Shown piece after piece: positions 1 to 46,666 of a DNA stretch of 46,666 nucleotides. Position numbers and translations under genes: made by a program. The stretch lies in UHGV virus genome UHGV-0105104. One strand, written 5' to 3'. The stretch comes from a virus. Every line of letters starts with the position of its first letter. The first letter of the stretch is position 1. The notes beneath the pieces are model-generated. The model worked only from the letters and a program-made list of their open reading frames with translations, was not told where the DNA came from and ran no database searches.

Positions 1-517
1 CCAGCAGATAATCCGCCATGTCTGCGCGCAGGTTGAAGGTGGTGTTTTCCTGGTCATCAATCAGCGGGTCGAAACCTTCAGATTGCATACCCATCAGCTC
101 ACGCCACTCGCGGCCATAACCGGTTTTGAAGATCGGGATTACATCGCCGCTGTAGGAATAGCGGGTTTTATCCAGGTCTTCAGGCTCCTGACCGGAGATG
201 GTGCGCACAACCTTACCAGCATCGGAAGCCATGCGGCTAATCGCCACAGTCTTGCCGATGTTGATGTTGGTCGCCAGCGTCATCAGGTCGGCCATCATGT
301 CCATGCCGGACTCATTGCGGAATACGCGGGTGGTTACGTCATCCACTTCGCGCCAGTAATCTTTGGTTACCAGTGCGGTGGCATTGACGCCGTACTCTTT
401 CGCCAGTGCATTTTCACCGTTGATGAATACCTTGCGGTCAACGGTAAGGTGACGCCATTGCTCTTTCACCACCGCAGAGTTGGTGATTAAGCCTTTGGTG
501 AAGATAATCTTTTCCAT
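1..517 (-). CDS. major capsid protein, N-terminal part (172 codons + 1 nt); gene continues in frame at the right end of the window (46095..46666)
   Basis: Minus-strand ATG at 517-515 opens MEKIIFTKGLITNSAVVKEQW... with no stop before position 1. The nt at position 1 plus nt 46666-46665 form one GTC codon and the frame continues into the ORF ending at 46095. Joined product is 362 aa, typical HK97-fold MCP size. Lies downstream of the scaffold and decoration genes. Confidence 0.65.
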   Translation of the reverse strand, partial: MEKIIFTKGLITNSAVVKEQWRHLTVDRKVFINGENALAKEYGVNATALVTKDYWREVDDVTTRVFRNESGMDMMADLMTLATNINIGKTVAISRMASDAGKVVRTISGQEPEDLDKTRYSYSGDVIPIFKTGYGREWRELMGMQSEGFDPLIDDQENTTFNLRADMADYLL

Positions 518-528
518 TGTTCGGCTCC

Positions 529-996
529 TTACTCCGCAGGCATTGCAGCATTGCCAGCGCGACGAACTGCAACGAGTTCAGCGCCATCAGATGCTACGGT
601 GTAGGCTTCATACGCATAGAACAGGATTTTATCACCTGTGCCAGCCACTTTTAACGCGCCGGAGCCATCACTTGCCAGCGGAGTGCCTTTCTTCAGTTCG
701 GAAGATTTAGCAACCAGTGCGTGATAGGTGACGCCAAATTCACACTGCACAGCCATGCCAGTAGCGCCAGCGGGAACATCTTCAGATACATCACCACCAC
801 CGAGGTAGTTATGCTGGAGCACATAAGGGAAACCCTGACCACCAGCGGTAGCGTGTGCGATGATTTTGTCATCGGCAGTATCGAAGTCAACCAGTGCGCC
901 CGGCTTCAACGCTGCCTTCATGATGCCTTCACGAATCTGCGGGTCATTTTTGCGGGCCGGGCCGCCGATGATGGTGCCATAACGGATAGTAGCCAT
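529..996 (-). CDS. head decoration-like protein (lambda gpD / DUF2190-like position directly upstream of MCP)
   Basis: 155 aa ORF between the scaffold and MCP genes, 11 nt gap to the MCP start. Gly/Ala-rich small structural protein. Call based on position and size only. Confidence 0.4.
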
Positions 997-2396
997 TATT
1001 CAGGTGCCTCCATATCAAAATCTTCTTCGGCGCGGTTCGGCTGGAACCCGCCGGAAATCGGAGCCGCTTTACTGGTGAGTGCATAGGTTTCACGCAGTGC
1101 TTCGCCAGTCAGCGCATTAACAGCAGATTCCGGCAACTTCAGCTCAGCCATAATGGCGGCGCGCATTGCGGTCTCTTCTTGCGCAGCATTGGCTTGCAGC
1201 TGGTCGCGTAGGGTTTTGTTTTGCGCCTCCACATCGGCCAGTTTCTGGTTGACTGCGGTCAACGATTCCTGAACCGGTTTGAGGGCATCGGCTAATACAG
1301 CCTGTAATTCCTCGTTAGTCATTGAGATTTCCCCTTGAGTTGTTTTTACCGGTTCAAGCTCTGTCTTATAAACAGCCTTAACCCGTTCACCGACTAATTC
1401 TACCATATCCTCACGGACGATGTAGGACTGCATATAAATGGTGCCGTCAATCTCAACGCCGAAGTAATTATCATAAACGGCGACGATATAGGGCCATACA
1501 TCAGTCTGAGTCTCTGCCTTGATGATATTGCGGAGCTGCTCGGTAATATCAGTGAATGATAGCTGATTGCCAGTCAGACGATTGATGGCGCGCTGCCACC
1601 ATTTGATTTTGTTTGCACTTTCGTCTGGAATAGCCGATTCCTCAAGGTTAACCACGACGCGCTCAATGTCTTCGCCATTGGTGGCAAAAATGCCAACACC
1701 ATCTTCTGGTGTTCCAGCCCCTGGGACCCCTGGAGGAAGAATGGCGAGGTGGTCCCACTCCATATTTCGGGCAATCCAGGAATATTTTTTACCCTTAGAG
1801 GTTCCTGATGCCTGCTCGCGGTTGAGTAACAGACCGGTAGACACCTGAACAGGTTCAGCATCGGCGCTGTTAATTTTGAGGCCATCAATACGCGATAGTA
1901 ACTCCCTGCCTTTATCAGATCGCTCAGCTACCACCTTGTTAATATAAAGGTCTACCAGCGCCTTGCTGCCGTCATGAGATGAGTTCTCAATCCATGCGCC
2001 AACGCTGAACTGATTGGCGGCCCGTGTCATGTTGGCTGACACATATTTGCCGTCAATCTTCGGGTGGCCATATGGCGCCGGTTTACCATCAAGGCCATGA
2101 AATGATTTTTTAATCTCATCGCCAGGGTACAGTCCGCCATTCATGACAATGTCATCTACCACCGGCACAACATTCTTGATGACATAATGCGGGTCGCCAT
2201 CAATGATTTTTTCACTGATGTTGCTGGCTGAGTTGATGGTATACAGGATGTTAACCTGTAATTTATTATTCATGTGCTTGAATGCCTCCACCTCAGCAAG
2301 GCGCTTTTTCGCCGCCTCTTCGGTGTCGTACTCGCCAAACTGGTGCGAGCCATCCTTAGATTTAACGACCCACTTGTCGCCAATTTTGACAATCAT
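996..2396 (-). CDS. putative prohead scaffold / maturation protein with C-terminal coiled coil
   Basis: 466 aa. C-terminal 120 aa is Ala/Glu/Gln/Leu-rich coiled coil typical of scaffolds. Sits directly upstream of the decoration and MCP genes. Confidence 0.4.
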
Positions 2397-2411
2397 GACC
2401 TTTCTCCGCGC

Positions 2412-2534
2412 TTACTTTACGCCCGGATTATAACACACCATGAATATGCACCACGAAACGGACGCGAGAAGGTAAAGCGGAGACGCGGTAAAAGCGAAAA
2501 GAGTAGCAAAGAATGATATCAGTATGATTGGCAT
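2412..2534 (-). CDS. small hydrophobic membrane peptide (40 aa)
   Basis: ATG at 2534 preceded by AGGAGG at a 7 nt spacing. MPIILISFFATLFAFTASPLYLLASVSWCIFMVCYNPGVK. Not in the ORF track because of its size. Confidence 0.3.
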   Translation of the reverse strand: MPIILISFFATLFAFTASPLYLLASVSWCIFMVCYNPGVK

Positions 2535-2578
2535 GGCTGCTACCTCCTGAATGCAAGGTAACAGCCAATGATGAAGAT

Positions 2579-2923
2579 TTATTGAGGACTATTCTTATTT
2601 AGCATTCCGCAGTTAATTTTTGCGCGGTTTACGGCATCCATGAACTTACCGATAGGCATCGTTTTGCGGATTTCAGCCAGAATGGCGCCGTGCAACATTC
2701 TTTCTTCGCCGTAGTAGAGCTTATCAAGGCGAGTGCGAACCAGCGCGCGGGTGCGCTTCATATGGTCGCGCGCTTTCATTGCCTTCCCCTTCCATACTCT
2801 GCCCGCATCATGATTCCCGGAAAGCTGGCGCTCAATAGCCTCAATCTCAAAGGCAAGCGTCATGTCGATATCCTCCAGTTCACTGACTGTTGCTTCCATT
2901 ATTTCGCTAAGTTGTAGTTTCAT
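2579..2923 (-). CDS. hypothetical protein
   Basis: 114 aa ORF in a tightly packed minus-strand array; stop/start abuts the next gene. Confidence 0.4.
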   Translation of the reverse strand: MKLQLSEIMEATVSELEDIDMTLAFEIEAIERQLSGNHDAGRVWKGKAMKARDHMKRTRALVRTRLDKLYYGEERMLHGAILAEIRKTMPIGKFMDAVNRAKINCGMLNKNSPQ

Positions 2924-3214
2924 TTACGACTCCACATCCAAATGTTTAACTTCGCCATCTTTGTATAACCTCCAGGGGATGCAAACGATGCATCCACCAA
3001 TATTCATTTCAATGGAGTGCTCACCCTCTCTGAATGAATCTGCATGCCACTGGCTAACCGTGTCGTCATGCCATGTAATTTTAATTAATGCGCTTTTTGG
3101 TTTGCTCACATCCACTTCCTCCACTATCCACCCCATCTCTCTGCGATTATTGGCCGTGCGTTCACAGTTGGTGACAAACAGCACGGTTCCTGATTTATGC
3201 TTTACCGCCCACAT
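2924..3214 (-). CDS. hypothetical protein
   Basis: 96 aa ORF, coupled array. Confidence 0.4.
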   Translation of the reverse strand: MWAVKHKSGTVLFVTNCERTANNRREMGWIVEEVDVSKPKSALIKITWHDDTVSQWHADSFREGEHSIEMNIGGCIVCIPWRLYKDGEVKHLDVES

Positions 3215-3672
3215 GACTGGCGCGCCCCGGCAAGCAGCTTTTCAAACATCATCCTGTCACGGCTCATGCCAAACGGGATAACCTCCTGCCAGTAATACTT
3301 CCACGCTCCGCCGGGAAGCATTTCACGGTCAACCTGACCAATGCTTGCCAGATAGCGCATGCGTGCCTTGAGGATGGTGTAGTTGACGCCGATAGCCTCT
3401 GCTATCTGCTTGCTTTTGCGTCCCGGATTCGCCTCAAGATACGTCTGAATTGCCAGATCAAGCGCGGTATTATCTGGATTGAGGAAATACTTAAAGCAAC
3501 GCCTGCCATAGCTGACGCTTTCCTCCTTAATAATAAATCCCATGCTCTCCAGCTCAATCAGATAGCCTGTAACGCTGGCTCGGTTTGTCATTCCTGTCTG
3601 CTTGCGTATCATGGCATTGGTTGCGCCACCACAGCGCTCTATCACCGTGAGTATTTGCGTTTTAAAGTCCAT
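3202..3672 (-). CDS. hypothetical protein, possible helix-turn-helix DNA-binding protein
   Basis: Start taken at internal Met (MDFKTQILTV...) just after the Lar gene stop. C-terminal segment KSKQIAEAIGVNYTILKARMRYLASIG looks HTH-like. Confidence 0.3.
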   Translation of the reverse strand: MDFKTQILTVIERCGGATNAMIRKQTGMTNRASVTGYLIELESMGFIIKEESVSYGRRCFKYFLNPDNTALDLAIQTYLEANPGRKSKQIAEAIGVNYTILKARMRYLASIGQVDREMLPGGAWKYYWQEVIPFGMSRDRMMFEKLLAGARQSCGR

Positions 3673-3901
3673 GCTCACGCTCCATTGCATCTTGCTTGTA
3701 GTCGTCAGCGGTGTAGAGGTGGCCGTTGCGGGTGTTCCATCTTTCAACCATGAGTTTGGGATTTCTGAAACCATCCGTGCGGCAATAACAATCACTACAT
3801 TCAATGTATTGCCAGCCATCTTCATCAGTGGCAACACCAACGCTAATTTCATTGCAAAATGGACACTCCAGCAGCCCATTATCATTCATCATTGGTTTCA
3901 T
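3662..3901 (-). CDS. lar: Lar-family restriction-alleviation zinc-ribbon protein
   Basis: MKPMMNDNGLLECPFCNE...YIECSDCYC...ERWNTRNG: the CPFC(G/N) ... C-x2-C ... WN-R signature of the Lar family. ATGA stop/start overlap with the upstream gene. Confidence 0.55.
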   Translation of the reverse strand: MKPMMNDNGLLECPFCNEISVGVATDEDGWQYIECSDCYCRTDGFRNPKLMVERWNTRNGHLYTADDYKQDAMEREHGL

Positions 3902-4089
3902 TTCGCCACCCACTCACCAATATTGCTGAAATGCGGACGCCCTTCGCGCCATTCGATAATTTCTCGGTTAACCTGCCGCTGCATGCGGTTGCGAACTTCG
4001 CGCAATTCGCTTTCAACCAAGGCGCGAGTGCGGTCGAGTTCTTCCAGCTTGTTCAGCAATTCTTTTTCGTACACCTGATCAGTATTCAT
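3898..4089 (-). CDS. hypothetical coiled-coil protein
   Basis: 63 aa, charged helical sequence. Confidence 0.35.
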   Translation of the reverse strand: MNTDQVYEKELLNKLEELDRTRALVESELREVRNRMQRQVNREIIEWREGRPHFSNIGEWVAK

Positions 4090-4255
4090 TTTTTCTCTCC
4101 ATCAGCACTTTGTAGTGAACGCCATAATATTTGAGCACCTGACTATGGTTGTGCAGATACCCGTCATCATCTTCAATCGGTAGTCTTACCACGATGTAAA
4201 ACGCCCGGTAGAGTTCTGTCCATCCATGACAACATTTGCGCTTCCTCGGCTTCAT
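4079..4255 (-). CDS. hypothetical basic protein
   Basis: Start moved to internal ATG (MKPRKRKCCHGW...). Confidence 0.3.
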   Translation of the reverse strand: MKPRKRKCCHGWTELYRAFYIVVRLPIEDDDGYLHNHSQVLKYYGVHYKVLMERKNEY

Positions 4256-4388
4256 GGGCGGCCTCCATAGCAGCAAGGTCAATGCGCTGCTCGATAGATT
4301 TAATGATTGACTCTGGAACATTAAGCATTTGCAGAGTCTCCCGGCAATCGCGCTTATGAACCTCTGTCACCTCCTGCCACTTCTTCAT
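4173..4388 (-). CDS. hypothetical protein
   Basis: Start at MKKWQEV... with GAGGAG Shine-Dalgarno 9 nt upstream; first gene of this leftward array. Confidence 0.35.
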   Translation of the reverse strand: MKKWQEVTEVHKRDCRETLQMLNVPESIIKSIEQRIDLAAMEAAHEAEEAQMLSWMDRTLPGVLHRGKTTD

Positions 4389-4413
4389 TCCACACCACTC
4401 CTCGCAACTATGA

Positions 4414-4471
4414 TACAATCTACAACACCTAGTATTGACTAATTGACGTAGATTAGTCAAGATGATTTCAC
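4414..4471 (+). promoter_or_regulatory. promoter/operator of moron island A: extended -10 TGnTACAAT (4414-4419) and TTGACGTAGATT core (4443-4454), flanked by inverted repeats
   Basis: caATCTACaa (4416-4425) is the reverse complement of GTAGATTa (4449-4456). TTGACTAAT/ATTAGTCAA is a perfect 9 bp inverted repeat around TTGACGTAGA. Sits 20-70 nt upstream of the ATG at 4484. Confidence 0.45.
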
Positions 4472-4483
4472 AGGGGAGCGACA

Positions 4484-4684
4484 ATGGCGAGACAACGCAA
4501 AGAACCACTGGAAGTACTGACTGATATTATCGCTAAGCGCCAGCCGTTAAGCCTGCGAGATGTCAGATATTACGCGCACTGCTATGTAGCAATGCGTGAA
4601 TGGAGTGCTGAAGAAATGTATGCGTTTGTGCGTGAGCACTTCAGCGTGGATGAGAAAAACAAAGTTACGTTGAGGGTGGAGTGA
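4484..4684 (+). CDS. hypothetical protein
   Basis: 66 aa, first gene of island A; stop overlaps the next start (GTGATG). Confidence 0.4.
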   Translation: MARQRKEPLEVLTDIIAKRQPLSLRDVRYYAHCYVAMREWSAEEMYAFVREHFSVDEKNKVTLRVE

Positions 4685-5154
4685 TGAAATACAAATACCT
4701 GAAAGGAAGTGCTGATTATTTTAATGGTCATGAAGATGCCGTTCTTGCTGTGAAGTCAGCAACCAGTGGCAAAATCCACTACCTCAGCGCGGATTATGCA
4801 GGGCGAGATAAGGATATCGAAAAGGCTGGCGATATTGTTATCGCCCATCGTGAGCCAGTAACTGATGATGACTTGAATTGGCGCATCATCTCAACAGAAG
4901 CCCTCATCACCGAGCGCGGCAGCCGTTATGGCAAATTCAAAGACGGCGCAGAAATCATGCGATCTCTGAAACGAGTTATGCATGACGCGGAGGGCTGGAA
5001 TAACCTGACGGCGAGCCAGAAGGAAGCGCTCGACATGATTCAGCATAAAATTGGTCGCATCCTGAATGGCGACCCGACATACGACGATAGCTGGAAAGAC
5101 ATCGCTGGCTATGCAACATTAATTGTTAATGAACTGAATGGGGAGGTGAAGTGA
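4681..5154 (+). CDS. MazG-like nucleoside triphosphate pyrophosphohydrolase domain protein
   Basis: C-terminal half ERGSRYGKFKDGAEIMRSL...EALDMIQHKIGRIL...DSWKDIAGYATLIV matches the phage MazG-like all-alpha NTP-PPase pattern (RYG, E-x-x-D, D-SW-DIAGYA) as I recall it. Confidence 0.4.
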   Translation: MMKYKYLKGSADYFNGHEDAVLAVKSATSGKIHYLSADYAGRDKDIEKAGDIVIAHREPVTDDDLNWRIISTEALITERGSRYGKFKDGAEIMRSLKRVMHDAEGWNNLTASQKEALDMIQHKIGRILNGDPTYDDSWKDIAGYATLIVNELNGEVK

Positions 5155-5366
5155 TGCCAATACAAGACCCCGTGCCACGCATTGAAATCGACATGGTGGA
5201 GTTACACGAACCTGCCCGGCGCGATTATCATGTCCCGAGGCTTGGAGAACCAGCAGCCTACATCATCACCAGCAACCGTGGTCGCCGCTATCTGGCGTTT
5301 GCTGGTAGTGTTGAGCATCAGAATGCGACCATGTTTGGGTACAAAATGGAGGCGCTTTATGCGTGA
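5151..5366 (+). CDS. hypothetical protein
   Basis: 71 aa, ATGA overlap with the upstream gene; followed by a terminator. Confidence 0.35.
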   Translation: MMPIQDPVPRIEIDMVELHEPARRDYHVPRLGEPAAYIITSNRGRRYLAFAGSVEHQNATMFGYKMEALYA

Positions 5367-5390
5367 GATTGACCTTGGCATTTTCTAAAA

Positions 5391-5417
5391 CAAAGCCCCT
5401 TACGGGGCTTTTTTATT
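5391..5417. terminator. bidirectional rho-independent terminator
   Basis: aaagcccc-ttac-ggggcttt stem-loop followed by TTTTTATT; sits between convergent island A and the lysis cassette. Confidence 0.6.
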
Positions 5418-5658
5418 GGAAGTTATCGCGATACCAATCCTGCCAGTCGTAAATCGTCATCTTTCTTTTTGTGGCGCACTCCGTGTTCTGGTTCTCCATA
5501 ACGATACTTTCGTCGCTATTTTTTGGCGCCACTTTCGATAATTCGCACACCTGACCTAGCATCTCTGCTGACGGAGGCGTCGGCGTCGAGTGATTGTTGG
5601 CGCAACCGCTGATAGTTGTCATCAAAAACACACACATTACGATTCGGGTCGGAGACAT
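5413..5658 (-). CDS. Rz1-like outer-membrane spanin lipoprotein (o-spanin), overlapping Rz in another frame
   Basis: Lipobox TISGC after a short hydrophobic leader. Pro/Thr-rich mature region. Starts inside the Rz gene and extends past its stop. Confidence 0.5.
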   Translation of the reverse strand: MSPTRIVMCVFLMTTISGCANNHSTPTPPSAEMLGQVCELSKVAPKNSDESIVMENQNTECATKRKMTIYDWQDWYRDNFQ

Positions 5659-5896
5659 ATTTCACCACGTCGCGGTAAATGGTTTTGTATTTGGTTTCAG
5701 TCACAACGCGCACCTGCTGAGATTGCTCCGTGGACTTAGCCTGCTTGCTTTGCACCTCCTGCCTGCGCTTTTCTGCGTCACGATTAACTTTTTCGCTGTG
5801 CGCATACCATCCCTTCATGTATCCAGCGCCATAACCAGATGCAGCAATGATTACCGCGACGCCTATGGCGATTAGAATTAACTTAATTCTGGTCAT
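5516..5896 (-). CDS. Rz-like inner-membrane spanin (i-spanin)
   Basis: N-terminal TM helix (LILIAIGVAVIIAASGYGAGY) followed by a charged coiled-coil periplasmic domain. Confidence 0.55.
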   Translation of the reverse strand: MTRIKLILIAIGVAVIIAASGYGAGYMKGWYAHSEKVNRDAEKRRQEVQSKQAKSTEQSQQVRVVTETKYKTIYRDVVKYVSDPNRNVCVFDDNYQRLRQQSLDADASVSRDARSGVRIIESGAKK

Positions 5897-6116
5897 TTTT
5901 CAGCGCCTTAATCTCTTTCTTCATGCTGTGCATTTTTCCAAACAGCGAGGCAAGAAGGATGCTGTAGCTGATAGCCTTGACCGCAATGGGCGGAATGGCG
6001 GACTTGAGGTCTTCAGGCATGAAAGCCCATACGTGAACCATGGCGTCAGGCCAGAGCTGAATCAGCGAGCAGAATGACGCCCAAATGCCGATAAGCCAGT
6101 TACTGAGGCGCTTCAT
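5883..6116 (-). CDS. putative holin (two TM segments)
   Basis: 77 aa with two hydrophobic helices and a charged C-terminus; ATGA overlap with the upstream HNH gene; adjacent to endolysin and spanins. Confidence 0.4.
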   Translation of the reverse strand: MKRLSNWLIGIWASFCSLIQLWPDAMVHVWAFMPEDLKSAIPPIAVKAISYSILLASLFGKMHSMKKEIKALKNDQN

Positions 6117-6610
6117 GACGCACCCCCATGATTTGCAAATTCATTGTGCGCCTGACTCCTAAATTCATGCACGGCGGCAGCGGCGTCATTTATGTCATCA
6201 AATAACCCGATGTGCACCTGCCTGCCAAACGCGCCGCAGTAAGCCCTCCATTTTTTACACCTTTTGTTCCATGACACCCCTTTGAATCCAGAGCTATTGC
6301 TTTTGTTCATCCTGCTGTTTTGATTGTTTTGGCAAGATGACGCACTCCTTAAGTTAGTGATTCTATTGTCGTCTTTGTTTCCATTGATGTGGTCTATTTG
6401 ATTATCCGGCCACTTCCCATAAACATAGAGCCACGCCAGTCTGTGAGCATAATAGCGCCTACCAAAAACCCGTATGACTCTGTATCCGGATGGCATCAAT
6501 GAACCAGCTATATCACCAGATTTTTTGTTTGATATGTTTTTGTTGAAGTAAAAAAATCCATCAGATTCATTGTATGTGAACCTATCTCTTAAAGCGCCTT
6601 GTGTAATCAT
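6113..6610 (-). CDS. HNH / AP2-domain homing endonuclease (HNH_3 family)
   Basis: YRVIRVFGRRYYAHRLAWLYVYGKWP...IDHINGNKDDNRITNLR plus AP2-like GVSWNKRCKKWRAYC...HIGLF. Start set to MITQGAL with a GAGGTG Shine-Dalgarno (the ORF track's longer start overlaps the lysozyme gene). Confidence 0.7.
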   Translation of the reverse strand: MITQGALRDRFTYNESDGFFYFNKNISNKKSGDIAGSLMPSGYRVIRVFGRRYYAHRLAWLYVYGKWPDNQIDHINGNKDDNRITNLRSASSCQNNQNSRMNKSNSSGFKGVSWNKRCKKWRAYCGAFGRQVHIGLFDDINDAAAAVHEFRSQAHNEFANHGGAS

Positions 6611-6689
6611 CACCACCTCTTCATATGCGTTGGGAGTTGAGCGCGCGCCATGCCTCAGCGCGTCTCGTTGCCATGCCTTACGCATAAAG

Positions 6690-7124
6690 CTAAGACATGT
6701 ATACCTCACGTTCGACTGCGCGGCGCTTGGTCAGTCCGTTCATGACTTTGCCATTAGCGCGATTCCATACCCGGAACTGGTCAGCAGCGCAGGTATAGCA
6801 GCGGGCGTTATGCTTTTTCAGCAGAGTTGATTTGCCAAAGTTACCAAGGCCGATGTTATAGGCCAGCGATACCATTGCATCAAACTGGCCCTGAGTTGTT
6901 GGGGCAGTGATGAGTGACGAGACGCCGCTTTCAAATTTCGCTACGTCGTCACGCAGCATCTTTTCCGCTTGCTGTGCAGTGATAACCATGCCTGGCTTAA
7001 CGCCTTTGGTTGTACCGTAACCGATAGTCCACGGCGCTCCGCCAGTGGCTGGGTCTGGATATGCCTTCGAGCTGTAACCCTCGAATTGTTTAATTAAATC
7101 AATGCCGCGTTGCGATAGTTTCAT
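6690..7124 (-). CDS. endolysin, GH24 phage lysozyme family
   Basis: MKLSQRGIDLIKQFEGYSSKAYPDPATGGAPWTIGYGTT is a canonical T4/lambda-R-type lysozyme N-terminus with the catalytic Glu in the FEG motif. Confidence 0.8.
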   Translation of the reverse strand: MKLSQRGIDLIKQFEGYSSKAYPDPATGGAPWTIGYGTTKGVKPGMVITAQQAEKMLRDDVAKFESGVSSLITAPTTQGQFDAMVSLAYNIGLGNFGKSTLLKKHNARCYTCAADQFRVWNRANGKVMNGLTKRRAVEREVYMS

Positions 7125-7165
7125 AGCCCCTCCACTTTAATTCTGATTATTTTATCATAATCCTA

Positions 7166-7200
7166 TTGACGTAGATTGAATCGTAGGCGATGATGTAGTT
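7166..7200 (+). promoter_or_regulatory. promoter of moron island B with TTGACGTAGATTGA motif and three GTAG elements at 12 bp spacing
   Basis: ttgacGTAGattgaatcGTAGgcgatgatGTAGtt, 23 nt upstream of the ATG at 7223. Confidence 0.45.
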
Positions 7201-7222
7201 ACACAAACACAGGGGATTCAAG

Positions 7223-7513
7223 ATGAAAAAATTTATCGCAGTGGCAGTATTCGCAATGGCTTCATTTGGCGCATCGGCTGGCGAAGTATGCAACAAAGTT
7301 GGCGATGTTGGATTCGCCGCTGCCGATGCTCGTGATTCCGGCGTACCTCAGAGCATAGCAATGGCGGTAGCACAAAGTCCTGAGTACGGCGTGGATGCCA
7401 ACAACGTGCTTGGTGCAACAGTGAAGATGGCCTACTCAATGCCGAACAAGACACCAAAAGAAATCAAGGCAATCACAATTGCGCTTTGCGTATCAAGCAT
7501 GGGTGACTTGTAA
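7223..7513 (+). CDS. secreted/periplasmic protein of unknown function (signal peptide)
   Basis: MKKFIAVAVFAMASFGASA|GEV...: cleavable Sec signal peptide. Confidence 0.45.
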   Translation: MKKFIAVAVFAMASFGASAGEVCNKVGDVGFAAADARDSGVPQSIAMAVAQSPEYGVDANNVLGATVKMAYSMPNKTPKEIKAITIALCVSSMGDL

Positions 7514-7644
7514 TGTGCCCGCGCCTGATGTTTAAGGCCCGCAACCGCTACGTAAAGCTGGTGATGCGCGGCATGGATGAGCATGCAGCATGGCTGAATG
7601 TGATGGGTGAACTGAAAAGCATTTATAACGGAGAGAAGAAATGA
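7513..7644 (+). CDS. small hypothetical protein (43 aa), translationally coupled
   Basis: TAATG overlap with the upstream stop and ATGA overlap with the downstream start; MCPRLMFKARNRYVKLVMRGMDEHAAWLNVMGELKSIYNGEKK. Confidence 0.3.
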   Translation: MCPRLMFKARNRYVKLVMRGMDEHAAWLNVMGELKSIYNGEKK

Positions 7645-8573
7645 AACTGATTGATATTTTGGTTGAAGAACTTCCGAAGCATGGCGGTTGGCCGGATGGC
7701 GCTGTATTTGTTGCACAAGAAGAAGGTGGGGAGCTATGGAGTTTTACTTCTAAGCCGCAAAAAGATTGTGATGATGAATGGATGGATGAATCGCATCATG
7801 GTTATCACACGAAAGTTGGAAAACTGCGTGAAGCAAGTGACCATGATATATCGACTATCACCCGCGAACAGTACGAAGCCGCGCTGGCTGCCAGTAAGCG
7901 CTGCGATCATAAGTGGGTTCCAAGTGAGGGAAGAACACAGTCTGGTTATCTTTGCAGTAAATGTGGTAACTATGACGGCCCTGGTTATGACTGGATTGAT
8001 TGGCCTGGTGGAGAATGCCCTGTGCCGCGCGGCACGCTGGTTGATGTGAAGTATCTTTGTGGCGATGTTAACCGCCATATTAAAGCTGGCGAGCCTGACT
8101 CTTCTGGAAGCATCGATACAGCTTTCGCTGTCAGATGGAGTAAACTTGGCGCGGAATACGACATCATCGCCTACCGCCTGCACCAGCCGCAGGAAGCAGA
8201 GCAGGCCAAAGCTGATGACGAAGCCGACCTGAATGAGTGCATCGGCCAGGATGCTGCGCCGGTTTGGAATGGCGAAGGCTTGCCGCCGGTTGGGGTTGAA
8301 TGTGAATGCTCATGGTGTGGTGATGAATGGCAGCCGTGCAAAATACTCTTCGCAAGCAATCAAATTGTTGTCGTCAAGCTGAAAGAAAGCGGCATGGAGG
8401 ATGCCTACAACATTGGCGACGTAACATTCCGCCCCATCCGCTCAGAAGCCGATCGGAAGCGCGATAAGGCGGTGAAAACAATTATGTTAACAGGATGGCG
8501 CCAGAATTTCGCTGAGGAAATTTGCAACCTCGTTGCTGCCGGAAAGGTGCCTGGCATGAAGCTGGAGGATTGA
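7641..8573 (+). CDS. Cys-rich hypothetical protein (310 aa)
   Basis: Contains several CxxC pairs (CSKCG, CECSWCG); no recognisable catalytic motif. Confidence 0.4.
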   Translation: MKLIDILVEELPKHGGWPDGAVFVAQEEGGELWSFTSKPQKDCDDEWMDESHHGYHTKVGKLREASDHDISTITREQYEAALAASKRCDHKWVPSEGRTQSGYLCSKCGNYDGPGYDWIDWPGGECPVPRGTLVDVKYLCGDVNRHIKAGEPDSSGSIDTAFAVRWSKLGAEYDIIAYRLHQPQEAEQAKADDEADLNECIGQDAAPVWNGEGLPPVGVECECSWCGDEWQPCKILFASNQIVVVKLKESGMEDAYNIGDVTFRPIRSEADRKRDKAVKTIMLTGWRQNFAEEICNLVAAGKVPGMKLED

Positions 8574-8574
8574 T

Positions 8575-8769
8575 ATGTACAGAATGAGCAAGAAAAGCCT
8601 CGCCGGAAGAATTGTCTTGGCACCGCTGTTTTTAATTATTTTGGTTATTGAGTCGACACTAAATAAAGCTGATGACTGGAGCTACCATGTGAGACGAATA
8701 AGGATTAAGATGAATGACTTTGTTGATAAGAAGTTTCCATTGGCAAACAACAAGAAAACTAAGATTTAA
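8575..8769 (+). CDS. small membrane protein
   Basis: 64 aa with one hydrophobic helix (IVLAPLFLIILVI); last gene of island B. Confidence 0.3.
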   Translation: MYRMSKKSLAGRIVLAPLFLIILVIESTLNKADDWSYHVRRIRIKMNDFVDKKFPLANNKKTKI

Positions 8770-8782
8770 CAAAAGGACGCCA

Positions 8783-9727
8783 TCAGGTGGCTTTCTTGTG
8801 TGTATCCTGCCATGCTTCGCGCTGCTTATCGAGCCTTTCCTGCGTCTTCTCAAGTATCACAGGCCTGCCATCCATTATCAGCGCCGGAGTCTGCGCGCAG
8901 TGACAATTCCTGCGGTTTGCTCCTTCGCTGTAGAACTCATCAATCTCTTCCGGGGTGTAATACTTTCCATGACGTGCGGCATGAGTGACGCGGGTGGTTT
9001 TCATAAGCGCCGACTGCCAGAGCATGATGGTATCCATATCCAGCGTGACCTGTGCCTCCTTAACTTCGCGCCTGTTAGCCTCGCGCAGGGTGTTGGTGAT
9101 TTCAGTCTGAGCAATGGAGCGCGCATAGCTCCTTGATACGTCCATGCGGTTAACGATGTTTTGCTCAACCACTCCAGGAGCGTCGCCATTTGCAATGCCA
9201 GCAGTGATGACCTCTGCCACCTGTTGCCGCGTGTAATCAGAGAGGCCACCCCAGTCATTATACGTGCGCGTATACGCAAGTTGAAGCCTGTCGAGATACG
9301 GCTGAGAGTACAGGATTTCAGCAAGCGGCCTGCTGTCTTTGTATGCCGACGACAGGTCGCCAAGGTCTGAGTTTGCCTTCTGCGTACCGGCATACATGGC
9401 ATCGCTGACATAGGACGAGGCCCATAGCCTTCCGTGCGTGAAATCGTCACCTTCCAGCAGCTGACCATCAAGAATGCGCTGAAGTTCATCAAAGAATGTC
9501 GATGCGCGGTATGCGGAGAAATCATAATAATAATTTCTAGCCTCAGCATTGCCGGTCGCCACAGGAATCGTGCGGAACAACTCGGCAACCTGCGATTTTA
9601 GCGTCACATATCTGGCGTCAACATCGCGCACCATCTTATTGACGCGACCCACTGCGCCGAGTGGGTCTGTCAGGCTCATGCTTAATTTTGGCTGCGGAAG
9701 CCGGGCATTAATTTTGAGGAGGCGCAT
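8783..9727 (-). CDS. head morphogenesis protein, phage Mu gpF / SPP1 gp7 family
   Basis: Sits after the portal gene. C-terminal ...[13 protein letters not shown]...NCHCAQTP matches the MuF-family Cys/His motif. Start uncertain (9727 or 9679). Confidence 0.6.
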
Positions 9728-11156
9728 CGGTCTGGCCCTGCTGTTGGTCTTGCTGCGATTGCTGGTCTTGCTGTTGACCTTCCTGCAATCCCTCAGGAAG
9801 CTGCTCCTCCAGAGGCTCCATGCCAACAATGCCGCGCATCTCATCGGCGGTCATCAGGGCCATCTGGCCTGCGTCGAATACGGATTTATTTGCAGTGGCA
9901 AGTTTAACCAGCAGCTCGGCCTTATTCAGCTCGGAAGGTGCAAGCAGGTCATCCCATTTGCAGTAATAGCCGCTCTCTGGCGCCTTATCCAGGATGCCAA
10001 AGGAAATCATCCGGTCAATGAATACCGAGATGATGTAATCCAGCCAGTCCTCGCGGCGCTGTTTGGCGCTCATGGCGTCGTCGGTCTTATCCTCATCTGA
10101 TGCGAGGCGGCCAGTCTGCTGACCAAACAGGATGGTGAATGGCTTCTTGATGGATGCTGCAAACTGGTTGGCCGCAATAGTCCAGGTTGGGCTTGGGTCT
10201 GCTGGCGTCACTGAGAGCACTTTGACATCAGCGCCCATCGTGAACATCGCCGCGTCAATCGCCTCGTTCAGGCGCGCCACATCCTCATTGAGCACATCTG
10301 CCAGTTCTTCCAGCGGAACACCCATTTGCTGTGCCAGAGACTGAGCGGAAACGCTGTCTTTATTATAATTAACGTTGAGCTGCCGACTGGCATTCTTCAG
10401 GAAGCCCTCGGCGCTTGAGCCGGTTACTTTCGCCATGTCGATGAGGTGGTTGTACCCAGCACGCAGAAGCGGAACGCCAGAGTAAATGGAGCCATCCATC
10501 GCACCCTCAGCAAATACGATAATGCGATCGGGATGAATGCTCAGGTAGCGCGTTGGTTTGCCGTCGCTGTTGCAGGCGCCGACTACCGACTCCTGATATT
10601 CGTACATCTTCGGCTGACCATAGTCTTCGCTGGCTTCGTCATTTTCCCATTCACTGACGCGGAGCTGCTCTTCCCACGCCGGAATGTAGCGGACAATGGC
10701 AGCATCCTTGATGCGTTTTGTTTTCGTGGCGTCTACCGGCTCATTCCACTGCTTTCCATCACGGATTTGCAGGATGAGTCCGGAATAGCGGTTGATGAGG
10801 TTGCGGCGGTCTGCATCCTTGATGAATGGCGCAGCGCGCTTAAACAGCTTATTGGCTGCTTTCTCCCACGGGGTGCTTGCTTTATCATCAGCGCCTTCCT
10901 GAAGGATTTGCGGCGGAGTCTGCCAGCACTTATCGAGGACACGGTTGACGCCAGCGGTTGCCGGTGCATAGCGCTCATAGGCATAGCGGAACATCTCGGC
11001 GGTGATTTCTTCAGGGTAGCCGCATTCGAGCCACAGCCTGTCGTGTTTGTGGTCGATATTGGCGCCGCCAAACTCCCGACGCTGCCGCTCGATGAGCCTG
11101 TTATTGTTCGCCACTCGCTGCTGAATATAGGCGTTTACCGCCTCTAACTTTGACAT
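9708..11156 (-). CDS. portal protein
   Basis: 482 aa, between TerL and the MuF-like gene, with an acidic/Gln-rich C-terminal tail; call is positional plus size. Confidence 0.55.
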
Positions 11157-11211
11157 TTCGTCACCATAAAAAATCCCATCGCATGGATGGGATTATAGCA
11201 TGGCGGGTTGG

Positions 11212-11490
11212 TTATTGTGGTGAGACACAAAGGCCAGCGGAATCTATCCACCTACTCACTATATCTTGCGCAAACTTCATTGCCTCTGACTCGCTTGGAT
11301 GTTTACTGTTTGTAAATTTATCCTTCATCCCGGGCATATGTACTTCGCATCGATATTTTTCACTGGCATCTTTTGGTGATGAATTATAAGTAACTGTTGC
11401 AACATGAAACTTACCAAGAAAAATACGCATTGAATGAGGTCCATATCTTTGCTCTCGCTTTCTCCACTCCATCACTTCACCTCTACGCAT
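11212..11490 (-). CDS. hypothetical protein
   Basis: 92 aa ORF upstream of portal. Confidence 0.3.
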   Translation of the reverse strand: MRRGEVMEWRKREQRYGPHSMRIFLGKFHVATVTYNSSPKDASEKYRCEVHMPGMKDKFTNSKHPSESEAMKFAQDIVSRWIDSAGLCVSPQ

Positions 11491-11653
11491 TGCAAATTGT
11501 TAATATTTGGACTTGCATCACGCCACGTCCGTCTTTCCTCAGCTATTTTCATCGCCGTAATGGCCGCCCCGCACTGCTCCATACTTTGCATCGGCACCAC
11601 CTGCATATTGGACGTGTTGCTTGTGATTACGAATATCAGGAAGAAATACGACA

Positions 11654-11875
11654 TCACTTCACCTCATCATCAACCAGCGACCGGAACAATGCGGGATATG
11701 ACTTCGCGCCGAGTTTATAGTCAACATTCTGAATGTAACGTGCCGCATCATCCAGCTTATCGGAAAGATAATAAAGCGACTTTCTTGCGCCAATAAGCAT
11801 GGCAGCGAATATCAGCATCACAATCAGGTGCGGGTTGATGATGCAGAACAGGGTTGTTTTGACGGCTTTCATCAC
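11654..11875 (-). CDS. hypothetical membrane protein
   Basis: 73 aa with a hydrophobic N-terminal half. Confidence 0.3.
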   Translation of the reverse strand: MMKAVKTTLFCIINPHLIVMLIFAAMLIGARKSLYYLSDKLDDAARYIQNVDYKLGAKSYPALFRSLVDDEVK

Positions 11876-12060
11876 TCCACCTTTTCGAATTTGTCTATTA
11901 CTACTTTGATGCCTTGGTCTTTTAATTCCTGCACGCTACCCTCAGACCAAAACTCAGCAAGCGCAGCAACTGCATTAGCAGCAGTTACCACTTTACCGAC
12001 CTTCTCGGCAACACAGCCATTTCTGAGAATGGCTTCCGCGTGAATAAAGTAAATGCTCAT
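11872..12060 (-). CDS. hypothetical protein
   Basis: ATG at 12060 shares its A with the upstream TGA (TGATG). Confidence 0.3.
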   Translation of the reverse strand: MSIYFIHAEAILRNGCVAEKVGKVVTAANAVAALAEFWSEGSVQELKDQGIKVVIDKFEKVE

Positions 12061-12221
12061 CACTCAATCTCCTCGCCATCAACCCAGCGTTGCAGGACTT
12101 CGATAAGCTGTGCGGCCTGGTGTTTGTCAATTTGAATCCACTCCCCAAACTGCCTTAAATCTGCGTTTCTATCCGCCTTAACTGTTATTGCGTTGCATTC
12201 ATGCGCTTCTTCAATAATCAT
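12060..12221 (-). CDS. small hypothetical protein (53 aa)
   Basis: Not in the ORF track; MIIEEAHECNAITVKADRNADLRQFGEWIQIDKHQAAQLIEVLQRWVDGEEIE; ATGA overlap with the upstream gene. Confidence 0.3.
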   Translation of the reverse strand: MIIEEAHECNAITVKADRNADLRQFGEWIQIDKHQAAQLIEVLQRWVDGEEIE

Positions 12222-12457
12222 AAATCACCACCCTCATCGTTATTTAACTCAACATTCCGAAAGAAATCATTAATCGTCTTCAGGCCACTATAACCACGGC
12301 GCCGCTGTAACTCACACAGCACTTCATCATACATACGCAGCAGGATAGCCTCATCAACATCGTACCTTTCGCACAGCGCCTCATCAGACACACCAGCTCT
12401 TGCGAGTGAGTATATTTTTTCCTTCTGCTCCCACGAAAAAGACGAGTATGCCTTCAT
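12218..12457 (-). CDS. hypothetical protein
   Basis: 79 aa; first gene after the divergent promoter region at 12458-12546. Confidence 0.35.
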   Translation of the reverse strand: MKAYSSFSWEQKEKIYSLARAGVSDEALCERYDVDEAILLRMYDEVLCELQRRRGYSGLKTINDFFRNVELNNDEGGDL

Positions 12458-12490
12458 GATGCCCCCGGTGATGTAGTTATGTCAATGCGC

Positions 12491-12525
12491 CTTGACGTAG
12501 ATTCTAGCATGGCGTAGATTAAAAT
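12491..12525 (+). promoter_or_regulatory. promoter of island C with tandem GACGTAGATT / GGCGTAGATT elements
   Basis: ttGACGTAGATTctagcatgGCGTAGATTaaaatg, 22-56 nt upstream of the ATG at 12547. Confidence 0.4.
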
Positions 12526-12546
12526 GAAACCTCTCGGAGAAATCTT

Positions 12547-12837
12547 ATGAAATGTGTCATTTTCGAGCTTGATGGCGTGCTGCGCGATGCGGAAGGAAAT
12601 GCTATTGCTGGTAACGTTGCGCTGGCTAAGTCGCTGTACTCTGCCGGTCACGACATCCTAATCATGAGGGCAAAGCATGCGTATGAGTGGCTGCATGCTA
12701 ACGATGTTTTCTATGATGACATCATGGCATCCCATCAGCAGATTGATGCAGAAAGGGTGGCGATTGCGGTCGTGTCTAATGACGTGATTTATGCCGCCAT
12801 GCGCAACGCGGGGATTCATTGCTGGCTTTATAAATAG
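12547..12837 (+). CDS. hypothetical protein with HAD-like N-terminal motif (FELDGVL)
   Basis: 96 aa; motif resembles HAD motif I but with Glu in place of the nucleophilic Asp, so no enzymatic call; followed by a hairpin at 12837-12852. Confidence 0.35.
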   Translation: MKCVIFELDGVLRDAEGNAIAGNVALAKSLYSAGHDILIMRAKHAYEWLHANDVFYDDIMASHQQIDAERVAIAVVSNDVIYAAMRNAGIHCWLYK

Positions 12838-12857
12838 ACCCCTGCTGGGGTCTCATC

Positions 12858-15392
12858 TCATCTCCTGCTCCTTCTAATCCATCCAGAGCCACGCTGTACG
12901 ATGTGATCGTTGCATGCATATCTGATTGCGTCAATGAAGTGGTTCCACGCATCCACAATATTTGTGAGCACGTTACCCGTCAGCTTGTCCACCTTGTAAC
13001 TGTACATAGTGAACTCTTCCTGAGTCTGTGTGCAGCGGTCATGAATGATGATGCTGTCGCAACCCCTGAGCCAGGTTACACCCTCCTCCACGCTCCCGGG
13101 CCACTTATTGCATGGATGGATATCAAATCCTGCGCGTTTGATGTGACTGATTGTTTCTGGCCGAGAGCAGTCCCCATACCATCTTGCCTTCCTGGAGAGT
13201 GGGAATGATTGCTCCATCGCTGTAGGTGTGTCGGTAATCTCAAGGCCTACACGGCCGTATTCGCGCGCGACGTAAAGGTTGCGGCGGTCATCAGGAAGTT
13301 TCTCAATGTAAACCTCAACCATCGCCGTTGCGTCCTGCGAGAATCCAAAGTCGATGCCAAAGTAAGGCCCATGCCATTCCGGCTTAACCTCGAAATCAGC
13401 AACGCGCCACTTACCGCCAAATACCTGCTCATCATTACGCTTGTTAAAGCGACCGCCCCACACCCATTGATAGCGGTCGAAGTCGGTCTCTTTCATGCGT
13501 TGCATTTGGCTGGGTAGGGGAGTATCCCAGAACCACGGATTGTCTGAGTAATTACACTCGATAATCAGGTTTTCATCATCCTCATAGATGCCGCCATTTT
13601 CGCGCAATTTATTATAAAAAGGCTCAACCCATATTTTCCACGTCGGGTCATGCTCTTTATTTGGGTTGAAAGTCACCCATATCTCTGACCCTTCAGCGCG
13701 GACTGTTGGGGTGAGGATTTCCCAGCTTGTCTGGCTGACGTTTTCCGCCTCCTCGACCCAAGCTACTGTAATGCCAGCGAAGCCTTTAACGGTCGTCTGG
13801 TTGCGATACAGCCCCTTAAATCTGAATTTTGCCTTCGTGCCTTTGTGGGTTATCTCATTATTGATGACGCGAAACTCTTTCGTTTCTCCCTTGCGATCAA
13901 TTTCGTCCTTCAGTTCCTGATATGAGCTATCTTCAATGGACTGCTGAATCTCACGAAAACAAGCTATCCTGTCAGGCTTAAAGCGTGCACGCTCCGTAAG
14001 TATTGTTGTTACTGTCCTTGTTTTTCCGCTGTTGTGTGTAACCGTGCCATCAGCAAGCAAGAAAAGATGATCGCCATCAAGAGTGAACCCAGCGTATTCA
14101 CCATGCCCGGCATAAGACAATGACACCTCAGTCATCTTTCCTCGTGTTGACTTGGTTTTCTCTGCTATCTTTCTTTTTACTCGGCATGGGATTGTGTGAA
14201 GGTCCCCGCTAACGAACACCTCCCATACGTCCTTTTCGTATATTCTTTTCTCACCTTTATATTCAAAGGTGACATCAGTCTTTTTGATTATGCTTGACTT
14301 GAAGCCAAGCGATCTTGCCACATCCATCAAAGAGAAGGCCATTTCTTTATTTATTGATGTGAAAGAATAGCTTTTCTTTTTCTGGTCATAATGCGAATCA
14401 GTATCCAATAGCCCAGCCAGAATCTGAAGTCTTACCTCTCTGCTGTTTTTGATATAGCAGTCAGGTATGTGTTTATTATTAATCACCCCAAGCTGCTGCA
14501 TTTTAGTTAGTAACGGGTTGGTGTTCTTCCCCATGCCAGCAGCTCGACCATTAGTTATCGCATAGACAGGGCATCTATCATCGTCGCGAACCTTTACCTG
14601 CATCCCGTATTGTCTTGCCACGTTGTGAATGTAGTCAACTATCTCTGGATCAGGCGTGCACACTTCAACACCACGAGATGAACCATCACCTAACCATAAA
14701 CCAAGAAAGTACGGGTCAACTGGGACGCTTTGGTCATTAAAATCCCATCCTGTTCGCCACCCTTTAAAGACATGGCGGAACTTTTTGGAAGTTGCGCGCG
14801 ACAAATATTCTGAAACACCAATATTCAGTATTTCAGGTTCATTCGGGTAATAACGATAAATTCTTTTACCATCCGGTGTTTTTGTCTCGTCACTGATAGC
14901 AGATGGAATCTTTCGTAATGACAGTATGTGACTTGAGTTGACAGTGTAGTCATCAGCATATTTTTGATGAACCGTATACATGTCATCAAACCCCCGACAG
15001 ATGTTTAAAACATTTCGTGGTTTACTGTCTGGACCCATAACCTTATCGCCAACAACGATATCCTCTACGCGTTTTAGGCTACCATCAAACATCCTCACCA
15101 TCGTGCCGATGGCTAAGCATCCGCGCCCGCCAAACACAATCTTATTTCGCTTGGGGTAAAGTAGCTTTTCCAGCTTTTCTGGTATCAGGTGATCAACGCC
15201 AATATCAGAGTCGCTAACGTCATCAACTCCGCTTTGCGTCATTTTGAGTTTGCGAACAATCTGCTTATCTGTATTAACAACACCGAACACCGCAGATTCA
15301 GGCGCATCAATCACGCCATCGCCAATAATCTCTTCGAGTTTTTCAATTGCTGGTGCTGACAGTCTTTTGCGTGACATATATAGATTCCTCAT
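12858..15392 (-). CDS. terL: terminase large subunit interrupted by an in-frame intein
   Basis: Walker A is split as VFGGRG | intein | SGKTRT. Terminase nuclease/ATPase context downstream. Likely true start at ATG 15377 (GAGGA Shine-Dalgarno). 844 aa precursor, ~481 aa after splicing. Confidence 0.85.
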   Translation of the reverse strand: MRNLYMSRKRLSAPAIEKLEEIIGDGVIDAPESAVFGVVNTDKQIVRKLKMTQSGVDDVSDSDIGVDHLIPEKLEKLLYPKRNKIVFGGRGCLAIGTMVRMFDGSLKRVEDIVVGDKVMGPDSKPRNVLNICRGFDDMYTVHQKYADDYTVNSSHILSLRKIPSAISDETKTPDGKRIYRYYPNEPEILNIGVSEYLSRATSKKFRHVFKGWRTGWDFNDQSVPVDPYFLGLWLGDGSSRGVEVCTPDPEIVDYIHNVARQYGMQVKVRDDDRCPVYAITNGRAAGMGKNTNPLLTKMQQLGVINNKHIPDCYIKNSREVRLQILAGLLDTDSHYDQKKKSYSFTSINKEMAFSLMDVARSLGFKSSIIKKTDVTFEYKGEKRIYEKDVWEVFVSGDLHTIPCRVKRKIAEKTKSTRGKMTEVSLSYAGHGEYAGFTLDGDHLFLLADGTVTHNSGKTRTVTTILTERARFKPDRIACFREIQQSIEDSSYQELKDEIDRKGETKEFRVINNEITHKGTKAKFRFKGLYRNQTTVKGFAGITVAWVEEAENVSQTSWEILTPTVRAEGSEIWVTFNPNKEHDPTWKIWVEPFYNKLRENGGIYEDDENLIIECNYSDNPWFWDTPLPSQMQRMKETDFDRYQWVWGGRFNKRNDEQVFGGKWRVADFEVKPEWHGPYFGIDFGFSQDATAMVEVYIEKLPDDRRNLYVAREYGRVGLEITDTPTAMEQSFPLSRKARWYGDCSRPETISHIKRAGFDIHPCNKWPGSVEEGVTWLRGCDSIIIHDRCTQTQEEFTMYSYKVDKLTGNVLTNIVDAWNHFIDAIRYACNDHIVQRGSGWIRRSRR
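14031..15119 (-). mobile_element. intein with LAGLIDADG homing-endonuclease domain inserted in the TerL P-loop
   Basis: Begins with Cys (CLAIGTMV) directly after GGRG and ends THN followed by Ser (SGKT). Two LAGLIDADG motifs (YFLGLWLGDGSS and LQILAGLLDTDSHY). Removing the 363 codons restores GGRGSGKT. Confidence 0.8.
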
Positions 15393-15476
15393 CAGGGCAT
15401 CATTGAAGTGAATGCGGCAGGCGGTGATGAGTCGCTTTTCGGGTGCCCCCTAGCCGCATTAATTATTATAAATCAG

Positions 15477-15920
15477 TTACTGTTGCTGCTCCAGTAATTT
15501 CTCCAGTCGCTCAAGTCGAGCGGCGAGTTCGGTTAACTCTTTCACGTCAAGACCAACCTTAATCATAGACACAACCTGAGACGCAACATCAATGGGAAGC
15601 TCACCAAGCGAGACTGACTGAATGACATCTTCAATCTGCTGCACTGGTGTTGCACCCTTCTGATATTTGAACTCAACAGGAGGGGCCATTGTCTTCTGCA
15701 TTGGGCTAATGCGAAGAAATATTTCTTTCAGCATTTGCACGCCCTGAGTCGGGTTTTCCTCAGTCATCTTGATTGACGTCCTGATGAATGCGTCAAGGAA
15801 CTCCTCCTCACCAAGCCCACAACGCTTTAATGCTTCAATAAGCCTGTTTCTGTAGCTTAAACCTCTTCCTGCTGGCTGGTATTCAGCAGAAAACTTCATA
15901 ATCGGATTTGGATTTGCCAT
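15477..15920 (-). CDS. terS: terminase small subunit (putative)
   Basis: 147 aa ORF directly upstream of TerL with a C-terminal coiled coil; positional call. Confidence 0.45.
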   Translation of the reverse strand: MANPNPIMKFSAEYQPAGRGLSYRNRLIEALKRCGLGEEEFLDAFIRTSIKMTEENPTQGVQMLKEIFLRISPMQKTMAPPVEFKYQKGATPVQQIEDVIQSVSLGELPIDVASQVVSMIKVGLDVKELTELAARLERLEKLLEQQQ

Positions 15921-15969
15921 GTCGTTTTCGTCTTTTCGTAAACCGAATACAAGTATATTAACACATGGC

Positions 15970-15997
15970 GTAGATAAAAAGAACCCGCCGAAGCGGG
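15970..15997 (-). terminator. rho-independent terminator (minus strand) upstream of the TerS promoter
   Basis: Minus strand reads cccgc-ttcg-gcggg then TTCTTTTTAT; the GGCGTAGATAAAAAG element is adjacent. Confidence 0.5.
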
Positions 15998-16192
15998 TTA
16001 AAGGGTGGTGGGTGATGATTGATGTAATGATTGTACATCAGTTTTCGCATAACACCAAACATTACAGTTATTGCTTTGAACATGGACCACCTCAATCGCA
16101 TCAGGAAATGCTTTGGCGATTGCTGCTATGAAGTGGTCAACGCCTTCAATTTGCGCCTTCTTCCACACATCCTGCTTTGATTTTTGCGGCAT
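15998..16192 (-). CDS. hypothetical protein
   Basis: 64 aa; TAATG coupling to the upstream ORF. Confidence 0.3.
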   Translation of the reverse strand: MPQKSKQDVWKKAQIEGVDHFIAAIAKAFPDAIEVVHVQSNNCNVWCYAKTDVQSLHQSSPTTL

Positions 16193-16350
16193 TACTGATA
16201 CCTCGTCGTTGAGTACATATGCCGAAGCATGCTGTTATGTTCAACCACCATCATCATGCTACCAACCTGAATGACGGCATGATGCTTACCAGTCTCCTCA
16301 TAAAGAAAGTCGGCTTCTTCGCATGCTGCCTGAATATCGCTCCACAGCAT
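16192..16350 (-). CDS. small hypothetical protein (52 aa)
   Basis: Not in the ORF track; MLWSDIQAACEEADFLYEETGKHHAVIQ...; coupled. Confidence 0.25.
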   Translation of the reverse strand: MLWSDIQAACEEADFLYEETGKHHAVIQVGSMMMVVEHNSMLRHMYSTTRYQ

Positions 16351-16353
16351 AAA

Positions 16354-16446
16354 TCACCTCACAATAAACCAGATAGCTAACGCAACAACAATCCAGAATG
16401 CCAGAAGTGATGCGGCAATAATCCTGCGGATGAGGTAGGGTTTCAT
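16354..16446 (-). CDS. 30-aa transmembrane peptide
   Basis: MKPYLIRRIIAASLLAFWIVVALAIWFIVR; ATGA overlap with the upstream gene. Confidence 0.25.
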   Translation of the reverse strand: MKPYLIRRIIAASLLAFWIVVALAIWFIVR

Positions 16447-16943
16447 GGCTTACCTCCGTTGAGCATGGCGGCGGTGATATTTCTTTTTAGGAGGTTAATA
16501 CTTTTCAAAGTATCATCCTCAAGCGTCGAGCCTTTGTAACCAGCTGAATGTGCTTCAGCTCGCTTATGGTGGTACCTTAATGAAGCAATACATTTTCTTA
16601 TCGCGTCATGGAATGACCTCTCTTCCTCCTCAAGCGCAGCAACATGGGCTTCTGTTAGAGATACCGGCGCTGGCTGCGCGTGGTAGGCGCGTAGTGCTTC
16701 TATTGCCGCCTGAATCACTGCTTTGTTACCAATCGCCATGTTAGGCCACAACAAACCCTCAAGAGCATCCGCTATACGGATATTTTCTGCCACCGGCTCG
16801 CTGTCCATTGCGGCCAGCCTGAATGCAGCCATCTGAACGCACAGCTTTGCAACCTTGAGGTATTTTTCCTCTTTAATTGAGAGCTCACCACTGCTCTCAA
16901 GGTTTTTAATAATTTCCTGAACTTCGTTAATTTCGATATCCAT
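16443..16943 (-). CDS. hypothetical protein
   Basis: 166 aa acidic ORF. Confidence 0.35.
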   Translation of the reverse strand: MDIEINEVQEIIKNLESSGELSIKEEKYLKVAKLCVQMAAFRLAAMDSEPVAENIRIADALEGLLWPNMAIGNKAVIQAAIEALRAYHAQPAPVSLTEAHVAALEEEERSFHDAIRKCIASLRYHHKRAEAHSAGYKGSTLEDDTLKSINLLKRNITAAMLNGGKP

Positions 16944-16949
16944 AAATCC

Positions 16950-17228
16950 TCACTTAACCGCCTGCAAACGCTCAAGCTCACGCATCAGTGCAGATACACG
17001 GCGTTGCCGCAAAGTCTCTGCATGCTCTTTTGCCTGCTGCTCATCAAGCCAGTATTCACCACGTTTAAAGTAAACATCGCCAACTACAGCTACCTGGCCA
17101 TCAGCAAATAGCTGTGCGCTTTCGTACTTTTGAATGCCACGGGTCAGCGCGTACTTCGTGACCCATATAGTCTCGGCGCTTGCCGAGTTAGCGATAACCA
17201 GTAAAACCACTGCCAGTAATTTATTCAT
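16950..17228 (-). CDS. secreted protein with signal peptide
   Basis: MNKLLAVVLLVIANSASA|ETIW...; early position in the late operon. Confidence 0.4.
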   Translation of the reverse strand: MNKLLAVVLLVIANSASAETIWVTKYALTRGIQKYESAQLFADGQVAVVGDVYFKRGEYWLDEQQAKEHAETLRQRRVSALMRELERLQAVK

Positions 17229-17243
17229 CGTTGCTAAACCGGT

Positions 17244-17444
17244 TTAGTTTCCACCAGATGACACAATGACTTGCTCGAGTGTTCTGTGCTTGCCTTCGCC
17301 ACTAAAGACGCGACAGACGCGATTACCGTTGCTGTATGCATGCATCGCCTGAGCCATCATAAAGTTTTGCGCTTTCACTGCGCCCATTTCTGGTTCCAGT
17401 TGAGTGCGCGTGTAGATTGCTTTGGTCATTCTTTGATTCTCCAT
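17244..17444 (-). CDS. hypothetical protein
   Basis: 66 aa ORF. Confidence 0.3.
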   Translation of the reverse strand: MENQRMTKAIYTRTQLEPEMGAVKAQNFMMAQAMHAYSNGNRVCRVFSGEGKHRTLEQVIVSSGGN

Positions 17445-17641
17445 TCAGCGTGTTCACATTCAGGATATAAACAAAATGCTGAATTCCCATTGTCGTCTAC
17501 TATTTCAAATCCTATATCGCTGCTGACGTAGCCAAATCTTCCATTGTCGCCTTTTCCTGCTACAACTTCATACGATTTTCCATTAGTAAGATATTCACTT
17601 CTCTTTGCGTCAACGCACTCAACCACATCGCCCTTCTTCAT
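17426..17641 (-). CDS. hypothetical protein (first gene of the leftward operon)
   Basis: 71 aa; ATG 25 nt downstream of the predicted transcription start. Confidence 0.35.
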   Translation of the reverse strand: MKKGDVVECVDAKRSEYLTNGKSYEVVAGKGDNGRFGYVSSDIGFEIVDDNGNSAFCLYPECEHAEWRIKE

Positions 17642-17672
17642 TCTTCATCACCTCGTTGTTGTTGGTGTGGTA

Positions 17673-17701
17673 ACTATACGATGGCTCTCAATCTACGTCA
17701 A
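17673..17701 (-). promoter_or_regulatory. leftward (late-operon) promoter TTGACG-N17-TATAGT with TAGATTGAG core
   Basis: Reverse complement of 17688-17701 is TTGACGTAGATTGA; -10 TATAGT is the reverse complement of 17673-17678; spacer 17 nt. Confidence 0.5.
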
Positions 17702-17743
17702 TATGATGGTGAAAATAAATATATCACTGTACATTATTACAGT

Positions 17744-18008
17744 GTTCCCGCTGTTCCCAACCGTTCCCGCACGAGTTCCCCGAATTTATTGTTATATATC
17801 AACGAGTTCCCGAGTTCCCAGCTTTTTCCTTAGAAATGAATTTTCCCAAAAATTAGAAATTCTATTTTTACTAATAAAAACAACAACATCTATTAAAGGT
17901 ATATATTACTTTTTTACTAGAGGAATTCCCGGGGAACTCGGGAACTCCTCTGCAAGCCTTGCCACGCGCGGCCTGAGAGTTCCCAAATGCGCGGGAACTC
18001 TTGGGAAC
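17744..18008. repeat. iteron array: 11 copies of GTTCCC/GGGAAC (extended GAGTTCCC) in both orientations around a ~90 bp AT-rich core; candidate replication origin or regulator-binding array
   Basis: Direct copies at 17744, 17753, 17763, 17775, 17816, 17824, 17979. Inverted copies at 17932, 17940, 17993, 18003. GGAATTCC palindrome at 17923. 17830-17920 is roughly 80% A+T. Confidence 0.55.
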
Positions 18009-18058
18009 TGGTTAAAAATTGACCAATATACATACTGAGTCGATGCCGGTGGTTTATG

Positions 18059-18104
18059 TAGATTAAATGGTTTGCGCGAGTGCAGATTGTTCAGTACAAT
18101 CTGT
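18059..18104 (+). promoter_or_regulatory. early promoter TTGCGC-N17-TACAAT with a perfect palindrome CAGATTG-N7-CAATCTG over the -10, plus an upstream GTAGATTAAATGG element
   Basis: -35 at 18072-18077, -10 at 18095-18100. Palindrome at 18083-18103. AGGAGG at 18115-18120. ATG at 18127. Confidence 0.5.
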
Positions 18105-18126
18105 ATAACGCAAGAAGGAGGAAGCT

Positions 18127-18405
18127 ATGCACGCAGAAGGCTCAAAGATGAAGTTCGTTTATGACCACCTTGCCGCCATGAAGAGCGGGGAGGTGATATC
18201 CGTCCATTTCGAAAATGATTTATCAGATTCAGTAGTCAGGGGTTACAAAGAGGAGTGCAGCTTATCTGATATCCCTCCAGAATACAGGATGAACAGAAAC
18301 ATGTTCCGCTCCTATGCTGCAAAGATTGCCATTGCGCATAACATGAACATCAAGACCAAAAATGGCCCGATGGGTAAATTCCTGTACATCTGGAAGGTTT
18401 GCTGA
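18127..18405 (+). CDS. hypothetical early protein
   Basis: 92 aa, strong AGGAGG Shine-Dalgarno. Confidence 0.4.
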   Translation: MHAEGSKMKFVYDHLAAMKSGEVISVHFENDLSDSVVRGYKEECSLSDIPPEYRMNRNMFRSYAAKIAIAHNMNIKTKNGPMGKFLYIWKVC

Positions 18406-20054
18406 TGAATACTTACGAAATTATCGCCATGAAAAAATCCGTCGGGAAAGCGGATTCATCAATAGACCCGCTCGATGAGGCTGACATTCCTGAGTTCAGG
18501 GAAAAATACAAGATTCCACCCGGTTCACTTGGGGAGTTCATAGAGGAGATAGAGAAAAATTTCGAGCGCCGTGATGATGGAGAAAAATATCGACTTGTTG
18601 GCGCGCTTGGCCTTGCTCAGATAATGGCTGGTAGATTTATTATTGGCCCTACTGGAAGTAAGTGCTCTACTGGGATTTTCCTCGTGGCGAGGTCTGGAGC
18701 TGGCAAGCAGGCGCCAGTTAATTTTATAAAGCAATATGCTGAAGCCCTGATGATAAGCGACCGCCTTTGCACCACTACTGCTACATCATTAAAGCAGATA
18801 CAGACCAGCATGATTGAAGGTGATGGCTCTCTGCTTTACGTCGTAAACGATGACAAGCAGCATATTGACTCATGGAATGACCCTAGAAGCGCATATCTTG
18901 GCGGAACTGCGCCGTGGTATCGCAGTTTGACTGATGAAGGTGGGTGGGTTCCAACCAGGACAATAATCAGGGATATTGAGGAGAATATGGCTAAAGCCAT
19001 GAACCCCAAGACGATAGTTAGTGTTGCTATGGCGGAAGGCTGGATTGTTCCGCGTATTGGCGGTGCGCAGGATGGGATGATTGACTATAAAAGATTGTCT
19101 CAGATGGATCACAGTGTGGGCAGGAACCTGAAAAAAGTGATGGCTGAGCATGAATTATGCACTCGTGATGGAGGTATTGAGAACGCAAGATTTATTCCTC
19201 TCATCACTGTAACGCCAGTTCAGGGTATTGATGCGGTCAGGTCATGGCAGAAGGATGGTGGCATGGGCAGGACGTTGTTCATCCTTGGTCATGGCGATGA
19301 CGAGGAAATGCCATTACTAAAAAGAGAGCAGCCAGCAGGTGAGGTAAACAGGAGAATAGTAAATGAATGGAAGCAAAGAATCCTCCGCTCAATAACCAGC
19401 GTTGAATTTGAAAGTGAAAAGGTAAACGACAGGCGTTATGAGCTTACGTGCCACCTTGAGAAATGTCTCGGAAATGTAGATGGTGTAATTGGCGATGTTG
19501 TCCCGCGCGCCGGGCAGATGATCGTAGACCTTGCCTCGATATGCGCATTTGCAGACCTTTCGAGTCGCAATGGAATGACGCCAGTTTTGTGCGACAGGCA
19601 TCTTGAATGGGCTTATATGACAGTGATAAACCACCTTCGCTCGCTTCGTGATTATGTAGAAGGTGACGTTGCATTCAGTGGCCTTGAAGAGGATGAGTGG
19701 GAAAACATCATTGCCAAAATTAGAAAGGTGATGGCCGGGAAAAAATTCATTAATAAGCCTTACACTTCCGTACTGAAAAGCGGATTGTGCCGTGGTCGAA
19801 TTGAGACAATCATCAAGGCGGCAAACTCAAATCATCTACAGGTAACGCCTGACAGGTTCATTTCTGAGGTTCTGGTTTCCATTACAGAAAACAGACACTC
19901 ACCTATCGACATTGAGGCTTCTGCTATTAATGGAGGGTCAAAAATCGTCTTCAGGGACGATGGGTCATGGTCTGGACTGCGAATGAATGCCTCGGTGAGA
20001 AACATACTTTCAGCCGCCGTTAACAGGATGAAATTTATGAGAGGTCTGAAATGA
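18399..20054 (+). CDS. large early protein, possible replication initiator / origin-binding protein
   Basis: 551 aa next to the iteron array; degenerate P-loop-like GPTGSK...ARSGAGKQ; no confident family assignment. Confidence 0.3.
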   Translation: MLMNTYEIIAMKKSVGKADSSIDPLDEADIPEFREKYKIPPGSLGEFIEEIEKNFERRDDGEKYRLVGALGLAQIMAGRFIIGPTGSKCSTGIFLVARSGAGKQAPVNFIKQYAEALMISDRLCTTTATSLKQIQTSMIEGDGSLLYVVNDDKQHIDSWNDPRSAYLGGTAPWYRSLTDEGGWVPTRTIIRDIEENMAKAMNPKTIVSVAMAEGWIVPRIGGAQDGMIDYKRLSQMDHSVGRNLKKVMAEHELCTRDGGIENARFIPLITVTPVQGIDAVRSWQKDGGMGRTLFILGHGDDEEMPLLKREQPAGEVNRRIVNEWKQRILRSITSVEFESEKVNDRRYELTCHLEKCLGNVDGVIGDVVPRAGQMIVDLASICAFADLSSRNGMTPVLCDRHLEWAYMTVINHLRSLRDYVEGDVAFSGLEEDEWENIIAKIRKVMAGKKFINKPYTSVLKSGLCRGRIETIIKAANSNHLQVTPDRFISEVLVSITENRHSPIDIEASAINGGSKIVFRDDGSWSGLRMNASVRNILSAAVNRMKFMRGLK

Positions 20055-20407
20055 AAGTTAATACTCGCGTTACTGCCGCAGTTTATTATGCCATGTCAGG
20101 CACTCATGATGGCATGTGGTTCGGGTTACAAGGCGCGGCAGACCAGTGTTTATTTGATGCGTCCGTATTTCATTCTGAGGTAATGGATCTTACTCAGGAA
20201 TGCTTTAATGGTCATTATTTTCTTTGCTTCAGGCGCGGAGTTACGTCTCACGATAATGACTGGAGAGCCATCGCTACTGATTTTATTTATCGCCATGACG
20301 GTGCTCACCAGATACATGCGTGTGGCAAATCAAACACAAAAATGAGAGCAATAAGGCACTGCTGCAAGGCTATGGATGCTGCCGTCAAAAAGTACAATCT
20401 TGAGTAA
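20051..20407 (+). CDS. hypothetical protein
   Basis: 118 aa, Cys/His-rich, ATGA coupling. Confidence 0.35.
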   Translation: MKVNTRVTAAVYYAMSGTHDGMWFGLQGAADQCLFDASVFHSEVMDLTQECFNGHYFLCFRRGVTSHDNDWRAIATDFIYRHDGAHQIHACGKSNTKMRAIRHCCKAMDAAVKKYNLE

Positions 20408-20409
20408 CA

Positions 20410-20438
20410 AAAACCCTCCATCAGGAGGGTTTGTTTTT
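20410..20438. terminator. bidirectional rho-independent terminator
   Basis: aaaccctcc-atca-ggagggttt flanked by T-tracts on both strands; sits between convergent 20051..20407 and the primase gene. Confidence 0.6.
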
Positions 20439-21314
20439 TAGTGCTTCAAATAGTTCTTCTGGTTTATACAGCCTTTTTCTGATAGCGCCGCTATAACGGA
20501 TATCATGACCATCATCAGTAATCAGTATCGGAAGACCTGCATTCTCGGCGGCGCACACCTCATCGAAATTATTATTAATGATGCAGCGTAATTTGGCTCG
20601 CTGCTCATCGCTGACATCACGCACAACTTCCCACATATTTTCCGGCGACCAGCAACACCAGACATGTGCGCCGGTAAGCCGATGCGCTCGCCAGGCATCG
20701 AAGTAATCCGCAACCAGGTATGTCCATTCTGTCTTATCGCCGATGGGTGTAACGGCACCGCGCGTTATCCTTCCGCGAGTGTATTCATGGCTGAAACCCG
20801 CTCGAAATGACACGGTTTCATCATCAGCCATAAAAGCCACATTGCATGGCGTCATAGTTCCAGCCATATAGAGTGGGATTGCCACCAGTTCACCTGTTTT
20901 GCCGGTTATGGTGTCGCCGCCTGCTTTTTCCATGATGGCCGCCACTTCTGCCTCTGTCAGGTAGTCAGAAGCATGGTTGACCTTCGGAAGTTTCTTTTTA
21001 ATCGCCTCAAGTTTTTCGCGAGGGTTCATATTCAGAAATCCGGCCAGTGCCTCCATTGACTCTGGGAACGTCATTCCTGACAGCTTCATTAGCCAGGTGA
21101 TTCCGCTGCCGCTCCCGCACTGGTTGCAGATGGCGCCTCCGTCACCTTTTGTTTCGAAGTTGTCATCAAAGCGATACCTGTCTTTGCCAAGACATGACGG
21201 GCATGGTTGGTGCTTGCCATTGAAAACTCGGCTATCCACATTGACGATAGACATAATGGCAGCCTGCCAGTTGCCGAGCATTTTTGGCTCAATGTCTTTC
21301 CAGTCGTATCTCAT
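20421..21314 (-). CDS. DNA primase (zinc-ribbon + TOPRIM)
   Basis: HQPCPSCLGKDRYRFDD...CNQCGSGSG matches the primase-helicase zinc ribbon, followed by a Toprim-like acidic core. Start set to MRYDWKD (AGGAAG Shine-Dalgarno). Encoded antisense to the surrounding early genes. Confidence 0.65.
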   Translation of the reverse strand: MRYDWKDIEPKMLGNWQAAIMSIVNVDSRVFNGKHQPCPSCLGKDRYRFDDNFETKGDGGAICNQCGSGSGITWLMKLSGMTFPESMEALAGFLNMNPREKLEAIKKKLPKVNHASDYLTEAEVAAIMEKAGGDTITGKTGELVAIPLYMAGTMTPCNVAFMADDETVSFRAGFSHEYTRGRITRGAVTPIGDKTEWTYLVADYFDAWRAHRLTGAHVWCCWSPENMWEVVRDVSDEQRAKLRCIINNNFDEVCAAENAGLPILITDDGHDIRYSGAIRKRLYKPEELFEALKNKPS

Positions 21315-21325
21315 AAAATCTTCCT

Positions 21326-21355
21326 GTTGACGATGATGTAGAATCATTGTAATTT
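21326..21355 (+). promoter_or_regulatory. promoter TTGACG-N17-GTAATT for the HNH/helicase block, with GATGATGTAGAAT element
   Basis: ttgacgatgatgtagaatcattgtaattt. Confidence 0.4.
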
Positions 21356-21380
21356 ACTCGTATGAAACAATCAATCGTTA

Positions 21381-21515
21381 CTTGCAATGAAACAATTAAT
21401 CGTTACAATAGAGGATGAGAAATGGCTATCACCGTCAAGAAGTGCGAGGTTTGCGGAAATGAGTTTATCGGAACTGCAAAAGCAAAATGTTGCTCAGGAA
21501 AGTGCAGGGTTAAAA
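21381..21515 (+). repeat. copy 1 of a ~135 bp direct repeat (second copy at 24849..24983) carrying the RBS, ATG and zinc-ribbon codons
   Basis: Both copies contain ttacaatagagg..agaaATGGCTATCACCGT(C/T)AAGAAGTGCGAGGTTTGCGGAAATGAGTTTATCGGAACTGCAAAAGCAA; roughly 85-90% identical by eye. Confidence 0.6.
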
Positions 21516-22463
21516 AATACAGGGACCAAAAGAAAGTCACACATTTCACAGGAGAGGCTAAGGGAGGTTCTTGATTACAACAAAGATACTGGGATATTCA
21601 CACGTAAGATAAAGACAGGTTCTCGTGTTAAAGTCGGAGATATTGCTGGCTGTCTTGATGTTAGTGGTTATCTGAGAATTAGCATAGATGGCAATCAATA
21701 TTGGGCGCAAAGACTCGCATGGATTTATGTTAATGGAGATAATATTGGGAATGCGAAAATTGAGCACATAAACAAAAATCGCGCTGACAACAGGATATGC
21801 AACCTTAGGCTTTCAACTGAAGTTTTAAATGAGAAAATGTGCTCAAAATGCAGGTCCGTTCTTCCAGCTACAAGCGAATACTTTTATGCAGATAAAAGTA
21901 TGAAACTTGGCTTTAGTTCCATATGCAAGAAGTGCTCTGGTAATAAAGGGAAGAGAGCAAGATACCTTGGTAATGGATTGAAGATTTGCTCTAAGTGTAA
22001 ATCTGTTCTTGAGGCGAACGAAGAAAACTTTAATAAAAATAAATCATCCCTTGATGGACTGCGTCCTGATTGCAAAAAATGTCAGGCTGAGTTCAGGAAA
22101 AATATTTATAAATTAAAAAAGTCAGAGATAAATGAAAAATCAAAACGTTATTACGATAAAAACAAGGAAAAGCATAACGAGAAGTCAAAGCAGTGGAGAC
22201 AGAAAAACAAGGGTGTTGTTAGATATCATCAGCGTAAATATAAGTATCTTAAAAGACGGGCGATACCATCATGGTTTGAACATGAAAGGGTTTTAATTGA
22301 AAAGGTTTATGAGATGGCTGGCGTTCTTGGTATGCAGGTTGATCACATAGTGCCAATAAATAGCAAATTGGTTTGTGGCCTTCACTGCTGGCATAACTTG
22401 CAATTACTTGCACCAAGTGAGAACAGATCTAAAAGCAACTCTTATTGGCCTGACATGCCATAG
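21387..22463 (+). CDS. HNH homing endonuclease (N-terminal HNH_3/AP2-type domain plus C-terminal HNH and CxxC fingers); body lacks its own start codon
   Basis: VLDYNKDTGIF...GYLRISIDGNQYWAQRLAWIYVNG...IEHINKNRADNRICNLR and C-terminal VDHIVPI...HNLQLLAPSENRSKSN. No ATG/GTG/TTG in frame between the zinc-ribbon region and the domain. Confidence 0.6.
   Translation: MKQLIVTIEDEKWLSPSRSARFAEMSLSELQKQNVAQESAGLKNTGTKRKSHISQERLREVLDYNKDTGIFTRKIKTGSRVKVGDIAGCLDVSGYLRISIDGNQYWAQRLAWIYVNGDNIGNAKIEHINKNRADNRICNLRLSTEVLNEKMCSKCRSVLPATSEYFYADKSMKLGFSSICKKCSGNKGKRARYLGNGLKICSKCKSVLEANEENFNKNKSSLDGLRPDCKKCQAEFRKNIYKLKKSEINEKSKRYYDKNKEKHNEKSKQWRQKNKGVVRYHQRKYKYLKRRAIPSWFEHERVLIEKVYEMAGVLGMQVDHIVPINSKLVCGLHCWHNLQLLAPSENRSKSNSYWPDMP
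21422..21574 (+). CDS. zinc-ribbon leader ORF (50 aa) in the frame +1 relative to the downstream HNH body; possible frameshift fusion partner
   Basis: MAITVKKCEVCGNEFIGTAKAKCCSGKCRVKKYRDQKK... with GAGGA Shine-Dalgarno 9 nt upstream. All three third-position differences between the two copies are synonymous in this frame. Confidence 0.45.
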   Translation: MAITVKKCEVCGNEFIGTAKAKCCSGKCRVKKYRDQKKVTHFTGEAKGGS

Positions 22464-22471
22464 GTGATGAA

Positions 22472-24385
22472 ATGCACAAAATAGATAAAATGATTTCAGA
22501 GATTGATATAGATAGATTAAAGCAATCAATAAAAATAGGCTCCATAGAGCCGTATGATTACCAATGGCTTGTTTACGCAAAGTGCGCTGAGGTTATTCGT
22601 AATTTTGGCAAGAAACCTGAACCAAGCTATGTTACAGCGTCTGTTTCATCAGGAAAGACCGTGATGATTTCAATGCTTTGCAGTAGATTTCAGGATATGG
22701 GGTGGGATGGCCTTGTAATCTCAAGGCAGGGCGAGATAGCTGAGCAGAATGCTGAGATGATGTGGGAGTGCGGTGTAAAAAATTCTCTTTATAGCGCCTC
22801 TCTTGGTAGGAAAAGTACAGCATACCCTATTATATGCGGTACTGAAGGAACAATCGCGAACGCACTTTTTGATAAAAAAGACGAATCAAATGGTGACGTT
22901 AAGAAAGGTGGATTGAGTGATTTTACCCCAAGATTTTGCCTGATCGATGAGTCCCACCAAGCTCCATGGCAGGATATTATTAGTGATAATCCAACAACAC
23001 AATATGGCGCAATACTTACTGAACTTAACAGGCGCTGCAAGGCAAGATATGGTCATGAAATGATAACGATTGGATTCACCGGTAGCCCATTCCGTGGTAC
23101 TGAATCAATGAAGGGTGCGTACTGGAGAAATGAAATAATAAACATTGATACAAAGTACATGGTAGATCGCGGTTTTGTTGTGCCAACAATCTTTGGTCTT
23201 CATGATGTTGATGATTTGAAATATGACTTGCATAACTTCCATGGTTCAGATGTTGATGGCACGCAGGACTTCACCGCAGAGCAACTCAAGCAGATGCAAA
23301 AAGAAATCCTTGAGCAAGGAACACTAACGCAGAAAATCATGCTCAAGGTTATGGAGCTTACAAAAAACAGAAACGGCGTATTGATTACATGCGCTGGCAA
23401 GAAGCACTGTCAGGAAGCGGCTAAATATTTACCCGAAGGAAGTTATGCTATCGTCACCGAGGATATGGGACAGAAAGCCAGACGCAAGGCGTTAAAGGAT
23501 GCATACACTGGCAAGATTAAATATGTTTTCCAAATTGGTTGCTTGACGACAGGCGTCAATATCCCCCTATGGGATACAAGCGTCATATTACGAAAAATAA
23601 TGTCACTCACTCTTCTTGTGCAGTTGCTTGGTCGCGGGATGCGCCTGCTGAAGAAAGAGCAAATTGATGCCGGGTATCATAAAGAAGACCATCTGGTTCT
23701 TGATTTCTCAGGCACGATGTTTGAGCTTGGTCAGCTGTATGAAGACCCAATTCTGGAAGAGGCTGAAGCGCAACGTTCGAAACGCAGTGGTGAACAGGTT
23801 CCGTGTCCGAAATGCGGAACAATGAACAGCCCATATGCGCGTCGCTGCATTGGCAAAGATGCACTATCTCCAGATGGTCGTTGTGAAGAGTTTTTCAGCT
23901 ACATCCGTTGCGGTTTCGACAAACATGGCATCCGTATTTTTGATGATGGATGTGGCACTAAAAACGACCCCACAGCGCGTTATTGCCGACATTGCGATCA
24001 CGTTTTGCGCGACCCGAATGCAGCATTGAATGAACGTGCGTATACGGATAATGAGTGGACTGAAGTTAAAGACTTCAAGATTGAATTAACGAAAGATGAA
24101 AAAGGTGTTGTTTATCGTTATTTAATTATGAAGGAAAACGGGAAGGAAGGATGGGCTAATGAGGTCTTTTATCCTTTTGGAAGACAGGAGAAGTATCTGA
24201 AAAATCAATTCAAGATTAAAGGCTTGTTAAATCACGTGTCAGACAGGAATCTGATTGATAACCTTATGAATTGCCACAGCGCAAAAGCATTCATGGCGTT
24301 TACTGGCCTTATCCGCGCGCCAAAGCGCATCACGCATCGCTTTAACGATAAAGGCCGAGACATAATCCACCGCAAAGAATTTTAA
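22472..24385 (+). CDS. superfamily-2 DNA helicase with C-terminal zinc ribbons
   Basis: Walker A SSGKT, DExH box IDESHQ, conserved C-terminal helicase motifs, then CPKCG...CRHC. Confidence 0.7.
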   Translation: MHKIDKMISEIDIDRLKQSIKIGSIEPYDYQWLVYAKCAEVIRNFGKKPEPSYVTASVSSGKTVMISMLCSRFQDMGWDGLVISRQGEIAEQNAEMMWECGVKNSLYSASLGRKSTAYPIICGTEGTIANALFDKKDESNGDVKKGGLSDFTPRFCLIDESHQAPWQDIISDNPTTQYGAILTELNRRCKARYGHEMITIGFTGSPFRGTESMKGAYWRNEIINIDTKYMVDRGFVVPTIFGLHDVDDLKYDLHNFHGSDVDGTQDFTAEQLKQMQKEILEQGTLTQKIMLKVMELTKNRNGVLITCAGKKHCQEAAKYLPEGSYAIVTEDMGQKARRKALKDAYTGKIKYVFQIGCLTTGVNIPLWDTSVILRKIMSLTLLVQLLGRGMRLLKKEQIDAGYHKEDHLVLDFSGTMFELGQLYEDPILEEAEAQRSKRSGEQVPCPKCGTMNSPYARRCIGKDALSPDGRCEEFFSYIRCGFDKHGIRIFDDGCGTKNDPTARYCRHCDHVLRDPNAALNERAYTDNEWTEVKDFKIELTKDEKGVVYRYLIMKENGKEGWANEVFYPFGRQEKYLKNQFKIKGLLNHVSDRNLIDNLMNCHSAKAFMAFTGLIRAPKRITHRFNDKGRDIIHRKEF

Positions 24386-24395
24386 GGAGAGCAAA

Positions 24396-24821
24396 GTGAA
24401 GCAGCTTGATAGCGGTATATGGGTATTTGATAGCGGTTATCGCGGAGAATGCCCAAAAGAGGAGACTGACCAGATGGGTTACGGCACATGGATGCAAAGC
24501 CAATTCCCTGATGTGCTCTGGTTTCACGTCCCGAATGAAACAGGAACATCAAGCCGCGTCCAGTTTGTATTGAAGCGCCAGAAGATGGGGGTTAAGACTG
24601 GAATAGGTGACAATGTGATAATGACGCCGGGAGTGAAGCACAGCTGCGGAATGATTGAGGCAAAGCGCCGAGATAAAAGCAAAAGCAGAGTAAGTAAAGA
24701 GCAATCGTCTGTGTTAACTGAGATGTGCAGGCTTGGTCATTATGCTGCCATCGCTTACGGCCTTGATGAACTAAAAAAAGCCACGCTTTTCTATTTTGGC
24801 TTGCTGAATGATGTAGATTGA
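24396..24821 (+). CDS. VRR-NUC domain nuclease
   Basis: GTG start with AAGGAGA Shine-Dalgarno; WFHVPNE...GIGDNVIMTPG...IEAKRRDKSK pattern. Confidence 0.55.
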   Translation: MKQLDSGIWVFDSGYRGECPKEETDQMGYGTWMQSQFPDVLWFHVPNETGTSSRVQFVLKRQKMGVKTGIGDNVIMTPGVKHSCGMIEAKRRDKSKSRVSKEQSSVLTEMCRLGHYAAIAYGLDELKKATLFYFGLLNDVD

Positions 24822-24848
24822 TGTATTGTTGGTAACAAATAAAAGTTG

Positions 24849-24983
24849 CTTGCAATGTAACGGTAAATGATTACAATAGAGGTTAAGAAATGGCTATCAC
24901 CGTTAAGAAGTGCGAGGTTTGCGGAAATGAGTTTATCGGAACTGCAAAAGCAAGATTTTGCTCAGGGAAGTGCAGAGTCAAAC
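24849..24983 (+). repeat. copy 2 of the ~135 bp RBS + zinc-ribbon module
   Basis: See copy 1; offset 3468 bp. Confidence 0.6.
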
Positions 24984-25493
24984 ATCATAGGAGGAAGAAA
25001 AATAATACCACGTGATGTTGTTTTGGATAGCTTAAGTTACAACCCTGAAACAGGGGTTTTCATTAGAAATAAGACGGGTGGAGGTGTAAGAAAGGGTAGT
25101 GTTGCTGGCAGGCGAAAACATAACGGATACATAGAGATAAGCATAAATAATAAAAGATACTACGCGCATCGCTTGGCATGGTTGATTTATTATGGTTTCT
25201 GGCCTGAAGGTCAAATTGATCACATCAATGGTGTGCGTGACGATAACAGGATTTGCAACTTAAGAATCGCAACAAATATGCAGAACCAGTATAACGCCAA
25301 AAAACCAAAAAATAACACATCAGGAGTTAAAGGCGTGTATTGGCAAAAACAGGTTAAAAAGTGGCAGGCTTACTGTGATGTTAACGGGAAAAGATACCAT
25401 CTTGGGTTATTCAGTGATATTGAGAGAGCGCGGTTGTCTGTGATGAAATTCAGAGAAAAGATGCATAAAGAATTCTGTAACCACGGAGAGTGA
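24867..25493 (+). CDS. HNH / AP2 homing endonuclease
   Basis: SYNPETGVF...NGYIEISINNKRYYAHRLAWLIYYGFWPEGQIDHINGVRDDNRICNLR plus AP2-like GVYWQKQVKKWQAYC...HLGLF. Confidence 0.65.
   Translation: MITIEVKKWLSPLRSARFAEMSLSELQKQDFAQGSAESNIIGGRKIIPRDVVLDSLSYNPETGVFIRNKTGGGVRKGSVAGRRKHNGYIEISINNKRYYAHRLAWLIYYGFWPEGQIDHINGVRDDNRICNLRIATNMQNQYNAKKPKNNTSGVKGVYWQKQVKKWQAYCDVNGKRYHLGLFSDIERARLSVMKFREKMHKEFCNHGE
24890..25015 (+). CDS. zinc-ribbon leader ORF (41 aa), frame +1 relative to the HNH body
   Basis: MAITVKKCEVCGNEFIGTAKARFCSGKCRVKHHRRKKNNTT. Confidence 0.45.
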   Translation: MAITVKKCEVCGNEFIGTAKARFCSGKCRVKHHRRKKNNTT

Positions 25494-26452
25494 TGATGAG
25501 AGTTTATTTCAACAACGAGTTAAGCAATCAGGATTATCATGCTGACACAGAGCACATTAATGGTTCTGGATTATGGAATATACTTGACAGATGCCCAGCA
25601 GCATGGCGGTACAAAGATGAAGAAGATGAACAATCAAAAGCCCTTATTTTTGGAACGGGAAGCCATACGGCGTTGCTTGAACCTGAGCGTTTTGATGCTG
25701 AATATGCGCGCATGCCGGTTGTAGACGATTTTCCAAAAGACAAAGATGGGAAACCAACGGTGCTGGTAACTACCGCCGATATGAACTCATGGGCGAAAGA
25801 GCGCGGCATCAAAGGTCTTTCAGGTAAGACTAAAGCCGAAGTGATTAAAATCATTCGGGCCACTGGCGAGCCAGTGCAGATTTACGATGTTATCCGTGAA
25901 GAAGCAGAGAAGGCCGCTACTGGTAAATCAATGCTGGAAGGCAATGATTATGACGCCATCATGCAGATGCGCGCCGTAATCCATGCAAACAGCTATTACA
26001 GCAGCCTGCTTTCTGGTTCTTATTCCGAGGTGTCAATTCTCGGCGAGTTGCTTGGCGAGTCATCAAAAGTACGCTTTGACTGCCTTACTCGCGGCGGCGA
26101 TATCATCGACTACAAAACAGCGGTGAGCGCCAAGCCTGATGAGTTTTTCCGTCATGCAGCGCGGCTCGGGTACTTTATGAAGATGGCAATGCAGCACGAC
26201 ATGTTTGTCGAGGCTTATGGGCATGCACCTCGCTCGGTAAATCTTCTGGTGCAGGAGAAAAAATCTCCATTCATCCCTGCGCTGATTCGTCTGACGGATG
26301 AGCAGTTACGCATTGGTCGCATTCAGCTGCGCAGTGCGATGGAAATCTATAAGGCATGCAGAAAAGCCAATTCATGGCCCGGATACTCAATGGGTAATCC
26401 GGTCATCGAAATGGAAACGCCGGAATGGTTCAAGAAGCAGTTTAACATGTAA
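25493..26452 (+). CDS. PD-(D/E)XK family exonuclease (recombination exonuclease partner of Erf)
   Basis: ...FGTGSHTALLEPERF... and D-x-x-DYK (GDIIDYKT) core; directly upstream of the Erf gene. Confidence 0.5.
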   Translation: MMRVYFNNELSNQDYHADTEHINGSGLWNILDRCPAAWRYKDEEDEQSKALIFGTGSHTALLEPERFDAEYARMPVVDDFPKDKDGKPTVLVTTADMNSWAKERGIKGLSGKTKAEVIKIIRATGEPVQIYDVIREEAEKAATGKSMLEGNDYDAIMQMRAVIHANSYYSSLLSGSYSEVSILGELLGESSKVRFDCLTRGGDIIDYKTAVSAKPDEFFRHAARLGYFMKMAMQHDMFVEAYGHAPRSVNLLVQEKKSPFIPALIRLTDEQLRIGRIQLRSAMEIYKACRKANSWPGYSMGNPVIEMETPEWFKKQFNM

Positions 26453-26475
26453 TTTATATTAAATGAGGTGAAGTG

Positions 26476-27138
26476 ATGAAATTTTCAGAACAGAAAGCAA
26501 ACCTGATTAAGGCTCTTGTAGAGGCGCGCAAGGTAATGAGTAGCAGCGCTAAAAAGAACGCGCAAAACCCGCACCTTAAAAGCAACTATGCTAACCTTGA
26601 GTCATTCCTGAATGCCATCAGGCCAGCGCTTGAGGCCAACGGTCTTATCATCATCCAGAACGCCATTGAGAGCGATACGGTTGATGTTTTGAGGCTGGAA
26701 ACAACAATCATGCATGAGTCTGGTGAATACATGTCTTCAGTCATGCCAATGCCGGTTGCCAAGAAAGATGCTCAGGGTTATGGCTCTGCAATGACGTATG
26801 CTCGGCGTTATTCTATCGCCTCGATGTTTGGTATTGCCCAGGCCGATGACGATGGCAATGCGGCGCGCAAGTCTCCTAAAGATGCAGCTTCTCTCATTCG
26901 TTCAGCAGCAAACATGGATGAGCTTACTGCCATTTATGGTGAAGAATACAAATCATTTCGTGGTGATGACGCCGCCACTCGCGTAATCGTCGGCGCATAC
27001 CAGGAAATGAAAGCGAAATTCATTGCTGGCGGCAGTGATTTTAACCCGGCAAAACTGGCCAAACCTCAACCTCAGCAGCCAGAACCGCAGGAAGAAACCA
27101 AAACCGAACATAAACCAACTCCAATTGAAGGATTTTAA
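26476..27138 (+). CDS. erf: Erf-family single-strand annealing protein
   Basis: ...KSNYANLESFLNAIRPALEANGLIIIQ...YGSAMTYARRYSIASMFGI is the hallmark Erf core motif. Confidence 0.75.
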   Translation: MKFSEQKANLIKALVEARKVMSSSAKKNAQNPHLKSNYANLESFLNAIRPALEANGLIIIQNAIESDTVDVLRLETTIMHESGEYMSSVMPMPVAKKDAQGYGSAMTYARRYSIASMFGIAQADDDGNAARKSPKDAASLIRSAANMDELTAIYGEEYKSFRGDDAATRVIVGAYQEMKAKFIAGGSDFNPAKLAKPQPQQPEPQEETKTEHKPTPIEGF

Positions 27139-27218
27139 TAAATGGCTCGCGGTGTAAATAAAGTAATTAAAAGTTGACTCAATGGTTGGAAATTACTATA
27201 TTGCACAAGGAGGTGCAT

Positions 27219-27719
27219 ATGAATGAGTTTGATATGTATTTGTCTGGCATGAGCATCCCTCAAATCTCCAATGAAACAGGAATGGCCATGTCAACATTGA
27301 GGTTTAGATTTAAAAAAGCCGGAATATTGAGAAGCAGAGGAGATGCAATAAGAATTGCTGCCGCAGATGGAAGACTTGGCTCAGGGCTTAGGGGTAAAAA
27401 ACGAGAGTTTACCGAAGAATGGAAGCAAAATATATCAAAATCAAAGAAAGGAGTTGGCAAGGGGCGCTCTGTAAAACCGAACGGTTATGTCGAGATAACT
27501 ATGGGTGAAAACAAAGGAAGAGGAGAGCGTGTTGTAGTTATGGAAGGCATTATTGGGAGGAGGTTGTTTCACAATGAATGCGTTCATCATATAGACCATG
27601 ATAAAACAAACAACCATCCAAGTAACCTAATGCTTATGACGAAGTCAGAGCACGCATCATTACACGCCACAGAGAATCATAATGGCAGATTAAGAGATAA
27701 AAACGGGAGATTCAAGTAA
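27219..27719 (+). CDS. HNH homing endonuclease with N-terminal HTH
   Basis: AAGGAGGTG Shine-Dalgarno; ...[27 protein letters not shown]. Confidence 0.65.
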
Positions 27720-28222
27720 TGTCTTCGATTGGTATTAATAAGTGCATAATCCTTGGTCGAGTTGGTAATGACCCGGAAATTAGATATTCAGCATCAGGTT
27801 CTGCAATTGCCAATCTTTCCGTTGCAACATCAGAACAGTGGAATGACAAGGCCACAGGTGAAAAGAAAGAGCAAACTGAATGGCATCGCGTTGTTATCTT
27901 CGGAAAGCTGGCAGAGGTGGCTGGCGAATACCTGCGCAAAGGCTCTCAGGTATACATAGAGGGTAAATTACGCACTCGAAAATGGACAGATCAAAGCGGT
28001 GTTGAAAAATACACTACTGAAATTGTCTTGCAGCCGATGAACGGCGTTATGCAAATGATTGGTGGTAAATCAAGTGATAATGGAAACCAACAATCACAGC
28101 AGCGACAACAATCAGGAAGCAATAAGCAGTCAGGATGGGGTAAACCTCAGCAACCATCAAGCACACAAAAAACACCGGCAAACGAGCCGCCGATGGATTT
28201 TGACGATGATATTCCGTTTTGA
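27719..28222 (+). CDS. ssb: single-stranded DNA-binding protein
   Basis: [41 protein letters not shown]...[14 protein letters not shown]-fold, Gln/Ser-rich linker and DDDIPF acidic tip. Confidence 0.85.
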
Positions 28223-28280
28223 GTTTTCAAAAAACAACATAAGGTATATGACTATGAAAGATGAACATGGTGTTGATGTA

Positions 28281-28312
28281 ATTTTAGGCAATCCGTAATT
28301 ATACATATACGG
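28281..28312. other. perfect 11 bp inverted repeat (ggcaatccgta...tacggattgcc) forming a stable hairpin without a U-tract
   Basis: Seen directly in the sequence after the SSB operon. Confidence 0.4.
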
Positions 28313-28313
28313 A

Positions 28314-28514
28314 TTGCCAGGGCCTGATACAACACTAGTTATCGCAAAGGAATTCAAAAATGATAAAGTTTTATGTTTCGATGTTTATTCAGAGTTTGAT
28401 ATTGAATTAGACCCCCTGGAAATTTTTCCAGCGCAAAAAGACCGTATAGACATGGAACGAAATGCGCAAGGTGCTAGATTTTTGCGTAAATTTAGCATTA
28501 ATGCTAAATCATAA
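28314..28514 (+). CDS. hypothetical protein
   Basis: 66 aa, last rightward ORF before the tail genes. Confidence 0.3.
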   Translation: MPGPDTTLVIAKEFKNDKVLCFDVYSEFDIELDPLEIFPAQKDRIDMERNAQGARFLRKFSINAKS

Positions 28515-28520
28515 TGCAAA

Positions 28521-28550
28521 AATTTAAAATAAAAGGGGCGTAAGCCCCTT
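28521..28550 (-). terminator. rho-independent terminator ending the leftward tail operon
   Basis: Minus strand reads aaggggc-ttac-gcccctt then TTTATTTTAAATTTTT. Confidence 0.55.
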
Positions 28551-28698
28551 AAACTATCTTAAATGTCAATTCTTCTTTGTCAGAAAACGCATTGTTCATT
28601 AAGTAATCTAACACATAATCTTGTTTTTCAATTTCGTCGGAAAACGATGAGCCGCCATCATCTATTTCCACTGTAACCGGAAGAGCGTCAGTTGTCAT
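28549..28698 (-). CDS. small acidic protein (49 aa) downstream of the tailspike
   Basis: MTTDALPVTVEIDDGGSSFSDEIEKQDYVLDYLMNNAFSDKEELTFKIV; not in the ORF track. Confidence 0.3.
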   Translation of the reverse strand: MTTDALPVTVEIDDGGSSFSDEIEKQDYVLDYLMNNAFSDKEELTFKIV

Positions 28699-28731
28699 AA
28701 ACCACACATTTACTTTTAACATTTAACACCT

Positions 28732-30714
28732 CTATGTAAAATTAATAATGAAATTATCGACGTCGATCACCGCACCTTCACGGCAGCGGATAGATACTTC
28801 GCAGTACTCAGCGGCTTGTGGCACGCGACCCTGTATGAACCGTCCTACAGATTGCCATCCGCTCGGGGTGTTAGTAAAATTACTACTTGCACCTGATTGG
28901 AGGGGGTTGCCAGCCCTATCGTAAAATGTAACGGTTAACGCCCCTGCTGTTGTTCCTGTTCCAGCCGTTATTGTATTGATTTGACACGTTGTCGAGTAAT
29001 AACCATGCTGTGTTACTTTTACCTTTTGAGTTAAGAAACAACTTAACGACCCGAACGATGTCATTCTCGCACCATAATTGCCTGTTTTCTTATATGCTGT
29101 ACCAACTACACATGTTTGACTGGCAGAACTCTGATTATTAAATGTCCACGATGATAAATCCCCTGTCTCAAATCCGGGATTCAATGTTGGGTTAAGGGAT
29201 TTATGGAGTGGAATATTTCCCGCCCCGGACAAGATATCTCCTATACAATGACTTGCGGTAACATACCCATCTCCCTCAACGAAAGTTCTTAATCCTTCGT
29301 CTCCATTCTGAAAGGGATAATCATTTCCTGGTGTTTTAACAAGGGTTACATCGATGAAGGCGTTTGCCCCCACGTGGAATAGTGGTCTCGTTTGCAGCGA
29401 CGGGTTGTTACACACAAGTGTACACCCATTAAGGATGAGTCGCGCCGCAATTCCTGTTACTTCCCCGTAGCGATACCACGCTGACGCCCCTGGATTTTCA
29501 ATATTAGCCGCCGAATCCAAGATGACCATGGCACCGTTACCAGTTATCTTAATCGGGGTATTCAATACCGATGTGCCAGGCATCCCAATGGCAAAACTCG
29601 CACATTCCACAAGTATCGGACATCCTTTCATGTCGAATATTTTGCAATTTTGGAAAGTAATTGACTCTCCGGAGTCCGAAAGGCCGGCTGGGAAGTGCAT
29701 CGCATATGTGCCTCCGGTTGACTCCATCATGAATCCACAATTGATGAATTTATAACGCCAGGTACTATTGGAGCCCCCTAAAACGATATCAGCAGTGGAA
29801 AACATGCAGTTTTCGATCTTACAGTCGCCATTATAGGTGCCGTTGCTGGAATCGTTATTGTTTCCAGTTAGCAGCAACCGCTGACCAATGTTTTGAATCG
29901 CACCTTTGACTTTTATACCACGCATGGATGTACAGTGGTTCTCTGACCCAGCAGGATATGGGCGACTGGAATGAACCCATAAACAGTAAGGGGCAGTACA
30001 ACCTGTAAAGTCAATATAGGCGATGCCATTGGGGCTCTCGAAAGAATAGTACCCTAAATCTACTTCCAAACCTTGCGACCCAGTTACATAATAGGTTTTC
30101 CCCGCCTGTAACACCACATTGACTTTGTTGGACTTCGCATAAGATAGCGCCGACTGGAGCTGTTCTGTGTCAGTGCCTGGTAAATCCTCCGGCATTATAA
30201 ACTTAGTTCTTCTGTTAAAAATCTCTATATAATCATCAAGCTGTATACCATCAGAGTGGGTTACTAATGAAGTTCCCGGTATTACAGAGGAAGATAATTC
30301 CTGCCTTAAATTAGCATCGCCAACACTTACAAGATGCGTAACATCAGTAGCCCAAGATGCACTATTAATACCAGTGGTTGTATATGGTGGGCTAGTGACA
30401 GCATTTAAACGCCAAAACTCATTCTGATAACGAATAATCTGATTACGAGCGGCAATTGTATAAGGCCCGTTTTCATAATCTCCTAAAAACTGATAACCAG
30501 AGTTTAAGAGAAATTGCTGAAAATCATATTCCCTTTGAGTCTGCGCATCCTGAAACTGTTTATTCCTACCGGTATTCGTCAGTCTCTGCACATCGAATCG
30601 GTCGGTGTAGTAATCAGCACTGCCATTGACCTCTTCATCAATCTTCCCTGCGTTAAACTTCAGGTCACGCGGGTCTTCAGAGGGGATTGGATTGTTAGTT
30701 GGGGTGGTAGCCAT
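28732..30714 (-). CDS. tailspike / tail fiber with right-handed beta-helix (depolymerase-like) core and C-terminal carbohydrate-binding-like domain
   Basis: N-terminal particle-attachment region, central repeats rich in N/G/C with ...GNGAMVILDSAANIEN... typical of pectate-lyase-fold tailspikes, C-terminal beta-sandwich-like tail. Start at ATG 30714 (GGAGA Shine-Dalgarno). Confidence 0.6.
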   Translation of the reverse strand: MATTPTNNPIPSEDPRDLKFNAGKIDEEVNGSADYYTDRFDVQRLTNTGRNKQFQDAQTQREYDFQQFLLNSGYQFLGDYENGPYTIAARNQIIRYQNEFWRLNAVTSPPYTTTGINSASWATDVTHLVSVGDANLRQELSSSVIPGTSLVTHSDGIQLDDYIEIFNRRTKFIMPEDLPGTDTEQLQSALSYAKSNKVNVVLQAGKTYYVTGSQGLEVDLGYYSFESPNGIAYIDFTGCTAPYCLWVHSSRPYPAGSENHCTSMRGIKVKGAIQNIGQRLLLTGNNNDSSNGTYNGDCKIENCMFSTADIVLGGSNSTWRYKFINCGFMMESTGGTYAMHFPAGLSDSGESITFQNCKIFDMKGCPILVECASFAIGMPGTSVLNTPIKITGNGAMVILDSAANIENPGASAWYRYGEVTGIAARLILNGCTLVCNNPSLQTRPLFHVGANAFIDVTLVKTPGNDYPFQNGDEGLRTFVEGDGYVTASHCIGDILSGAGNIPLHKSLNPTLNPGFETGDLSSWTFNNQSSASQTCVVGTAYKKTGNYGARMTSFGSLSCFLTQKVKVTQHGYYSTTCQINTITAGTGTTAGALTVTFYDRAGNPLQSGASSNFTNTPSGWQSVGRFIQGRVPQAAEYCEVSIRCREGAVIDVDNFIINFT

Positions 30715-30752
30715 CGGCTTCAATCTCCGTAATCATTAATTGCCCTATTGTA

Positions 30753-33233
30753 TCACGCAACAGGGTTGGTGTAGGCGTACATGGCATCGTTGTATTCGGT
30801 TACGGTGAGAGAAACTGTGCCATCTGTGCCTGGAGTTTTCTGGCTGACTGTCCATAACGTTGAGTCAAGCTCAACCTCTGTGGAGATGGCATATCTTGAT
30901 TCTGACTGAACATTAACACCGTCAAAAATGTTTAACTCGAAGTCAGATGGTAGTGCACACTCGAATGTATTCAATCCAGTAACCGTACAAGCCAGGCGTT
31001 CTGACACATTCCCATTGGCGCCGGTTATAACCACAAACAGGCCACTTCCCGCCGTGATCTGTTCACTGGTGGTAAATACGTTTCCAGACCTTGAACGGAT
31101 AACGCCTGTTTGCTGTACCGAATCATAAATGTCGACAACAGAAATCATATCGCCAACGTTCACCCACTCGCCATCAGCAAGCGCTTTTATCTCCATTCCG
31201 CGACGTGAGTACATCAAACGATTGCACTCAAGCATGGCTCGGTCTGTTGCCTGATACAGATTTCGAACGTATAGCATGTCGAATTTTTTCGGTTTAGTTG
31301 GCTCACCAGGTTCGATACCAGAAGCGCCAACTTTATAATAAACGTAAGCCTGTTTGTTGGTGTTTGGGTCGCGGTACTGAACGCTTACTCCATTATATGC
31401 CCCTGGCAAAGTCATGTCATAAGACATTTTATAGCCATCAGCCTGCGTGTTTCTGGTATTAAACACAGTTTCAGGGGCTGATTTTTGCTCATCCCTTGAA
31501 AACGATAAGACGCCATCATCCCAAAACACCGTCACGCGAGCTGCATCACAGATGGTCTGAATTCGCTCACCAATGGACTTATCCTCATCGTCAAAGGTGT
31601 AATCAAAATACCCAAGGCGCGCATCAGGCAGCGCATCAGCTATTTCATAGAGCCTGCCTATATCAATGGTGCTTTCAGGCTGACCAGCAGTAATAAGCCA
31701 GTTATGCAGTACTGAATCTGCAAAACTTCTTGATGGAGTTAACGTATAGTCGACTGTCCCGGTTGTTCTGTTGTATCCAATAGTCCATCGGGTAATCAGC
31801 GCATTATATTTGCGCTCAGTAACTGATGTGGGCTGAAGCGTGGCCTTCACTGTCACTTTAACCAGAGTGTCATCTGGATAAACCACGTTTTCACGGATAT
31901 TGATGGCATGCGCCGCCTGCAACGTTACGCGGTTGCCAGAGTTTGAGTTGTTTGTCCTTTCAATGCTGATGGCATACTTAGCCAGCCCATGAGCAGGAGT
32001 TAACTTATACGTGCGATAATAGGTTTTGGTTGTCTGATTAAATGGGTTGTCAATACTATCTGCTAGCTGCTCCTCAGTTCCCGGAATAGCATCCCCATTA
32101 TCATCAACCGCCCATACCTTGATCAGATAATCTGCTGTGCCACTGGTAGGACCAAGCTCAGACTGAACGTGAACCCATACCTGCGTCGATTCCACTGCTC
32201 CAACATATGGGCCAACAACAAGCGCCTCATTATCCACAATCTGAAAATAAGTGTTGTTGATGGTTGCGCCTGTCAGGTTGCCAAGATTTGCGCCGGTAAG
32301 GTTATTGAAGGTGAAATTATAAAAATACTGAATATCAGGTGCAGTTCCTGTCTCAGTTTCCTCGGCGGAAATGATGTTGCCACTAAGCTGGATGTTTTCA
32401 GTAACTGGCCCGGATGTCGAGTTGTAGGTAATATTTATTGTTAATGACACGGAGTGAGGCAAAGACAGTCCCATGAAGTAATCGAAATCAGTGTTTTTTG
32501 GTATGACCATTAACAACTGTCCACCAGCATAATCGCCACTGGTAACAGATGTCGTGGTCGCTGTCTCTATCGGGGTATCTTCTGACTCATTAAGCCCTGG
32601 AACCTCCTGACCATCAAGCCCATCGAACTGGTAAGGCTCAATGATTTGCCCAATCACATCACCTGGATTGTAGATGACATGAGTAGCGCCGGGTAAAGAC
32701 CCGAGGTTTGTTTCTGCATATCTAACCGATGAAATGGTGTATTTCCCAAGGCCAAAATTCATGAACTCAGTTACGTACTTCAAATCGTCAATGTATTCAA
32801 AAAGAGATTCCTGAATCAGGTCAGGGAATGCCCTTATCTGACCGAAGTTGTCGGGTCTTGCCTCTCCATTTCGCGCAATATTGGTTTGCGATTTCAGGCT
32901 GTTATTGGGTGATTCAACCGTCGTGCCGGTGCTGGTTGATGGCGTTGATGCTTTTGGCAGCAGAAAAGAAAGAACCTTAGTTACAGGCTTGAGTATCGTG
33001 CTAATAAGGTCGCCAATGGCGCCGCGAGGCTGGCAGTAAATGTTAACAATATCGTTTTGCTTTAACGATATCGACAATTCATCATCAGGGCCAAAAATGC
33101 GGCCATTCAGCGCAATCCTGATATCAGATGGAAGGCCGGAATTCTCCAGCCATCTCCACAGATTAGTGCCAGCAGGAACATTACCCGTCTCTTTTGGAAC
33201 TCCTGGCATCTTCTGAATGTGAATAACCGGCAT
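30753..33233 (-). CDS. central tail fibre / host-specificity protein (lambda gpJ-like, shortened)
   Basis: 826 aa following the M/L/K-like genes; position and size. Confidence 0.5.
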
Positions 33234-33660
33234 AAGTCAGGAACCTTAATTTTGTTGATAATTTTTCGAGTGTTTTAAGGCGGTCTGTCTTGACTGCCGT
33301 TTTCTCTCGCGCATGCAGTATTTTATCACGACCCCACCACAGCGCGACATGTACCGGATGACTCCCGCGATAAGCAACCACCACATCTCCAACTTTTGGT
33401 TGTTCGGTATCTTTCCAGAATGAAACTTCTCCATTGAAACAGGTGACAAAATCGCCGCCACTTGAATATGAATCATCGTGATGAACATTGACATTCATAC
33501 AAAGGCGATAGAACAGCACCACCAGACCCCAGCAGTCCACTGCATCAACGTGACAGCATCTGTCGACGTATGGCTTACCAGTCATCATTTTCTCAAAATC
33601 ATCAAACGGTACGCAGTCCGGGGAATTCTGTGATGTCATAAAGTTTTGCCACGTTGCCAT
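33181..33660 (-). CDS. tail tip assembly protein with NlpC/P60 domain (gpK-like)
   Basis: Cys (DCWGLV) and His ([10 protein letters not shown]) in NlpC/P60-like spacing. Confidence 0.5.
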
Positions 33661-34072
33661 TGATTGGGTTTTTTATGGAGATGGAGACAGTTACATCAGA
33701 TTGATCAAGCGTCACATCGTTCACATAAAGCGTATATGGTTTTAATGGTGTGTCTTTGTCTGTCTCATCAAAACGCTGGTATAACGCAGTGATAGGCTCA
33801 ATGCGTCCAGAGCCTGACCATAACTTTAAATATTGCTTAAAGTCATTTGCCAGTCTCGCAAACTTCAGCGTGGCGTTGATTACCGGCGTGTTTGATTGCT
33901 GGCTTCTGGTTACATCCATACGCACTGGCTGGTAAGTCTGGCCGCCAAGTACAATATCAGAAAACTCGTTGCCAACTAGCCGGACGTAACCAAATGAAGA
34001 ATGATAAAAGGTTATGGTGTCATACAGCTTCCAGTTTGGCCTTTTTGACTGGTATTCACGCAATGTTGGCAT
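33602..34072 (-). CDS. minor tail protein (gpL-like)
   Basis: Positional call. Confidence 0.4.
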
Positions 34073-34542
34073 TATGGATACTCCGGCAAATCCCTGTTAA
34101 CGACCTCATCGATCCATGAATACCATCTCTCATCAAGCTCAACAAGCACATCATCAAACTCATCCATGGAGTTATTGAGGGTTTTACAGATGACATTTCC
34201 AGTCCATGTGACGATACCGCCATTGATGCTTGTCTGCACGGGGTAATCAGTAAAGTGCAAAGTCTGATTCTGTAATCCGCTGCCACCAAGATCGATATCC
34301 ATCGTGAACCATTCATTGCACTTGTTGAGATAATTTGGGCTTCTCAACCACTGCATAAATGCCCGCTCCTGCCTGAGCGTGAAAACCCATGTCAAACTCC
34401 ATGTTACTGCAACATCTGTCGTTAACTTTTGAAATATTGGCGCCCCAACCGCAGGCTGATCGCTGCGGAAGGTGGTCTGAGTGGTCATGTTTTTACTGGC
34501 CCGCTGCGCAAGCGGTAGCCATGATGGATAAGCTATAGCCAT
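34072..34542 (-). CDS. minor tail protein (gpM-like)
   Basis: Positional call. Confidence 0.35.
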
Positions 34543-37500
34543 TATTCTGTCGCCCTTCTGGTTGCAGTGGTGTGACTGGTAATCGCGTTTGAGATCGGGC
34601 CTCCAGCCTCGATATCTGCCACAATCGTCTCAATTGTAACAGACCCGTCACCATTATCTCTCGCTGTTGATGATGCTGTTGCTCCGCTGCTGTTATTGAT
34701 GACATTATTATTAATCACAATACCACCGCCGCTGCCGGTAAGGTCTTTGTTGCTGATAACCCTCCCTGAATCTCCAGGAATCATGTATTGATGTCCATTT
34801 GAAGCCTGGAATATCTCAGGTAGGTTGTTCTCGCCAACTCTGTACATTGATCCAGCCTGCGCAGGGCCACCATTCTTTAATGCCCCGGCAACAGACATTG
34901 CTTTAGCCACACCAACGGTGGAAACAATGCCAGCCTGTGCAGGGATTGCGTTAGCGCCACCCGTAGCAAGTGATGTCATCGCTGCTGCTGGCGCCATAGC
35001 CGCTGCTATTCCTGCCGCCTGAGCGGCGGTTGCGGCAGATGCTGCTGCCATTCCTGCCTGTCCCATGATTACTGATTTAAGCCACTCCACGCCCATCTGA
35101 ACGAATGAGTTAATCACGGCGTTTAACACAGTGCTGCCAATTGACTGTAGCGCCTCGCTAACAGACATTGAACCAGTCAGGATGCCAGTTAAGGCATTAC
35201 TTGCAGTTTGTCCAAAAGCATCAAATGCAGCAGCAGCCGCCTGCGTAGCCGCATTCTGCTGACTCCACTCCTGCCACATGGCATCAAGGCGCTGCTGGCG
35301 GTATTGCTCCTCAATTGCTGCTCTGGCCTGCTCAACCTCCGCTATCTTTTGCGGGTAAGCTACTGCGTAAGCATTAAGCGCTGCTAAATCCTTCTGATAG
35401 TTTGTTTCAACGGCAAACATTGGTGATGTCTGCGATTTTAATGCAGCGAATCCTTTTACAGCTTCGACCCTTTGTTTCTCCGCCTCTGCCTGAGCCTTTA
35501 TCGCGTTGGCATTATCCCATGCCTTAGCCTTGTACTCTCCAGCGAGCCTTATTTGCTCCTCTGTGGCGCCTTTTCCTAATGATTGTTGTGCCTGTAGTAT
35601 TGCTTGCTCTCGACTTAGCTCTCTTGTGCTATCTGCTGTTAGCAATGATTCTTGCCGCAGTTGCTCAAGTTTGTTGGCGATATTCTCCTGCTCTGTGGCG
35701 GCTTTTTGGGCCGCTGATTGAGAATCATTTTGCGCTTTTTCTCTTGCTTTCTCAGCCTCAGTTAAATCATATATCTGACCTGCAAGCTCAGCAGCTCTGG
35801 CTATCTGATTGGGGTTATCAGTTACCTTAGCTGCCTCCATTCTCGCCTTTGTTACTGCCCTTTGTCTTTCATCCTGTATTTTTAAAAGTTGGTTTTGCTC
35901 CTCAAGATTGAGGATTATCTTGTCAGCTTCTTCTGTTGGGGGCGACACTTGCAAGGATTTTGGGTTGAAGTTTTGGCCTGCCTGATTTGCTCGGTTTATC
36001 TCATCGGCAGTCAGGCCAAATGCTCTTGCTACAGCGCCCTGCACCCTTTCAAGCGTTGATCCCTTCTCAATCAGGCTGTCATGCACACCCATAGACGTGA
36101 GCATGTTGTTTGTAAGGGTTCTGCGTGCTTCAGATGCGGCTTCCTGAGTTCTTGCTAGTTTTTCCTTGGCGTTCGCAAGGTCGCGCGATTTTTGATTCAG
36201 TTCATCAGTTTTATCTGATGCGATTTTTAGTAACCCGTTTCCTTGCTCTATTGTTGTTCCGAACAGCTTTCCTCTTGCGGTATAGTCATCAATCTCACCT
36301 TTAAGTTTATCAATGCTGTCTTCAAGATCCCTTACATATTCCTCTTGTGCCTGAATAGACTTATTAGCGTCGGCAATTACCCCCCTTAGCTGGGTGTTAT
36401 TCATCGCCTTCATTGACTCGTTAACTTGATCCAAGCTATCAGCAAAGCGAATGGATTCTTCTCTGGCCTGCTGCGCTTTTTGCCAGAAGTAGAAAATTGC
36501 CCCCGCCGCTAACGTCGCCGCTCCTGCTGGGCCGCCTATCAATGAAAGCGCCCCTCTGGCAAGGCCAACCCCTACCGAAGCTGCTCTGGCCGCAGATGCC
36601 GCTCTCGCTGATGCCGCGGCCTGTGCGTTTTCAGCTTGCGCCAAAGACAATGATGCGGCGCTCGCTCTGGACTTTGCAGCTATAAGAGCATCAAGAGCCA
36701 GCGCCTCGGCTGCACTGCCTTTTGCTACGTTATATTCAGCCTGGGCAAGTGCGACAGATGATAGTGCCGCCTCTTTATCAGCGAAAGCTTTTCTCTGGGT
36801 GGCATTGGCGGCAAAGAGTGCAGATTGTGCCTGCTGATTCTCAGCTATTAATTGCTGTCTTGATGCCGCTATATCTGATATTTTCGCGGCAGTGGACATT
36901 GCCAGCGCGCCAACATACCGACTTCCCATTATGCCAGCTACAATGATAAGGGCGCCGCTCAGCGTCTCAAGGTTCTCACTTATTGTGATGACAGAGTCTC
37001 GGAACCCTGCTGCAAATGATTTAACCGTCGAGTTTTCGCCAAAGAACTTCGTTACGTTGTTGCCGGCTACCTGCAATCCCTTGGCGATTGAGACGGTGGT
37101 GTTGGCAAATTCTTTGCCGATGGCATCCCCTTGTGACAGAAGCCCCTTAACTACAACGTCTGTTGTTAGCTGCCCCTGAGCGGCCATAGCCCTCAACTGA
37201 CCGATAGAAACACCCATCGAATCAGCCAGAGCTACCATGAGGCGGCTGCCTTGCTCTGACACTGAGTTAAACTCCTCGCCGCGCAGAACGCCGGAAGCGA
37301 TACCCTGTGATAGCTGAATGATTGCGTTCTCAGCTTCCTGAGCTGTTGCACCGGATACTGCAAACCCCTGATTGATAATAGTGGTCAGGCGGACTAAATC
37401 TTCCGCGCTGGTGTTGTACGCCCTGGTTCCTCGCTCAAGTCTGGCGTAAAGAGTCGCCGTGCCGTTAAGGGATGACTGGGTTGCTTGTGAAACATCAAAG

Positions 37501-37823
37501 ATCCGCTGCATAACTTCGGTCTGCGTCTCTCCAGTACGAACCGAGTTAGCTACCTTGTTATTTAGTTCAGTCCAGGCATCGGCGTAACTCGCAACCTGTT
37601 GCACAGAAAGCGCCGCGAACAATCCCTTGGCAACGCCAGAAAGGCTGGACATTGTTCGTTCCATCGATCCAATAGAGCGCTCTGTCCTGTTTACACTGGC
37701 CTCAAGTCGCCCCATGTTCCCGCTAAGTCCATTTAGCATTGACTGCAATTCACGACTACCAGCTGCTAACTGAGATGTGTCAATGCCAACCTCATAGATA
37801 ATGCCGCCAACTGTTTCTGCCAT
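34542..37823 (-). CDS. tape measure protein
   Basis: 1093 aa, long alpha-helical Ala/Gln-rich protein with Gly-rich hydrophobic segments, between the chaperone and tip genes. Confidence 0.8.
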   Translation of the reverse strand: MAETVGGIIYEVGIDTSQLAAGSRELQSMLNGLSGNMGRLEASVNRTERSIGSMERTMSSLSGVAKGLFAALSVQQVASYADAWTELNNKVANSVRTGETQTEVMQRIFDVSQATQSSLNGTATLYARLERGTRAYNTSAEDLVRLTTIINQGFAVSGATAQEAENAIIQLSQGIASGVLRGEEFNSVSEQGSRLMVALADSMGVSIGQLRAMAAQGQLTTDVVVKGLLSQGDAIGKEFANTTVSIAKGLQVAGNNVTKFFGENSTVKSFAAGFRDSVITISENLETLSGALIIVAGIMGSRYVGALAMSTAAKISDIAASRQQLIAENQQAQSALFAANATQRKAFADKEAALSSVALAQAEYNVAKGSAAEALALDALIAAKSRASAASLSLAQAENAQAAASARAASAARAASVGVGLARGALSLIGGPAGAATLAAGAIFYFWQKAQQAREESIRFADSLDQVNESMKAMNNTQLRGVIADANKSIQAQEEYVRDLEDSIDKLKGEIDDYTARGKLFGTTIEQGNGLLKIASDKTDELNQKSRDLANAKEKLARTQEAASEARRTLTNNMLTSMGVHDSLIEKGSTLERVQGAVARAFGLTADEINRANQAGQNFNPKSLQVSPPTEEADKIILNLEEQNQLLKIQDERQRAVTKARMEAAKVTDNPNQIARAAELAGQIYDLTEAEKAREKAQNDSQSAAQKAATEQENIANKLEQLRQESLLTADSTRELSREQAILQAQQSLGKGATEEQIRLAGEYKAKAWDNANAIKAQAEAEKQRVEAVKGFAALKSQTSPMFAVETNYQKDLAALNAYAVAYPQKIAEVEQARAAIEEQYRQQRLDAMWQEWSQQNAATQAAAAAFDAFGQTASNALTGILTGSMSVSEALQSIGSTVLNAVINSFVQMGVEWLKSVIMGQAGMAAASAATAAQAAGIAAAMAPAAAMTSLATGGANAIPAQAGIVSTVGVAKAMSVAGALKNGGPAQAGSMYRVGENNLPEIFQASNGHQYMIPGDSGRVISNKDLTGSGGGIVINNNVINNSSGATASSTARDNGDGSVTIETIVADIEAGGPISNAITSHTTATRRATE

Positions 37824-38530
37824 TATTTTGCTCCTTTGCTTTTAGCGGCCTTTCTGGCGGCTTTCTCTTTCAGTTTCTGTTTATTCAGCTTGGCCCGCTC
37901 ATAAGACGCATCATACTGCTCGCGCGTCATGCCTTCCGGTTCCGGGTATTTTGATTTTATCATCTGCTGATACTCGGTCATGGTCAGGTCTTCGGCTTCC
38001 TCGCGGGTGATTCCGAAATGGGTGCGAGCTGAGATGATGTAATCCGACATTCTCAACTCACTGGTTGTGCGCTTTTGGTTTTCCGAGCGCTGAGGAACCT
38101 TGAGCGGAGACTTTCCGATGATGCCATGTTCCATCAGGTTGCGAGCAATAATAATAATGTCATTTACTGGCATTCTTCCGGTGACGTACTTCACACCGCG
38201 CGGAGTCGGCTTCCATGACCCAATGAGAACCGAGATATCATCATCGCAACAGGACTGCATGATGAGGCAGGCGGCGCTGAGCACTTTCTTGCCATAGGCA
38301 GGACGTGACAGGATTTTTGCCACCTGAATCTGCGCGCCATATGGCATTGATTGAATGGCGCCGAGTATGGCCGCGTATTCATAGCCATTAAGCGTAGCGT
38401 ACATCTCGACAATCTCTTTCGGTGAGCCAAGCTCATTCATCGCCGCAAATGATGGTTTGAAGAAAAAAGACTTGTCAGCCAGGGAGATGCGCATCTCTCC
38501 GATTTCTGTTAGCGGTGTGCGTTGTCTCAT
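37823..38530 (-). CDS. tail assembly chaperone (putative)
   Basis: 235 aa directly upstream of the tape measure gene, basic C-terminus. Confidence 0.35.
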   Translation of the reverse strand: MRQRTPLTEIGEMRISLADKSFFFKPSFAAMNELGSPKEIVEMYATLNGYEYAAILGAIQSMPYGAQIQVAKILSRPAYGKKVLSAACLIMQSCCDDDISVLIGSWKPTPRGVKYVTGRMPVNDIIIIARNLMEHGIIGKSPLKVPQRSENQKRTTSELRMSDYIISARTHFGITREEAEDLTMTEYQQMIKSKYPEPEGMTREQYDASYERAKLNKQKLKEKAARKAAKSKGAK

Positions 38531-38585
38531 GTCTAAATCCTGTTTTCATAATGACGTAATTATACCATTGACAGGAGACGCAAGA

Positions 38586-38620
38586 CTGACGTAGATTGAA
38601 AGCATAAGGTGATTGGGGGT
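38586..38620 (+). promoter_or_regulatory. promoter of the HNH island inside the tail module (cTGACGTAGATTGA motif)
   Basis: Motif at 38586-38599. Confidence 0.4.
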
Positions 38621-38748
38621 TTGACATATGAACGAGACTGATGCTGATTTGAGATTTTACATCGACCTGTACGTTGATTGCGGGTTTACCTATGATGAGG
38701 CCGAGTTGATGGCGAAAAAATTACTTGCAATGGTAGGGGTGACATTCG

Positions 38749-39234
38749 ATGAAAATAACTGATTGGTCAGATATTTTTTATTATTGTGATGGGGCTATTT
38801 ACTGGAAGATAAGAACCTCAAACAGAGTGAAAATCGAAAGCGAGGTGAAGGCGGTAGGAGGCAATGGATATAAGATTGTTGGAATCTATGGCGTCAAGTA
38901 TCTTGTTCATCGCATCATCTGGGAAATGCATAATGGGAAAATTCCTGACGGAATGCAGATTGATCATATAGACCACAATAAAACAAACAATAAGATAGAT
39001 AACCTCAGGATTGTCACTCCAAAAGAGAATAATCACAACATGAAGTTCAGGGTGACAAACAAATCAGGTGTTACTGGTGTTTCATGGGATAAACAACATA
39101 AAAAATGTGCCTCAAACATAAAAGTTGATGGCGTAAAGATTCATCTTGGATTGTTTTCTGACTTAAATATGGCCGCTGAAGCAAGGAGAAAGGCGGAGGT
39201 TAAGTATGATTTTCATGAGAACCATGGTAAATGA
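38749..39234 (+). CDS. HNH / AP2 homing endonuclease
   Basis: ...IDHIDHNKTNNKIDNLRIVTPKENNHN plus AP2-like GVSWDKQHKKC...HLGLF. Confidence 0.7.
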   Translation: MKITDWSDIFYYCDGAIYWKIRTSNRVKIESEVKAVGGNGYKIVGIYGVKYLVHRIIWEMHNGKIPDGMQIDHIDHNKTNNKIDNLRIVTPKENNHNMKFRVTNKSGVTGVSWDKQHKKCASNIKVDGVKIHLGLFSDLNMAAEARRKAEVKYDFHENHGK

Positions 39235-39482
39235 TGATGGATAACGAAAATCGCTATGCCTGCGAGCAATACCTTGATGCACTGGTGGCGCTGGAACTAT
39301 CTGCAAAGTTCGCCATGCTCGAGCGCCGCCCGGTAAATGGCAGCATTAAGGCGTGCTGGCAGGCTATCAGGCCGCGAGTGACCAATTACCTCAACCGGAA
39401 GATTTTCGACGGCGTGAGTCGCCAGGCAATGCCACGCGGTGCGCTATGCATGTTGCGCCGTCAGCTTGATGAGTGTGTATGA
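39231..39482 (+). CDS. hypothetical protein
   Basis: 83 aa, ATGA coupling. Confidence 0.35.
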   Translation: MMMDNENRYACEQYLDALVALELSAKFAMLERRPVNGSIKACWQAIRPRVTNYLNRKIFDGVSRQAMPRGALCMLRRQLDECV

Positions 39483-39500
39483 TGTTGCGGGAGAAAACCA

Positions 39501-39653
39501 ATGGTGGTTGACCAAACAGATGCTGATGTCATATCCGCCTATGCCGGACAGCGCATTGACATTAATTACGCGATTGCCATTCACTTAAAGCGATCTGAGT
39601 TTATGGCTAATCTGATTTTGTGGGCGATTAAAAATAAGACGAGGAAGGCGTGA
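39501..39653 (+). CDS. small hypothetical protein (50 aa)
   Basis: MVVDQTDADVISAYAGQRIDINYAIAIHLKRSEFMANLILWAIKNKTRKA; not in the ORF track. Confidence 0.25.
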   Translation: MVVDQTDADVISAYAGQRIDINYAIAIHLKRSEFMANLILWAIKNKTRKA

Positions 39654-39655
39654 TA

Positions 39656-39850
39656 ATGAGAGCCATTCATAAAATAAAAAAAGAAAGCCATGTGAACGAA
39701 ATGATTGAATATTACGGCTGGATTTATGTCCATAAATTTAAATCTTCGCATAGTAACATGCGGAGGATAGCAAGAAGAATGGAGCGAGATGGCAAATTAA
39801 AGATGATATCTCAAGATAAGTTGTTTTTTAGATATGTCAGAACAGAATAA
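39656..39850 (+). CDS. hypothetical protein
   Basis: ATG at 39656. Confidence 0.3.
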   Translation: MRAIHKIKKESHVNEMIEYYGWIYVHKFKSSHSNMRRIARRMERDGKLKMISQDKLFFRYVRTE

Positions 39851-39874
39851 ACCCCCTTTCGGGGGTTTTCTTTA
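39849..39874. terminator. bidirectional terminator (aaccccc-tttc-gggggtt, TTCTTTAT)
   Basis: Between the island and the convergent major tail gene. Confidence 0.55.
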
Positions 39875-40627
39875 TCACTTAACGGTAACAACACACTTGG
39901 TGGAGTCAACGTAATCAGGACTGGTTGCCGAGTCCGTTACGCGGCAGAAGTACGTACCAGCATCGCCATTGACGGCGCCCGCCTTGGTATACGTGGCAGA
40001 AGTTGCGCTGCTAATCGGCGAAGTGCCTTTATACCATTGGTAGGTATAAGGCTCGACACCGCCATCCGCAACTACCGGGCCGAGCGTCAGAGTGTCGCCA
40101 GTAGCAACGTCTTTGGTTTCGCTGATATCAGTAATCAGCGTTAAATCTTCGATGCTGGACACATCAACGGTAGAGCCATCATAAGGCTTGAATTCAACCG
40201 ATCCGGTGATAATGTCGTTGGTGCCGCCATCGTAGCTCAGAGCGGTAATGTTGCAGTAGGCAACAACAACGGTATTACCGGTGGTCTGACGCACCCACAG
40301 CGAAGGCTGACGACGCGCTTTTACTTCGGTGACAAAGTATTTGATGAGGTTGTGCACGCCATACTCATCAGCCTTATCAGCCTTGCGAACCTCAAAATCA
40401 CCAGAAATGGTGAGGTCTGCGGTAGTGACCAGCGTCGCAACAAAGCCATCGCCATCATCAGCCTCTGAGGTAGTGGTGCTTGGGCTGAAGTCGACGCCTT
40501 TTGAGGTCATTGGAGCAAAAAACTTCCAATCTTCCTCTGCTGGTACAGCATCCCAGCAGCCATCAGCCAGCTCGATGAGCGACTGGCGACCTGTGATGAT
40601 GCCGTTATCATTTGCACAAATAGCCAT
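39875..40627 (-). CDS. major tail protein with C-terminal Ig-like (Big_2-type) domain
   Basis: 250 aa; C-terminal ~80 aa ...TLGPVVADGGVEPYTYQWYKGT...GTYFCRVTD...CVVTVK is Ig-like, as in lambda gpV. Confidence 0.55.
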   Translation of the reverse strand: MAICANDNGIITGRQSLIELADGCWDAVPAEEDWKFFAPMTSKGVDFSPSTTTSEADDGDGFVATLVTTADLTISGDFEVRKADKADEYGVHNLIKYFVTEVKARRQPSLWVRQTTGNTVVVAYCNITALSYDGGTNDIITGSVEFKPYDGSTVDVSSIEDLTLITDISETKDVATGDTLTLGPVVADGGVEPYTYQWYKGTSPISSATSATYTKAGAVNGDAGTYFCRVTDSATSPDYVDSTKCVVTVK

Positions 40628-40671
40628 GTTTAGAATCCTCTCTGTTTAGCTAAACAATCGCATTATATCAT

Positions 40672-40700
40672 GTTGACAGGTTTTGATTGGTGGTGTAGAT
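40672..40700 (+). promoter_or_regulatory. promoter TTGACA-N17-TAGATT with GTGTAGATTAAATGG element
   Basis: Seen in the sequence; leads into a ~300 nt leader before the 41004 ORF. Confidence 0.35.
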
Positions 40701-41003
40701 TAAATGGCAGATAGTTTTCGTAAGCGACTTTGCGGGTTTTTAGAAACTGACCACAAAGATAAATGCAAACGAAGAAATGTATCTGGCAGTAGCCTAACGG
40801 CTAAGCACCAGCAAGGTCTTCCGACTCCTTGTCAATGAATTCGGCGCACTGTCCCGGTGTGATTAATAATGGGCACACAACAGGTAAGAGCATTGTCAGG
40901 TAGCTTCAGGGGGCACGCCCGCACTGGTGACGACTTATGCGCAAAAGTACGTGTGGTAAGTCCTGTAGTGCTCTTTCCGTTGTGGTAATGCGGCTATGCG
41001 CAC

Positions 41004-41315
41004 GTGGCAAGGTATAAATATGCTCTTTTTGTGGGTATGCCTGCTGGATTTACCGACCAGCAACCTGGAGGCGCCAGGGCCACAACAATAATTCGAATCC
41101 TGTCGCGGGAACCATCTTCGGGGAGCGCAATTATACAAATCCAAAAAATCCACGATGATTACTGGCGCATAGCTGACAAAAATAACAGCAGGATTGCTGG
41201 TATATCAAAGGTCGGGAAGTGGTATGTTGTCGCAAATGCTAATGGGCGATATGATGCCCGATTCGAATATCTTGGCGATGCCATTGATTATTTATTATGT
41301 AGTAATGACTACTAA
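41004..41315 (+). CDS. hypothetical protein
   Basis: 103 aa, followed by a terminator. Confidence 0.3.
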   Translation: MARYKYALFVGMPAGFTDQQPGGARATTIIRILSREPSSGSAIIQIQKIHDDYWRIADKNNSRIAGISKVGKWYVVANANGRYDARFEYLGDAIDYLLCSNDY

Positions 41316-41345
41316 AAGCCGCTCATCAGCGGCCTTTTTTATTCA
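41315..41345. terminator. rho-independent terminator (aaagccgc-tcatca-gcggcctttttt)
   Basis: Hairpin plus TTTTTTATT. Confidence 0.55.
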
Positions 41346-41722
41346 CCAAAAACAACCCTCAGCAACAACTCATAAACAGGCCTTTTCTCTGTCGTAAGCG
41401 TAGGGCGACCAAGCGGAGCCTGTAGCTGAATCATGCCAATACAACTATCAACGGGATGCTCTTTGATATATGAGATGACATCAAGCGCTTTTGCTTTTGT
41501 CTCCTCGATATTGTACTGACCCTGCTGACCGACAACATAGAGTGAAAAATAATAATCATTGCCGAGGTCTTTGCTTACATTCGTACCGCCATTGGATTGC
41601 AGCACCATAAACCGGTCGGTGCCAACTTCGGTATCGTTCCAGAACTCAAGCTGAGAAGTCCACCCGTCATAAAGACCGGCATCGCTAAGGTACTGTTCGA
41701 CAAGTTCAAGCATATCTCTCAT
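41339..41722 (-). CDS. tail terminator / tail completion-like protein
   Basis: Positional. Confidence 0.35.
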   Translation of the reverse strand: MRDMLELVEQYLSDAGLYDGWTSQLEFWNDTEVGTDRFMVLQSNGGTNVSKDLGNDYYFSLYVVGQQGQYNIEETKAKALDVISYIKEHPVDSCIGMIQLQAPLGRPTLTTEKRPVYELLLRVVFGE

Positions 41723-42135
41723 TTTAGCGTCATCTCTTTTTTAATTACCTGATCGACAAGCTCGCGTGTGTTTTCGCCAGCCTTGAGAAGGAATTTAGGC
41801 TCGCCGCTCTTATCCCATACATTTCCCTTCCCTTTGAGCCGTCCTGTGCGTGGCGTGTTCGTACCCAGCAGCTTACCTGGTGCATTGTGGACATACAGAG
41901 CATAATTAGCTGCATACCCAATCTTGCCAGTTATGCGAGTGCCATTAACCTCAACGGTGTCATACTGGCTGTTTATCAGAACTGATGTGGCTACTGGCGT
42001 CATGGAAGCCGATTCAGTCCTGATGATATAGTTGGCGGCTTTTATTGCTGATACCGCCTTTTCACCAGTGATCTCACCGACTATCTGCTGAGTGCGCTTA
42101 ATCGCCTGCTGGATACCTCGCATTTTGGCGGCCAT
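41719..42135 (-). CDS. neck/tail-component protein (HK97 gp10-like)
   Basis: Positional. Confidence 0.35.
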   Translation of the reverse strand: MAAKMRGIQQAIKRTQQIVGEITGEKAVSAIKAANYIIRTESASMTPVATSVLINSQYDTVEVNGTRITGKIGYAANYALYVHNAPGKLLGTNTPRTGRLKGKGNVWDKSGEPKFLLKAGENTRELVDQVIKKEMTLK

Positions 42136-42138
42136 ACA

Positions 42139-42483
42139 TTACCCCGTCACCAGCGCAAAATCAGGCAGGTCATTGCGGTCCAGCGTATTGCCGTAATTCA
42201 CGACGCTTCTAATCCGGTCAGCTCCGGCGGCCAGCGGGTCAGCACTTGTGACGGTACCAAGCATGATGAAGTCGCCAACAGACGCATCCTGATATTCCGT
42301 CCAGAATGTGTTTTTCTGTGCAATCTCATTGCCAGCTGTGCCGGTGGTCAGATTCTTATCGAAGCCATAATCACACATGATGGACTCTGGCGCGGCGAAT
42401 GTTGGCTTGCCATACTTATCCTTGCCAGTAAGCCGCCAGATTGTGCATGGCTGCGTATAGCTCCATCTCGCTATTGCTGACAT
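42139..42483 (-). CDS. head-tail adaptor / head closure protein
   Basis: Positional. Confidence 0.35.
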   Translation of the reverse strand: MSAIARWSYTQPCTIWRLTGKDKYGKPTFAAPESIMCDYGFDKNLTTGTAGNEIAQKNTFWTEYQDASVGDFIMLGTVTSADPLAAGADRIRSVVNYGNTLDRNDLPDFALVTG

Positions 42484-42601
42484 GGTTCGGCCTTAAGAGT
42501 ATAAACCCAGCGCGGAACTGGAAGGCGCAGCAATACCAGAATAACCAACAACGGCATGCACCATTTACGGATTGCGATATTTACAGTTAATGTTGATGTT
42601 T

Positions 42602-42994
42602 TCATCTGCACTTGCTCCCGGTGACAACCCGAAACCACGGCTTTGCACTTCCATCAGGCTCTTCCACAAGGTCGCCTGTGCAATCTGCCGTATCGAGTAG
42701 CTTCATCTGATTGTAAAGGGCCATCCACGGCTTGCTTCCATAGCCAAATGATTGCGACGCACCAGATGGCGCCCGGTGGCTGGTGATGTATCTCCCGGCT
42801 GTATTTGAGGCGATTAGGATAGATGCCCATAGCAGAATTGCATCCTGCCTGCATGTGTCTTCGGGGTAATTAAGCTCAAGGCACTCTGTGATGCTCGTTA
42901 CCAGACACAGGATTCCCGTTGCGTCTGCCGTGGTGATAGTTACGCCTCTTGACGCCATGGCGGCGACAAGTTCACTTGCTGTCGGTGCTGCCAT
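42602..42994 (-). CDS. head-tail connector protein
   Basis: Start at MAAPTASELV... Confidence 0.35.
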   Translation of the reverse strand: MAAPTASELVAAMASRGVTITTADATGILCLVTSITECLELNYPEDTCRQDAILLWASILIASNTAGRYITSHRAPSGASQSFGYGSKPWMALYNQMKLLDTADCTGDLVEEPDGSAKPWFRVVTGSKCR

Positions 42995-43262
42995 TCTTTT
43001 TGCTCTCCCGAATCTTCCACCACATCTCAAAAAGGTTTTTTGCCACCAGTGACAGCGCGCCAAGGATAGAGGCCACCGCCGCCCACTCGGTAATCGAATG
43101 GGGGATCATTGAGGCAATGTATGATTGTGCGACTGGCGTCTGCTCTGCCACCTTCAGGCCAAGTCCCGTGCCGATGGATGTATAACCGGCTTTGTCGATT
43201 ACCTGGCCGACAGTGCCACTAATTATCTGGTTTGCGGCGTGCTGAAGCGCGTCTCTCATCAA
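42972..43262 (-). CDS. hypothetical protein with C-terminal TM segment
   Basis: 96 aa. Confidence 0.3.
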   Translation of the reverse strand: MMRDALQHAANQIISGTVGQVIDKAGYTSIGTGLGLKVAEQTPVAQSYIASMIPHSITEWAAVASILGALSLVAKNLFEMWWKIRESKKNGSTDSK

Positions 43263-43420
43263 TTATTCTCCGAATGATGAACTTCCAGCATCTGTACACC
43301 TGAACCAGCGAAAACGCCATGACGATAACGCCTATTGCTATATCCAATTTCGCCGCCTTACGTTTTTCAGGACGGAACAGCGCTGGGTGAGTGTTGTTGG
43401 TTTAATTTTATCATAAAGTG

Positions 43421-43463
43421 TTGACGTAGATTGAGGGTGTCGCTATAGTGATGACGTAGAAAC
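43421..43463 (+). promoter_or_regulatory. promoter of island H: TTGACG-N17-TATAGT with TTGACGTAGATTGAG and a second GATGACGTAGAAAC element
   Basis: Same -35/spacer/-10 as the late promoter at 17673-17701. Confidence 0.5.
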
Positions 43464-43488
43464 AACAATAAATGTTAGAGGTGATGAG

Positions 43489-43704
43489 ATGAGTAAAGAA
43501 AACAATGGCGTCCCTGCATATCCAACGCAAGGGTACGAAGGTTTGACTGTTCGTGATTACTTTGCGGCAAAAGCGATGCAGGGATGGCTGGCAAGTTATC
43601 CAGAGAGCAATCAGCACCCTGTAGCTACTCACCATGAAAACATGGTTGCTGAACTTTCTTACCTGATGGCTGATGCAATGCTGAAAGCTCGGGAGGCTGT
43701 ATGA
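43489..43704 (+). CDS. hypothetical protein
   Basis: 71 aa, GAGGTG Shine-Dalgarno. Confidence 0.4.
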   Translation: MSKENNGVPAYPTQGYEGLTVRDYFAAKAMQGWLASYPESNQHPVATHHENMVAELSYLMADAMLKAREAV

Positions 43705-43732
43705 GTGATGAATTTAAAGGTACGCCGTCGCC

Positions 43733-43993
43733 GTGACGCGCGAGCACGGCGATGAGGCGGTTAAGGTTGTCGAAGAGGCCGCAGAAGAATCGCGCGCCAA
43801 TGGCAAAGAGAAAATCACTGCCAAAGTGCTTAAGCCGAAGAAAGCCAAACCTGTTGATCGCCTGATTGAACTGCTTAAGCTTGCTGACCATGTGATTCTG
43901 CCTAAAGGTCACACCACAGCGCAGGATGAAGAGTTTATCCAGATTCCTGCCGCTGATATCCGCGAAGTACTGGAGATTCTGGAGAAGATGTGA
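43733..43993 (+). CDS. hypothetical acidic/basic protein
   Basis: 86 aa. Confidence 0.35.
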   Translation: MTREHGDEAVKVVEEAAEESRANGKEKITAKVLKPKKAKPVDRLIELLKLADHVILPKGHTTAQDEEFIQIPAADIREVLEILEKM

Positions 43994-44250
43994 TGACAAA
44001 TAAATTAATTCCATGCGCAAGCCAAGGGAAGCGTTATGCTACTAATATCTGCGAGCACCTGGCTGAATATCTTCAATATGTGTCCAACAAAAAAACCAAA
44101 GGTCTGGTTGCTTGTCATTCTGTGTTGATTTCAACTGGAGAATCTCTTGGGCAAAAAATTACATACCAGTCAGGAAATGGCAGCCCTGTAATCCTGAACT
44201 TCTGCCCATTCTGCGGTGGAAAACTGCATAGCATTAATGATGAGGGCTAA
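43990..44250 (+). CDS. small Cys-rich (CPFCGG) putative zinc-binding protein
   Basis: C9, C21, C42, C72-x2-C75; ATGA coupling. Confidence 0.35.
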   Translation: MMTNKLIPCASQGKRYATNICEHLAEYLQYVSNKKTKGLVACHSVLISTGESLGQKITYQSGNGSPVILNFCPFCGGKLHSINDEG

Positions 44251-44428
44251 CAATTACGACCCCCGAAGACTTCATCGCCAAAAACATTCGGGCGAAAATC
44301 CAGGATATTGAGCAGGGCGCGATTGATGCGGCCATTCAGCATTACAAGCGTCGGCAGCCCGAGAAAAAAGGAGGCATGTTTGATGAGTGCCTCAAGATTG
44401 CAAAACAACATATGATGAAGGTGAAAAA

Positions 44429-44965
44429 ATGAAACTAAAAATCAGCAAGCTGTTACTGGAAGGGGCGCTGATGTTTCAAGCCAAACAGGATGTGCGTTAC
44501 TACCTTAATGGCATTTGCTTTATGCCTGATGGTCGTGTTGCCGCTACTGATGGTCATCGCGCATTCATTGCCAGTAAGCACGAAAATAAACTGGCCGATA
44601 ATGTTATTGTATCTGTCAGTAAGTCCCCGACTAAGCGCTATGCATATGCATTGCTGGATACTAAAACTAAAATTGTTACTTACCATGACGAACATGAAAT
44701 AGTGGTTGGCGCTGGCATCTGCTCTGAGATTGATGGCCGATTCCCTGATATTGATCGCGTTATACCAAAGCAGACCGCACCAGCAGAGCAGATTGGCTTT
44801 AACGCCAAATACCTGGTAGACGTTGAAAAGCTGGCGAAATTGTTCAGTCCGAAATATGAAAGTGTGCGCTTTTACCTGAACGGCAATACCAATGCAGCCG
44901 TTGCAAATGTCAGTGCGCCTACAGGCGAGCCAGCAAAAGTTATTGTTATGCCGATACGCATTTAG
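44429..44965 (+). CDS. truncated beta sliding clamp (DnaN) homolog, 178 aa
   Basis: QDVRYYLNG, ATDGHR, DGRFPDIDRVIPK, QIGFNAKYLVDV and C-terminal VIVMPIRI align with E. coli DnaN QDVRYYLNG / ATDGHR / DGRFPDYRRVLPK / EIGFNVSYVLDV / YVVMPMRL (recalled from memory). Confidence 0.6.
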   Translation: MKLKISKLLLEGALMFQAKQDVRYYLNGICFMPDGRVAATDGHRAFIASKHENKLADNVIVSVSKSPTKRYAYALLDTKTKIVTYHDEHEIVVGAGICSEIDGRFPDIDRVIPKQTAPAEQIGFNAKYLVDVEKLAKLFSPKYESVRFYLNGNTNAAVANVSAPTGEPAKVIVMPIRI

Positions 44966-44970
44966 TCAAC

Positions 44971-44997
44971 AAAGCCCCTTTCGGGGCTTTTCTTTTA
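44971..44997. terminator. bidirectional terminator (aaagcccc-tttc-ggggcttt, TCTTTTAT)
   Basis: Between convergent island H and the 272-aa structural gene. Confidence 0.55.
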
Positions 44998-45816
44998 TCA
45001 CGCCTGATAAGTATCATCCTCAAACCACGAAACGTAAGCATTGATATTTTGCGCCGCAGTATCCAGGGATGTGATGCGCAACAGATAGGTAGTATTAGGC
45101 GCCATGATGACCTGTTCACCAAGTTTCGCCTGCGAATTACCCTGCCCCTGATTAGATGCGTTCCCTTCACTATACGTCGCGGCCACCGTCAGCTGCCCGA
45201 CACTTGTCACCGTGGCCCCGGTAAGTAATTGCGCGGTCGCTGCCTGCGGTGTCAGGTCATTCGGGTTATTAATCTCCGCAGCGGTGCCGCCAGTTGCTAC
45301 AGCACCACGATAAATTGACGCAACAACTCCCTTTCCGGTATAGCCAATAATGCGCTGGTTAAACACGACCTGCTTTGTGCCAGTAATAAAAATACTGTCG
45401 AGGTTAGCGCCCCCTGCCACATCCGTTACCCGGCGTGATGCTGTGAAAAGCTTACCCTGCTTGTTGGCGAGTTCGGTATAGGGCTGAGCAACGACCTGAC
45501 TTGATGGCACTGAGGTGTCAGCTCGCCACACCAAAACTTTCAGGGAAGCAACGCCAGCAGGAAGCTGGGACTTGATCACCTTCAGTCGCAGTGCTACGCC
45601 ATAATAATTATTATTGTTAACGTCAATCCAGAAATCACCAGATTCGAATGGCGATACCATTACGGAAACAGAGCCGCTTGTTAATGGTTCATGGCCGCCC
45701 GAAGAGTTTAACGGCACAATCTGTACCTGCAATGCAGTCCAGTCTGCTGACATGGTTTCGCTAAGCAAAACCTCTCCGTCAGTCGGAGTTGTGTTTATTT
45801 CGTACCTGACAGCCAT
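44998..45816 (-). CDS. structural protein of unknown role (Thr/Ala/Gly-rich, beta-rich; possible head fibre/decoration)
   Basis: Start at ATG 45816 with GGGGG Shine-Dalgarno. Confidence 0.35.
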   Translation of the reverse strand: MAVRYEINTTPTDGEVLLSETMSADWTALQVQIVPLNSSGGHEPLTSGSVSVMVSPFESGDFWIDVNNNNYYGVALRLKVIKSQLPAGVASLKVLVWRADTSVPSSQVVAQPYTELANKQGKLFTASRRVTDVAGGANLDSIFITGTKQVVFNQRIIGYTGKGVVASIYRGAVATGGTAAEINNPNDLTPQAATAQLLTGATVTSVGQLTVAATYSEGNASNQGQGNSQAKLGEQVIMAPNTTYLLRITSLDTAAQNINAYVSWFEDDTYQA

Positions 45817-45830
45817 GATAACCCCCAATA

Positions 45831-45858
45831 AAAAACCCGCTTGTTTGCGGGTTTATTT
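45831..45858 (-). terminator. strong rho-independent terminator on the minus strand
   Basis: Minus strand reads aaacccgc-aaacaa-gcgggttt then TTTTTTATT. Confidence 0.55.
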
Positions 45859-46052
45859 TACTTGGTTTTCTTTGCCTTTGGCTGCGATTCTTGCGGAGTT
45901 GCAACTTCCAGAACTTTCTCGCTAACCGGGCGAAGTTTTGACTCAATGTGTGGGCTTGATTCGTCAATGATATCGCCAATAGCAAGCTCACGCAGGCGAC
46001 CATCTTTATCCTTGACGAAGATTCCGCTGGCGATAACTTCGTATTTAGCCAT
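45858..46052 (-). CDS. hypothetical small protein downstream of MCP
   Basis: 64 aa, GAGGT Shine-Dalgarno. Confidence 0.35.
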   Translation of the reverse strand: MAKYEVIASGIFVKDKDGRLRELAIGDIIDESSPHIESKLRPVSEKVLEVATPQESQPKAKKTK

Positions 46053-46069
46053 GATAACCTCTGATAGTT

Positions 46070-46095
46070 AAAAGGGGCTTTCGCCCCTTTATTTT
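46070..46095. terminator. hairpin terminator immediately after the MCP stop
   Basis: aaaggggc-tttc-gccccttt then ATTTTTAC. Confidence 0.45.
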
Positions 46096-46666
46096 TACAG
46101 CGCGGTTTGCGCGCCGTAGCCGTTGAAAACTTTGCTTCGACCATTGAAATCCTTACGGATTTGCAGGCCCATAGCGGCCCAGGTCAGGAAGTTAAAGTTA
46201 GCGTGAGGCGTGGTACGCGGCTCTGCATAGGTAGATACCGGCTGAGCGACGCGAGGGCGGATATACAGCGCATTCTTCACATAGCCGACGAAATGGTTCC
46301 CGGTCAGCTTGAAGTTGGTGCCGATAGACGCGATGCGGCCAACGTTGCCGGTTTTTCCGAATGCGAGGATATAATCCTCAATGGTGCCGCCTTTGAAGCC
46401 TGCCGCGTTGGAATACGGGCGGCTGAAGGAGCGGCGCACAGACGGAGAAACCCACAGAGTAACCGGCTCGAACACGTTCTGCGCATCCAGAACCGCCTGG
46501 AAATCCTGGTTGAAGAACTTAACGATTTCATCAGGAGTTGCCGTTTGCAGGTCGATATTCAGCGCGCCAATGCCGGAGGTACTCAGGTTGAGCTGCACGG
46601 TGTTCGGGTGGTTGGTGATGCCGTAAGCAGTATAAACGCCGTTCACGTTCAGGCTTGCATCGCCGA
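46095..46666 (-). CDS. major capsid protein, C-terminal part (continues from 1..517)
   Basis: No stop upstream to the window edge; frame joins the ORF starting at 517 across the circular junction. Confidence 0.65.
   Translation of the reverse strand, partial: GDASLNVNGVYTAYGITNHPNTVQLNLSTSGIGALNIDLQTATPDEIVKFFNQDFQAVLDAQNVFEPVTLWVSPSVRRSFSRPYSNAAGFKGGTIEDYILAFGKTGNVGRIASIGTNFKLTGNHFVGYVKNALYIRPRVAQPVSTYAEPRTTPHANFNFLTWAAMGLQIRKDFNGRSKVFNGYGAQTAL

Follow-up and report, generated by a model that had tools for sequence, protein, structure and literature searches.

The window, meaning the whole 46,666-nucleotide stretch that was analysed, represents the complete genome, circularly permuted, of a virulent Klebsiella siphovirus; its identity to phage BUCT541 is about 94%. 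Within the promoters of nearly all its non-structural gene blocks, and of those of Salmonella and E. coli relatives, lies a 13-base asymmetric motif, TGRYGTAGATTSA, probably the binding site of a regulator. The units that carry it comprise accessory 'islands', a small-gene operon beside the origin, the replication genes and a leftward operon (4388->2579) that holds Lar-like and double winged-helix genes.

The motif is strongly enriched. At up to two mismatches, the 14-mer family built on it has seven matches in the window against 0.27 expected, a number reached by none of 100 shuffles, and TGACGTAGATT, with six exact copies, is the most repeated 11-mer of the genome. With about 0.04 occurrences expected, the core TGAYGTAGATT is found seven times, nearly always in non-coding DNA, and every copy points at a downstream gene; TGRYGTAGA occurs 12 times against 1.4, with 11 of the 12 in the non-coding 9% of the genome. 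For GTAGATT, 10 of 15 copies are non-coding, under a gene map in which such DNA makes up 6.9% of the genome. The logo, TGRYGTAGAWT(S)A, shows no dyad symmetry, and at its position 8 C and G are about equally frequent (15 and 16 of 49).

An earlier note on this DNA had gathered these sites under the umbrella 7-mer [CT]AGATTG, placed it at every promoter and assigned it to one dimeric regulator. A motif scan upheld the 14-mer family as enriched, promoter-associated and genome-wide, though not the umbrella 7-mer (22 occurrences against 16.6 expected; 11 of 100 shuffles reached 22). All six 14-mer sites named there exist, at 4443, 7166, 17688 (minus strand), 38586, 43421 and, corrected from 12491, at 12492; another lies at 24808. 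Its GCGTAGAT(T)AAAA(T)G elements were likewise recovered, at 12512, 15968, 18057 and 40693, within 8 nt of the positions first given. A genome-wide promoter motif read by a shared trans-acting regulator remains the most economical reading, but not one at every promoter, as six of the eight leftward operons lack a copy; nor does an asymmetric logo speak for a dimer.

From left to right, the first copy is TGTTGTAGATTGT (4415..4427, minus strand), whose TAGATT is the predicted -10 of the operon 4388->2579; a start codon follows 28 nt downstream, and orthologous copies occur in HC6, LPSTLL, ViII-E1 and Seszw_1. On the plus strand, TGACGTAGATTAG (4444..4456) stands upstream of gene 4484..4684, enclosed by the 26-bp palindrome TTGACTAA-N10-TTAGTCAA (4435-4460). 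It allows three register readings, among them -10 or spacer of TTGACT-N17-CAAGAT; TTGACG is excluded as its -35 because the ATG is only 27 nt away. The inverted copies reported previously are present, at 4416-4423 and 4448-4455, and the copies at 4415 and 4444 each stand ahead of their own divergent gene. At 7167..7179 (plus), TGACGTAGATTGA lies in the -35 region of TTGACG-N17-GATGAT (7166-7194), ahead of the block from 7223, and alignment of orthologous sites finds it kept in six genomes with diverging flanks. A weak second copy, TGATGTAGTTACA (7191..7203, plus), overlaps the predicted -10/+1 of the same promoter; in LPSTLL, HC6 and Seszw_1 the copy at this place is inverted.

Gene 12547..12837 is preceded by three plus-strand copies. 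A weak one, TGATGTAGTTATG (12469..12481), read from the sequence, lies 24 bp upstream of TGACGTAGATTCT (12493..12505), which occupies the -35 of TTGACG-N17-TAGATT (12492-12520); 17 bp further on, TGGCGTAGATTAA (12510..12522) supplies the TAGATT -10 of that promoter. The 17-bp pairing recurs in ViII-E1, LPSTLL, HC6 and Seszw_1. The plus-strand element GCGTAGATAAAAAG (15968..15981) overlaps an intrinsic terminator on the minus strand (15999-15982) at its T-tract and is kept in some relatives only, a doubtful member of the family. On the minus strand, TGACGTAGATTGA (17688..17700) forms the -35 of TTGACG-N17-TATAGT (17701-17673), the best sigma-70-like match within positions 1-20000. This promoter had been taken for the late promoter; it serves the small genes 17641->15998, a run that ends at a terminator ahead of the terminase gene. 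The sequence TTGACG-N17-TATAGT is indeed shared, as had been noticed, with the promoter at 43421-43449.

Three plus-strand copies follow. The degenerate TTATGTAGATTAA (18054..18066), upstream of the replication-module promoter, has GTAGATTAAATGG in common with the copy at 40691-40703 and is confined to the window and BUCT541. The variant TGATGTAGAATCA (21334..21346), located between the primase and HNH/helicase genes, sits in the spacer of TTGACG-N17-TAATTT (21327-21355); it is identical in ViII-E1 and LPSTLL, and in Seszw_1 and HC6 a copy likewise lies in the promoter spacer at this place. The copy TGATGTAGATTGA (24809..24821) falls at the 3' end of gene 24396..24821, its counterparts in relatives being tandem with a 10-bp period, 24-29 nt ahead of the next gene. 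Further right, all on the plus strand, TGACGTAGATTGA (38587..38599) provides the -10 of TTGACA-N18-TAGATT (38568-38597) for the block from 38628, TTGACA and motif being kept in six genomes though the downstream genes differ, and TGGTGTAGATTAA (40691..40703) the -10 of TTGACA-N17-TAGATT (40673-40701). The last promoter (43421-43449), for the block from 43489, holds TGACGTAGATTGA (43422..43434) in its -35 region, also kept in six genomes. Thirty bp past this copy, at about +1, a second one, TGACGTAGAAACA (43452..43474), begins a 23-nt block, TGACGTAGAAACAACAATAAATG, identical in all six aligned genomes; its TAGAAA lacks the final T expected in a -10 hexamer, and the same 13-mer is found again at another promoter in HC6 and Seszw_1.

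The palindrome CAGATTG-N7-CAATCTG (18083..18103) was correctly reported, over the -10 of TTGCGC-N17-TACAAT, but it is better regarded as a separate, module-specific element than as part of the motif family. The half-site CAGATTG is not enriched (15 against 10 expected), and perfect 7-bp inverted repeats number 55 in the window against 19-36 in shuffles; the palindrome is not statistically unusual. It is common to the window and BUCT541 only, within a replication module that is missing from four other motif-bearing genomes.

Relative to the sigma-70 hexamers, the motif occupies four registers, as predicted from consensus: -35 (7166, 12492, 17701 on the minus strand and 43421, each with its -10 exactly 17 bp off), -10 (38587, 40691 and 12510, each following TTGACA or TTGACG at 17-18 bp), spacer (21334) and +1 (43452). 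This is allowed by its composition, since a -35-like TTGAYG is directly followed by a -10-like TAGATT and the site can overlap either core element. Contacts by sigma-70 would leave over the kept TAGATTGA in the -35 register, the kept TGRYG in the -10 register and the +1 copy. Second copies lie at variable spacings (10, 17, 24 and 30-31 bp), and at one promoter they are direct in some lineages and inverted in others, an arrangement suited to an operator and not to a polymerase element.

Our comparison with relatives placed the motif at orthologous intergenic sites in eight genomes of at least four lineages, with diverging flanks. TGAYGTAGATT occurs 5-8 times per genome in six genomes (about 0.05 expected), and TGRYGTAGA 11-16 times per genome in all eight (about 1.5 expected). 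Non-coding DNA, 7-15% of each of the eight genomes, holds 93 of the 106 TGRYGTAGA copies, and 82 of these 93 have a same-strand start codon at most 130 nt downstream. A lambdoid outgroup, its portal 43% identical, has two copies, both within genes. Aligned orthologous sites keep the motif while flanks, and even downstream genes, change, which suggests purifying selection. Island gene content varies strongly between relatives, and mosaic breakpoints adjoin the motif. Downstream of 38599, as well as upstream of 7166 and 17701, relatives differ from one another in both sequence and genes.

The structural and lysis operons form a separate conserved class. In the window, the promoters of the tail, head-tail, lysis and portal operons lack the motif and use an extended -10, TGnTAWAAT, whose 11 matches all lie on the minus strand (about 3 expected per strand), a bias that is the same in seven genomes. 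One regulator for early, late and moron transcription, as had been proposed, does not accommodate this second class. Its member TGATAAAAT (7149..7157, minus) belongs to the lysis operon, which runs leftward, and the motif at 7167 stands back-to-back with it; further minus-strand members lie at 12501-12509, 38559-38567, 40662-40670, 43405-43413, 11192-11200 and 2427-2435. The distance from motif to leftward -10 is not uniform, being 16-17 bp at two pairs and 27-28 bp at two others.

Among candidate readers, the best is the 156-aa product of 3202..3672 (minus), already proposed from the sequence, which is the sole recognisable DNA-binding protein kept in all motif-bearing genomes (36-98% identity). 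Its two tandem winged-helix domains could read an asymmetric site, and in helix 3 of the second domain K102, R104 and R106 are invariant from 31% to 98% identity. PHROG labels it 'MarR family'; Pfam gave below-threshold matches to HTH_24 and HTH_IclR and none to MarR, and the best Foldseek matches were MarR-type and PadR-type proteins at TM-scores of about 0.4. In seszw_280L, a viable, large-plaque, genome-reduced mutant, the gene is deleted and 13 of 13 motif copies are kept, so an essential-activator role is impossible; should this protein be the reader, laboratory growth does not depend on its action. The second candidate, 12218..12457 (minus), encodes a 79-aa four-helix, HTH-like protein with an acidic tail (predicted structure, pLDDT 80) for which fold and family searches gave no significant match; it is 51-55% conserved in distant relatives and still present in seszw_280L. 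A third protein put forward earlier, 18127..18405, is absent, together with its replication module, from four motif-bearing genomes and hence is no motif reader. Literature searches found no binding, transcription-start or expression data for phages of this group.

Taken together, these observations give about an even chance that the motif serves as operator to a protein specific to the clade, which would most probably be a repressor or switch. TGRYGTAGAWT(S)A would act in cis as an asymmetric regulatory site within the sigma-70-type promoters of non-structural units, where, we infer, a phage-clade-specific protein, possibly that of 3202..3672 or 12218..12457, blocks host RNA polymerase. Motif-bearing promoters would then shut down together. 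In the back-to-back pairs (7149/7167 and 43405/43422) this would also release the divergent partners, extended -10 promoters that serve lysis and head-tail genes. An activator is unnecessary, since several promoters are near consensus (TTGACG-N17-TATAGT; TTGACA-N17-TAGATT). The four registers fit such an operator better than a plain promoter consensus.

That no dedicated factor exists, and that the motif is a clade-specific extended promoter consensus for host sigma-70 polymerase alone, is unlikely, though it keeps an appreciable share of the probability. TTGACG would be preferred as -35 and TAGATT as -10; that they adjoin, and which bases flank them, would go back to common descent or duplication of promoter cassettes and to selection for strength, possibly with tandem starts. 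Because good hexamers lie inside the motif, polymerase alone explains part of the conservation and all of the orientation bias. Each strong copy can plausibly be read as a correctly spaced -35 or -10 and is followed, 23-62 nt on, by a start codon, and copies paired at 17 bp are complete promoters. The 7166 and 43421 promoters match at about 27 of 35 bases, upstream ones included, like paralogous cassettes, and the winged-helix gene is dispensable in a relative. This account nevertheless needs separate extra reasons for the same 13-mer in -35, spacer, -10 and +1 registers. The +1 copy, without the final T of a -10, is invariant in six genomes, and at one promoter an inverted second copy takes the place of a direct one. 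Moreover, TGRYG at -17 to -13 differs from the position of the known TGn extended -10.

It is improbable that the motif is read by a host protein, either a transcription factor or a nucleoid protein, that Enterobacteriaceae conserve and whose site the phages exploit. The motif is common to Klebsiella, Salmonella and Escherichia phages, no phage protein is proven to bind it and the one clear phage candidate is deletable; yet it is missing from a related temperate phage whose host is enterobacterial, and we know of no enterobacterial factor whose consensus matches. There is only a slim chance that these promoters are mainly homology 'linkers' for island swapping between co-infecting relatives through the phage Erf and exonuclease VIII recombination genes, with transcription secondary: breakpoints directly beside the motif and highly variable islands agree with it, but breakpoints are expected at the edge of any constrained element, and exact -35/-10 spacing, orientation and copies inside one promoter go unexplained. 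Such a linker role could coexist with the operator. Equally hard to sustain, and largely refuted by the statistics, is a dimeric HTH regulator on inverted [CT]AGATTG half-sites at all promoters: it can point to two inverted arrangements (CAATCTAC/GTAGATTA at 4416-4455 and the 18083-18103 palindrome) and one CAGATTGA variant in ViII-E1, but the half-site is not enriched, the logo is asymmetric, most copies are single or direct repeats, copies 4415 and 4444 each precede a divergent gene of their own, and 7-bp inverted repeats are frequent, the 18083 one being limited to one mosaic module.

The proposed operator resembles several known systems in part. T4 middle (MotA box) and early promoters likewise combine a phage-specific sequence with a sigma-70 -10 in one temporal class; the MotA box, however, replaces the -35 at a fixed place near -30, whereas here a near-consensus -35 is present and four registers occur, and no MotA or AsiA homologue was detected among the proteins scanned. 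Written as TTGA-N6-TTGA, the 14-mer forms a 10-bp direct repeat that spans a -35, much like lambda cII's TTGC-N6-TTGC, but the second TTGA is not conserved, being lost in distant genomes, conservation is highest in the 'N6', and the -35 is a strong one, not a weak one. With MarR proteins, 3202..3672 shares the winged helix-turn-helix fold, though it has two such domains per 156-aa chain instead of one plus dimerisation helices. Lambda OR (PR/PRM) and phi29 p4 at A2c/A2b versus A3 are back-to-back promoter switches, in which divergent promoters lie a few bp apart and a single bound protein can shut off transcription one way while favouring it the other way. The pairs 7149-7157 versus 7166-7194 and 43405-43413 versus 43421-43449 are arranged alike, with a presumptive leftward effect; in lambda and phi29, dimers or multimers occupy dyad-symmetric or bipartite sites, whereas the motif is asymmetric and lies at varying distances from the leftward -10. 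The C1 operators of P1 are asymmetric, about 13-17 bp long and dispersed in many copies, each over a promoter and some paired. P1 is temperate and C1 maintains lysogeny, while the present group is virulent and binding in it is inferred; in asymmetry, dispersed copies, promoter overlap and the pairing of some copies, the motif and the C1 operators are alike.

The 14-mer family TTGACGTAGATTGA on which the earlier note built its argument is real: matches with up to two mismatches number 7 against 0.27 expected, TGAYGTAGATT occurs 7 times in the window against 0.04 expected, and the most repeated 11-mer of the genome is TGACGTAGATT. The umbrella pattern [CT]AGATTG, proposed as an operator-like motif, stands at chance level (22 vs. 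16.6 expected), and the half-sites CAGATTG and TAGATTG are not over-represented in any of six genomes. A logo built from 49 non-coding sites of the three most divergent genomes reads T-G-R-Y-G-T-A-G-A-W-T-(S)-A, with scant information outside it. This logo is asymmetric, lacks half-site inverted repeats, and describes copies that are mostly single or direct repeats, which argues against the suggested dyad-symmetric operator of a dimeric HTH protein.

By megablast and whole-length comparison, the window is a complete, circularly permuted Klebsiella siphovirus genome, ~94% identical to BUCT541. Its other relatives include pYD38-A (Roufvirus), MK54, the Salmonella phages Vi II-E1 (Macdonaldcampvirus), LPSTLL (Segzyvirus), and Seszw_1 (Skatevirus), and the E. 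coli phage HC6. The ~46-kb phages of these genera and their relatives are common isolates and have been proposed for Klebsiella and Salmonella therapy, and one of them has served in genome minimization. In a codon-usage gene map, all virion and lysis genes lie on the minus strand and are broken up by plus-strand islands of small or accessory genes. The same map places the replication block at 18127-28222 (plus) and a run of small genes from 17641 down to 15998 (minus), and eight intergenic gaps are divergent.

Of the 15 GTAGATT copies, ten fall within the 6.9% of the genome that the gene map used counts as non-coding. Each of these is directed at a start codon 26-62 nt further on, with the exception of the copy at 40695, for which no credible gene start was called. 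Across eight genomes, TGRYGTAGA occurs in 11-16 copies per genome against ~1.5 expected; non-coding DNA holds 93 of the 106 copies, and for 82 of these a start codon follows on the same strand within 130 nt. When six orthologous gaps were aligned across six genomes, the motif was kept, whereas the flanks, and sometimes the downstream genes, diverged. A lambdoid Cronobacter phage used as an outgroup (portal 43% identical) has two TGRYGTAGA copies, both intragenic. In an exact 14-mer scan of IMG/VR, relatives were mixed with chance matches among the matches listed. The motif appears to be undescribed in the searchable literature, because neither the motif string nor transcript maps of this phage group brought up anything relevant in text searches; its kind, a phage promoter or operator motif, is familiar. 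The element at 15968, formerly counted as a family member, falls on the T-tract of a terminator on the minus strand and is kept in some relatives only.

Promoters of the sigma-70 type were sought as -35-like and -10-like hexamers 16-18 bp apart, the second base of the -10 being A and the sixth T. A consensus scan found them at 17701-17673 (minus strand, with TATAGT, the best sigma-70-like site in 1-20000), 7166-7194, and 12492-12520, and our own scan found them at 43421-43449, 38568-38597, 40673-40701, and 21327-21355. These scans predict four registers of the motif relative to the hexamers. In the -35 register, the motif supplies TTGACG and a -10 follows exactly 17 bp on, at 7166 (GATGAT), 12492 (TAGATT), 17701 (minus; TATAGT), and 43421 (TATAGT). 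In the -10 register, it supplies TAGATT with TTGACA or TTGACG 17-18 bp upstream, at 38587, 40691, and 12510, and probably also at 4415 (minus), 4444, and 24809. The copy at 21334 is predicted to lie within the spacer of TTGACG-N17-TAATTT, and promoters of Seszw_1 and HC6 carry a copy at the same spacer position with different flanks. The fourth register, near +1, is represented by TGACGTAGAAACA at 43452, which lacks the final T of a -10 and opens a 23-nt block, TGACGTAGAAACAACAATAAATG (43452-43474), at the start of the leader of the gene at 43489. This block is identical in six genomes of three genera and could also be active at the RNA level; HC6 and Seszw_1 carry the 13-mer TGACGTAGAAACA again at their helicase promoter.

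The motif promoters lie upstream of gene starts in the same direction, with room for a leader and ribosome-binding site, and the distance from motif to start codon is bimodal by register (23-39 vs. 41-62 nt). Additional copies occur 10, 17, 24, or 30-31 bp from the first; where the motif promoter faces the lysis genes, Roufvirus-like genomes have a direct second copy and LPSTLL, HC6, and Seszw_1 an inverted one. The family consists of many copies of an asymmetric site, each over a promoter core (-35, spacer, -10, or +1).

The motif is not found at every promoter, as the earlier note had held: only two of the eight leftward units bear it, those starting at 4388 (which includes a winged-helix gene) and 17641. 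The lysis, portal, tail, major-tail, and head-tail operons, and also the head operon, have instead an extended -10, TGnTAWAAT. The window contains 11 matches to TGNTA[ATG]AAT, every one on the minus strand (~3 expected per strand); six of these lie in gaps ahead of minus-strand genes, and the same strand bias is seen in seven genomes. Pattern matching places the elements, all on the minus strand, at 2427-2435, 7149-7157, 11192-11200, 12501-12509, 38559-38567, 40662-40670, and 43405-43413, at distances of 24-145 nt from the operon start. The class was assigned on the criteria that TGn stands directly 5' of a TAnAAT-like hexamer, 24-43 nt ahead of an operon start, and that a -35 is not required. 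The two promoter classes stand back-to-back or overlap at 7149/7166, 43405/43421, 38559/38568, and 40662/40673, and standard footprint sizes suggest that polymerase on one promoter of such a pair would exclude the other. Distances from the motif to the leftward extended -10 show a pattern of 16-17 vs. 27-28 bp in four cases only; they are not uniform, and an activator site serving the leftward promoters was rejected.

How might such a motif work? Sigma-70 contacts account for TTGACG and TAGATT when these are used as hexamers. Beyond those contacts lie TAGATTGA, conserved just 3' of a -35; TGRYG, whose place at -17 to -13 differs from the known position of TGn; and the spacer copy and the +1 copy without the final -10 T. 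Since sigma-70 contacts leave several conserved features unaccounted for, a single protein reading the whole 13-mer would be the most economical explanation. Activation is less plausible than steric repression, since the site overlies different core elements and several of the promoters are already close to consensus. Repression by one such reader, producing either a coordinated shut-off of the motif promoters or a switch at the back-to-back pairs, has in our judgement about an even prospect of being correct. The main rival, a clade-specific promoter consensus with polymerase as sole reader, seems to us unlikely: it accounts for how the copies are oriented and spaced and for the pairs 17 bp apart, and binding by a dedicated reader remains putative, but the features beyond sigma-70 contacts are left to be explained. 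Two overlapping tandem promoters in the 14-mer (TAGATT as -10, then TTGACG as -35) were rejected by hexamer checks in both registers, since TAGATT is preceded by no usable -35 (three of six positions at best) in -35-register copies, and in -10-register copies TTGAYG is followed by no usable -10; a standard extended -10 would have TG at -15/-14 rather than -17/-16; and a cII-like TTGA-N6-TTGA repeat fails because the second TTGA is not conserved.

Family scans of ~30 small proteins yielded a single DNA-binding fold, that of 3202..3672, labeled 'MarR family' by PHROG. Alignment and an AlphaFold model (pLDDT 74) indicate two tandem winged-helix domains followed by a C-terminal helix, rather than the single winged helix with dimerization helices of MarR proteins, and no MarR model scored above threshold, so that assignment was set aside. 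Foldseek and profile searches gave only generic winged-helix matches to each half; against solved structures, the halves matched separately (E ~0.01), and sub-threshold HTH_24 and HTH_IclR hits fell on two separate stretches. Every motif-bearing genome encodes this protein, in which K102, R104, and R106 of helix 3 in the second domain are invariant down to 31% identity. A two-headed monomer of this modeled form would suit an asymmetric site. The seszw genome-reduction study described a viable large-plaque mutant, seszw_280L (PMC9825161). In its 36,975-bp genome, compared with Seszw_1, the double winged-helix gene is deleted (Seszw_1 1701-2113) and the DUF7540 gene is also missing, and all 13 motif copies are kept. 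The protein is therefore not a required activator, and a dispensable repressor is possible. The same mutant carries a T-to-C change immediately 5' of the helicase-promoter motif (mutant position ~25770), where TTGATT becomes TTGACT.

The second candidate, 12218..12457, encodes a conserved 79-aa helical protein with an HTH-like model (pLDDT 80) that is still present in seszw_280L; structure, fold, and family searches gave no significant match. The third protein originally named, 18127..18405, was rejected as the reader: of the five other motif-bearing genomes in the comparison, four lack its gene. A ParB-like protein was also rejected, as its gene is truncated here to the C-terminal 86 aa; this island gene of relatives survives as ORF 43733..43993 within 43489-43993, behind an unrelated 71-aa ORF.

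The perfect palindrome CAGATTG-N7-CAATCTG at 18083-18103 had been included in the motif family, but nothing links the two. It overlaps the -10 of TTGCGC-N17-TACAAT, upstream of 18127..18405 and the gene for a 549-aa replication protein, and may be a local operator; the window holds 55 perfect 7-bp inverted repeats of this kind. The replication module with the palindrome and an iteron-rich gap is shared by the window and BUCT541 only, other relatives differing in sequence there. At 17700-18050, in a 485-bp non-coding gap, dense GTTCCC and GGGAAC(TC) repeats flank an AT-rich core; the region, just upstream of 18127..20054, is probably the replication origin with iterons. A CDS annotated at the equivalent position in BUCT541 (2679..3014) was rejected by the codon model. 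Another perfect palindrome, with 8-bp arms (TTGACTAA-N10-TTAGTCAA, 4435-4460), surrounds the motif copy at 4444-4456; each arm is the -35-like TTGACT of one of two interdigitated divergent promoters. The arms are conserved in Vi II-E1, and HC6 keeps the TTGAC/GTCAA ends.

Mobile elements and other features were also observed. The large terminase gene, 12858-15377 (minus), encodes 839 aa owing to an intein (Hint and LAGLIDADG homing endonuclease, residues ~87-440) also present in pYD38-A; BUCT541, MK54, and Vi II-E1 have a 474-aa form. Between it and the gene 15477..15920 lies an int-alpA RNA motif (15397-15460, minus; Rfam 42.6 bits, threshold 35.8). At least five free-standing HNH_3 homing-endonuclease genes occur (6113-6610, 21387-22463, 24867-25493, 27219-27719, and 38749-39234), two with AP2 domains and several directly behind motif-bearing promoters. 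The genes at 21387 and 24867 have 5' ends in common, as well as an upstream element, TTGCAATG...TACAATAGAGG, and one HNH_3 gene of Vi II-E1 has its own motif copy (Vi II-E1 position 29827). ARAGORN found no tRNA genes in the whole window; the tRNA cluster of BUCT541 (Ser, Arg, and Met) and pYD38-A is absent at the corresponding 41007-41092. The second most repeated 12-mer, GAGGTGAAGTGATG, is a ribosome-binding site with overlapping stop and start codons, in four copies (5143, 11470 and 11652 on the minus strand, and 26465).

The motif and the extended -10 class together give a testable transcription map of ~16 units, with two candidate regulators and an existing deletion mutant, seszw without the winged-helix gene. 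They offer a concrete and cheaply testable model of temporal control for a widely isolated, little-studied phage group. The motif also provides a simple promoter-finding signature for annotation across ~200 related genomes, and for engineering it points to the native promoters of dispensable islands, which could accommodate payloads. A more ambitious proposal, which we consider improbable, is a genome-wide toggle in a virulent siphovirus, in which a single clade-specific protein would use the 13-bp element in four registers to silence accessory, replication, and regulator genes at some ten sigma-70 promoters, polymerase at the back-to-back pairs being handed to the divergent extended -10 promoters of lysis and virion genes. 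If true, a lytic phage without its own polymerase would obtain its early-to-late switch from one type of site.

The nearest analogues are the dispersed asymmetric operators of P1 C1, lambda OR and phi29 p4 with their back-to-back switches, and the motifs that characterize particular promoter classes of T4. The T4 MotA box stands in for the -35 at a constant position near -30, whereas the motif described here occupies four registers with a near-consensus -35 present, and a MotA-box middle promoter was rejected on this ground. Family scans of the window's small proteins gave no hit to a C1-type repressor. The motif resembles the P1 C1 regulon in being asymmetric, present in many copies, and placed over promoter cores, its cognate repressor here being putative.

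What the first reader, a model, noticed from the sequence alone, without database searches (positions are those of the whole stretch)
12858..15392. LAGLIDADG intein splits the terminase Walker-A loop
The TerL ORF reads ...VFGGRG / CLAIGTMV...(363 aa)...LLADGTVTHN / SGKTRT.... Excision restores GGRGSGKT exactly. The insert has the Cys1 and His-Asn terminal signatures followed by the +1 Ser, plus two LAGLIDADG motifs, so it is a complete and probably homing-competent intein. The packaging ATPase can only work after protein splicing.
Basis: partly seen in the sequence, partly recalled or inferred. Interest (0 to 1): 0.65.

Follow-up and report, generated by a model that had tools for sequence, protein, structure and literature searches.

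The report
Homing intein inside phage terminase ATP-loop
The phage's only DNA-packaging motor gene is interrupted, exactly inside its ATP-binding loop, by a 363-residue self-splicing protein element with its own DNA-cutting domain; this is real and has moved between phage lineages, but it is one more example of a well-known kind of element.

Summary
ORF 12858-15392 on the minus strand is a large terminase (TerL) of the Terminase_3 / Sf6 gp2 type. A 363-aa insert (window 14031-15119) splits its Walker A loop: GGRG | C...HN | SGKT. Intein-free TerL from sister phages aligns with one clean 363-column gap.

The insert is a class-1 intein of the PI-SceI family, with Cys1, NxxH, His-Asn and Ser+1. 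It has two LAGLIDADG motifs with both catalytic Asp residues. The AlphaFold model (pLDDT 93.5) best matches PI-SceI.

The window is about 99.6% identical to Aeromonas phage pIS4-A and Vibrio phage pYD38-A. Those records call the gene only "terminase large subunit".

New here: the intein plus N-extein block is 95-99% identical in Salmonella phages whose TerL body is only about 80% identical. The endonuclease core has dN/dS of about 0.13. This indicates horizontal spread and retained function.

No cleavable empty site was found. Every intein-free allele differs at 9-14 of the central 30 bp.

Relatives at 35-44% identity sit in the P-loops of many unrelated NTPases, mostly three codons downstream (GK^S/T).

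Verdict: a new member of a known kind; moderate interest.

The parts
12858..15392 (-). TerL precursor ORF (844 aa from the first ATG; probable true start is ATG at 15377, giving 839 aa)
   Evidence: homologue annotations
15120..15392 (-). N-extein (91 aa, or 86 aa from the 15377 start), ending in the first half of Walker A, GGRG (15120-15131)
14031..15119 (-). Intein, 363 aa, PI-SceI family, class 1
14724..15119 (-). Intein residues 1-132: N-terminal Hint splicing region, with Cys1 (15117-15119) and block B N61-x-x-H64 (14928-14939), plus a short region in the place of the PI-SceI DNA-recognition insert (residues ~71-90, low pLDDT)
14190..14723 (-). LAGLIDADG homing-endonuclease core (intein residues 133-310)
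14679..14705 (-). LAGLIDADG motif 1, LGLWLGDGS; catalytic Asp145 aligns with PI-SceI D218
14394..14420 (-). LAGLIDADG motif 2, LAGLLDTDS; catalytic Asp241 aligns with PI-SceI D326; Ser242 replaces a Gly that is at least 90% conserved
14031..14189 (-). C-terminal Hint splicing region (intein 311-363), with block F DGDHLF and the terminal His362-Asn363 (14031-14036)
14019..14030 (-). Second half of Walker A, SGKT; the +1 Ser codon AGC (14028-14030) is the splice nucleophile
12858..14030 (-). C-extein (390 aa plus stop): the rest of the ATPase domain (Walker B region VAWVEEAE) and the RNase H-like nuclease domain
13990..15540 (-). Horizontally shared block (approximate borders), at least 91% identical to Salmonella phage Segz_1. 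It covers the last ~60 nt of the upstream ORF, the intergenic region, the N-extein, the intein and ~40-90 nt of the C-extein. Outside it, identity falls to ~55% upstream and ~80% downstream

Best explanation
A bifunctional class-1 intein of the PI-SceI family (Hint splicing domain plus a double-motif LAGLIDADG endonuclease) is inserted in frame between the 4th and 5th residues of the TerL Walker A loop (GGRG^SGKT).

Inferred mechanism. The precursor (about 839 aa) is translated whole. Cys1 starts an N-S acyl shift. Ser+1 attacks the resulting thioester. Asn363 cyclises, assisted by His362, and releases the intein. An O-N shift then joins the exteins into a 476-aa TerL with an intact P-loop. 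Only this spliced protein can bind ATP and package DNA.

The freed or embedded endonuclease cuts, or until recently cut, intein-less terL alleles at the Walker A coding sequence during co-infection. Repair from the intein-bearing allele copies the intein together with flanking extein DNA.

Shown here: the anatomy, family membership, fold, precise insertion point, absence of a second terL, horizontal transfer of the intein and flanks, and purifying selection.

Inferred: the splicing chemistry, the dependence of packaging on splicing, and endonuclease activity. I put present-day homing activity at about 0.5-0.6.
For: - Clean 363-aa gap against intein-free TerL, and contiguous alignment of the spliced extein to Sf6 gp2 (PDB 4IDH), including GGRGSGK.
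- Pfam Hom_end_hint, Hom_end and LAGLIDADG_3 all score above their gathering thresholds.
- phmmer to PI-SceI gives 1.5e-20, with D145/D241 aligned to D218/D326.
- In an 88-sequence family alignment, C1, H64, D145, H362 and N363 are invariant and N61 and D241 are at least 90% conserved. All are present here.
- AF2 model has pLDDT 93.5 and pTM 0.91. The top Foldseek hits are PI-SceI structures (E 2.5e-28, TM 0.76), followed by other intein endonucleases and I-DmoI.
- There is only one terL in the window. Near-identical genes occur in isolated, plaque-forming phages (pIS4-A, pYD38-A, KpV2811, Segz_1, ST44/46/65), so splicing must work in vivo.
- Mobility, window versus Segz_1: N-extein 98.4% nt, intein 94.7% (dS 0.19), C-extein body 80% (dS ~2.4). 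The block borders are mapped.
- The complementary pattern appears against intein-free KP591P1, which is at least 90% identical on both sides of the block but 50-65% inside it.
- The L024 intein is 6% diverged on a 99%-identical backbone.
- dN/dS is 0.11 for the intein and 0.13 for the LAGLIDADG core.
- All 17 copies are full length with every key residue.
Against: - No experiment was done; splicing and cleavage are inferred.
- Ser242 replaces a Gly that is at least 90% conserved directly after the second catalytic Asp, in all 17 copies. This could weaken or alter the endonuclease.
- No empty allele carrying the cognate site exists in the phage collection or IMG/VR. All intein-free alleles differ at 9-14 of the central 30 bp and use TCN rather than AGC for the +1 Ser. 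The element may therefore be fixed in its niche, at the late stage of the homing cycle.
- The N-extein is more conserved than the intein itself, which simple one-step co-conversion does not predict.
Confidence: 0.88

Rival explanations
1. The intein still splices, but its endonuclease is no longer an active homing enzyme. The element is fixed in the only TerL lineage that carries its site. It persists because imprecise loss would destroy the P-loop.
For: No cognate empty site was found anywhere. Ser242 sits at a Gly that is at least 90% conserved in LAGLIDADG motif 2. Every allele with the type-A N-extein carries the intein.
Against: The endonuclease core has dN/dS of 0.13-0.15 over dS ~0.2, with no deletions, stops or mini-intein derivatives in 17 copies. 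Three intein lineages are shuffled relative to their backbones. This argues for continuing exchange and selection on the domain.
Confidence: 0.35
2. The shared block spread by ordinary homologous or modular recombination between co-infecting phages. The break was not made by the intein's endonuclease, and the intein was a passenger of a terL 5' module.
For: The high-identity block extends at least 420 nt upstream (N-extein, intergenic region, end of the upstream ORF) but only ~40-90 nt downstream. The N-extein is more conserved than the intein. These phages are highly mosaic around terL.
Against: The downstream border falls within ~90 nt of the insertion point in two independent comparisons, as expected for a co-conversion tract anchored at the cut site. 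Asymmetric tracts are common in homing (general knowledge).
Confidence: 0.25
3. The intein is kept as a post-translational switch. Conditional splicing (for example redox- or temperature-sensitive, via Cys1 and internal cysteines) would time or gate packaging ATPase activity.
For: The P-loop position makes TerL activity strictly dependent on splicing. The literature proposes such roles for P-loop inteins (PMC4760082; PMC5050341).
Against: Nothing in the sequence requires it. Close relatives do well without the intein. The mycobacteriophage TerL inteins that have been tested spliced rapidly and constitutively (PMC5050341).
Confidence: 0.1
4. The insert is a non-splicing insertion or the gene is a dead terL (a pseudogene, a BIL-like domain, or an in-frame intron).
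For: None beyond the fact that splicing was not observed directly.
Against: - All splicing residues are present and conserved.
- The reading frame is intact in 17 copies.
- This is the only terL in a complete, viable phage genome.
- The exteins are under strong purifying selection (dN/dS 0.02-0.04).
- BIL domains lack an endonuclease and a +1 nucleophile requirement (general knowledge).
Confidence: 0.02

Closest known systems
PI-SceI (Saccharomyces cerevisiae VMA1 intein; PDB 1VDE, 1LWS, 1DFA)
   Same: - It belongs to the same Pfam families (Hom_end_hint PF05203, Hom_end PF05204).
- It is the best sequence match (E 1.5e-20) and the best structural match (TM 0.76).
- It has the same Cys1, NxxH, His-Asn and both catalytic Asp residues in LGLWxGDG / LAGLxDxD motifs.
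   Different: - The host protein is a V-ATPase A subunit, and the site is ...VG^CGER..., outside the Walker A loop. My initial recollection that it sat in the P-loop was wrong.
- PI-SceI has 454 aa, with a much larger DNA-recognition insert in the Hint domain, against 363 aa here.
- Its +1 residue is Cys rather than Ser.
- Identity is only ~23% over the structure.
Mycobacteriophage TerL P-loop inteins TerL1-a and TerL1-b (Kelley et al. 2016, PMC5050341)
   Same: These are inteins in the Walker A loop of a phage large terminase. For representatives, splicing and endonuclease activity against intein-less partner phages were shown experimentally. The authors also conclude that splicing is needed for the active site.
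   Different: - Those hosts are Terminase_1 (with one Terminase_6 site), and that paper found inteins in only those families. Here the host is Terminase_3 (Sf6 gp2 / PBSX type) in phages of Gram-negative enterics.
- TerL1-a sits between Lys and Thr. This intein sits three residues upstream, between Gly4 and Ser5.
Inteins of phage SF2 helicases (Salmonella Jerseyvirus 'intein containing helicase precursor', Klebsiella JD001, Pseudomonas Touem01, Vibrio PS65A.1)
   Same: These are the nearest relatives among isolated phages: 37-40% identity over the full length, the same architecture, also in a Walker A loop, and in phages of the same hosts.
   Different: The host protein is a helicase. The register is GxGK^T, the classic P-loop site, with Thr as the +1 residue.
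Metagenomic Terminase_3 inteins at GGRGSGK^S (P0006, P0023, P0025, P0027, P0048)
   Same: They share the same host family and the same Walker A loop. Identity is 36-41%. They share the unusual C-terminal D-G-T-V-(T/V)-H-N signature. They group with the window intein in an NJ tree.
   Different: The insertion point is three codons downstream. Bootstrap support for the grouping is only 45-56%.
P-loop inteins in the G^[S/T/C]GK[S/T] register (PhoH, an unnamed 'GSSG^SGKS' family, and some helicases)
   Same: They use the same register within Walker A as here, and they belong to the same intein family at 35-43% identity.
   Different: The host proteins are unrelated. They are not the sister group of the window intein in bootstrap trees.

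Membership tests
Class 1 intein (canonical Hint protein-splicing domain) | An in-frame insert whose removal restores a contiguous, conserved host protein | tested here: met
   One 363-column gap against KP591P1 and VLCpiS13c TerL. The spliced protein aligns contiguously to Sf6 gp2. The Terminase_3 profile match improves from positions 12-201 to 3-201.
Class 1 intein (canonical Hint protein-splicing domain) | N-terminal nucleophile (Cys/Ser at position 1) and a block B (T/N)xxH | tested here: met
   Cys1 and N61-S-S-H64 are present. C1 and H64 are invariant and N61 is at least 90% conserved in the 88-sequence alignment. They are present in all 17 copies.
Class 1 intein (canonical Hint protein-splicing domain) | C-terminal His-Asn followed by a Cys/Ser/Thr at +1 | tested here: met
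   ...VTHN|S is read from the DNA. H362 and N363 are invariant.
Class 1 intein (canonical Hint protein-splicing domain) | Hint fold | tested here: met
   AF2 pLDDT is 93.5. Foldseek gives full-length matches to PI-SceI, to the TliVMA and PhoVMA inteins and to PI-PfuI, and Hint-only matches to Prp8 inteins.
Class 1 intein (canonical Hint protein-splicing domain) | Actual protein splicing (ligated exteins plus free intein) | not testable with these tools
   This is only inferred: it is the sole terL in phages that have been isolated and propagated.
LAGLIDADG homing endonuclease (double-motif, monomeric) | Two LAGLIDADG motifs, each ending in a catalytic acidic residue | tested here: met
   D145 and D241 align to PI-SceI D218 and D326. 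D145 is invariant and D241 is at least 90% conserved.
LAGLIDADG homing endonuclease (double-motif, monomeric) | Full motif conservation, including the Gly after the catalytic Asp | tested here: inconclusive
   Motif 1 is GDG. Motif 2 is DTDS, where Ser242 stands in for a Gly found in at least 90% of relatives. The effect on activity is unknown.
LAGLIDADG homing endonuclease (double-motif, monomeric) | Endonuclease core fold (pseudo-dimeric alpha-beta-beta-alpha-beta-beta-alpha) | tested here: met
   The model matches the PI-SceI endonuclease domain and I-DmoI (E ~4e-06, target TM ~0.6).
LAGLIDADG homing endonuclease (double-motif, monomeric) | Site-specific cleavage of the intein-less allele | not testable with these tools
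No natural allele with the cognate empty site was found.
Mobile (homing) element | Sporadic distribution and intein divergence that does not match host-gene divergence | tested here: met
   The intein is in 11 of about 68 phage records with TerL at least 60% identical. Intein identity is 95% where the C-extein is 80%, and 94% where the C-extein is 99%.
Terminase_3 / PBSX-type large terminase (Sf6 gp2-like) | N-terminal ATPase with Walker A/B and a C-terminal RNase H-like nuclease | tested here: met
   PF04466 scores 1e-36 and PF17288 5e-14 on the spliced protein. TIGR01547 scores 143.6 bits against a cutoff of 105. Sf6 gp2 matches at 3.6e-41 and the SPP1 G2P nuclease at 3.4e-10.
'Classic' P-loop intein site (between Walker A Lys and Ser/Thr) | Insertion at GxxxxGK^[S/T] | tested here: not met
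   The insertion is at GGRG^SGKT, three residues upstream. Most relatives, including the other Terminase_3 inteins, use GK^[S/T].

The most novel reading that the evidence does not exclude
One intein lineage may have shifted its insertion point by three codons inside the same Walker A loop of Terminase_3 (GGRGSGK^S to GGRG^SGKT). This would be one step in a wider pattern: a single PI-SceI-like intein family uses the conserved P-loop coding sequence as a landing pad to hop between unrelated NTPases, including TerL, helicases, DnaB, thymidine kinase, PhoH, RecA and ABC ATPases. If so, this locus, with natural intein-bearing and intein-free sister phages of Klebsiella and Salmonella, would be a tractable system for watching endonuclease retargeting and extein switching.
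Probability: 0.3. Interest if true: 0.55.

Novelty: new member of a known kind. Interest (0 to 1): 0.3.

Why it matters
Practical consequences:
- The public records of these therapeutic-candidate Klebsiella and Salmonella phages (pIS4-A, pYD38-A, KpV2811, Segz_1, ST44/46/65) label an 839-aa precursor simply as 'terminase large subunit'.
- TerL trees, which are widely used to classify such phages, will be distorted unless the intein is removed.
- At least one helicase (JD001 gp48) appears to have been mislabelled as a terminase, probably through the shared intein.

Biological consequences:
- The locus extends TerL P-loop inteins from actinobacteriophage Terminase_1/6 to the Terminase_3 (Sf6 gp2) family in phages of enteric bacteria, at a non-classic register.
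- It gives a clean natural example of an intein plus flanking extein block crossing between phage genera.
- Intein-bearing and intein-free sister phages are available for direct homing and splicing experiments.

It does not change the current understanding of inteins.

Tried and rejected
- I expected the VMA1 PI-SceI intein to occupy the same Walker A register (GAFG^CGKT). The alignment to the full VMA1 chain 9cop_A shows ...VG^CGER..., outside the P-loop, so that parallel was dropped.
- I searched for an empty cognate homing site. blastn of the 150-nt spliced site against the phage collection found intein-free alleles at 72% identity or less. An exact degenerate pattern scan of IMG/VR found none. 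All 11 intein-free IMG/VR relatives with a recognisable Walker A differ at 9-14 of the central 30 bp. The 476-aa and 475-aa members of the same 90% protein cluster are the ordinary GGRGSSKT type, not empty sites.
- An NJ phylogeny tested whether the intein descends from the Terminase_3 GK^S inteins. The grouping was recovered, but bootstrap support was only 45-56%, so I report it as a lead only.
- The hairpin AATGCGGC...GCCGCATT in the conserved terS-terL spacer is not better than shuffles (z = -1.27).
- There is no match in complete E. coli genomes.
- Literature searches found no paper describing an intein in these phages or in Terminase_3.
- There is no second terL and no second intein copy in the window.
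Full report
**Observation**

The longest ORF overlapping the reported coordinates runs on the minus strand from 15392 to 12858 and has 844 aa. In-silico dissection gives three parts:
- a 91-aa N-terminal segment ending ...KIVFGGRG;
- a 363-aa insert, CLAIGTMV...LLADGTVTHN;
- a 390-aa C-terminal segment starting SGKTRT.

The DNA at both junctions was read directly. The insert occupies window 14031-15119 (-).

The likely true start is the ATG at 15377. It has GAGGA 8 nt upstream, and all homologues begin M-x-RKRL, so the precursor is probably 839 aa. Its coordinates are those of the whole gene, and the strand was left unstated.

**What the parts are**

Pfam places Terminase_3 and Terminase_3C on the flanks. 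It places Hom_end_hint, Hom_end and LAGLIDADG_3 on the insert, all above their gathering scores. NCBIfam calls the flanks a PBSX-family large terminase.

Joining the flanks improves the Terminase_3 match from profile positions 12-201 (1.4e-31) to 3-201 (1e-36). The joined protein aligns without a break to the solved Shigella phage Sf6 gp2 terminase (4IDH, E 3.6e-41), including an identical GGRGSGK P-loop. The insertion point corresponds to Sf6 G45^S46, counted by hand from the printed alignment.

Intein-free TerL proteins of 476 aa from Klebsiella phages KP591P1 and VLCpiS13c align to the precursor with a single clean 363-column gap between GGRG and S(S/G)KT.

**The insert is a PI-SceI-type intein**

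- phmmer against PDB sequences gives PI-SceI as the best hit (1.5e-20). The alignment covers the N-terminal splicing region, both LAGLIDADG motifs (D145 and D241 on PI-SceI D218 and D326) and the C-terminal ...DHxFLLA...V.HN.
- An 88-sequence alignment of the window intein with 87 relatives shows C1, H64, D145, H362 and N363 invariant. N61 and D241 are at least 90% conserved. The window has all of them.
- An AlphaFold2 model built on that alignment is confident (pLDDT 93.5, pTM 0.91).
- Its best structural matches are eleven PI-SceI chains (E down to 2.5e-28, TM 0.76). These are followed by archaeal VMA inteins, PI-PfuI, Prp8 inteins (Hint domain only) and I-DmoI (endonuclease only).

One departure was found. 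A Gly that is at least 90% conserved after the second catalytic Asp is Ser242 here, in all 17 copies examined.

I had expected PI-SceI to share the P-loop position. The alignment to full-length VMA1 shows it does not (…VG^CGER…).

**Where the sequence comes from and what is annotated**

The gene is 99.6% identical to Aeromonas phage pIS4-A and Vibrio phage pYD38-A (genus Roufvirus). It is 97.6% identical to Klebsiella virus KpV2811. It is 89.5% identical over positions 1-2457 to Salmonella phages Segz_1 and ST44/46/65.

All these records call the gene only 'terminase large subunit'. I found no paper in the held library that mentions an intein in these phages or in Terminase_3. The identical 839-aa protein (from the ATG at 15377) occurs on four public contigs.

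Only 11 phage records carry this intein, out of about 68 with TerL N-terminal regions at least 60% identical. No second terL exists in the window.

**Evidence for mobility**

*Window versus Segz_1 and ST46* (phages of different genera):

| Segment | nt identity | dS | Source |
|---|---|---|---|
| N-extein | 98.4-99.2% | 0-0.05 | |
| Intein | 94.7-94.9% | 0.18-0.19 | |
| First 150 nt of C-extein | 91-92% | 0.45-0.51 | |
| Rest of C-extein | 78% (about 80% over the whole C-extein) | about 2.3-2.4, saturated | |

A sliding-window comparison with Segz_1 bounds the shared block at roughly window 15540 to 13990. Identity is about 55% upstream of it.

*Window versus intein-free KP591P1.* The pattern is complementary. 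Identity is at least 90% on both sides but only 50-65% across the upstream ORF, the N-extein and the first ~70-90 nt of the C-extein.

*Locus L024.* This IMG/VR locus has a C-extein 99% identical to loci L016 and L017, but an intein only 93.7% identical to theirs.

The intein-containing segment is therefore exchanged independently of the terL backbone. The downstream border lies close to the insertion point, as a co-conversion tract would.

dN/dS is 0.11 for the intein and 0.13-0.15 for the LAGLIDADG core. All 17 copies are 363 aa with no stops and with every key residue. This argues that the endonuclease domain is still under selection.

**Limits on 'homing-competent'**

Every intein-free allele seen differs strongly at the site:
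- The +1/+2 codons are AGC GGA in all intein-bearing alleles, but TCA/TCG followed by TCG/TCT or GGN in all intein-free alleles.
- In total, 9-14 of the central 30 bp differ.
- No empty cognate site was found by blastn or by a degenerate exact scan of IMG/VR.

The known intein-free population is therefore probably not a substrate. The intein may be fixed in the allele class that carries its site. Ordinary recombination of a terL 5' module remains a partial alternative to endonuclease-driven transfer.

**The wider family**

A search of 5.8 billion proteins found 267 relatives (E ≤ 1e-10), at 32-45% identity over the full length among those listed apart from two near-identical fragments. Parsing their junctions shows that almost all sit in Walker A loops of unrelated P-loop NTPases. 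These include DnaB, thymidine kinase, PhoH, AAA_24, ABC ATPases, RecA, RuvB, dTMP kinase, SF2 helicases and Terminase_3.

Two registers occur:
- Most use GxxxxGK^[S/T].
- A minority use GxxG^[S/T/C]GK[S/T], the register found here. These are PhoH, an unnamed GSSG^SGKS family and some helicases.

The nearest relatives in isolated phages are helicase inteins of Jerseyvirus, JD001, Touem01 and PS65A.1 (37-40% identity), all at GK^T.

Other Terminase_3 proteins carry a related intein at GGRGSGK^S, three codons downstream of the window's site. They share a D-G-T-V-(T/V)-H-N C-terminus with it. An NJ tree makes them its sister group, but with only 45-56% bootstrap support. A site shift within one P-loop is therefore a lead, not a result.

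**Comparison with the literature**

- TerL is the commonest intein host in mycobacteriophages. Two sites lie in the Walker A loop (TerL1-a is between Lys and Thr). Representative inteins were shown to splice and to cleave intein-less partner alleles. In that survey only Terminase_1 and Terminase_6 carried inteins (PMC5050341).
- Enrichment of inteins in P-loops across bacteria and archaea is established, and terminases are noted as common phage targets (PMC4760082).
- Near-identical inteins in divergent exteins, and 'extein switching' through shared nucleotide-binding motifs, have been described for actinobacteriophages (bioRxiv 10.1101/2025.01.02.630785).

The present element fits all these patterns. 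What is new is its host family (Terminase_3, Sf6 gp2-like), its host range (phages of Klebsiella and Salmonella, plus records deposited under Aeromonas and Vibrio hosts), its non-classic register, and the fact that it is unannotated.

**Verdict**

The element is a complete class-1, PI-SceI-family intein with a LAGLIDADG endonuclease that splits the TerL Walker A loop. Packaging must depend on protein splicing; this is inferred, with high confidence.

Past horizontal spread together with flanking extein sequence is shown. Present endonuclease activity is plausible but unproven. I rate it a new member of a known kind, of moderate interest.

Noticed in passing
window ~15120-15540 (- strand): N-extein, terS-terL spacer and the last ~60 nt of the upstream ORF: This stretch is 98-100% identical among all intein-bearing phages. 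That is more conserved than the intein itself (dS 0-0.07 against 0.19), yet it is only ~50-60% identical to intein-free alleles. It could reflect a later sweep, a pac or initiation site, or a constraint on the 5' mRNA. It remains unexplained.
   Followed up: partly
window 14025-14030 and the same position in loci L001, L003, L011, L012, L014-L038: The +1 Ser codon is AGC in every intein-bearing allele and TCA/TCG in every intein-free allele. Intein-free Klebsiella-type alleles also read GGRGSSKT, a non-canonical Ser before the Walker A Lys, instead of GGRGSGKT.
   Followed up: partly
L024 (IMGVR_UViG_3300045988_069625) against L016 and L017: The C-extein is 99% identical, but the intein is only 93.7% identical, with 25 aa changes from the window intein. 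The intein allele appears to have been replaced on an otherwise unchanged backbone.
   Followed up: partly
L004:2393-5089 (Klebsiella phage JD001 gp48, RefSeq NC_020204): RefSeq labels this protein 'terminase large subunit'. Its extein is an SF2 helicase (ResIII plus Helicase_C), and GenBank calls it a helicase. The name was probably transferred through the shared intein.
   Followed up: yes
L007:2393-5524 (Vibrio phage PS65A.1, annotated 'hypothetical protein'): This helicase carries the P-loop intein and also what looks like a second, small intein-like insert (…QDE|CFPAGTLITM…VVVHN|CHH…) near the DExH box.
   Followed up: no
L005:1-1803 (Salmonella phage vB-SeS-01): This Jerseyvirus has annotated inteins in both its DNA polymerase and its helicase, which are separated only by two small ORFs.
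   Followed up: no
window 15377 versus 15392: The longest ORF starts at 15392. The ATG at 15377 has a GAGGA Shine-Dalgarno 8 nt upstream and matches the annotated start of all homologues.
   Followed up: yes
L001:2592-2747, L003:2583-2738, L011:2592-2747: Three intein-free sister phages (KP591P1, VLCpiS13c, GP-1) have an extra 51-aa ORF overlapping the terL start. No such ORF is annotated in the intein-bearing phages, which have a ~100-nt spacer instead.
   Followed up: no
window 12547-12837 (+ strand): A 96-aa ORF converges on the terL stop and matches phrog_415 'polynucleotide kinase' over only part of the profile (positions 21-164 of 218). It is conserved at the same position in relatives.
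   Followed up: no
window 15411-15460 (- strand): There is an 8-bp inverted repeat, AATGCGGC…GCCGCATT, in the terS-terL spacer. The predicted fold is not better than shuffled sequence (z = -1.27).
   Followed up: yes

Follow-up and report, generated by a model that had tools for sequence, protein, structure and literature searches.

Zinc-ribbon genes and out-of-frame nuclease genes behind a common head in predicted homing-endonuclease cassettes of phages

The window (the whole stretch of DNA analyzed here, 46,666 nt of virus genome UHGV-0105104) contains two copies of a 158-nt module, at 21366-21523 and 24834-24991 (85% identity, spacing 3468; all features described below are on the + strand). 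Each copy comprises a σ70-like promoter, a Shine-Dalgarno (SD) site and an ORF with a C-x2-C-x12-C-x3-C motif (the zinc ribbon), and after each comes an HNH nuclease body whose frame is +1 to that of the ribbon (modulo 3, ribbon starts have coordinate 2 and nuclease bodies 0). The initial annotation had the repeat and its spacing right and put the length at ~135 bp; the module is slightly longer because it includes the promoter.

In both copies AGAGG is followed by an ATG-initiated ORF with cysteines at positions 8, 11, 24 and 28. Zinc-ribbon ORF 1 (21422-21574, with AGAGGA at 21410-15) encodes 50 residues ending in a basic tail, and ORF 2 (24890-25015, ATG start) encodes 41. The four cysteines and R34 are invariant across 12 lineages. 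This ORF is unannotated in every relative inspected, except where genome ends happen to reveal it. It also stands alone, in Pseudomonas phage 15b, Yersinia phage P400 and contig L081, and a search of 5.8 billion proteins matched only three database proteins, of 45-50 residues; both observations fit the separate ribbon protein that is one element of an earlier suggestion, that ribbon ORFs are stand-alone regulators of the endonucleases. With the treble-clef ribbons of the DUF2116/YacG type it shares the pattern C-x2-C-G..F...(F/C)CS..CR followed by a helix. DUF2116 is the best Pfam match (14.6 and 18.5 bits, below the gathering cut-off of 26.8), and an AF2 model (mean pLDDT 71) consists of a β-hairpin (strands 5-7 and 14-16) and a helix (26-37), its top fold matches in a Foldseek search of the PDB being YacG (E = 3.2-9.4, TM 0.46-0.56, not significant). 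The model suggests a treble-clef-like ribbon with a basic C-terminal helix; since all of the DUF2116/YacG matches are sub-threshold, no function can be inferred from the likeness.

The promoter, TTGCAA-16-TACAAT at 21382-21409 in cassette 1 and at 24850-24877 in cassette 2, is conserved across 17 diverse heads and is accompanied by two copies of an operator-like palindrome, GTAACG-N6-CGTTAC. The distal copy is at 21364-21381 in cassette 1 (GAAACAatcaatCGTTAC, with 2 mismatches) and at 24832-49 in cassette 2, where palindromes and promoter together make up a head extending over 24832-24877. The proximal copy, at 21389-21406 in cassette 1 and 24857-74 in cassette 2 (GTAACGgtaaatGATTAC), lies within the promoter spacer and -10 element. 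The palindrome is kept in 17 diverse heads, including those of stand-alone ribbons (L030 and L081), and matches with up to 2 mismatches are confined, window-wide, to the two cassette heads.

Nuclease gene 1 (21459-22463) encodes 334 residues from ATG 21459: an N-terminal passenger peptide, a NUMOD4-like/HNH_3 segment, Cys-repeat modules and a C-terminal endonuclease-VII-like HNH. Nuclease gene 2 (24927-25493) encodes 188 residues with HNH_3 plus AP2; gene callers give 188-residue proteins beginning MSLSELQ (P0153-P0156). The HNH_3 matches of the two proteins (3.3e-9 and 1e-16) are above the Pfam cut-off and the AP2 match (1.8e-5) is under it; PHROG 99 is matched at 2e-45 and 5e-73. The HNH_3 catalytic-motif columns are invariant in the nuclease bodies. 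Ribbon-less homologues of nuclease 2 are 158-175 residues long and their initiating Met aligns with an Ile (ATA 25002) of the window protein, implying that the ancestral start has been lost and that translation must begin upstream.

The same +1 arrangement is present in every related locus examined (more than 60, in Salmonella, Escherichia, Klebsiella, Vibrio and Aeromonas phages and in metagenomes), and is far beyond chance. At least 7 kinds of nuclease body are joined to the common head: HNH_3/AP2, endonuclease-VII-like, and others of no assigned kind. The cassettes are intergenic insertions, present or absent among otherwise collinear relatives. Skate and LPSTLL have only cassette 1, Bas77, Bas79 and HC6 have only cassette 2, and Bas78 has both; in STGO-35-1 ribbon, promoter and nuclease are missing at both sites, so that the cassette behaves as a unit. 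The proposal that the duplication is itself a product of homing holds up in part: one head recurs on two distinct cassettes, each present or absent independently of the other among related phages, and the repeat is no local duplication. By nuclease family and presence/absence they are free-standing homing-endonuclease cassettes, with cleavage and homing as predicted activities. Like phage homing endonuclease genes of the free-standing sort (T4 seg/mob; HNH_3/AP2, NUMOD-type), they have their own promoter and are polymorphic for presence, with HNH_3 (plus AP2) genes placed between conserved replication and recombination genes. They differ from such genes in that many unrelated nuclease bodies share a palindrome-bearing promoter and zinc-ribbon ORF, and in that the nuclease appears to start out of frame in the ribbon ORF, its ancestral start having been lost.

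Selection acts on different frames in different parts of the cassette. Between the two copies, ribbon codons 1-30 differ at four third positions (codons 5, 26, 29 and 30), all of them silent for the ribbon and amino acid-changing in the +1 frame, and at two second positions (K22R and C23F); the initial annotation had described this pattern with a count of three third-position differences. Of 22 substitutions at nt 36-90 among four groups of relatives, 17 are synonymous when read in the ribbon frame and none when read in +1, which upholds the contention that the ribbon frame is the selected one in the common module. In the body region of group D (nt 240-330), 8 of 9 are synonymous in the +1 frame and none in the ribbon frame, and in the ribbon tail the ribbon-frame replacements of E by A and of A by V correspond to AGG-to-CGG and CTA-to-TTA in the +1 frame, both synonymous. 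Judged from these substitutions, ribbon and nuclease ORFs are each under purifying selection in their own frame.

The +1 frame is open throughout both ribbons (ORFs 21387-22463 and 24867-25493), and each contains a candidate nuclease start: in cassette 1 (21446-21461) GAGGT at 21446-50 is followed, after 8 nt, by ATG 21459, and in cassette 2 (24914-24929) GAGGT is followed at the same spacing by ATG 24927. It is literally true, as had been pointed out, that copy 1 has no ATG, GTG or TTG downstream of the ribbon, but ATG 21459 inside the ribbon had been missed. This internal start was the choice of annotators for phages Skate (with RBS and CDS annotated at the equivalent of ATG 21459) and LPSTLL; start annotation of the attached HNH genes is inconsistent, and four different choices were encountered.

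A +1 start codon within the ribbon, with the frame open into the body, is found in all 12 lineage groups that have a long +1 body, at nt 19 (GTG), 25, 31, 37 or 46 (ATG) in ribbon-ORF numbering. In 9 of these groups it is preceded, at a distance of 3-9 nt, by an SD-like 4-mer that shifts along with the start (GAGGT for starts at nt 19 and 37, GAGG at nt 25, GGAG/AGGAG at nt 46); by way of background, such a motif precedes 6.5% of all ATGs in the window. Ribbon TAT-to-CAT (Y to H) preserves the xATG of the internal start, AAT-to-AGT (N to S) yields the GTG start of L040, L075 and L078, and where codon 16 is TAC, CAC or ATC the lineage has its start elsewhere. Ribbons that have no +1 body (L027, L030 and L065) have no +1 start, and in L061, the nuclease of which has its own TTG and AGGA, the ribbon contains three +1 stops. 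Several observations count against a nested start. The SD is missing in three groups (L062/63/95, L089/90 and L088), the last of which has GTG/TTG only; stand-alone ribbon L081 retains ATG at nt 46; and the passenger peptide between internal ATG and nuclease shows no constraint that would independently speak for its translation (the 0 of 22 synonymous changes noted above). In L050 ATA replaces the internal ATG and the nuclease body is nevertheless intact, a point in favor of frameshifting.

The programmed +1 frameshift initially suggested as one of two ways to account for the arrangement is not needed, given an SD and +1 start inside the ribbon, and we consider it unlikely. What it would entail is slippage at an in-phase A-run in the Lys-rich ribbon tail (in copy 1 the candidate site is the A6 run at 21512-21517, GTT AAA AAA TAC, with ribbon-frame AAA first): peptidyl-tRNA-Lys would re-pair from AAA to the overlapping AAA, or one A would be lost by transcriptional slippage, and a ribbon-nuclease fusion would be made at low level beside free, abundant ribbon protein. 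Ribbon-frame AAA followed by A does occur between the last Cys and the ribbon stop in all 12 groups with a +1 body, so that a frameshift matches the same distribution as the nested start, and in just 2 of 5 heads that do not need to shift (the L065 head having been read by eye for this count); the slip site also coincides exactly with the point at which selection switches frame. However, a Lys-rich tail generates in-phase AAAA almost automatically, and efficient transcriptional slippage would call for runs longer than A5-A7. In L062 nothing ahead of the first CxxC could serve as a slip site, and a frameshift leaves unexplained both the +1 start with its co-moving SD and the open +1 frame upstream of the slip site.

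There is a resemblance to prfB (RF2), in which a short upstream ORF is also followed by the main body in +1 and an SD lies 3 nt before the shift codon. In copy 2 AGGAGG-AAG-AAA-A (24989-25001) reproduces this layout, and AGG-AGG are rare codons. (The same segment, 24989-25004, with AGGAGG at 24989-94, AAG and A5 at 24998-25002, could alternatively be a relic SD and start.) The features that define prfB- and antizyme-type frameshifting are nonetheless not found. Their +1 ORFs have no initiation site of their own, whereas ATG 21459/24927 are preceded by GAGGT. Their shift site is fixed and has a stop or slow ("hungry") codon, whereas AAA-A is at nt 90, 99, 105, 108 or 114 depending on the body, with an ordinary Lys, Asn or Ser codon in the A site and in no case a stop or slow one. 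Their stimulator is conserved, whereas AGGAGG at 3 nt is confined to copy 2 of the window and of Bas78; close relatives have AGGTGG or AGACAG instead, and L016, L017, L050 and L079 have lost it; folding downstream of the slip sites discloses no significant RNA structure (z = 0.57 and -1.19) and an Rfam search yields no match. A 2016 review of recoding mentions no HNH or homing-endonuclease frameshift. It is doubtful that low-efficiency +1 recoding on an A-run is a strategy common to at least 7 families of nuclease in enterobacterial, Vibrio and Aeromonas phages. In-frame zinc ribbon-HNH fusions are known elsewhere (P0054, and weak PHROG 1271/15471 matches), and zinc-ribbon HNH endonucleases of this kind have been described (Xu et al. 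2013, PMC3592412), which speaks for a fusion product. The association of a CxxC...CxxxC ribbon with HNH is common to those enzymes and the present cassettes, but their ribbon is in the same polypeptide and here it is in another frame at every locus seen. No in-frame case of ribbon plus HNH_3 emerged: the 5.8-billion-protein search gave 45-50-residue matches only, the combination is absent from the best 150 of 541 matches among 1.84 billion representatives, and ribbon matches are either that short or of unrelated architecture.

The same consideration disposes of an assembly or sequencing indel, or of pseudogenes decaying from one in-frame ribbon-nuclease gene. A-runs are prone to indels and gene callers differ on the start, but the offset is the same in two copies per genome and in more than 60 independent isolate genomes and metagenome contigs, none of them with the contiguous single-frame gene that a sequencing error predicts; error is thereby effectively refuted. 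The nuclease bodies, moreover, retain all HNH_3 invariant residues and, in group D, the best-sampled one, show excess synonymous change, making decay extremely improbable. There is also a small chance that ribbon and nuclease are separate and that translation of the nuclease begins, weakly, at a near-cognate codon on or beside the ancestral start (ATA 25002/25005 in copy 2, ATT 21543 in copy 1), canonical starts of its own serving in some relatives. ATA 25002, at the position of the homologues' Met, is 7 nt past a perfect AGGAGG, starts of this canonical kind exist near the ancestral N-terminus (the TTG of L061 and the ATG of L023, both with AGGA, and ATGs in L062 and L098), and weak starts would suit a toxic nuclease. 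Against this, ATT 21543 has no SD ahead of it, AGGAGG is not conserved among type-C relatives, and near-cognate initiation accounts neither for the constant +1 relation nor for the conserved internal start and SD.

Somewhat better than even odds are given here to two overlapping genes in a free-standing homing-endonuclease cassette, with the nuclease starting at the nested +1 start. The repeated module would be the conserved front end of a cassette family, a palindrome-bearing promoter and a gene for a 41-50-residue ribbon protein, and the nuclease a second, overlapping gene initiated at SD and ATG in the +1 frame (21459 and 24927). The ribosome would read ~25-28 unconstrained passenger codons before entering the nuclease proper, whose ancestral start is lost, and the ribbon ORF would end in an unconstrained tail overlapping the nuclease N-terminus. 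Both starts are probably used, with ribosomes on the ribbon ORF restricting initiation 37 nt downstream and keeping the nuclease level low. The ribbon protein may bind the palindrome and autoregulate the cassette, so that ribbon gene and promoter palindrome possibly constitute a portable, self-regulating head. One difficulty for two overlapping genes is that transcription starting ~7 nt past TACAAT would put the ribbon SD of Jersey-type heads outside the transcript.

Nested out-of-frame genes are familiar in phages from λ Rz/Rz1 and φX174 D/E. There, too, one gene contains the SD and start of a second in its +1 frame, and constraint on either frame falls where the other is unconstrained. Unlike in those pairs, the overlap here covers only part of the genes (about 90-115 nt), at the 5' end of the longer one, and the overlapped upstream gene is small and travels with interchangeable partners.

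If a frameshift were the truth after all, one transcript would provide plenty of free ribbon protein together with traces of endonuclease tethered to a ribbon, and the cassettes would represent a class of phage recoding that is widespread and, to our knowledge, new. If instead the nuclease is a second gene with a nested start, a small zinc-ribbon gene is conserved in more than 70 deposited phage genomes. The data suggest a portable expression head (palindrome promoter, small protein of DNA-binding type, nested out-of-frame nuclease start). It offers a testable model of the way in which phages hold selfish nucleases to low, timed levels, and a design that could serve again wherever the expression of toxic proteins has to be tightly limited.

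The genome is that of a siphophage of the same kind as Salmonella phages LPSTLL, Skate and Vi II-E1 and Escherichia phage Bas78, and it carries one head twice, at 21366-21523 (copy 1) and 24834-24991 (copy 2), 3468 nt apart and 85% identical. In both copies a σ70-like promoter (TTGCAA-16-TACAAT; 21382-21409 and 24850-24877) is followed by an AGAGG Shine-Dalgarno (SD) site and then by the ATG of a small zinc-ribbon ORF (the ribbon), which specifies 50 aa in copy 1 (21422-21574) and 41 aa in copy 2 (24890-25015), each with the pattern Cys8-x2-Cys11-x12-Cys24-x3-Cys28 and a basic tail. The HNH nuclease (the body) comes after the ribbon in the +1 frame. The +1 ORF of cassette 1 (21387-22463) contains an HNH_3 module, Cys-repeat modules and a C-terminal HNH; that of cassette 2 (24867-25493) contains HNH_3 and AP2. 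The duplicated module reported in the initial annotation thus stands, with small corrections: it is 158 nt long, and across ribbon codons 1-30 there are four third-position differences between the copies, all of them silent in the ribbon frame and all altering the +1 residue, as well as two second-position differences (K22R, C23F). An extra ATG (ggATGagaaATG) at 21415-21417, present in copy 1 only, lies in the third frame approximately at the predicted transcription start and begins an ORF of 15 codons; relatives do not share it.

The layout of ribbon ORF followed by nuclease body was found in every related locus retrieved, and the body is always offset by +1. (The loci come from a degenerate DNA pattern, which yielded 17 IMG/VR contigs, from tblastn, which yielded 77 GenBank phage records, and from a ribbon profile, which yielded 39 IMG/VR and 28 metagenome loci; combined, these make up 66 non-identical contexts.) Hosts include Salmonella, Escherichia, Shigella, Klebsiella, Vibrio, Listonella and Aeromonas. 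Sequencing or assembly error is rejected, because the identical offset occurs in more than 60 independent loci and twice per genome. The single-frame homologue that would expose such an error was sought and not found: there is no in-frame fusion of ribbon and body among the retrieved loci, or in a ribbon search of 5.8 billion proteins (which returned only three proteins, of 45-50 aa), or, for HNH_3 bodies, in the best 150 of the 541 hits of a ribbon profile search of 1.84 billion representatives.

Substitutions in four groups of close relatives indicate which frame is under selection where. Of the 22 substitutions between nt 36 and 90 (counted from the start of the ribbon ORF), 17 leave the ribbon residue unchanged and not one is silent in +1. 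Past approximately codon 37 of the ribbon the bias moves to the +1 frame: substitutions in copy-1 relatives that replace E by A and A by V in the ribbon are, when read in +1 within 'SQERLREVL', the silent exchanges AGG to CGG and CTA to TTA, and in the body of group D eight of nine changes are silent in +1 and none in the ribbon frame. This pattern argues that the ribbon is genuinely coding, with ~37 codons under constraint and an unconstrained tail, and that constraint on the nuclease begins ~10 codons ahead of the ribbon stop. Homologues of nuclease 2 that lack a ribbon are 158-175 aa long and begin M-(I/L)-T-Q-E..L..L.Y.PETG; their Met aligns with an Ile (ATA 25002) of the window protein, and copy 1 has His-Ile at the equivalent position. 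Judged by this comparison, the ancestral nuclease start is lost in both window bodies and in several other body types, so that translation must arrive from upstream. In copy 2, AGG AGG Arg codons of the ribbon frame (24989-24994) form a perfect AGGAGG 7 nt before ATA 25002, apparently a fossil SD/start pair.

A start that the initial annotation overlooked is available within the ribbon itself. The +1 frame is open through the entire ribbon in both copies and includes an ATG (21459 in copy 1, 24927 in copy 2) that follows GAGGT at 8 nt. When heads with a long +1 body are sorted into 12 lineage groups, all 12 have a +1 start codon inside the ribbon, with the frame open onward into the body. The position of this nested start varies: a GTG at nt 19 (L092) and an ATG at nt 25 (L098), at nt 31 (L062, L063, L095, L089 and L090), at nt 37 (Jersey-type heads and pYD38-B) or at nt 46 (the Klebsiella/Aeromonas/Segz_1 type and four Vibrio-type groups); L088 has GTG/TTG only. 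Nine of the 12 groups have an SD-like 4-mer 3-9 nt ahead of this codon, and the motif shifts along with the start (GAGGT for nt 19 and nt 37, GAGG for nt 25, GGAG or AGGAG for nt 46); the background frequency of such a motif before any ATG of the window is 6.5%. The start also outlasts changes in the ribbon protein: a Y to H substitution retains xAT-G, E to D retains the ATG (L048), and N to S converts ATG to GTG (L040, L075, L078). Heads that lack a +1 body (Pseudomonas phage 15b, Yersinia P400, and L065 with its in-frame extension) have no +1 start, and in L061, whose ribbon holds three +1 stops, the nuclease keeps a TTG of its own, preceded by AGGA at 4 nt. Exceptions are L050, with ATA where ATG is expected (the near-identical body family, as in protein P0156, normally carries the nested ATG), the three groups without an SD, and the stand-alone ribbon L081, which keeps an ATG at nt 46. 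The pattern of starts and SD motifs is the one expected of a functional nested initiation site, and a frameshift model offers no reason for it.

Deposited records place the start of the nuclease variously. The HNH gene begins at the nested ATG in the curated Skate record, which also annotates an RBS, and in that of LPSTLL, and automatic gene callers give the copy-2 family 188-aa proteins beginning MSLSELQ. The Bas78 record starts the nuclease at an ATG located in the promoter, and that of pYD38-A at a GTG close to the ribbon stop. At least four different start codons are thus annotated for the same kind of nuclease in these loci (L001, L002, L003 and L028): ATG at nt 37/46, the promoter ATG and GTG. 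The ribbon ORF is absent from the annotation of the relatives inspected, those four included, except in LPST10, where it was annotated because the genome ends cut off the nuclease.

The anatomy of the head is confirmed and strongly conserved. The programmed +1 frameshift that the initial annotation proposed is not required by it and, on the sequence comparisons, is less likely than an overlapping gene pair with a nested +1 start. Slippage of tRNA-Lys by +1 on an A-run (candidates are 21512-21517 in copy 1 and 24998-25002 in copy 2), or loss of one A from the mRNA, would generate a tidy ribbon-linker-nuclease fusion, and every group with a +1 body does have a ribbon-frame AAA followed by A (a run of A4-A7) downstream of the last Cys and ahead of the ribbon stop, whereas only two of five heads that have no need of an in-phase A-run contain one. 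However, in-phase AAAA arises almost automatically from Lys-rich tails, the slip site is not fixed (nt 90, 99, 105, 108 or 114, according to the body), the codon following it is ordinary and never a stop, and the AGGAGG-AAG-AAA-A of copy 2 becomes AGGTGG or AGACAG in close relatives. Nor does RNA structure lend support, since both 5' regions fold no better than shuffles (z = 0.57 and -1.19) and Rfam returns no family at E <= 1; L062 has no usable slip site, yet has its own ATG. Slippage is on balance unlikely. (A 2016 recoding review makes no mention of a homing-endonuclease or HNH frameshift.) For copy 1, a shift of the prfB kind at the ribbon stop (AAGGGAGG-T-TCT-TGA) is rejected, because its product would lack the 'SQERLREVL' of the +1 frame, a segment under selection upstream of that stop. 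Weak initiation of the nuclease at near-cognate codons at the ancestral start position would make use of the perfect AGGAGG 7 nt ahead of ATA 25002, but copy 1 has no equivalent of it, and this reading is slightly less likely still than slippage.

In the ribbon protein Cys8, Cys11, Cys24, Cys28 and Arg34 are invariant among the 12 divergent heads compared. The match to Pfam DUF2116 ('probable treble clef') is sub-threshold, the structure model is a β-hairpin and helix with a mean pLDDT of 71, and the best fold-search matches, to the gyrase inhibitor YacG, are non-significant; a profile search of the sequences of solved structures gave only spurious C2H2 half-motif matches. The ribbon type is widespread among the 541 profile hits, where it occurs in tandem arrays and in non-nuclease proteins, and one distant protein (P0054) joins three ribbons to a C-terminal HNH. 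Metagenome proteins of 200-670 aa (P0004-P0006, P0015, P0018, P0070) carry the motif KxCxxCGKxFx..KYCSxxCR in 4-12 tandem copies, an architecture without annotation in the search output. A literature search found nothing on the module of the Jersey-like phages.

Between the -35 hexamer and the -10 (TACAAT), and overlapping the latter, lies the palindrome GTAACG-N6-CGTTAC (palindrome-bearing stretches 21364-21406 in cassette 1 and 24832-24874 in cassette 2; consensus TTGAnnATGTAACGATAnAGCGTTACAAT). With two or fewer mismatches it occurs in the window at the two cassettes only; matches with three mismatches elsewhere are near chance level. It precedes nearly every ribbon ORF (among them those of L021, L025, L026, L030, L051, L061-L063, L081, L088 and L092), stand-alone ribbons too, is perfect in four unrelated heads, among them the stand-alone ribbons of Yersinia P400 and L081, and is present in two tandem copies in Jersey-type and Klebsiella-type heads. 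The palindrome looks like an operator, and its co-occurrence with the ribbon suggests that the ribbon protein may bind it and autoregulate the cassette. The -10 hexamer is merely 6-9 nt from the ribbon ATG in L062, L063, L065 and L098, so that their ribbon mRNA would have little or no leader; the window has 12 nt here, and a transcript starting 7 nt past the -10 would exclude AGAGG.

Diverse bodies are joined to this head. Copy 1 has HNH_3, Cys repeats and HNH; Bas78, L040, L062, L063 and L092 have Cys repeats and HNH alone; copy 2 and the LPST10 type represent two HNH_3/AP2 kinds. Others are a Vibrio type ('..VGSVW..') whose C-terminus looks AP2-like by eye but which has no Pfam hit, a repeat-rich type without Pfam assignment that by eye resembles GIY-YIG/T5orf172 proteins (pYD38-B, Vibrio 1.210.O), and an 'RYFTGKPC' type (L090, L095). 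Nuclease 1 (21459-22463) is itself composite: its residues 125-334 are 82% identical to the entire Bas78 protein (L002 1402-2100), in which the ~100-aa NUMOD4-like/HNH_3 module is missing. The beginning of the Bas78-type body coincides exactly with an in-frame ATG at 21837 ('MCSKC'), so that two nuclease modules may be encoded here, or a second start may lie within the gene.

The two cassettes are distributed separately among relatives: Skate and LPSTLL have cassette 1 only, Bas77, Bas79 and HC6 cassette 2 only, and Bas78 and two metagenome phages both. STGO-35-1, a related phage without the nucleases, has a 75-nt primase-helicase spacer, a different small gene ahead of the exonuclease, and no ribbon across the 7.3-kb locus. 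Local duplication of the module is rejected in favor of two independent cassettes with a common head. The presence/absence pattern implies that promoter, ribbon and nuclease move together, as free-standing homing-endonuclease cassettes likewise move as a unit. What is new is a portable head common to many nuclease families, consisting of a palindrome-bearing promoter and a largely unannotated zinc-ribbon gene.

Follow-up and report, generated by a model that had tools for sequence, protein, structure and literature searches.

The beta sliding clamp is a hub that coordinates bacterial replication, repair and initiation control, and its partner-binding pocket is an antibiotic target. Members of the DnaN class are proteins of ~366 aa that score above curated family thresholds and combine three clamp-fold domains, two channel-lining helices per domain, a head-to-tail interface that closes the ring, and a hydrophobic pocket at the domain II/III boundary; put on DNA by the gamma/tau clamp loader, they make Pol III processive. 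In Escherichia coli beta, the dimer interface is formed by I78/F106 of domain I together with I272/L273/E298-E304 in the first half of domain III. Five short phage polIII-beta homologues (short clamps in what follows) were listed by Kazlauskas and Venclovas (2011), who also described clamp homologues encoded without a clamp loader as having a raised pI, like non-ring processivity factors. The family has been noticed for ~20 years, apparently without being studied; Bcep781 gp15 is annotated as 'DNA Pol III b subunit fragment' and SO-1 gp07 as 'possible moron gene product', and no functional or structural characterization of any member was found in the literature searched. A first-pass annotation of the locus described here, which knew of no characterized truncated clamp of this kind, was right to that extent, but such proteins have hardly gone unnoticed, being annotated in hundreds of phage genomes. 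Phages are also known to act on the host clamp with other proteins: Twort Gp168 is reported to plug the clamp channel (PMC8565349), and the clamp is reported to be used for late transcription by Mu C (PMC12867686) and T4 gp33/gp55 (PMC2988020).

The member analyzed here, an ordinary one, is encoded in a Klebsiella phage genome of 46,666 nucleotides (UHGV-0105104, the whole of which is called the window). Its ORF occupies positions 44429-44965 on the plus strand, from an ATG at 44429 to a TAG at 44963-44965, and specifies 178 aa. A Shine-Dalgarno-like GAAGGTG, read from the sequence, lies at 44417-44423 on the same strand, 5 nt upstream of the ATG. An alternative upstream GTG at 44387, a frequent start call in databases, would give 192 aa, but M1 is kept by 90% or more of the close family members, which favors the start at 44429. 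Against 16 close relatives, the median dN/dS is 0.065, a sign of strong purifying selection; the short clamp is accordingly a working gene rather than a fragment in decay.

Relationship to DnaN is clear at the sequence level. In phmmer searches against PDB sequences, the protein matches the Enterobacter clamp with an E-value of 1.4e-14 and E. coli beta with 8.7e-14, residues 7-165 aligning with beta 136-298 and residues 120-178 with beta 315-366, and E. coli DnaN in turn scores 100 bits with an HMM built from the short-clamp family. The description of the product as a clear DnaN homologue of about half size is thus borne out. Scores against curated families are lower: Pfam DNA_pol3_beta_2 (PF02767) gives 19.8 bits and beta_3 (PF02768) 14.8 bits against a cutoff of 27, the N-terminal domain model finds no match in the Pfam scan, and TIGR00663 gives 38.8 bits against a cutoff of 137.65. 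Such sub-threshold values are consistent with a partial, diverged clamp, and neither they nor the length and domain content of the 178-aa protein agree with those of the DnaN class. All conserved blocks reported earlier are present, namely QDVRYYLNG (residues 20-28), ATDGHR (39-44), DGRFPD..RVIPK (102-114), IGFN..Y (122-128) and VIVMPIR (171-177), which correspond to E. coli R152/L155, T172-L177, P242/R246/V247, N320/Y323 and V360-R365.

An AlphaFold model of the short clamp (pLDDT 96) contains ~1.5 clamp domains. Residues 1-116 (44429-44776, plus strand) are the counterpart of domain II, equivalent to E. coli 130-252 in the alignments and the model, and hold the first two blocks and the DGRFPD..RV linker. 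Residues 117-178 and the stop codon (44777-44965, plus strand) form a half-domain of one beta-alpha-beta-beta-beta unit, whose two ends (IGFN..Y and VMPxR) match E. coli 317-323 and 361-365 in the second half of domain III. Foldseek accordingly needs ~258 columns to align the 178 residues with E. coli beta, skipping ~80 target residues. The only helices in the model are 7-16 and 126-139; helix alpha2 of domain II is replaced by a loop at residues 64-72 (pLDDT >95), leaving two channel helices where three would be expected, and the DnaN pattern of two channel-lining helices per domain is not seen in the model. The earlier statement that most of domain I and much of domain III are missing was correct as to the parts and inexact as to their extent: domain I is wholly absent, the first half of domain III is absent, and in the model domain II lacks helix alpha2. 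Since the alignments cover only beta 130-252 and 314-366, both dimer-interface segments are absent, and judging from the sequence a head-to-tail ring-closing interface would be lacking. The earlier statement that parts needed for a normal ring are missing is thereby upheld, and the name 'DNA polymerase III beta subunit' is misleading for a protein that cannot be a normal clamp.

Fold searches with the model returned clamps exclusively. BFVD matches of 178-209 aa reached query-normalized TM-scores of 0.75-0.90, and dozens of viral proteins of 163-250 aa have the same fold. At the sequence level, ~2,400 clusters at 50% identity match the short clamp, the best matches being nearly all 170-220 aa long, and tblastn found homologues in 283 phage genomes, the hit spanning 80% or more of the query in 271 of them. 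The profile phrog_3007 matches residues 1-178 with an E-value of 2.3e-57. With this full-length match, a length within ~160-250 aa and the 1.5-domain fold shared among the BFVD entries, the protein belongs to the short phage polIII-beta family (PHROG 3007/947). Family records carry the names "DNA polymerase III beta subunit", "fragment" and "RusA-like resolvase". The last, applied by RefSeq and PHROG to the PHROG 3007 family as 'RusA-like Holliday junction resolvase', is wrong; a Pfam scan at E-values up to 10 gives the two DnaN domains and nothing else. Plasmids seldom carry homologues (21 records, among which several are dnaN itself), and a search of complete E. coli genomes did not turn up the lambdoid-type gene. 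No natural tandem fusions were found, the one candidate (P0232, 1004 aa) being a WD40-repeat false positive.

What has been retained most faithfully is the partner-binding pocket. When 17 residues of the E. coli beta pocket, listed in PMC11139829, were mapped onto the short clamp, 14 proved identical and two more were conservative replacements. In an alignment of 90 diverse relatives (26-50% identity to the query), mean conservation was 0.77 in pocket columns versus 0.37 elsewhere (Mann-Whitney p 2e-8), and of the 11 columns that reach 90% identity or more, nine belong to the pocket (hypergeometric p 3e-9). R23, H43, M174, P175 and R177 are each conserved in 89-98% of family members. The claim that the pocket residues are kept is thus upheld, and they rank highest in conservation across the family. 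The hydrophobic domain II/III pocket is accordingly present in its residues, with a geometry taken from fold superposition alone and a putative binding function. Two points temper this. The position of L177 is Ala here, and those of R176 and M364 vary across the family, so that specificity may differ from that of beta; and since the same blocks are the most conserved in DnaN itself, their retention could be partly structural. A further feature of the protein is its charge, with a pI of 9.1 versus about 5.2 (5.25) for E. coli beta. The family median is 8.3, ~10% of members fall below 6.1, and Lys/Arg residues are conserved in the two retained helices (positions 11, 134 and 137) as well as at 19 and 142.

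The short clamp sits in an exchangeable accessory cassette. A sigma-70-type promoter-like site, TTGACG-N17-TATAGT (43421-43449, plus strand; 10/12 consensus), which would act as its promoter, precedes a series of plus-strand ORFs. The first (43489-43704, 71 aa) matches phrog_2201 with an E-value of 8e-26, in the C-terminal part of the profile only. The second (43733-43993, 86 aa) is a ParB-like C-terminal remnant: it matches positions 200-294 of the 334 in phrog_1033 ('ParB-like partition protein') and resembles the 3' part of the DP01 and KlebP_265 ParB-like genes at 66-69% nucleotide identity, and in relatives a ParB-like gene of 271-283 aa stands in its place and precedes the short clamp. 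The third (43990-44250, 86 aa) carries CxxC motifs and matches phrog_4030 with an E-value of 5e-17, along with a weak, sub-threshold match to DUF6980. Finally, 44256-44432 is homologous to a conserved ORF of 57-58 aa, here lacking an ATG, GTG or TTG start before codon 41, which in relatives (L001, L007, L013 and L019) ends on the short-clamp start codon in an ATGA overlap; L033, whose short clamp is 49% identical, also has a homologous small ORF upstream with a 4-nt overlap. Downstream, a G+C-rich hairpin, AAAGCCCCTTTCGGGGCTTT, followed by a T-run (44971-44990, assigned to neither strand), lies between the convergent short clamp and a 276-aa head-module gene.

The promoter-like site and the hairpin with its T-run are present as described in the first-pass annotation, as is the self-contained unit between them, located between head genes and head-tail joining genes. 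In a pattern scan, promoter and terminator patterns were no commoner than in shuffled sequence, so that their significance rests on the conserved flanks. Positions 42500-43492 are 96% identical to KlebP_265, and positions 43200-43492 are 98.6% identical to DP01, after which the cargo differs; homology to KlebP_265 picks up again at 44968, directly past the short-clamp stop codon, the two cassette flanks being 96% and 90% identical to that genome. The KlebP_265 cargo consists of a ParB-like protein, a C5 methylase and an unrelated 172-aa protein, and the short clamp is absent from its entire genome. Because this closest relative, a phage of 90% identity, lacks the gene, the short clamp is dispensable there and not essential. 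A role as a defense or counter-defense component was considered and rejected, as PADLOC gave no match at E-values up to 0.1 for the short clamp or for three of its cassette neighbors.

Genomic context was also searched for a dedicated partner. Three genes on each side were counted in 23 clusters, formed at 60% identity out of 80 viral contigs; no family accounted for more than two of the 111 neighbors, and an obligate partner gene was rejected on that basis. In the window's clade, as in Serratia phage Eta, the short clamp comes after a ParB-like gene, and other neighbors occur outside the clade. Elsewhere the gene lies in the orders SSB-ParB-like-clamp-helicase (Eta) and cII-clamp-O-P (lambdoid prophages), and in EP23, SO-1 and Bcep781 it is likewise a lone opposite-strand gene within the head-gene cluster. 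A steady link to DNA-modification genes was rejected, Nmad5 in EP23 and methylases in L064, KlebP_265 and R19R being inconsistent; the Tmn/Nmad5 paper leaves the short clamp unmentioned. Among the window ORFs, the sole matches to the strict pattern Q[LIVM]x[LM](x)[FL] fell in spurious antisense ORFs and at a single internal position of a head-tail protein, and the canonical clamp-binding motif is absent from the termini of replication proteins in the window phage, SO-1, Eta and Bcep781; a phage-encoded ligand was rejected on these grounds. The sequence QHM[IM]KV at the C-terminus of the upstream 57-aa ORF was discarded as a clamp-binding motif, not being kept in the L033 homologue.

The window phage encodes a helicase, a primase, an SSB and a recombinase; as had been noted, no DNA polymerase was found in it, and close relatives have no annotated clamp-loader gene, nor was one found among the window's larger ORFs. 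The association drawn earlier between the short clamp and a need for host Pol III nevertheless fails for the family. A short clamp occurs without an own polymerase in the window phage, Eta and lambdoid prophages, and together with an own DNA polymerase in Sodalis phage SO-1 and in Burkholderia phages Bcep781 and AH2, which refutes any rule confining it to polymerase-less phages. Occurrence both with and without an own polymerase points to a host-directed rather than a polymerase-specific role. Furthermore, the gene is no evidence of a phage-owned replicase and should not be used uncritically as a replication marker.

The role of the short clamp is probably the capture of host replication or repair proteins. 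The explanation that we prefer, tentatively and at a little short of an even chance, is that it is a non-ring pocket module derived from DnaN that binds the clamp-binding motifs of host proteins. It would represent the part of beta across the domain II/III boundary, where motifs of the Q-L-x-L-F type dock, detached from the ring and probably monomeric. Host RNA polymerase would transcribe it from the cassette promoter as the last cassette gene, presumably early, and its conserved job would be to bind motif peptides of host proteins, with Pol III alpha, epsilon and delta, Hda, Pol II/IV/V and MutS/MutL as candidate ligands. By mimicking and competing with host beta, the protein would pull motif-bearing proteins off host clamps, presumably to the benefit of the phage, and its basic helices may place the bound proteins on DNA without a clamp loader. 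As a decoy that trapped Pol III would harm a polymerase-less phage, the relevant ligand may be something else. Moreover, the basic pI, the conserved helix Lys/Arg and the frequent replication-gene neighbors argue for a DNA-linked replication role rather than a free decoy.

These same features lead to an alternative in which the protein serves phage replication and does not compete with the host, as a loader-independent tether or adaptor whose basic helices sit directly on DNA, in the manner of herpesvirus UL42/UL44, and whose pocket keeps the host Pol III core or another motif-bearing enzyme on phage DNA. The charge difference from beta, the conserved basic positions and the raised pI of loaderless clamp homologues (Kazlauskas and Venclovas, 2011) all fit this proposal, as do the replication proteins of this phage, in which no polymerase was found, and the synteny with SSB, helicase and O/P genes in other lineages. 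We nevertheless regard it as unlikely, if still of some weight, since the closest relative manages without the gene, no conserved partner gene accompanies it, the more acidic tenth of the family would be unexplained, and other members coexist with a PolA-type polymerase that has no terminal clamp-binding motif. It is less probable still that the pocket-like residues are kept for folding only and that the protein has an unrelated role, for example in DNA binding or regulation with the ParB-like and 57-aa proteins. The position behind a ParB-like gene in this clade and in Eta, the translational coupling of the small ORF to the short clamp in relatives, and the reported use of clamps for late transcription in T4 and Mu (PMC2988020 and PMC12867686) would accord with such a function. 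In the window, however, the clamp gene remains whole and under constraint even though the ParB-like gene is a remnant and the small ORF has lost its start; outside this clade the neighbors differ; and the conservation of the five exposed residues named above exceeds what folding alone would be expected to impose.

Two further readings concern the ring. A lone half-domain usually needs a partner surface, and half-domains might, for example, pair to complete a domain, two such dimers then making a ring; with three beta-alpha-beta-beta-beta units per chain, a tetramer would have twelve, as in the beta dimer. An oligomer of this kind, closed or C-shaped, could be used by host or phage polymerases as a true sliding clamp. 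The missing channel helix in the model and the absent native interface residues speak against it, pairing through half-domains would put the pockets on opposite faces, a raised pI is typical of non-ring clamp homologues, and neither the phage nor its relatives have an annotated clamp-loader gene; we consider it very improbable. The suggestion in the first-pass annotation of a poison subunit, forming mixed dimers with host beta that block ring closure and stop host replication, is weaker again and in our judgement scarcely credible. General homology to beta is all that recommends it, both halves of the beta-beta interface (I78/F106 and I272/L273/E298-E304) fall in the deleted parts, and the phage apparently relies on host Pol III and clamps itself.

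A broader form of the preferred reading of a detached, motif-binding pocket extends it to the family, whose members would be a widespread and hitherto unrecognized class of phage effectors, off-ring copies of the beta pocket that act either as loader-independent DNA tethers or as client sponges; we consider this possible, though on balance doubtful. In the tether version, host Pol III or other motif-bearing enzymes would be handed to phage DNA, by analogy a counterpart of UL42. In the sponge version, selected clients such as translesion polymerases, Hda, mismatch repair proteins or motif-bearing toxins would be stripped from the host clamp. If so, a compact and stable copy of the pocket, shaped by natural evolution and carried by hundreds of phages that infect enterobacteria, vibrios and Burkholderia, would represent a new viral way to tap or jam the beta-clamp hub, and would be usable as it stands as a reagent, namely a monomeric pocket domain with which to screen peptides and inhibitors.

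Compared with the described systems, the short clamp is closest to its own family. PHROG 3007/947, Bcep781 gp15, SO-1 gp07, EP23 p08 and AH2 gp20 belong with it, and the short phage polIII-beta homologues share its length class and fold, with BFVD TM-scores up to 0.90; the literature describes them as covering 'the second and third domains', whereas the window gene covers domain II and half of domain III. E. coli DnaN (PDB 2POL and 1MMI) has 366 aa versus 178 aa and differs in possessing domain I, the first half of domain III, the second helix of domain II (as judged from the model) and the dimer-interface segments, with a pI of 5.2 versus 9.1; the short clamp falls below all curated thresholds for that class. 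The herpesvirus processivity factors UL42 (a monomer) and UL44 and BMRF1 (dimers) resemble it in combining a clamp fold and raised positive charge with a genome that has no clamp loader, and the charge and conserved Lys/Arg make direct, UL42/UL44-like binding of double-stranded DNA a candidate property. In contrast, those factors have two full domains, are PCNA-like and not derived from DnaN, and serve the virus's own polymerase, which docks through a terminal peptide; no polymerase was found in the window phage, and those of SO-1 and Bcep781 carry no terminal motif for such docking. Twort Gp168, Mu C and T4 gp33/gp55 share the likely target, the host hub of clamp and motif network, and have no sequence or fold relationship to the short clamp. 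Whereas these proteins bind the clamp, the short clamp is a partial copy of it and would bind the clamp's clients.

The genome is that of a complete siphophage of about 46.7 kb and, along most of that length, shares about 90% identity with the Klebsiella phages KlebP_265, DP01, BUCT541, and KpV2811. Its short clamp, a DnaN homologue, is encoded on the plus strand at 44429-44965 (178 codons, ATG to TAG), with GAAGGTG five bases before the ATG. A 192-codon alternative starting at GTG 44387, common in databases, is less likely, because the N-terminal Met of the short form is kept in at least 90% of close family members. When all PDB chain sequences were searched with phmmer, only beta sliding clamps were matched, including those of Enterobacter cloacae (best, E = 1.4e-14) and E. 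coli (E = 8.7e-14), in agreement with the DnaN homology proposed in the first-pass annotation. Residues 7-165 aligned with beta 136-298, and a second, overlapping stretch paired residues 120-178 with beta 315-366, ending VIVMPIRI vs YVVMPMRL. Pfam and NCBIfam profiles detected the same relationship with scores under curated thresholds, and gave no match to the N-terminal clamp domain. In PHROGs, the full-length protein is placed in phrog_3007 (E = 2e-57), with a weaker match to phrog_947 ('DNA polymerase processivity factor'). Labelling of phrog_3007 as a 'RusA-like Holliday junction resolvase' was rejected, as a RusA domain is undetectable and all fold matches are clamps. This PHROG-derived name has spread to short clamps in many RefSeq phage genomes (e.g., NC_071156, NC_054639, and NC_013600), which, given that the family lacks a RusA domain, is a systematic misannotation.

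An AlphaFold2 model of the protein alone, computed from an alignment of 90 diverse members of the family (short phage polIII-beta homologues), predicts a clamp-type fold with confidence (mean pLDDT 96.4, pTM 0.90), in the order beta-alpha-beta-beta-beta, four helix-free strands, beta-alpha-beta-beta-beta. Foldseek alignment to E. coli beta spans about 258 columns for 178 query residues, equivalent to a gap of about 80 target residues, and the family HMM aligns to E. coli beta at 136-252 and then at 314-366. Taken together, these results show that the short clamp consists of DnaN domain II and the second half of domain III, joined directly via a P242-K250-type linker; neither domain I nor the first half of domain III is present. 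In the model, the second helix of domain II is replaced by a short loop (residues 64-72), whose pattern K-x-P-T-x-x-Y is conserved among closer relatives. The half-domain is also similar, in its middle part, to the first half of domain III, as expected from the two halves of a clamp domain being internal repeats; its assignment to the second half is decided by both ends, IGFN..Y and MPxR. The earlier description of a half-size protein without most of domain I and much of domain III is therefore correct in outline, although domain I is wholly absent, the loss in domain III is its first half, and in the model domain II also lacks its second helix.

The partner-binding pocket of E. coli beta, which docks clamp-binding motifs, comprises subsite I (R152, L155, T172, G174, H175, R176, L177, P242, R246, V247, V360, and M362) and subsite II (H175, N320, Y323, V344, M362, P363, M364, and R365) (PMC11139829). 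Seventeen of these residues could be mapped onto the short clamp by exact motif anchors, and 14 of them are identical, the substitutions being V360 and M364 to Ile and L177 to Ala. Mean conservation across the 90 aligned family members (26-50% identical to the query) is 0.77 in pocket columns vs 0.37 in other columns (Mann-Whitney p = 2e-8). Pocket residues (R23, L26, T40, G42, H43, P106, Y128, M174, and P175) account for nine of the 11 columns conserved in at least 90% of sequences (hypergeometric p = 3e-9), and the remaining two, D21 and Y25, flank pocket residues. Judged from these sequence comparisons, the retention of the pocket claimed earlier is well supported, and the pocket is the most conserved feature of the family. 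Beta builds its pocket from three segments, namely the first half of domain II, the II-III linker, and the second half of domain III, and precisely these are retained here; we therefore infer that the short clamp represents the minimal unit spanning the pocket-bearing domain boundary.

The short clamp is the final gene of a plus-strand unit lying between head-tail joining genes (up to 43262) and minus-strand head genes (44998 onward). The unit starts with a promoter-like TTGACG-N17-TATAGT (43421-43449, plus strand) and ends with a terminator-like hairpin and T-run (44971-44990), both from a pattern scan that by itself is not above chance. Its flanks closely match KlebP_265 (42500-43492, 96% identical; 44968-46000, 90% identical), whereas all cargo between them, bounded by the first start codon and the last stop codon, differs. 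The exchangeable slot, 43493-44967, corresponds to KlebP_265 27545-30162, which holds a ParB-like gene, a C5 cytosine methylase, and an unrelated 172-aa 'YppF-like' protein with no Pfam match; the short clamp is absent from the entire KlebP_265 genome. Among Klebsiella phage records at the DNA level, about 24 carry the clamp gene vs 35 with the neighbouring head-module gene, unmatched counts that are indicative only. On the basis of the sharp borders, the different cargo, and these counts, the gene is accessory and exchangeable, in line with the moron island recognized at first pass. In the typical operon of the clade, a small ORF is followed by a ParB-like gene of 271-283 aa, in some cases additional cargo, a conserved ORF of 57-58 aa, and the clamp, whose start is overlapped by the stop of the preceding ORF (ATGA), the two being translationally coupled in relatives. 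Nearly all clade members, like Serratia phage Eta, have the ParB-like gene (HTH_ParB/KorB) ahead of the short clamp. Only a C-terminal remnant of it, 86 aa long, is left in this genome (43733-43993, plus strand), and the 57-aa ORF homologue (44256-44432, plus strand) has lost its start codon, with no ATG, GTG, or TTG before codon 41; translation may begin at ATT 44253, or the ORF may be a pseudogene. Despite this erosion, the clamp gene is intact.

Elsewhere, the genome is unusually rich in selfish elements, as judged from HNH genes together with a terminase intein. The large terminase subunit (12858-15392, minus strand) has 844 aa, compared with 474 aa in KlebP_265, and contains a Hint domain (92-178) and a LAGLIDADG homing endonuclease (309-375) ahead of the Terminase_3 ATPase (454-648). 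Free-standing HNH homing-endonuclease genes (phrog_99 and relatives) number at least four, all on the plus strand; three lie within the replication/recombination module and one between tail genes, at 21387-22463, 24867-25493, 27174-27719, and 38749-39234. ARAGORN found no tRNA genes in the entire window; in the close relatives DP01 and KlebP_265, the region corresponding to 40650-41340, which separates the major tail gene from the head-tail joining genes, carries tRNA-Ser, tRNA-Arg, and tRNA-Met.

In other phages, the surroundings of the gene vary. In Dhillonviruses (EP23 and SO-1) and Bcep781, it is a lone opposite-strand gene within the head-gene cluster; in Eta, it belongs to an early operon of SSB, ParB-like gene, clamp, and helicase. 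In a 13-locus cluster including lambdoid prophages, it is flanked by cII on one side and by the replication genes O and P on the other, as in locus L042 (4495-8164), where a 178-aa short clamp (45-48% identical, together with that of L055) is inserted at this position; in L055 (6001-8335), it precedes a Lin1244_N protein and a P-like protein. On other viral contigs, it adjoins an SF2 helicase, C5 methylase, or DUF3987 protein, or lies near a DnaB-like helicase, and in Vibrio phage R19R, Dam methylase and SSB are nearby. Across 23 clusters, no neighbour family exceeded 2 of 111 neighbours, and no obligate partner gene is evident. The Dhillonvirus neighbour is an Nmad5 protein (EP23 6592-7356, Pfam E = 2e-58); point mutations in the Nmad5 gene have been linked to escape from the Tmn defence system, in a study that does not discuss the short clamp (2025, PMC11846954).

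The phage encodes a primase-helicase-type protein (18399-20054), a zinc-ribbon primase (20421-21347, minus strand), an SF2 helicase, an exonuclease VIII-like nuclease, ERF, and SSB. In agreement with the first pass, no DNA polymerase was found in it, with no such domain in scanned ORFs of at least 300 aa and none annotated in close relatives. However, short clamps coexist with phage DNA polymerases in SO-1 (gp38), Bcep781 (gp62), and AH2 (gp73), so a rationale in which a polymerase-less phage specifically recruits host Pol III cannot apply generally. A strict search detected no canonical clamp-binding motif in genuine genes of the window; nor was one found at replication-protein termini of this phage, SO-1, and Eta, where a relaxed pattern gave only internal matches at chance level, or at the polymerase termini of SO-1 and Bcep781. 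The phage SSB ends in the usual type of tail, DFDDDIPF, and PADLOC defence models gave no match. Since no phage-encoded motif was found, the ligands of the short clamp are likely host proteins.

The beta dimer is stabilised by I78 and F106 of domain I and I272, L273, E298, and E304 of the first half of domain III (PMC11139829), all of which fall in the parts absent here. A normal head-to-tail ring would therefore not be possible, as previously claimed, nor would a mixed dimer with host beta via the native interface. A self-assembled ring of some other kind is accordingly quite improbable, and the earlier suggestion of a poison subunit for the host clamp becomes very hard to credit. More probably, although well short of certainty, the short clamp is a non-ring module that keeps the pocket and acts by motif binding, as a competitor or a tether.

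Between these two, we tentatively favour a mimic of host beta, a reading given slightly less than even chances, in which the protein would compete for selected host clients and pull them off host clamps, possibly onto DNA via its basic face. This choice reflects an exchangeable accessory gene that is independent of phage replication strategy and has no phage-encoded partner. The main rival, considerably less probable, is a loader-independent tether aiding replication, in keeping with the frequent synteny with replication modules and with the basic charge: the pI is 9.1 (family median 8.3), whereas E. coli beta has a pI of 5.25 and its corresponding segments one of 6.1, and conserved Lys/Arg occur at 11, 19, 134, 137, and 142, on the two remaining helices and nearby. 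A motif-independent role together with the ParB-like protein is more doubtful still. The hypothesis is precise and inexpensive to test, and the family it concerns is large, though the mechanism is one we infer.

When 1.84 billion cluster representatives were searched exhaustively with HMMER, 2,413 proteins matched at E ≤ 1e-3, 188 of them at E ≤ 1e-10; lengths were 170-220 aa in almost all of the best 150 of the 2,413. By tblastn, 283 phage records matched, 271 of them with a full-length homologue, in phages of Salmonella, Escherichia, Vibrio, Klebsiella, Burkholderia, Proteus, and others, and in BFVD the same fold is shared by dozens of viral proteins 163-250 aa long (TM-scores up to 0.90). 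Against 16 close relatives, median dN/dS is 0.065 at dS of about 1. The short clamp is a typical member of a family that is catalogued but unstudied, and not in itself a discovery: 'DNA Pol III b subunit fragment' is the annotation of Bcep781 gp15, the gene served as a 'signature' in the paper on the close relative ZCKp20p, under the name DNA polymerase III beta subunit, and 20 years of 'beta subunit' annotation lessen the surprise. Consistent with the first-pass remark that no characterised truncated clamp of this kind was known, the literature searched contains no functional or structural study of the family, nor, as far as could be found, the finer architecture (1.5 domains, a pocket-bearing boundary plus a degenerate half), the pocket as the most conserved feature of the whole family, or the swap-in, swap-out cassette. 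Raised pI has been shown for viral clamp homologues that lack a clamp loader, as for the non-ring, directly DNA-binding factors of herpesviruses (Kazlauskas and Venclovas 2011, PMC3201878), a pattern that the short-clamp family shares. Compared with characterised systems, the short clamp is a new variant of the clamp fold.
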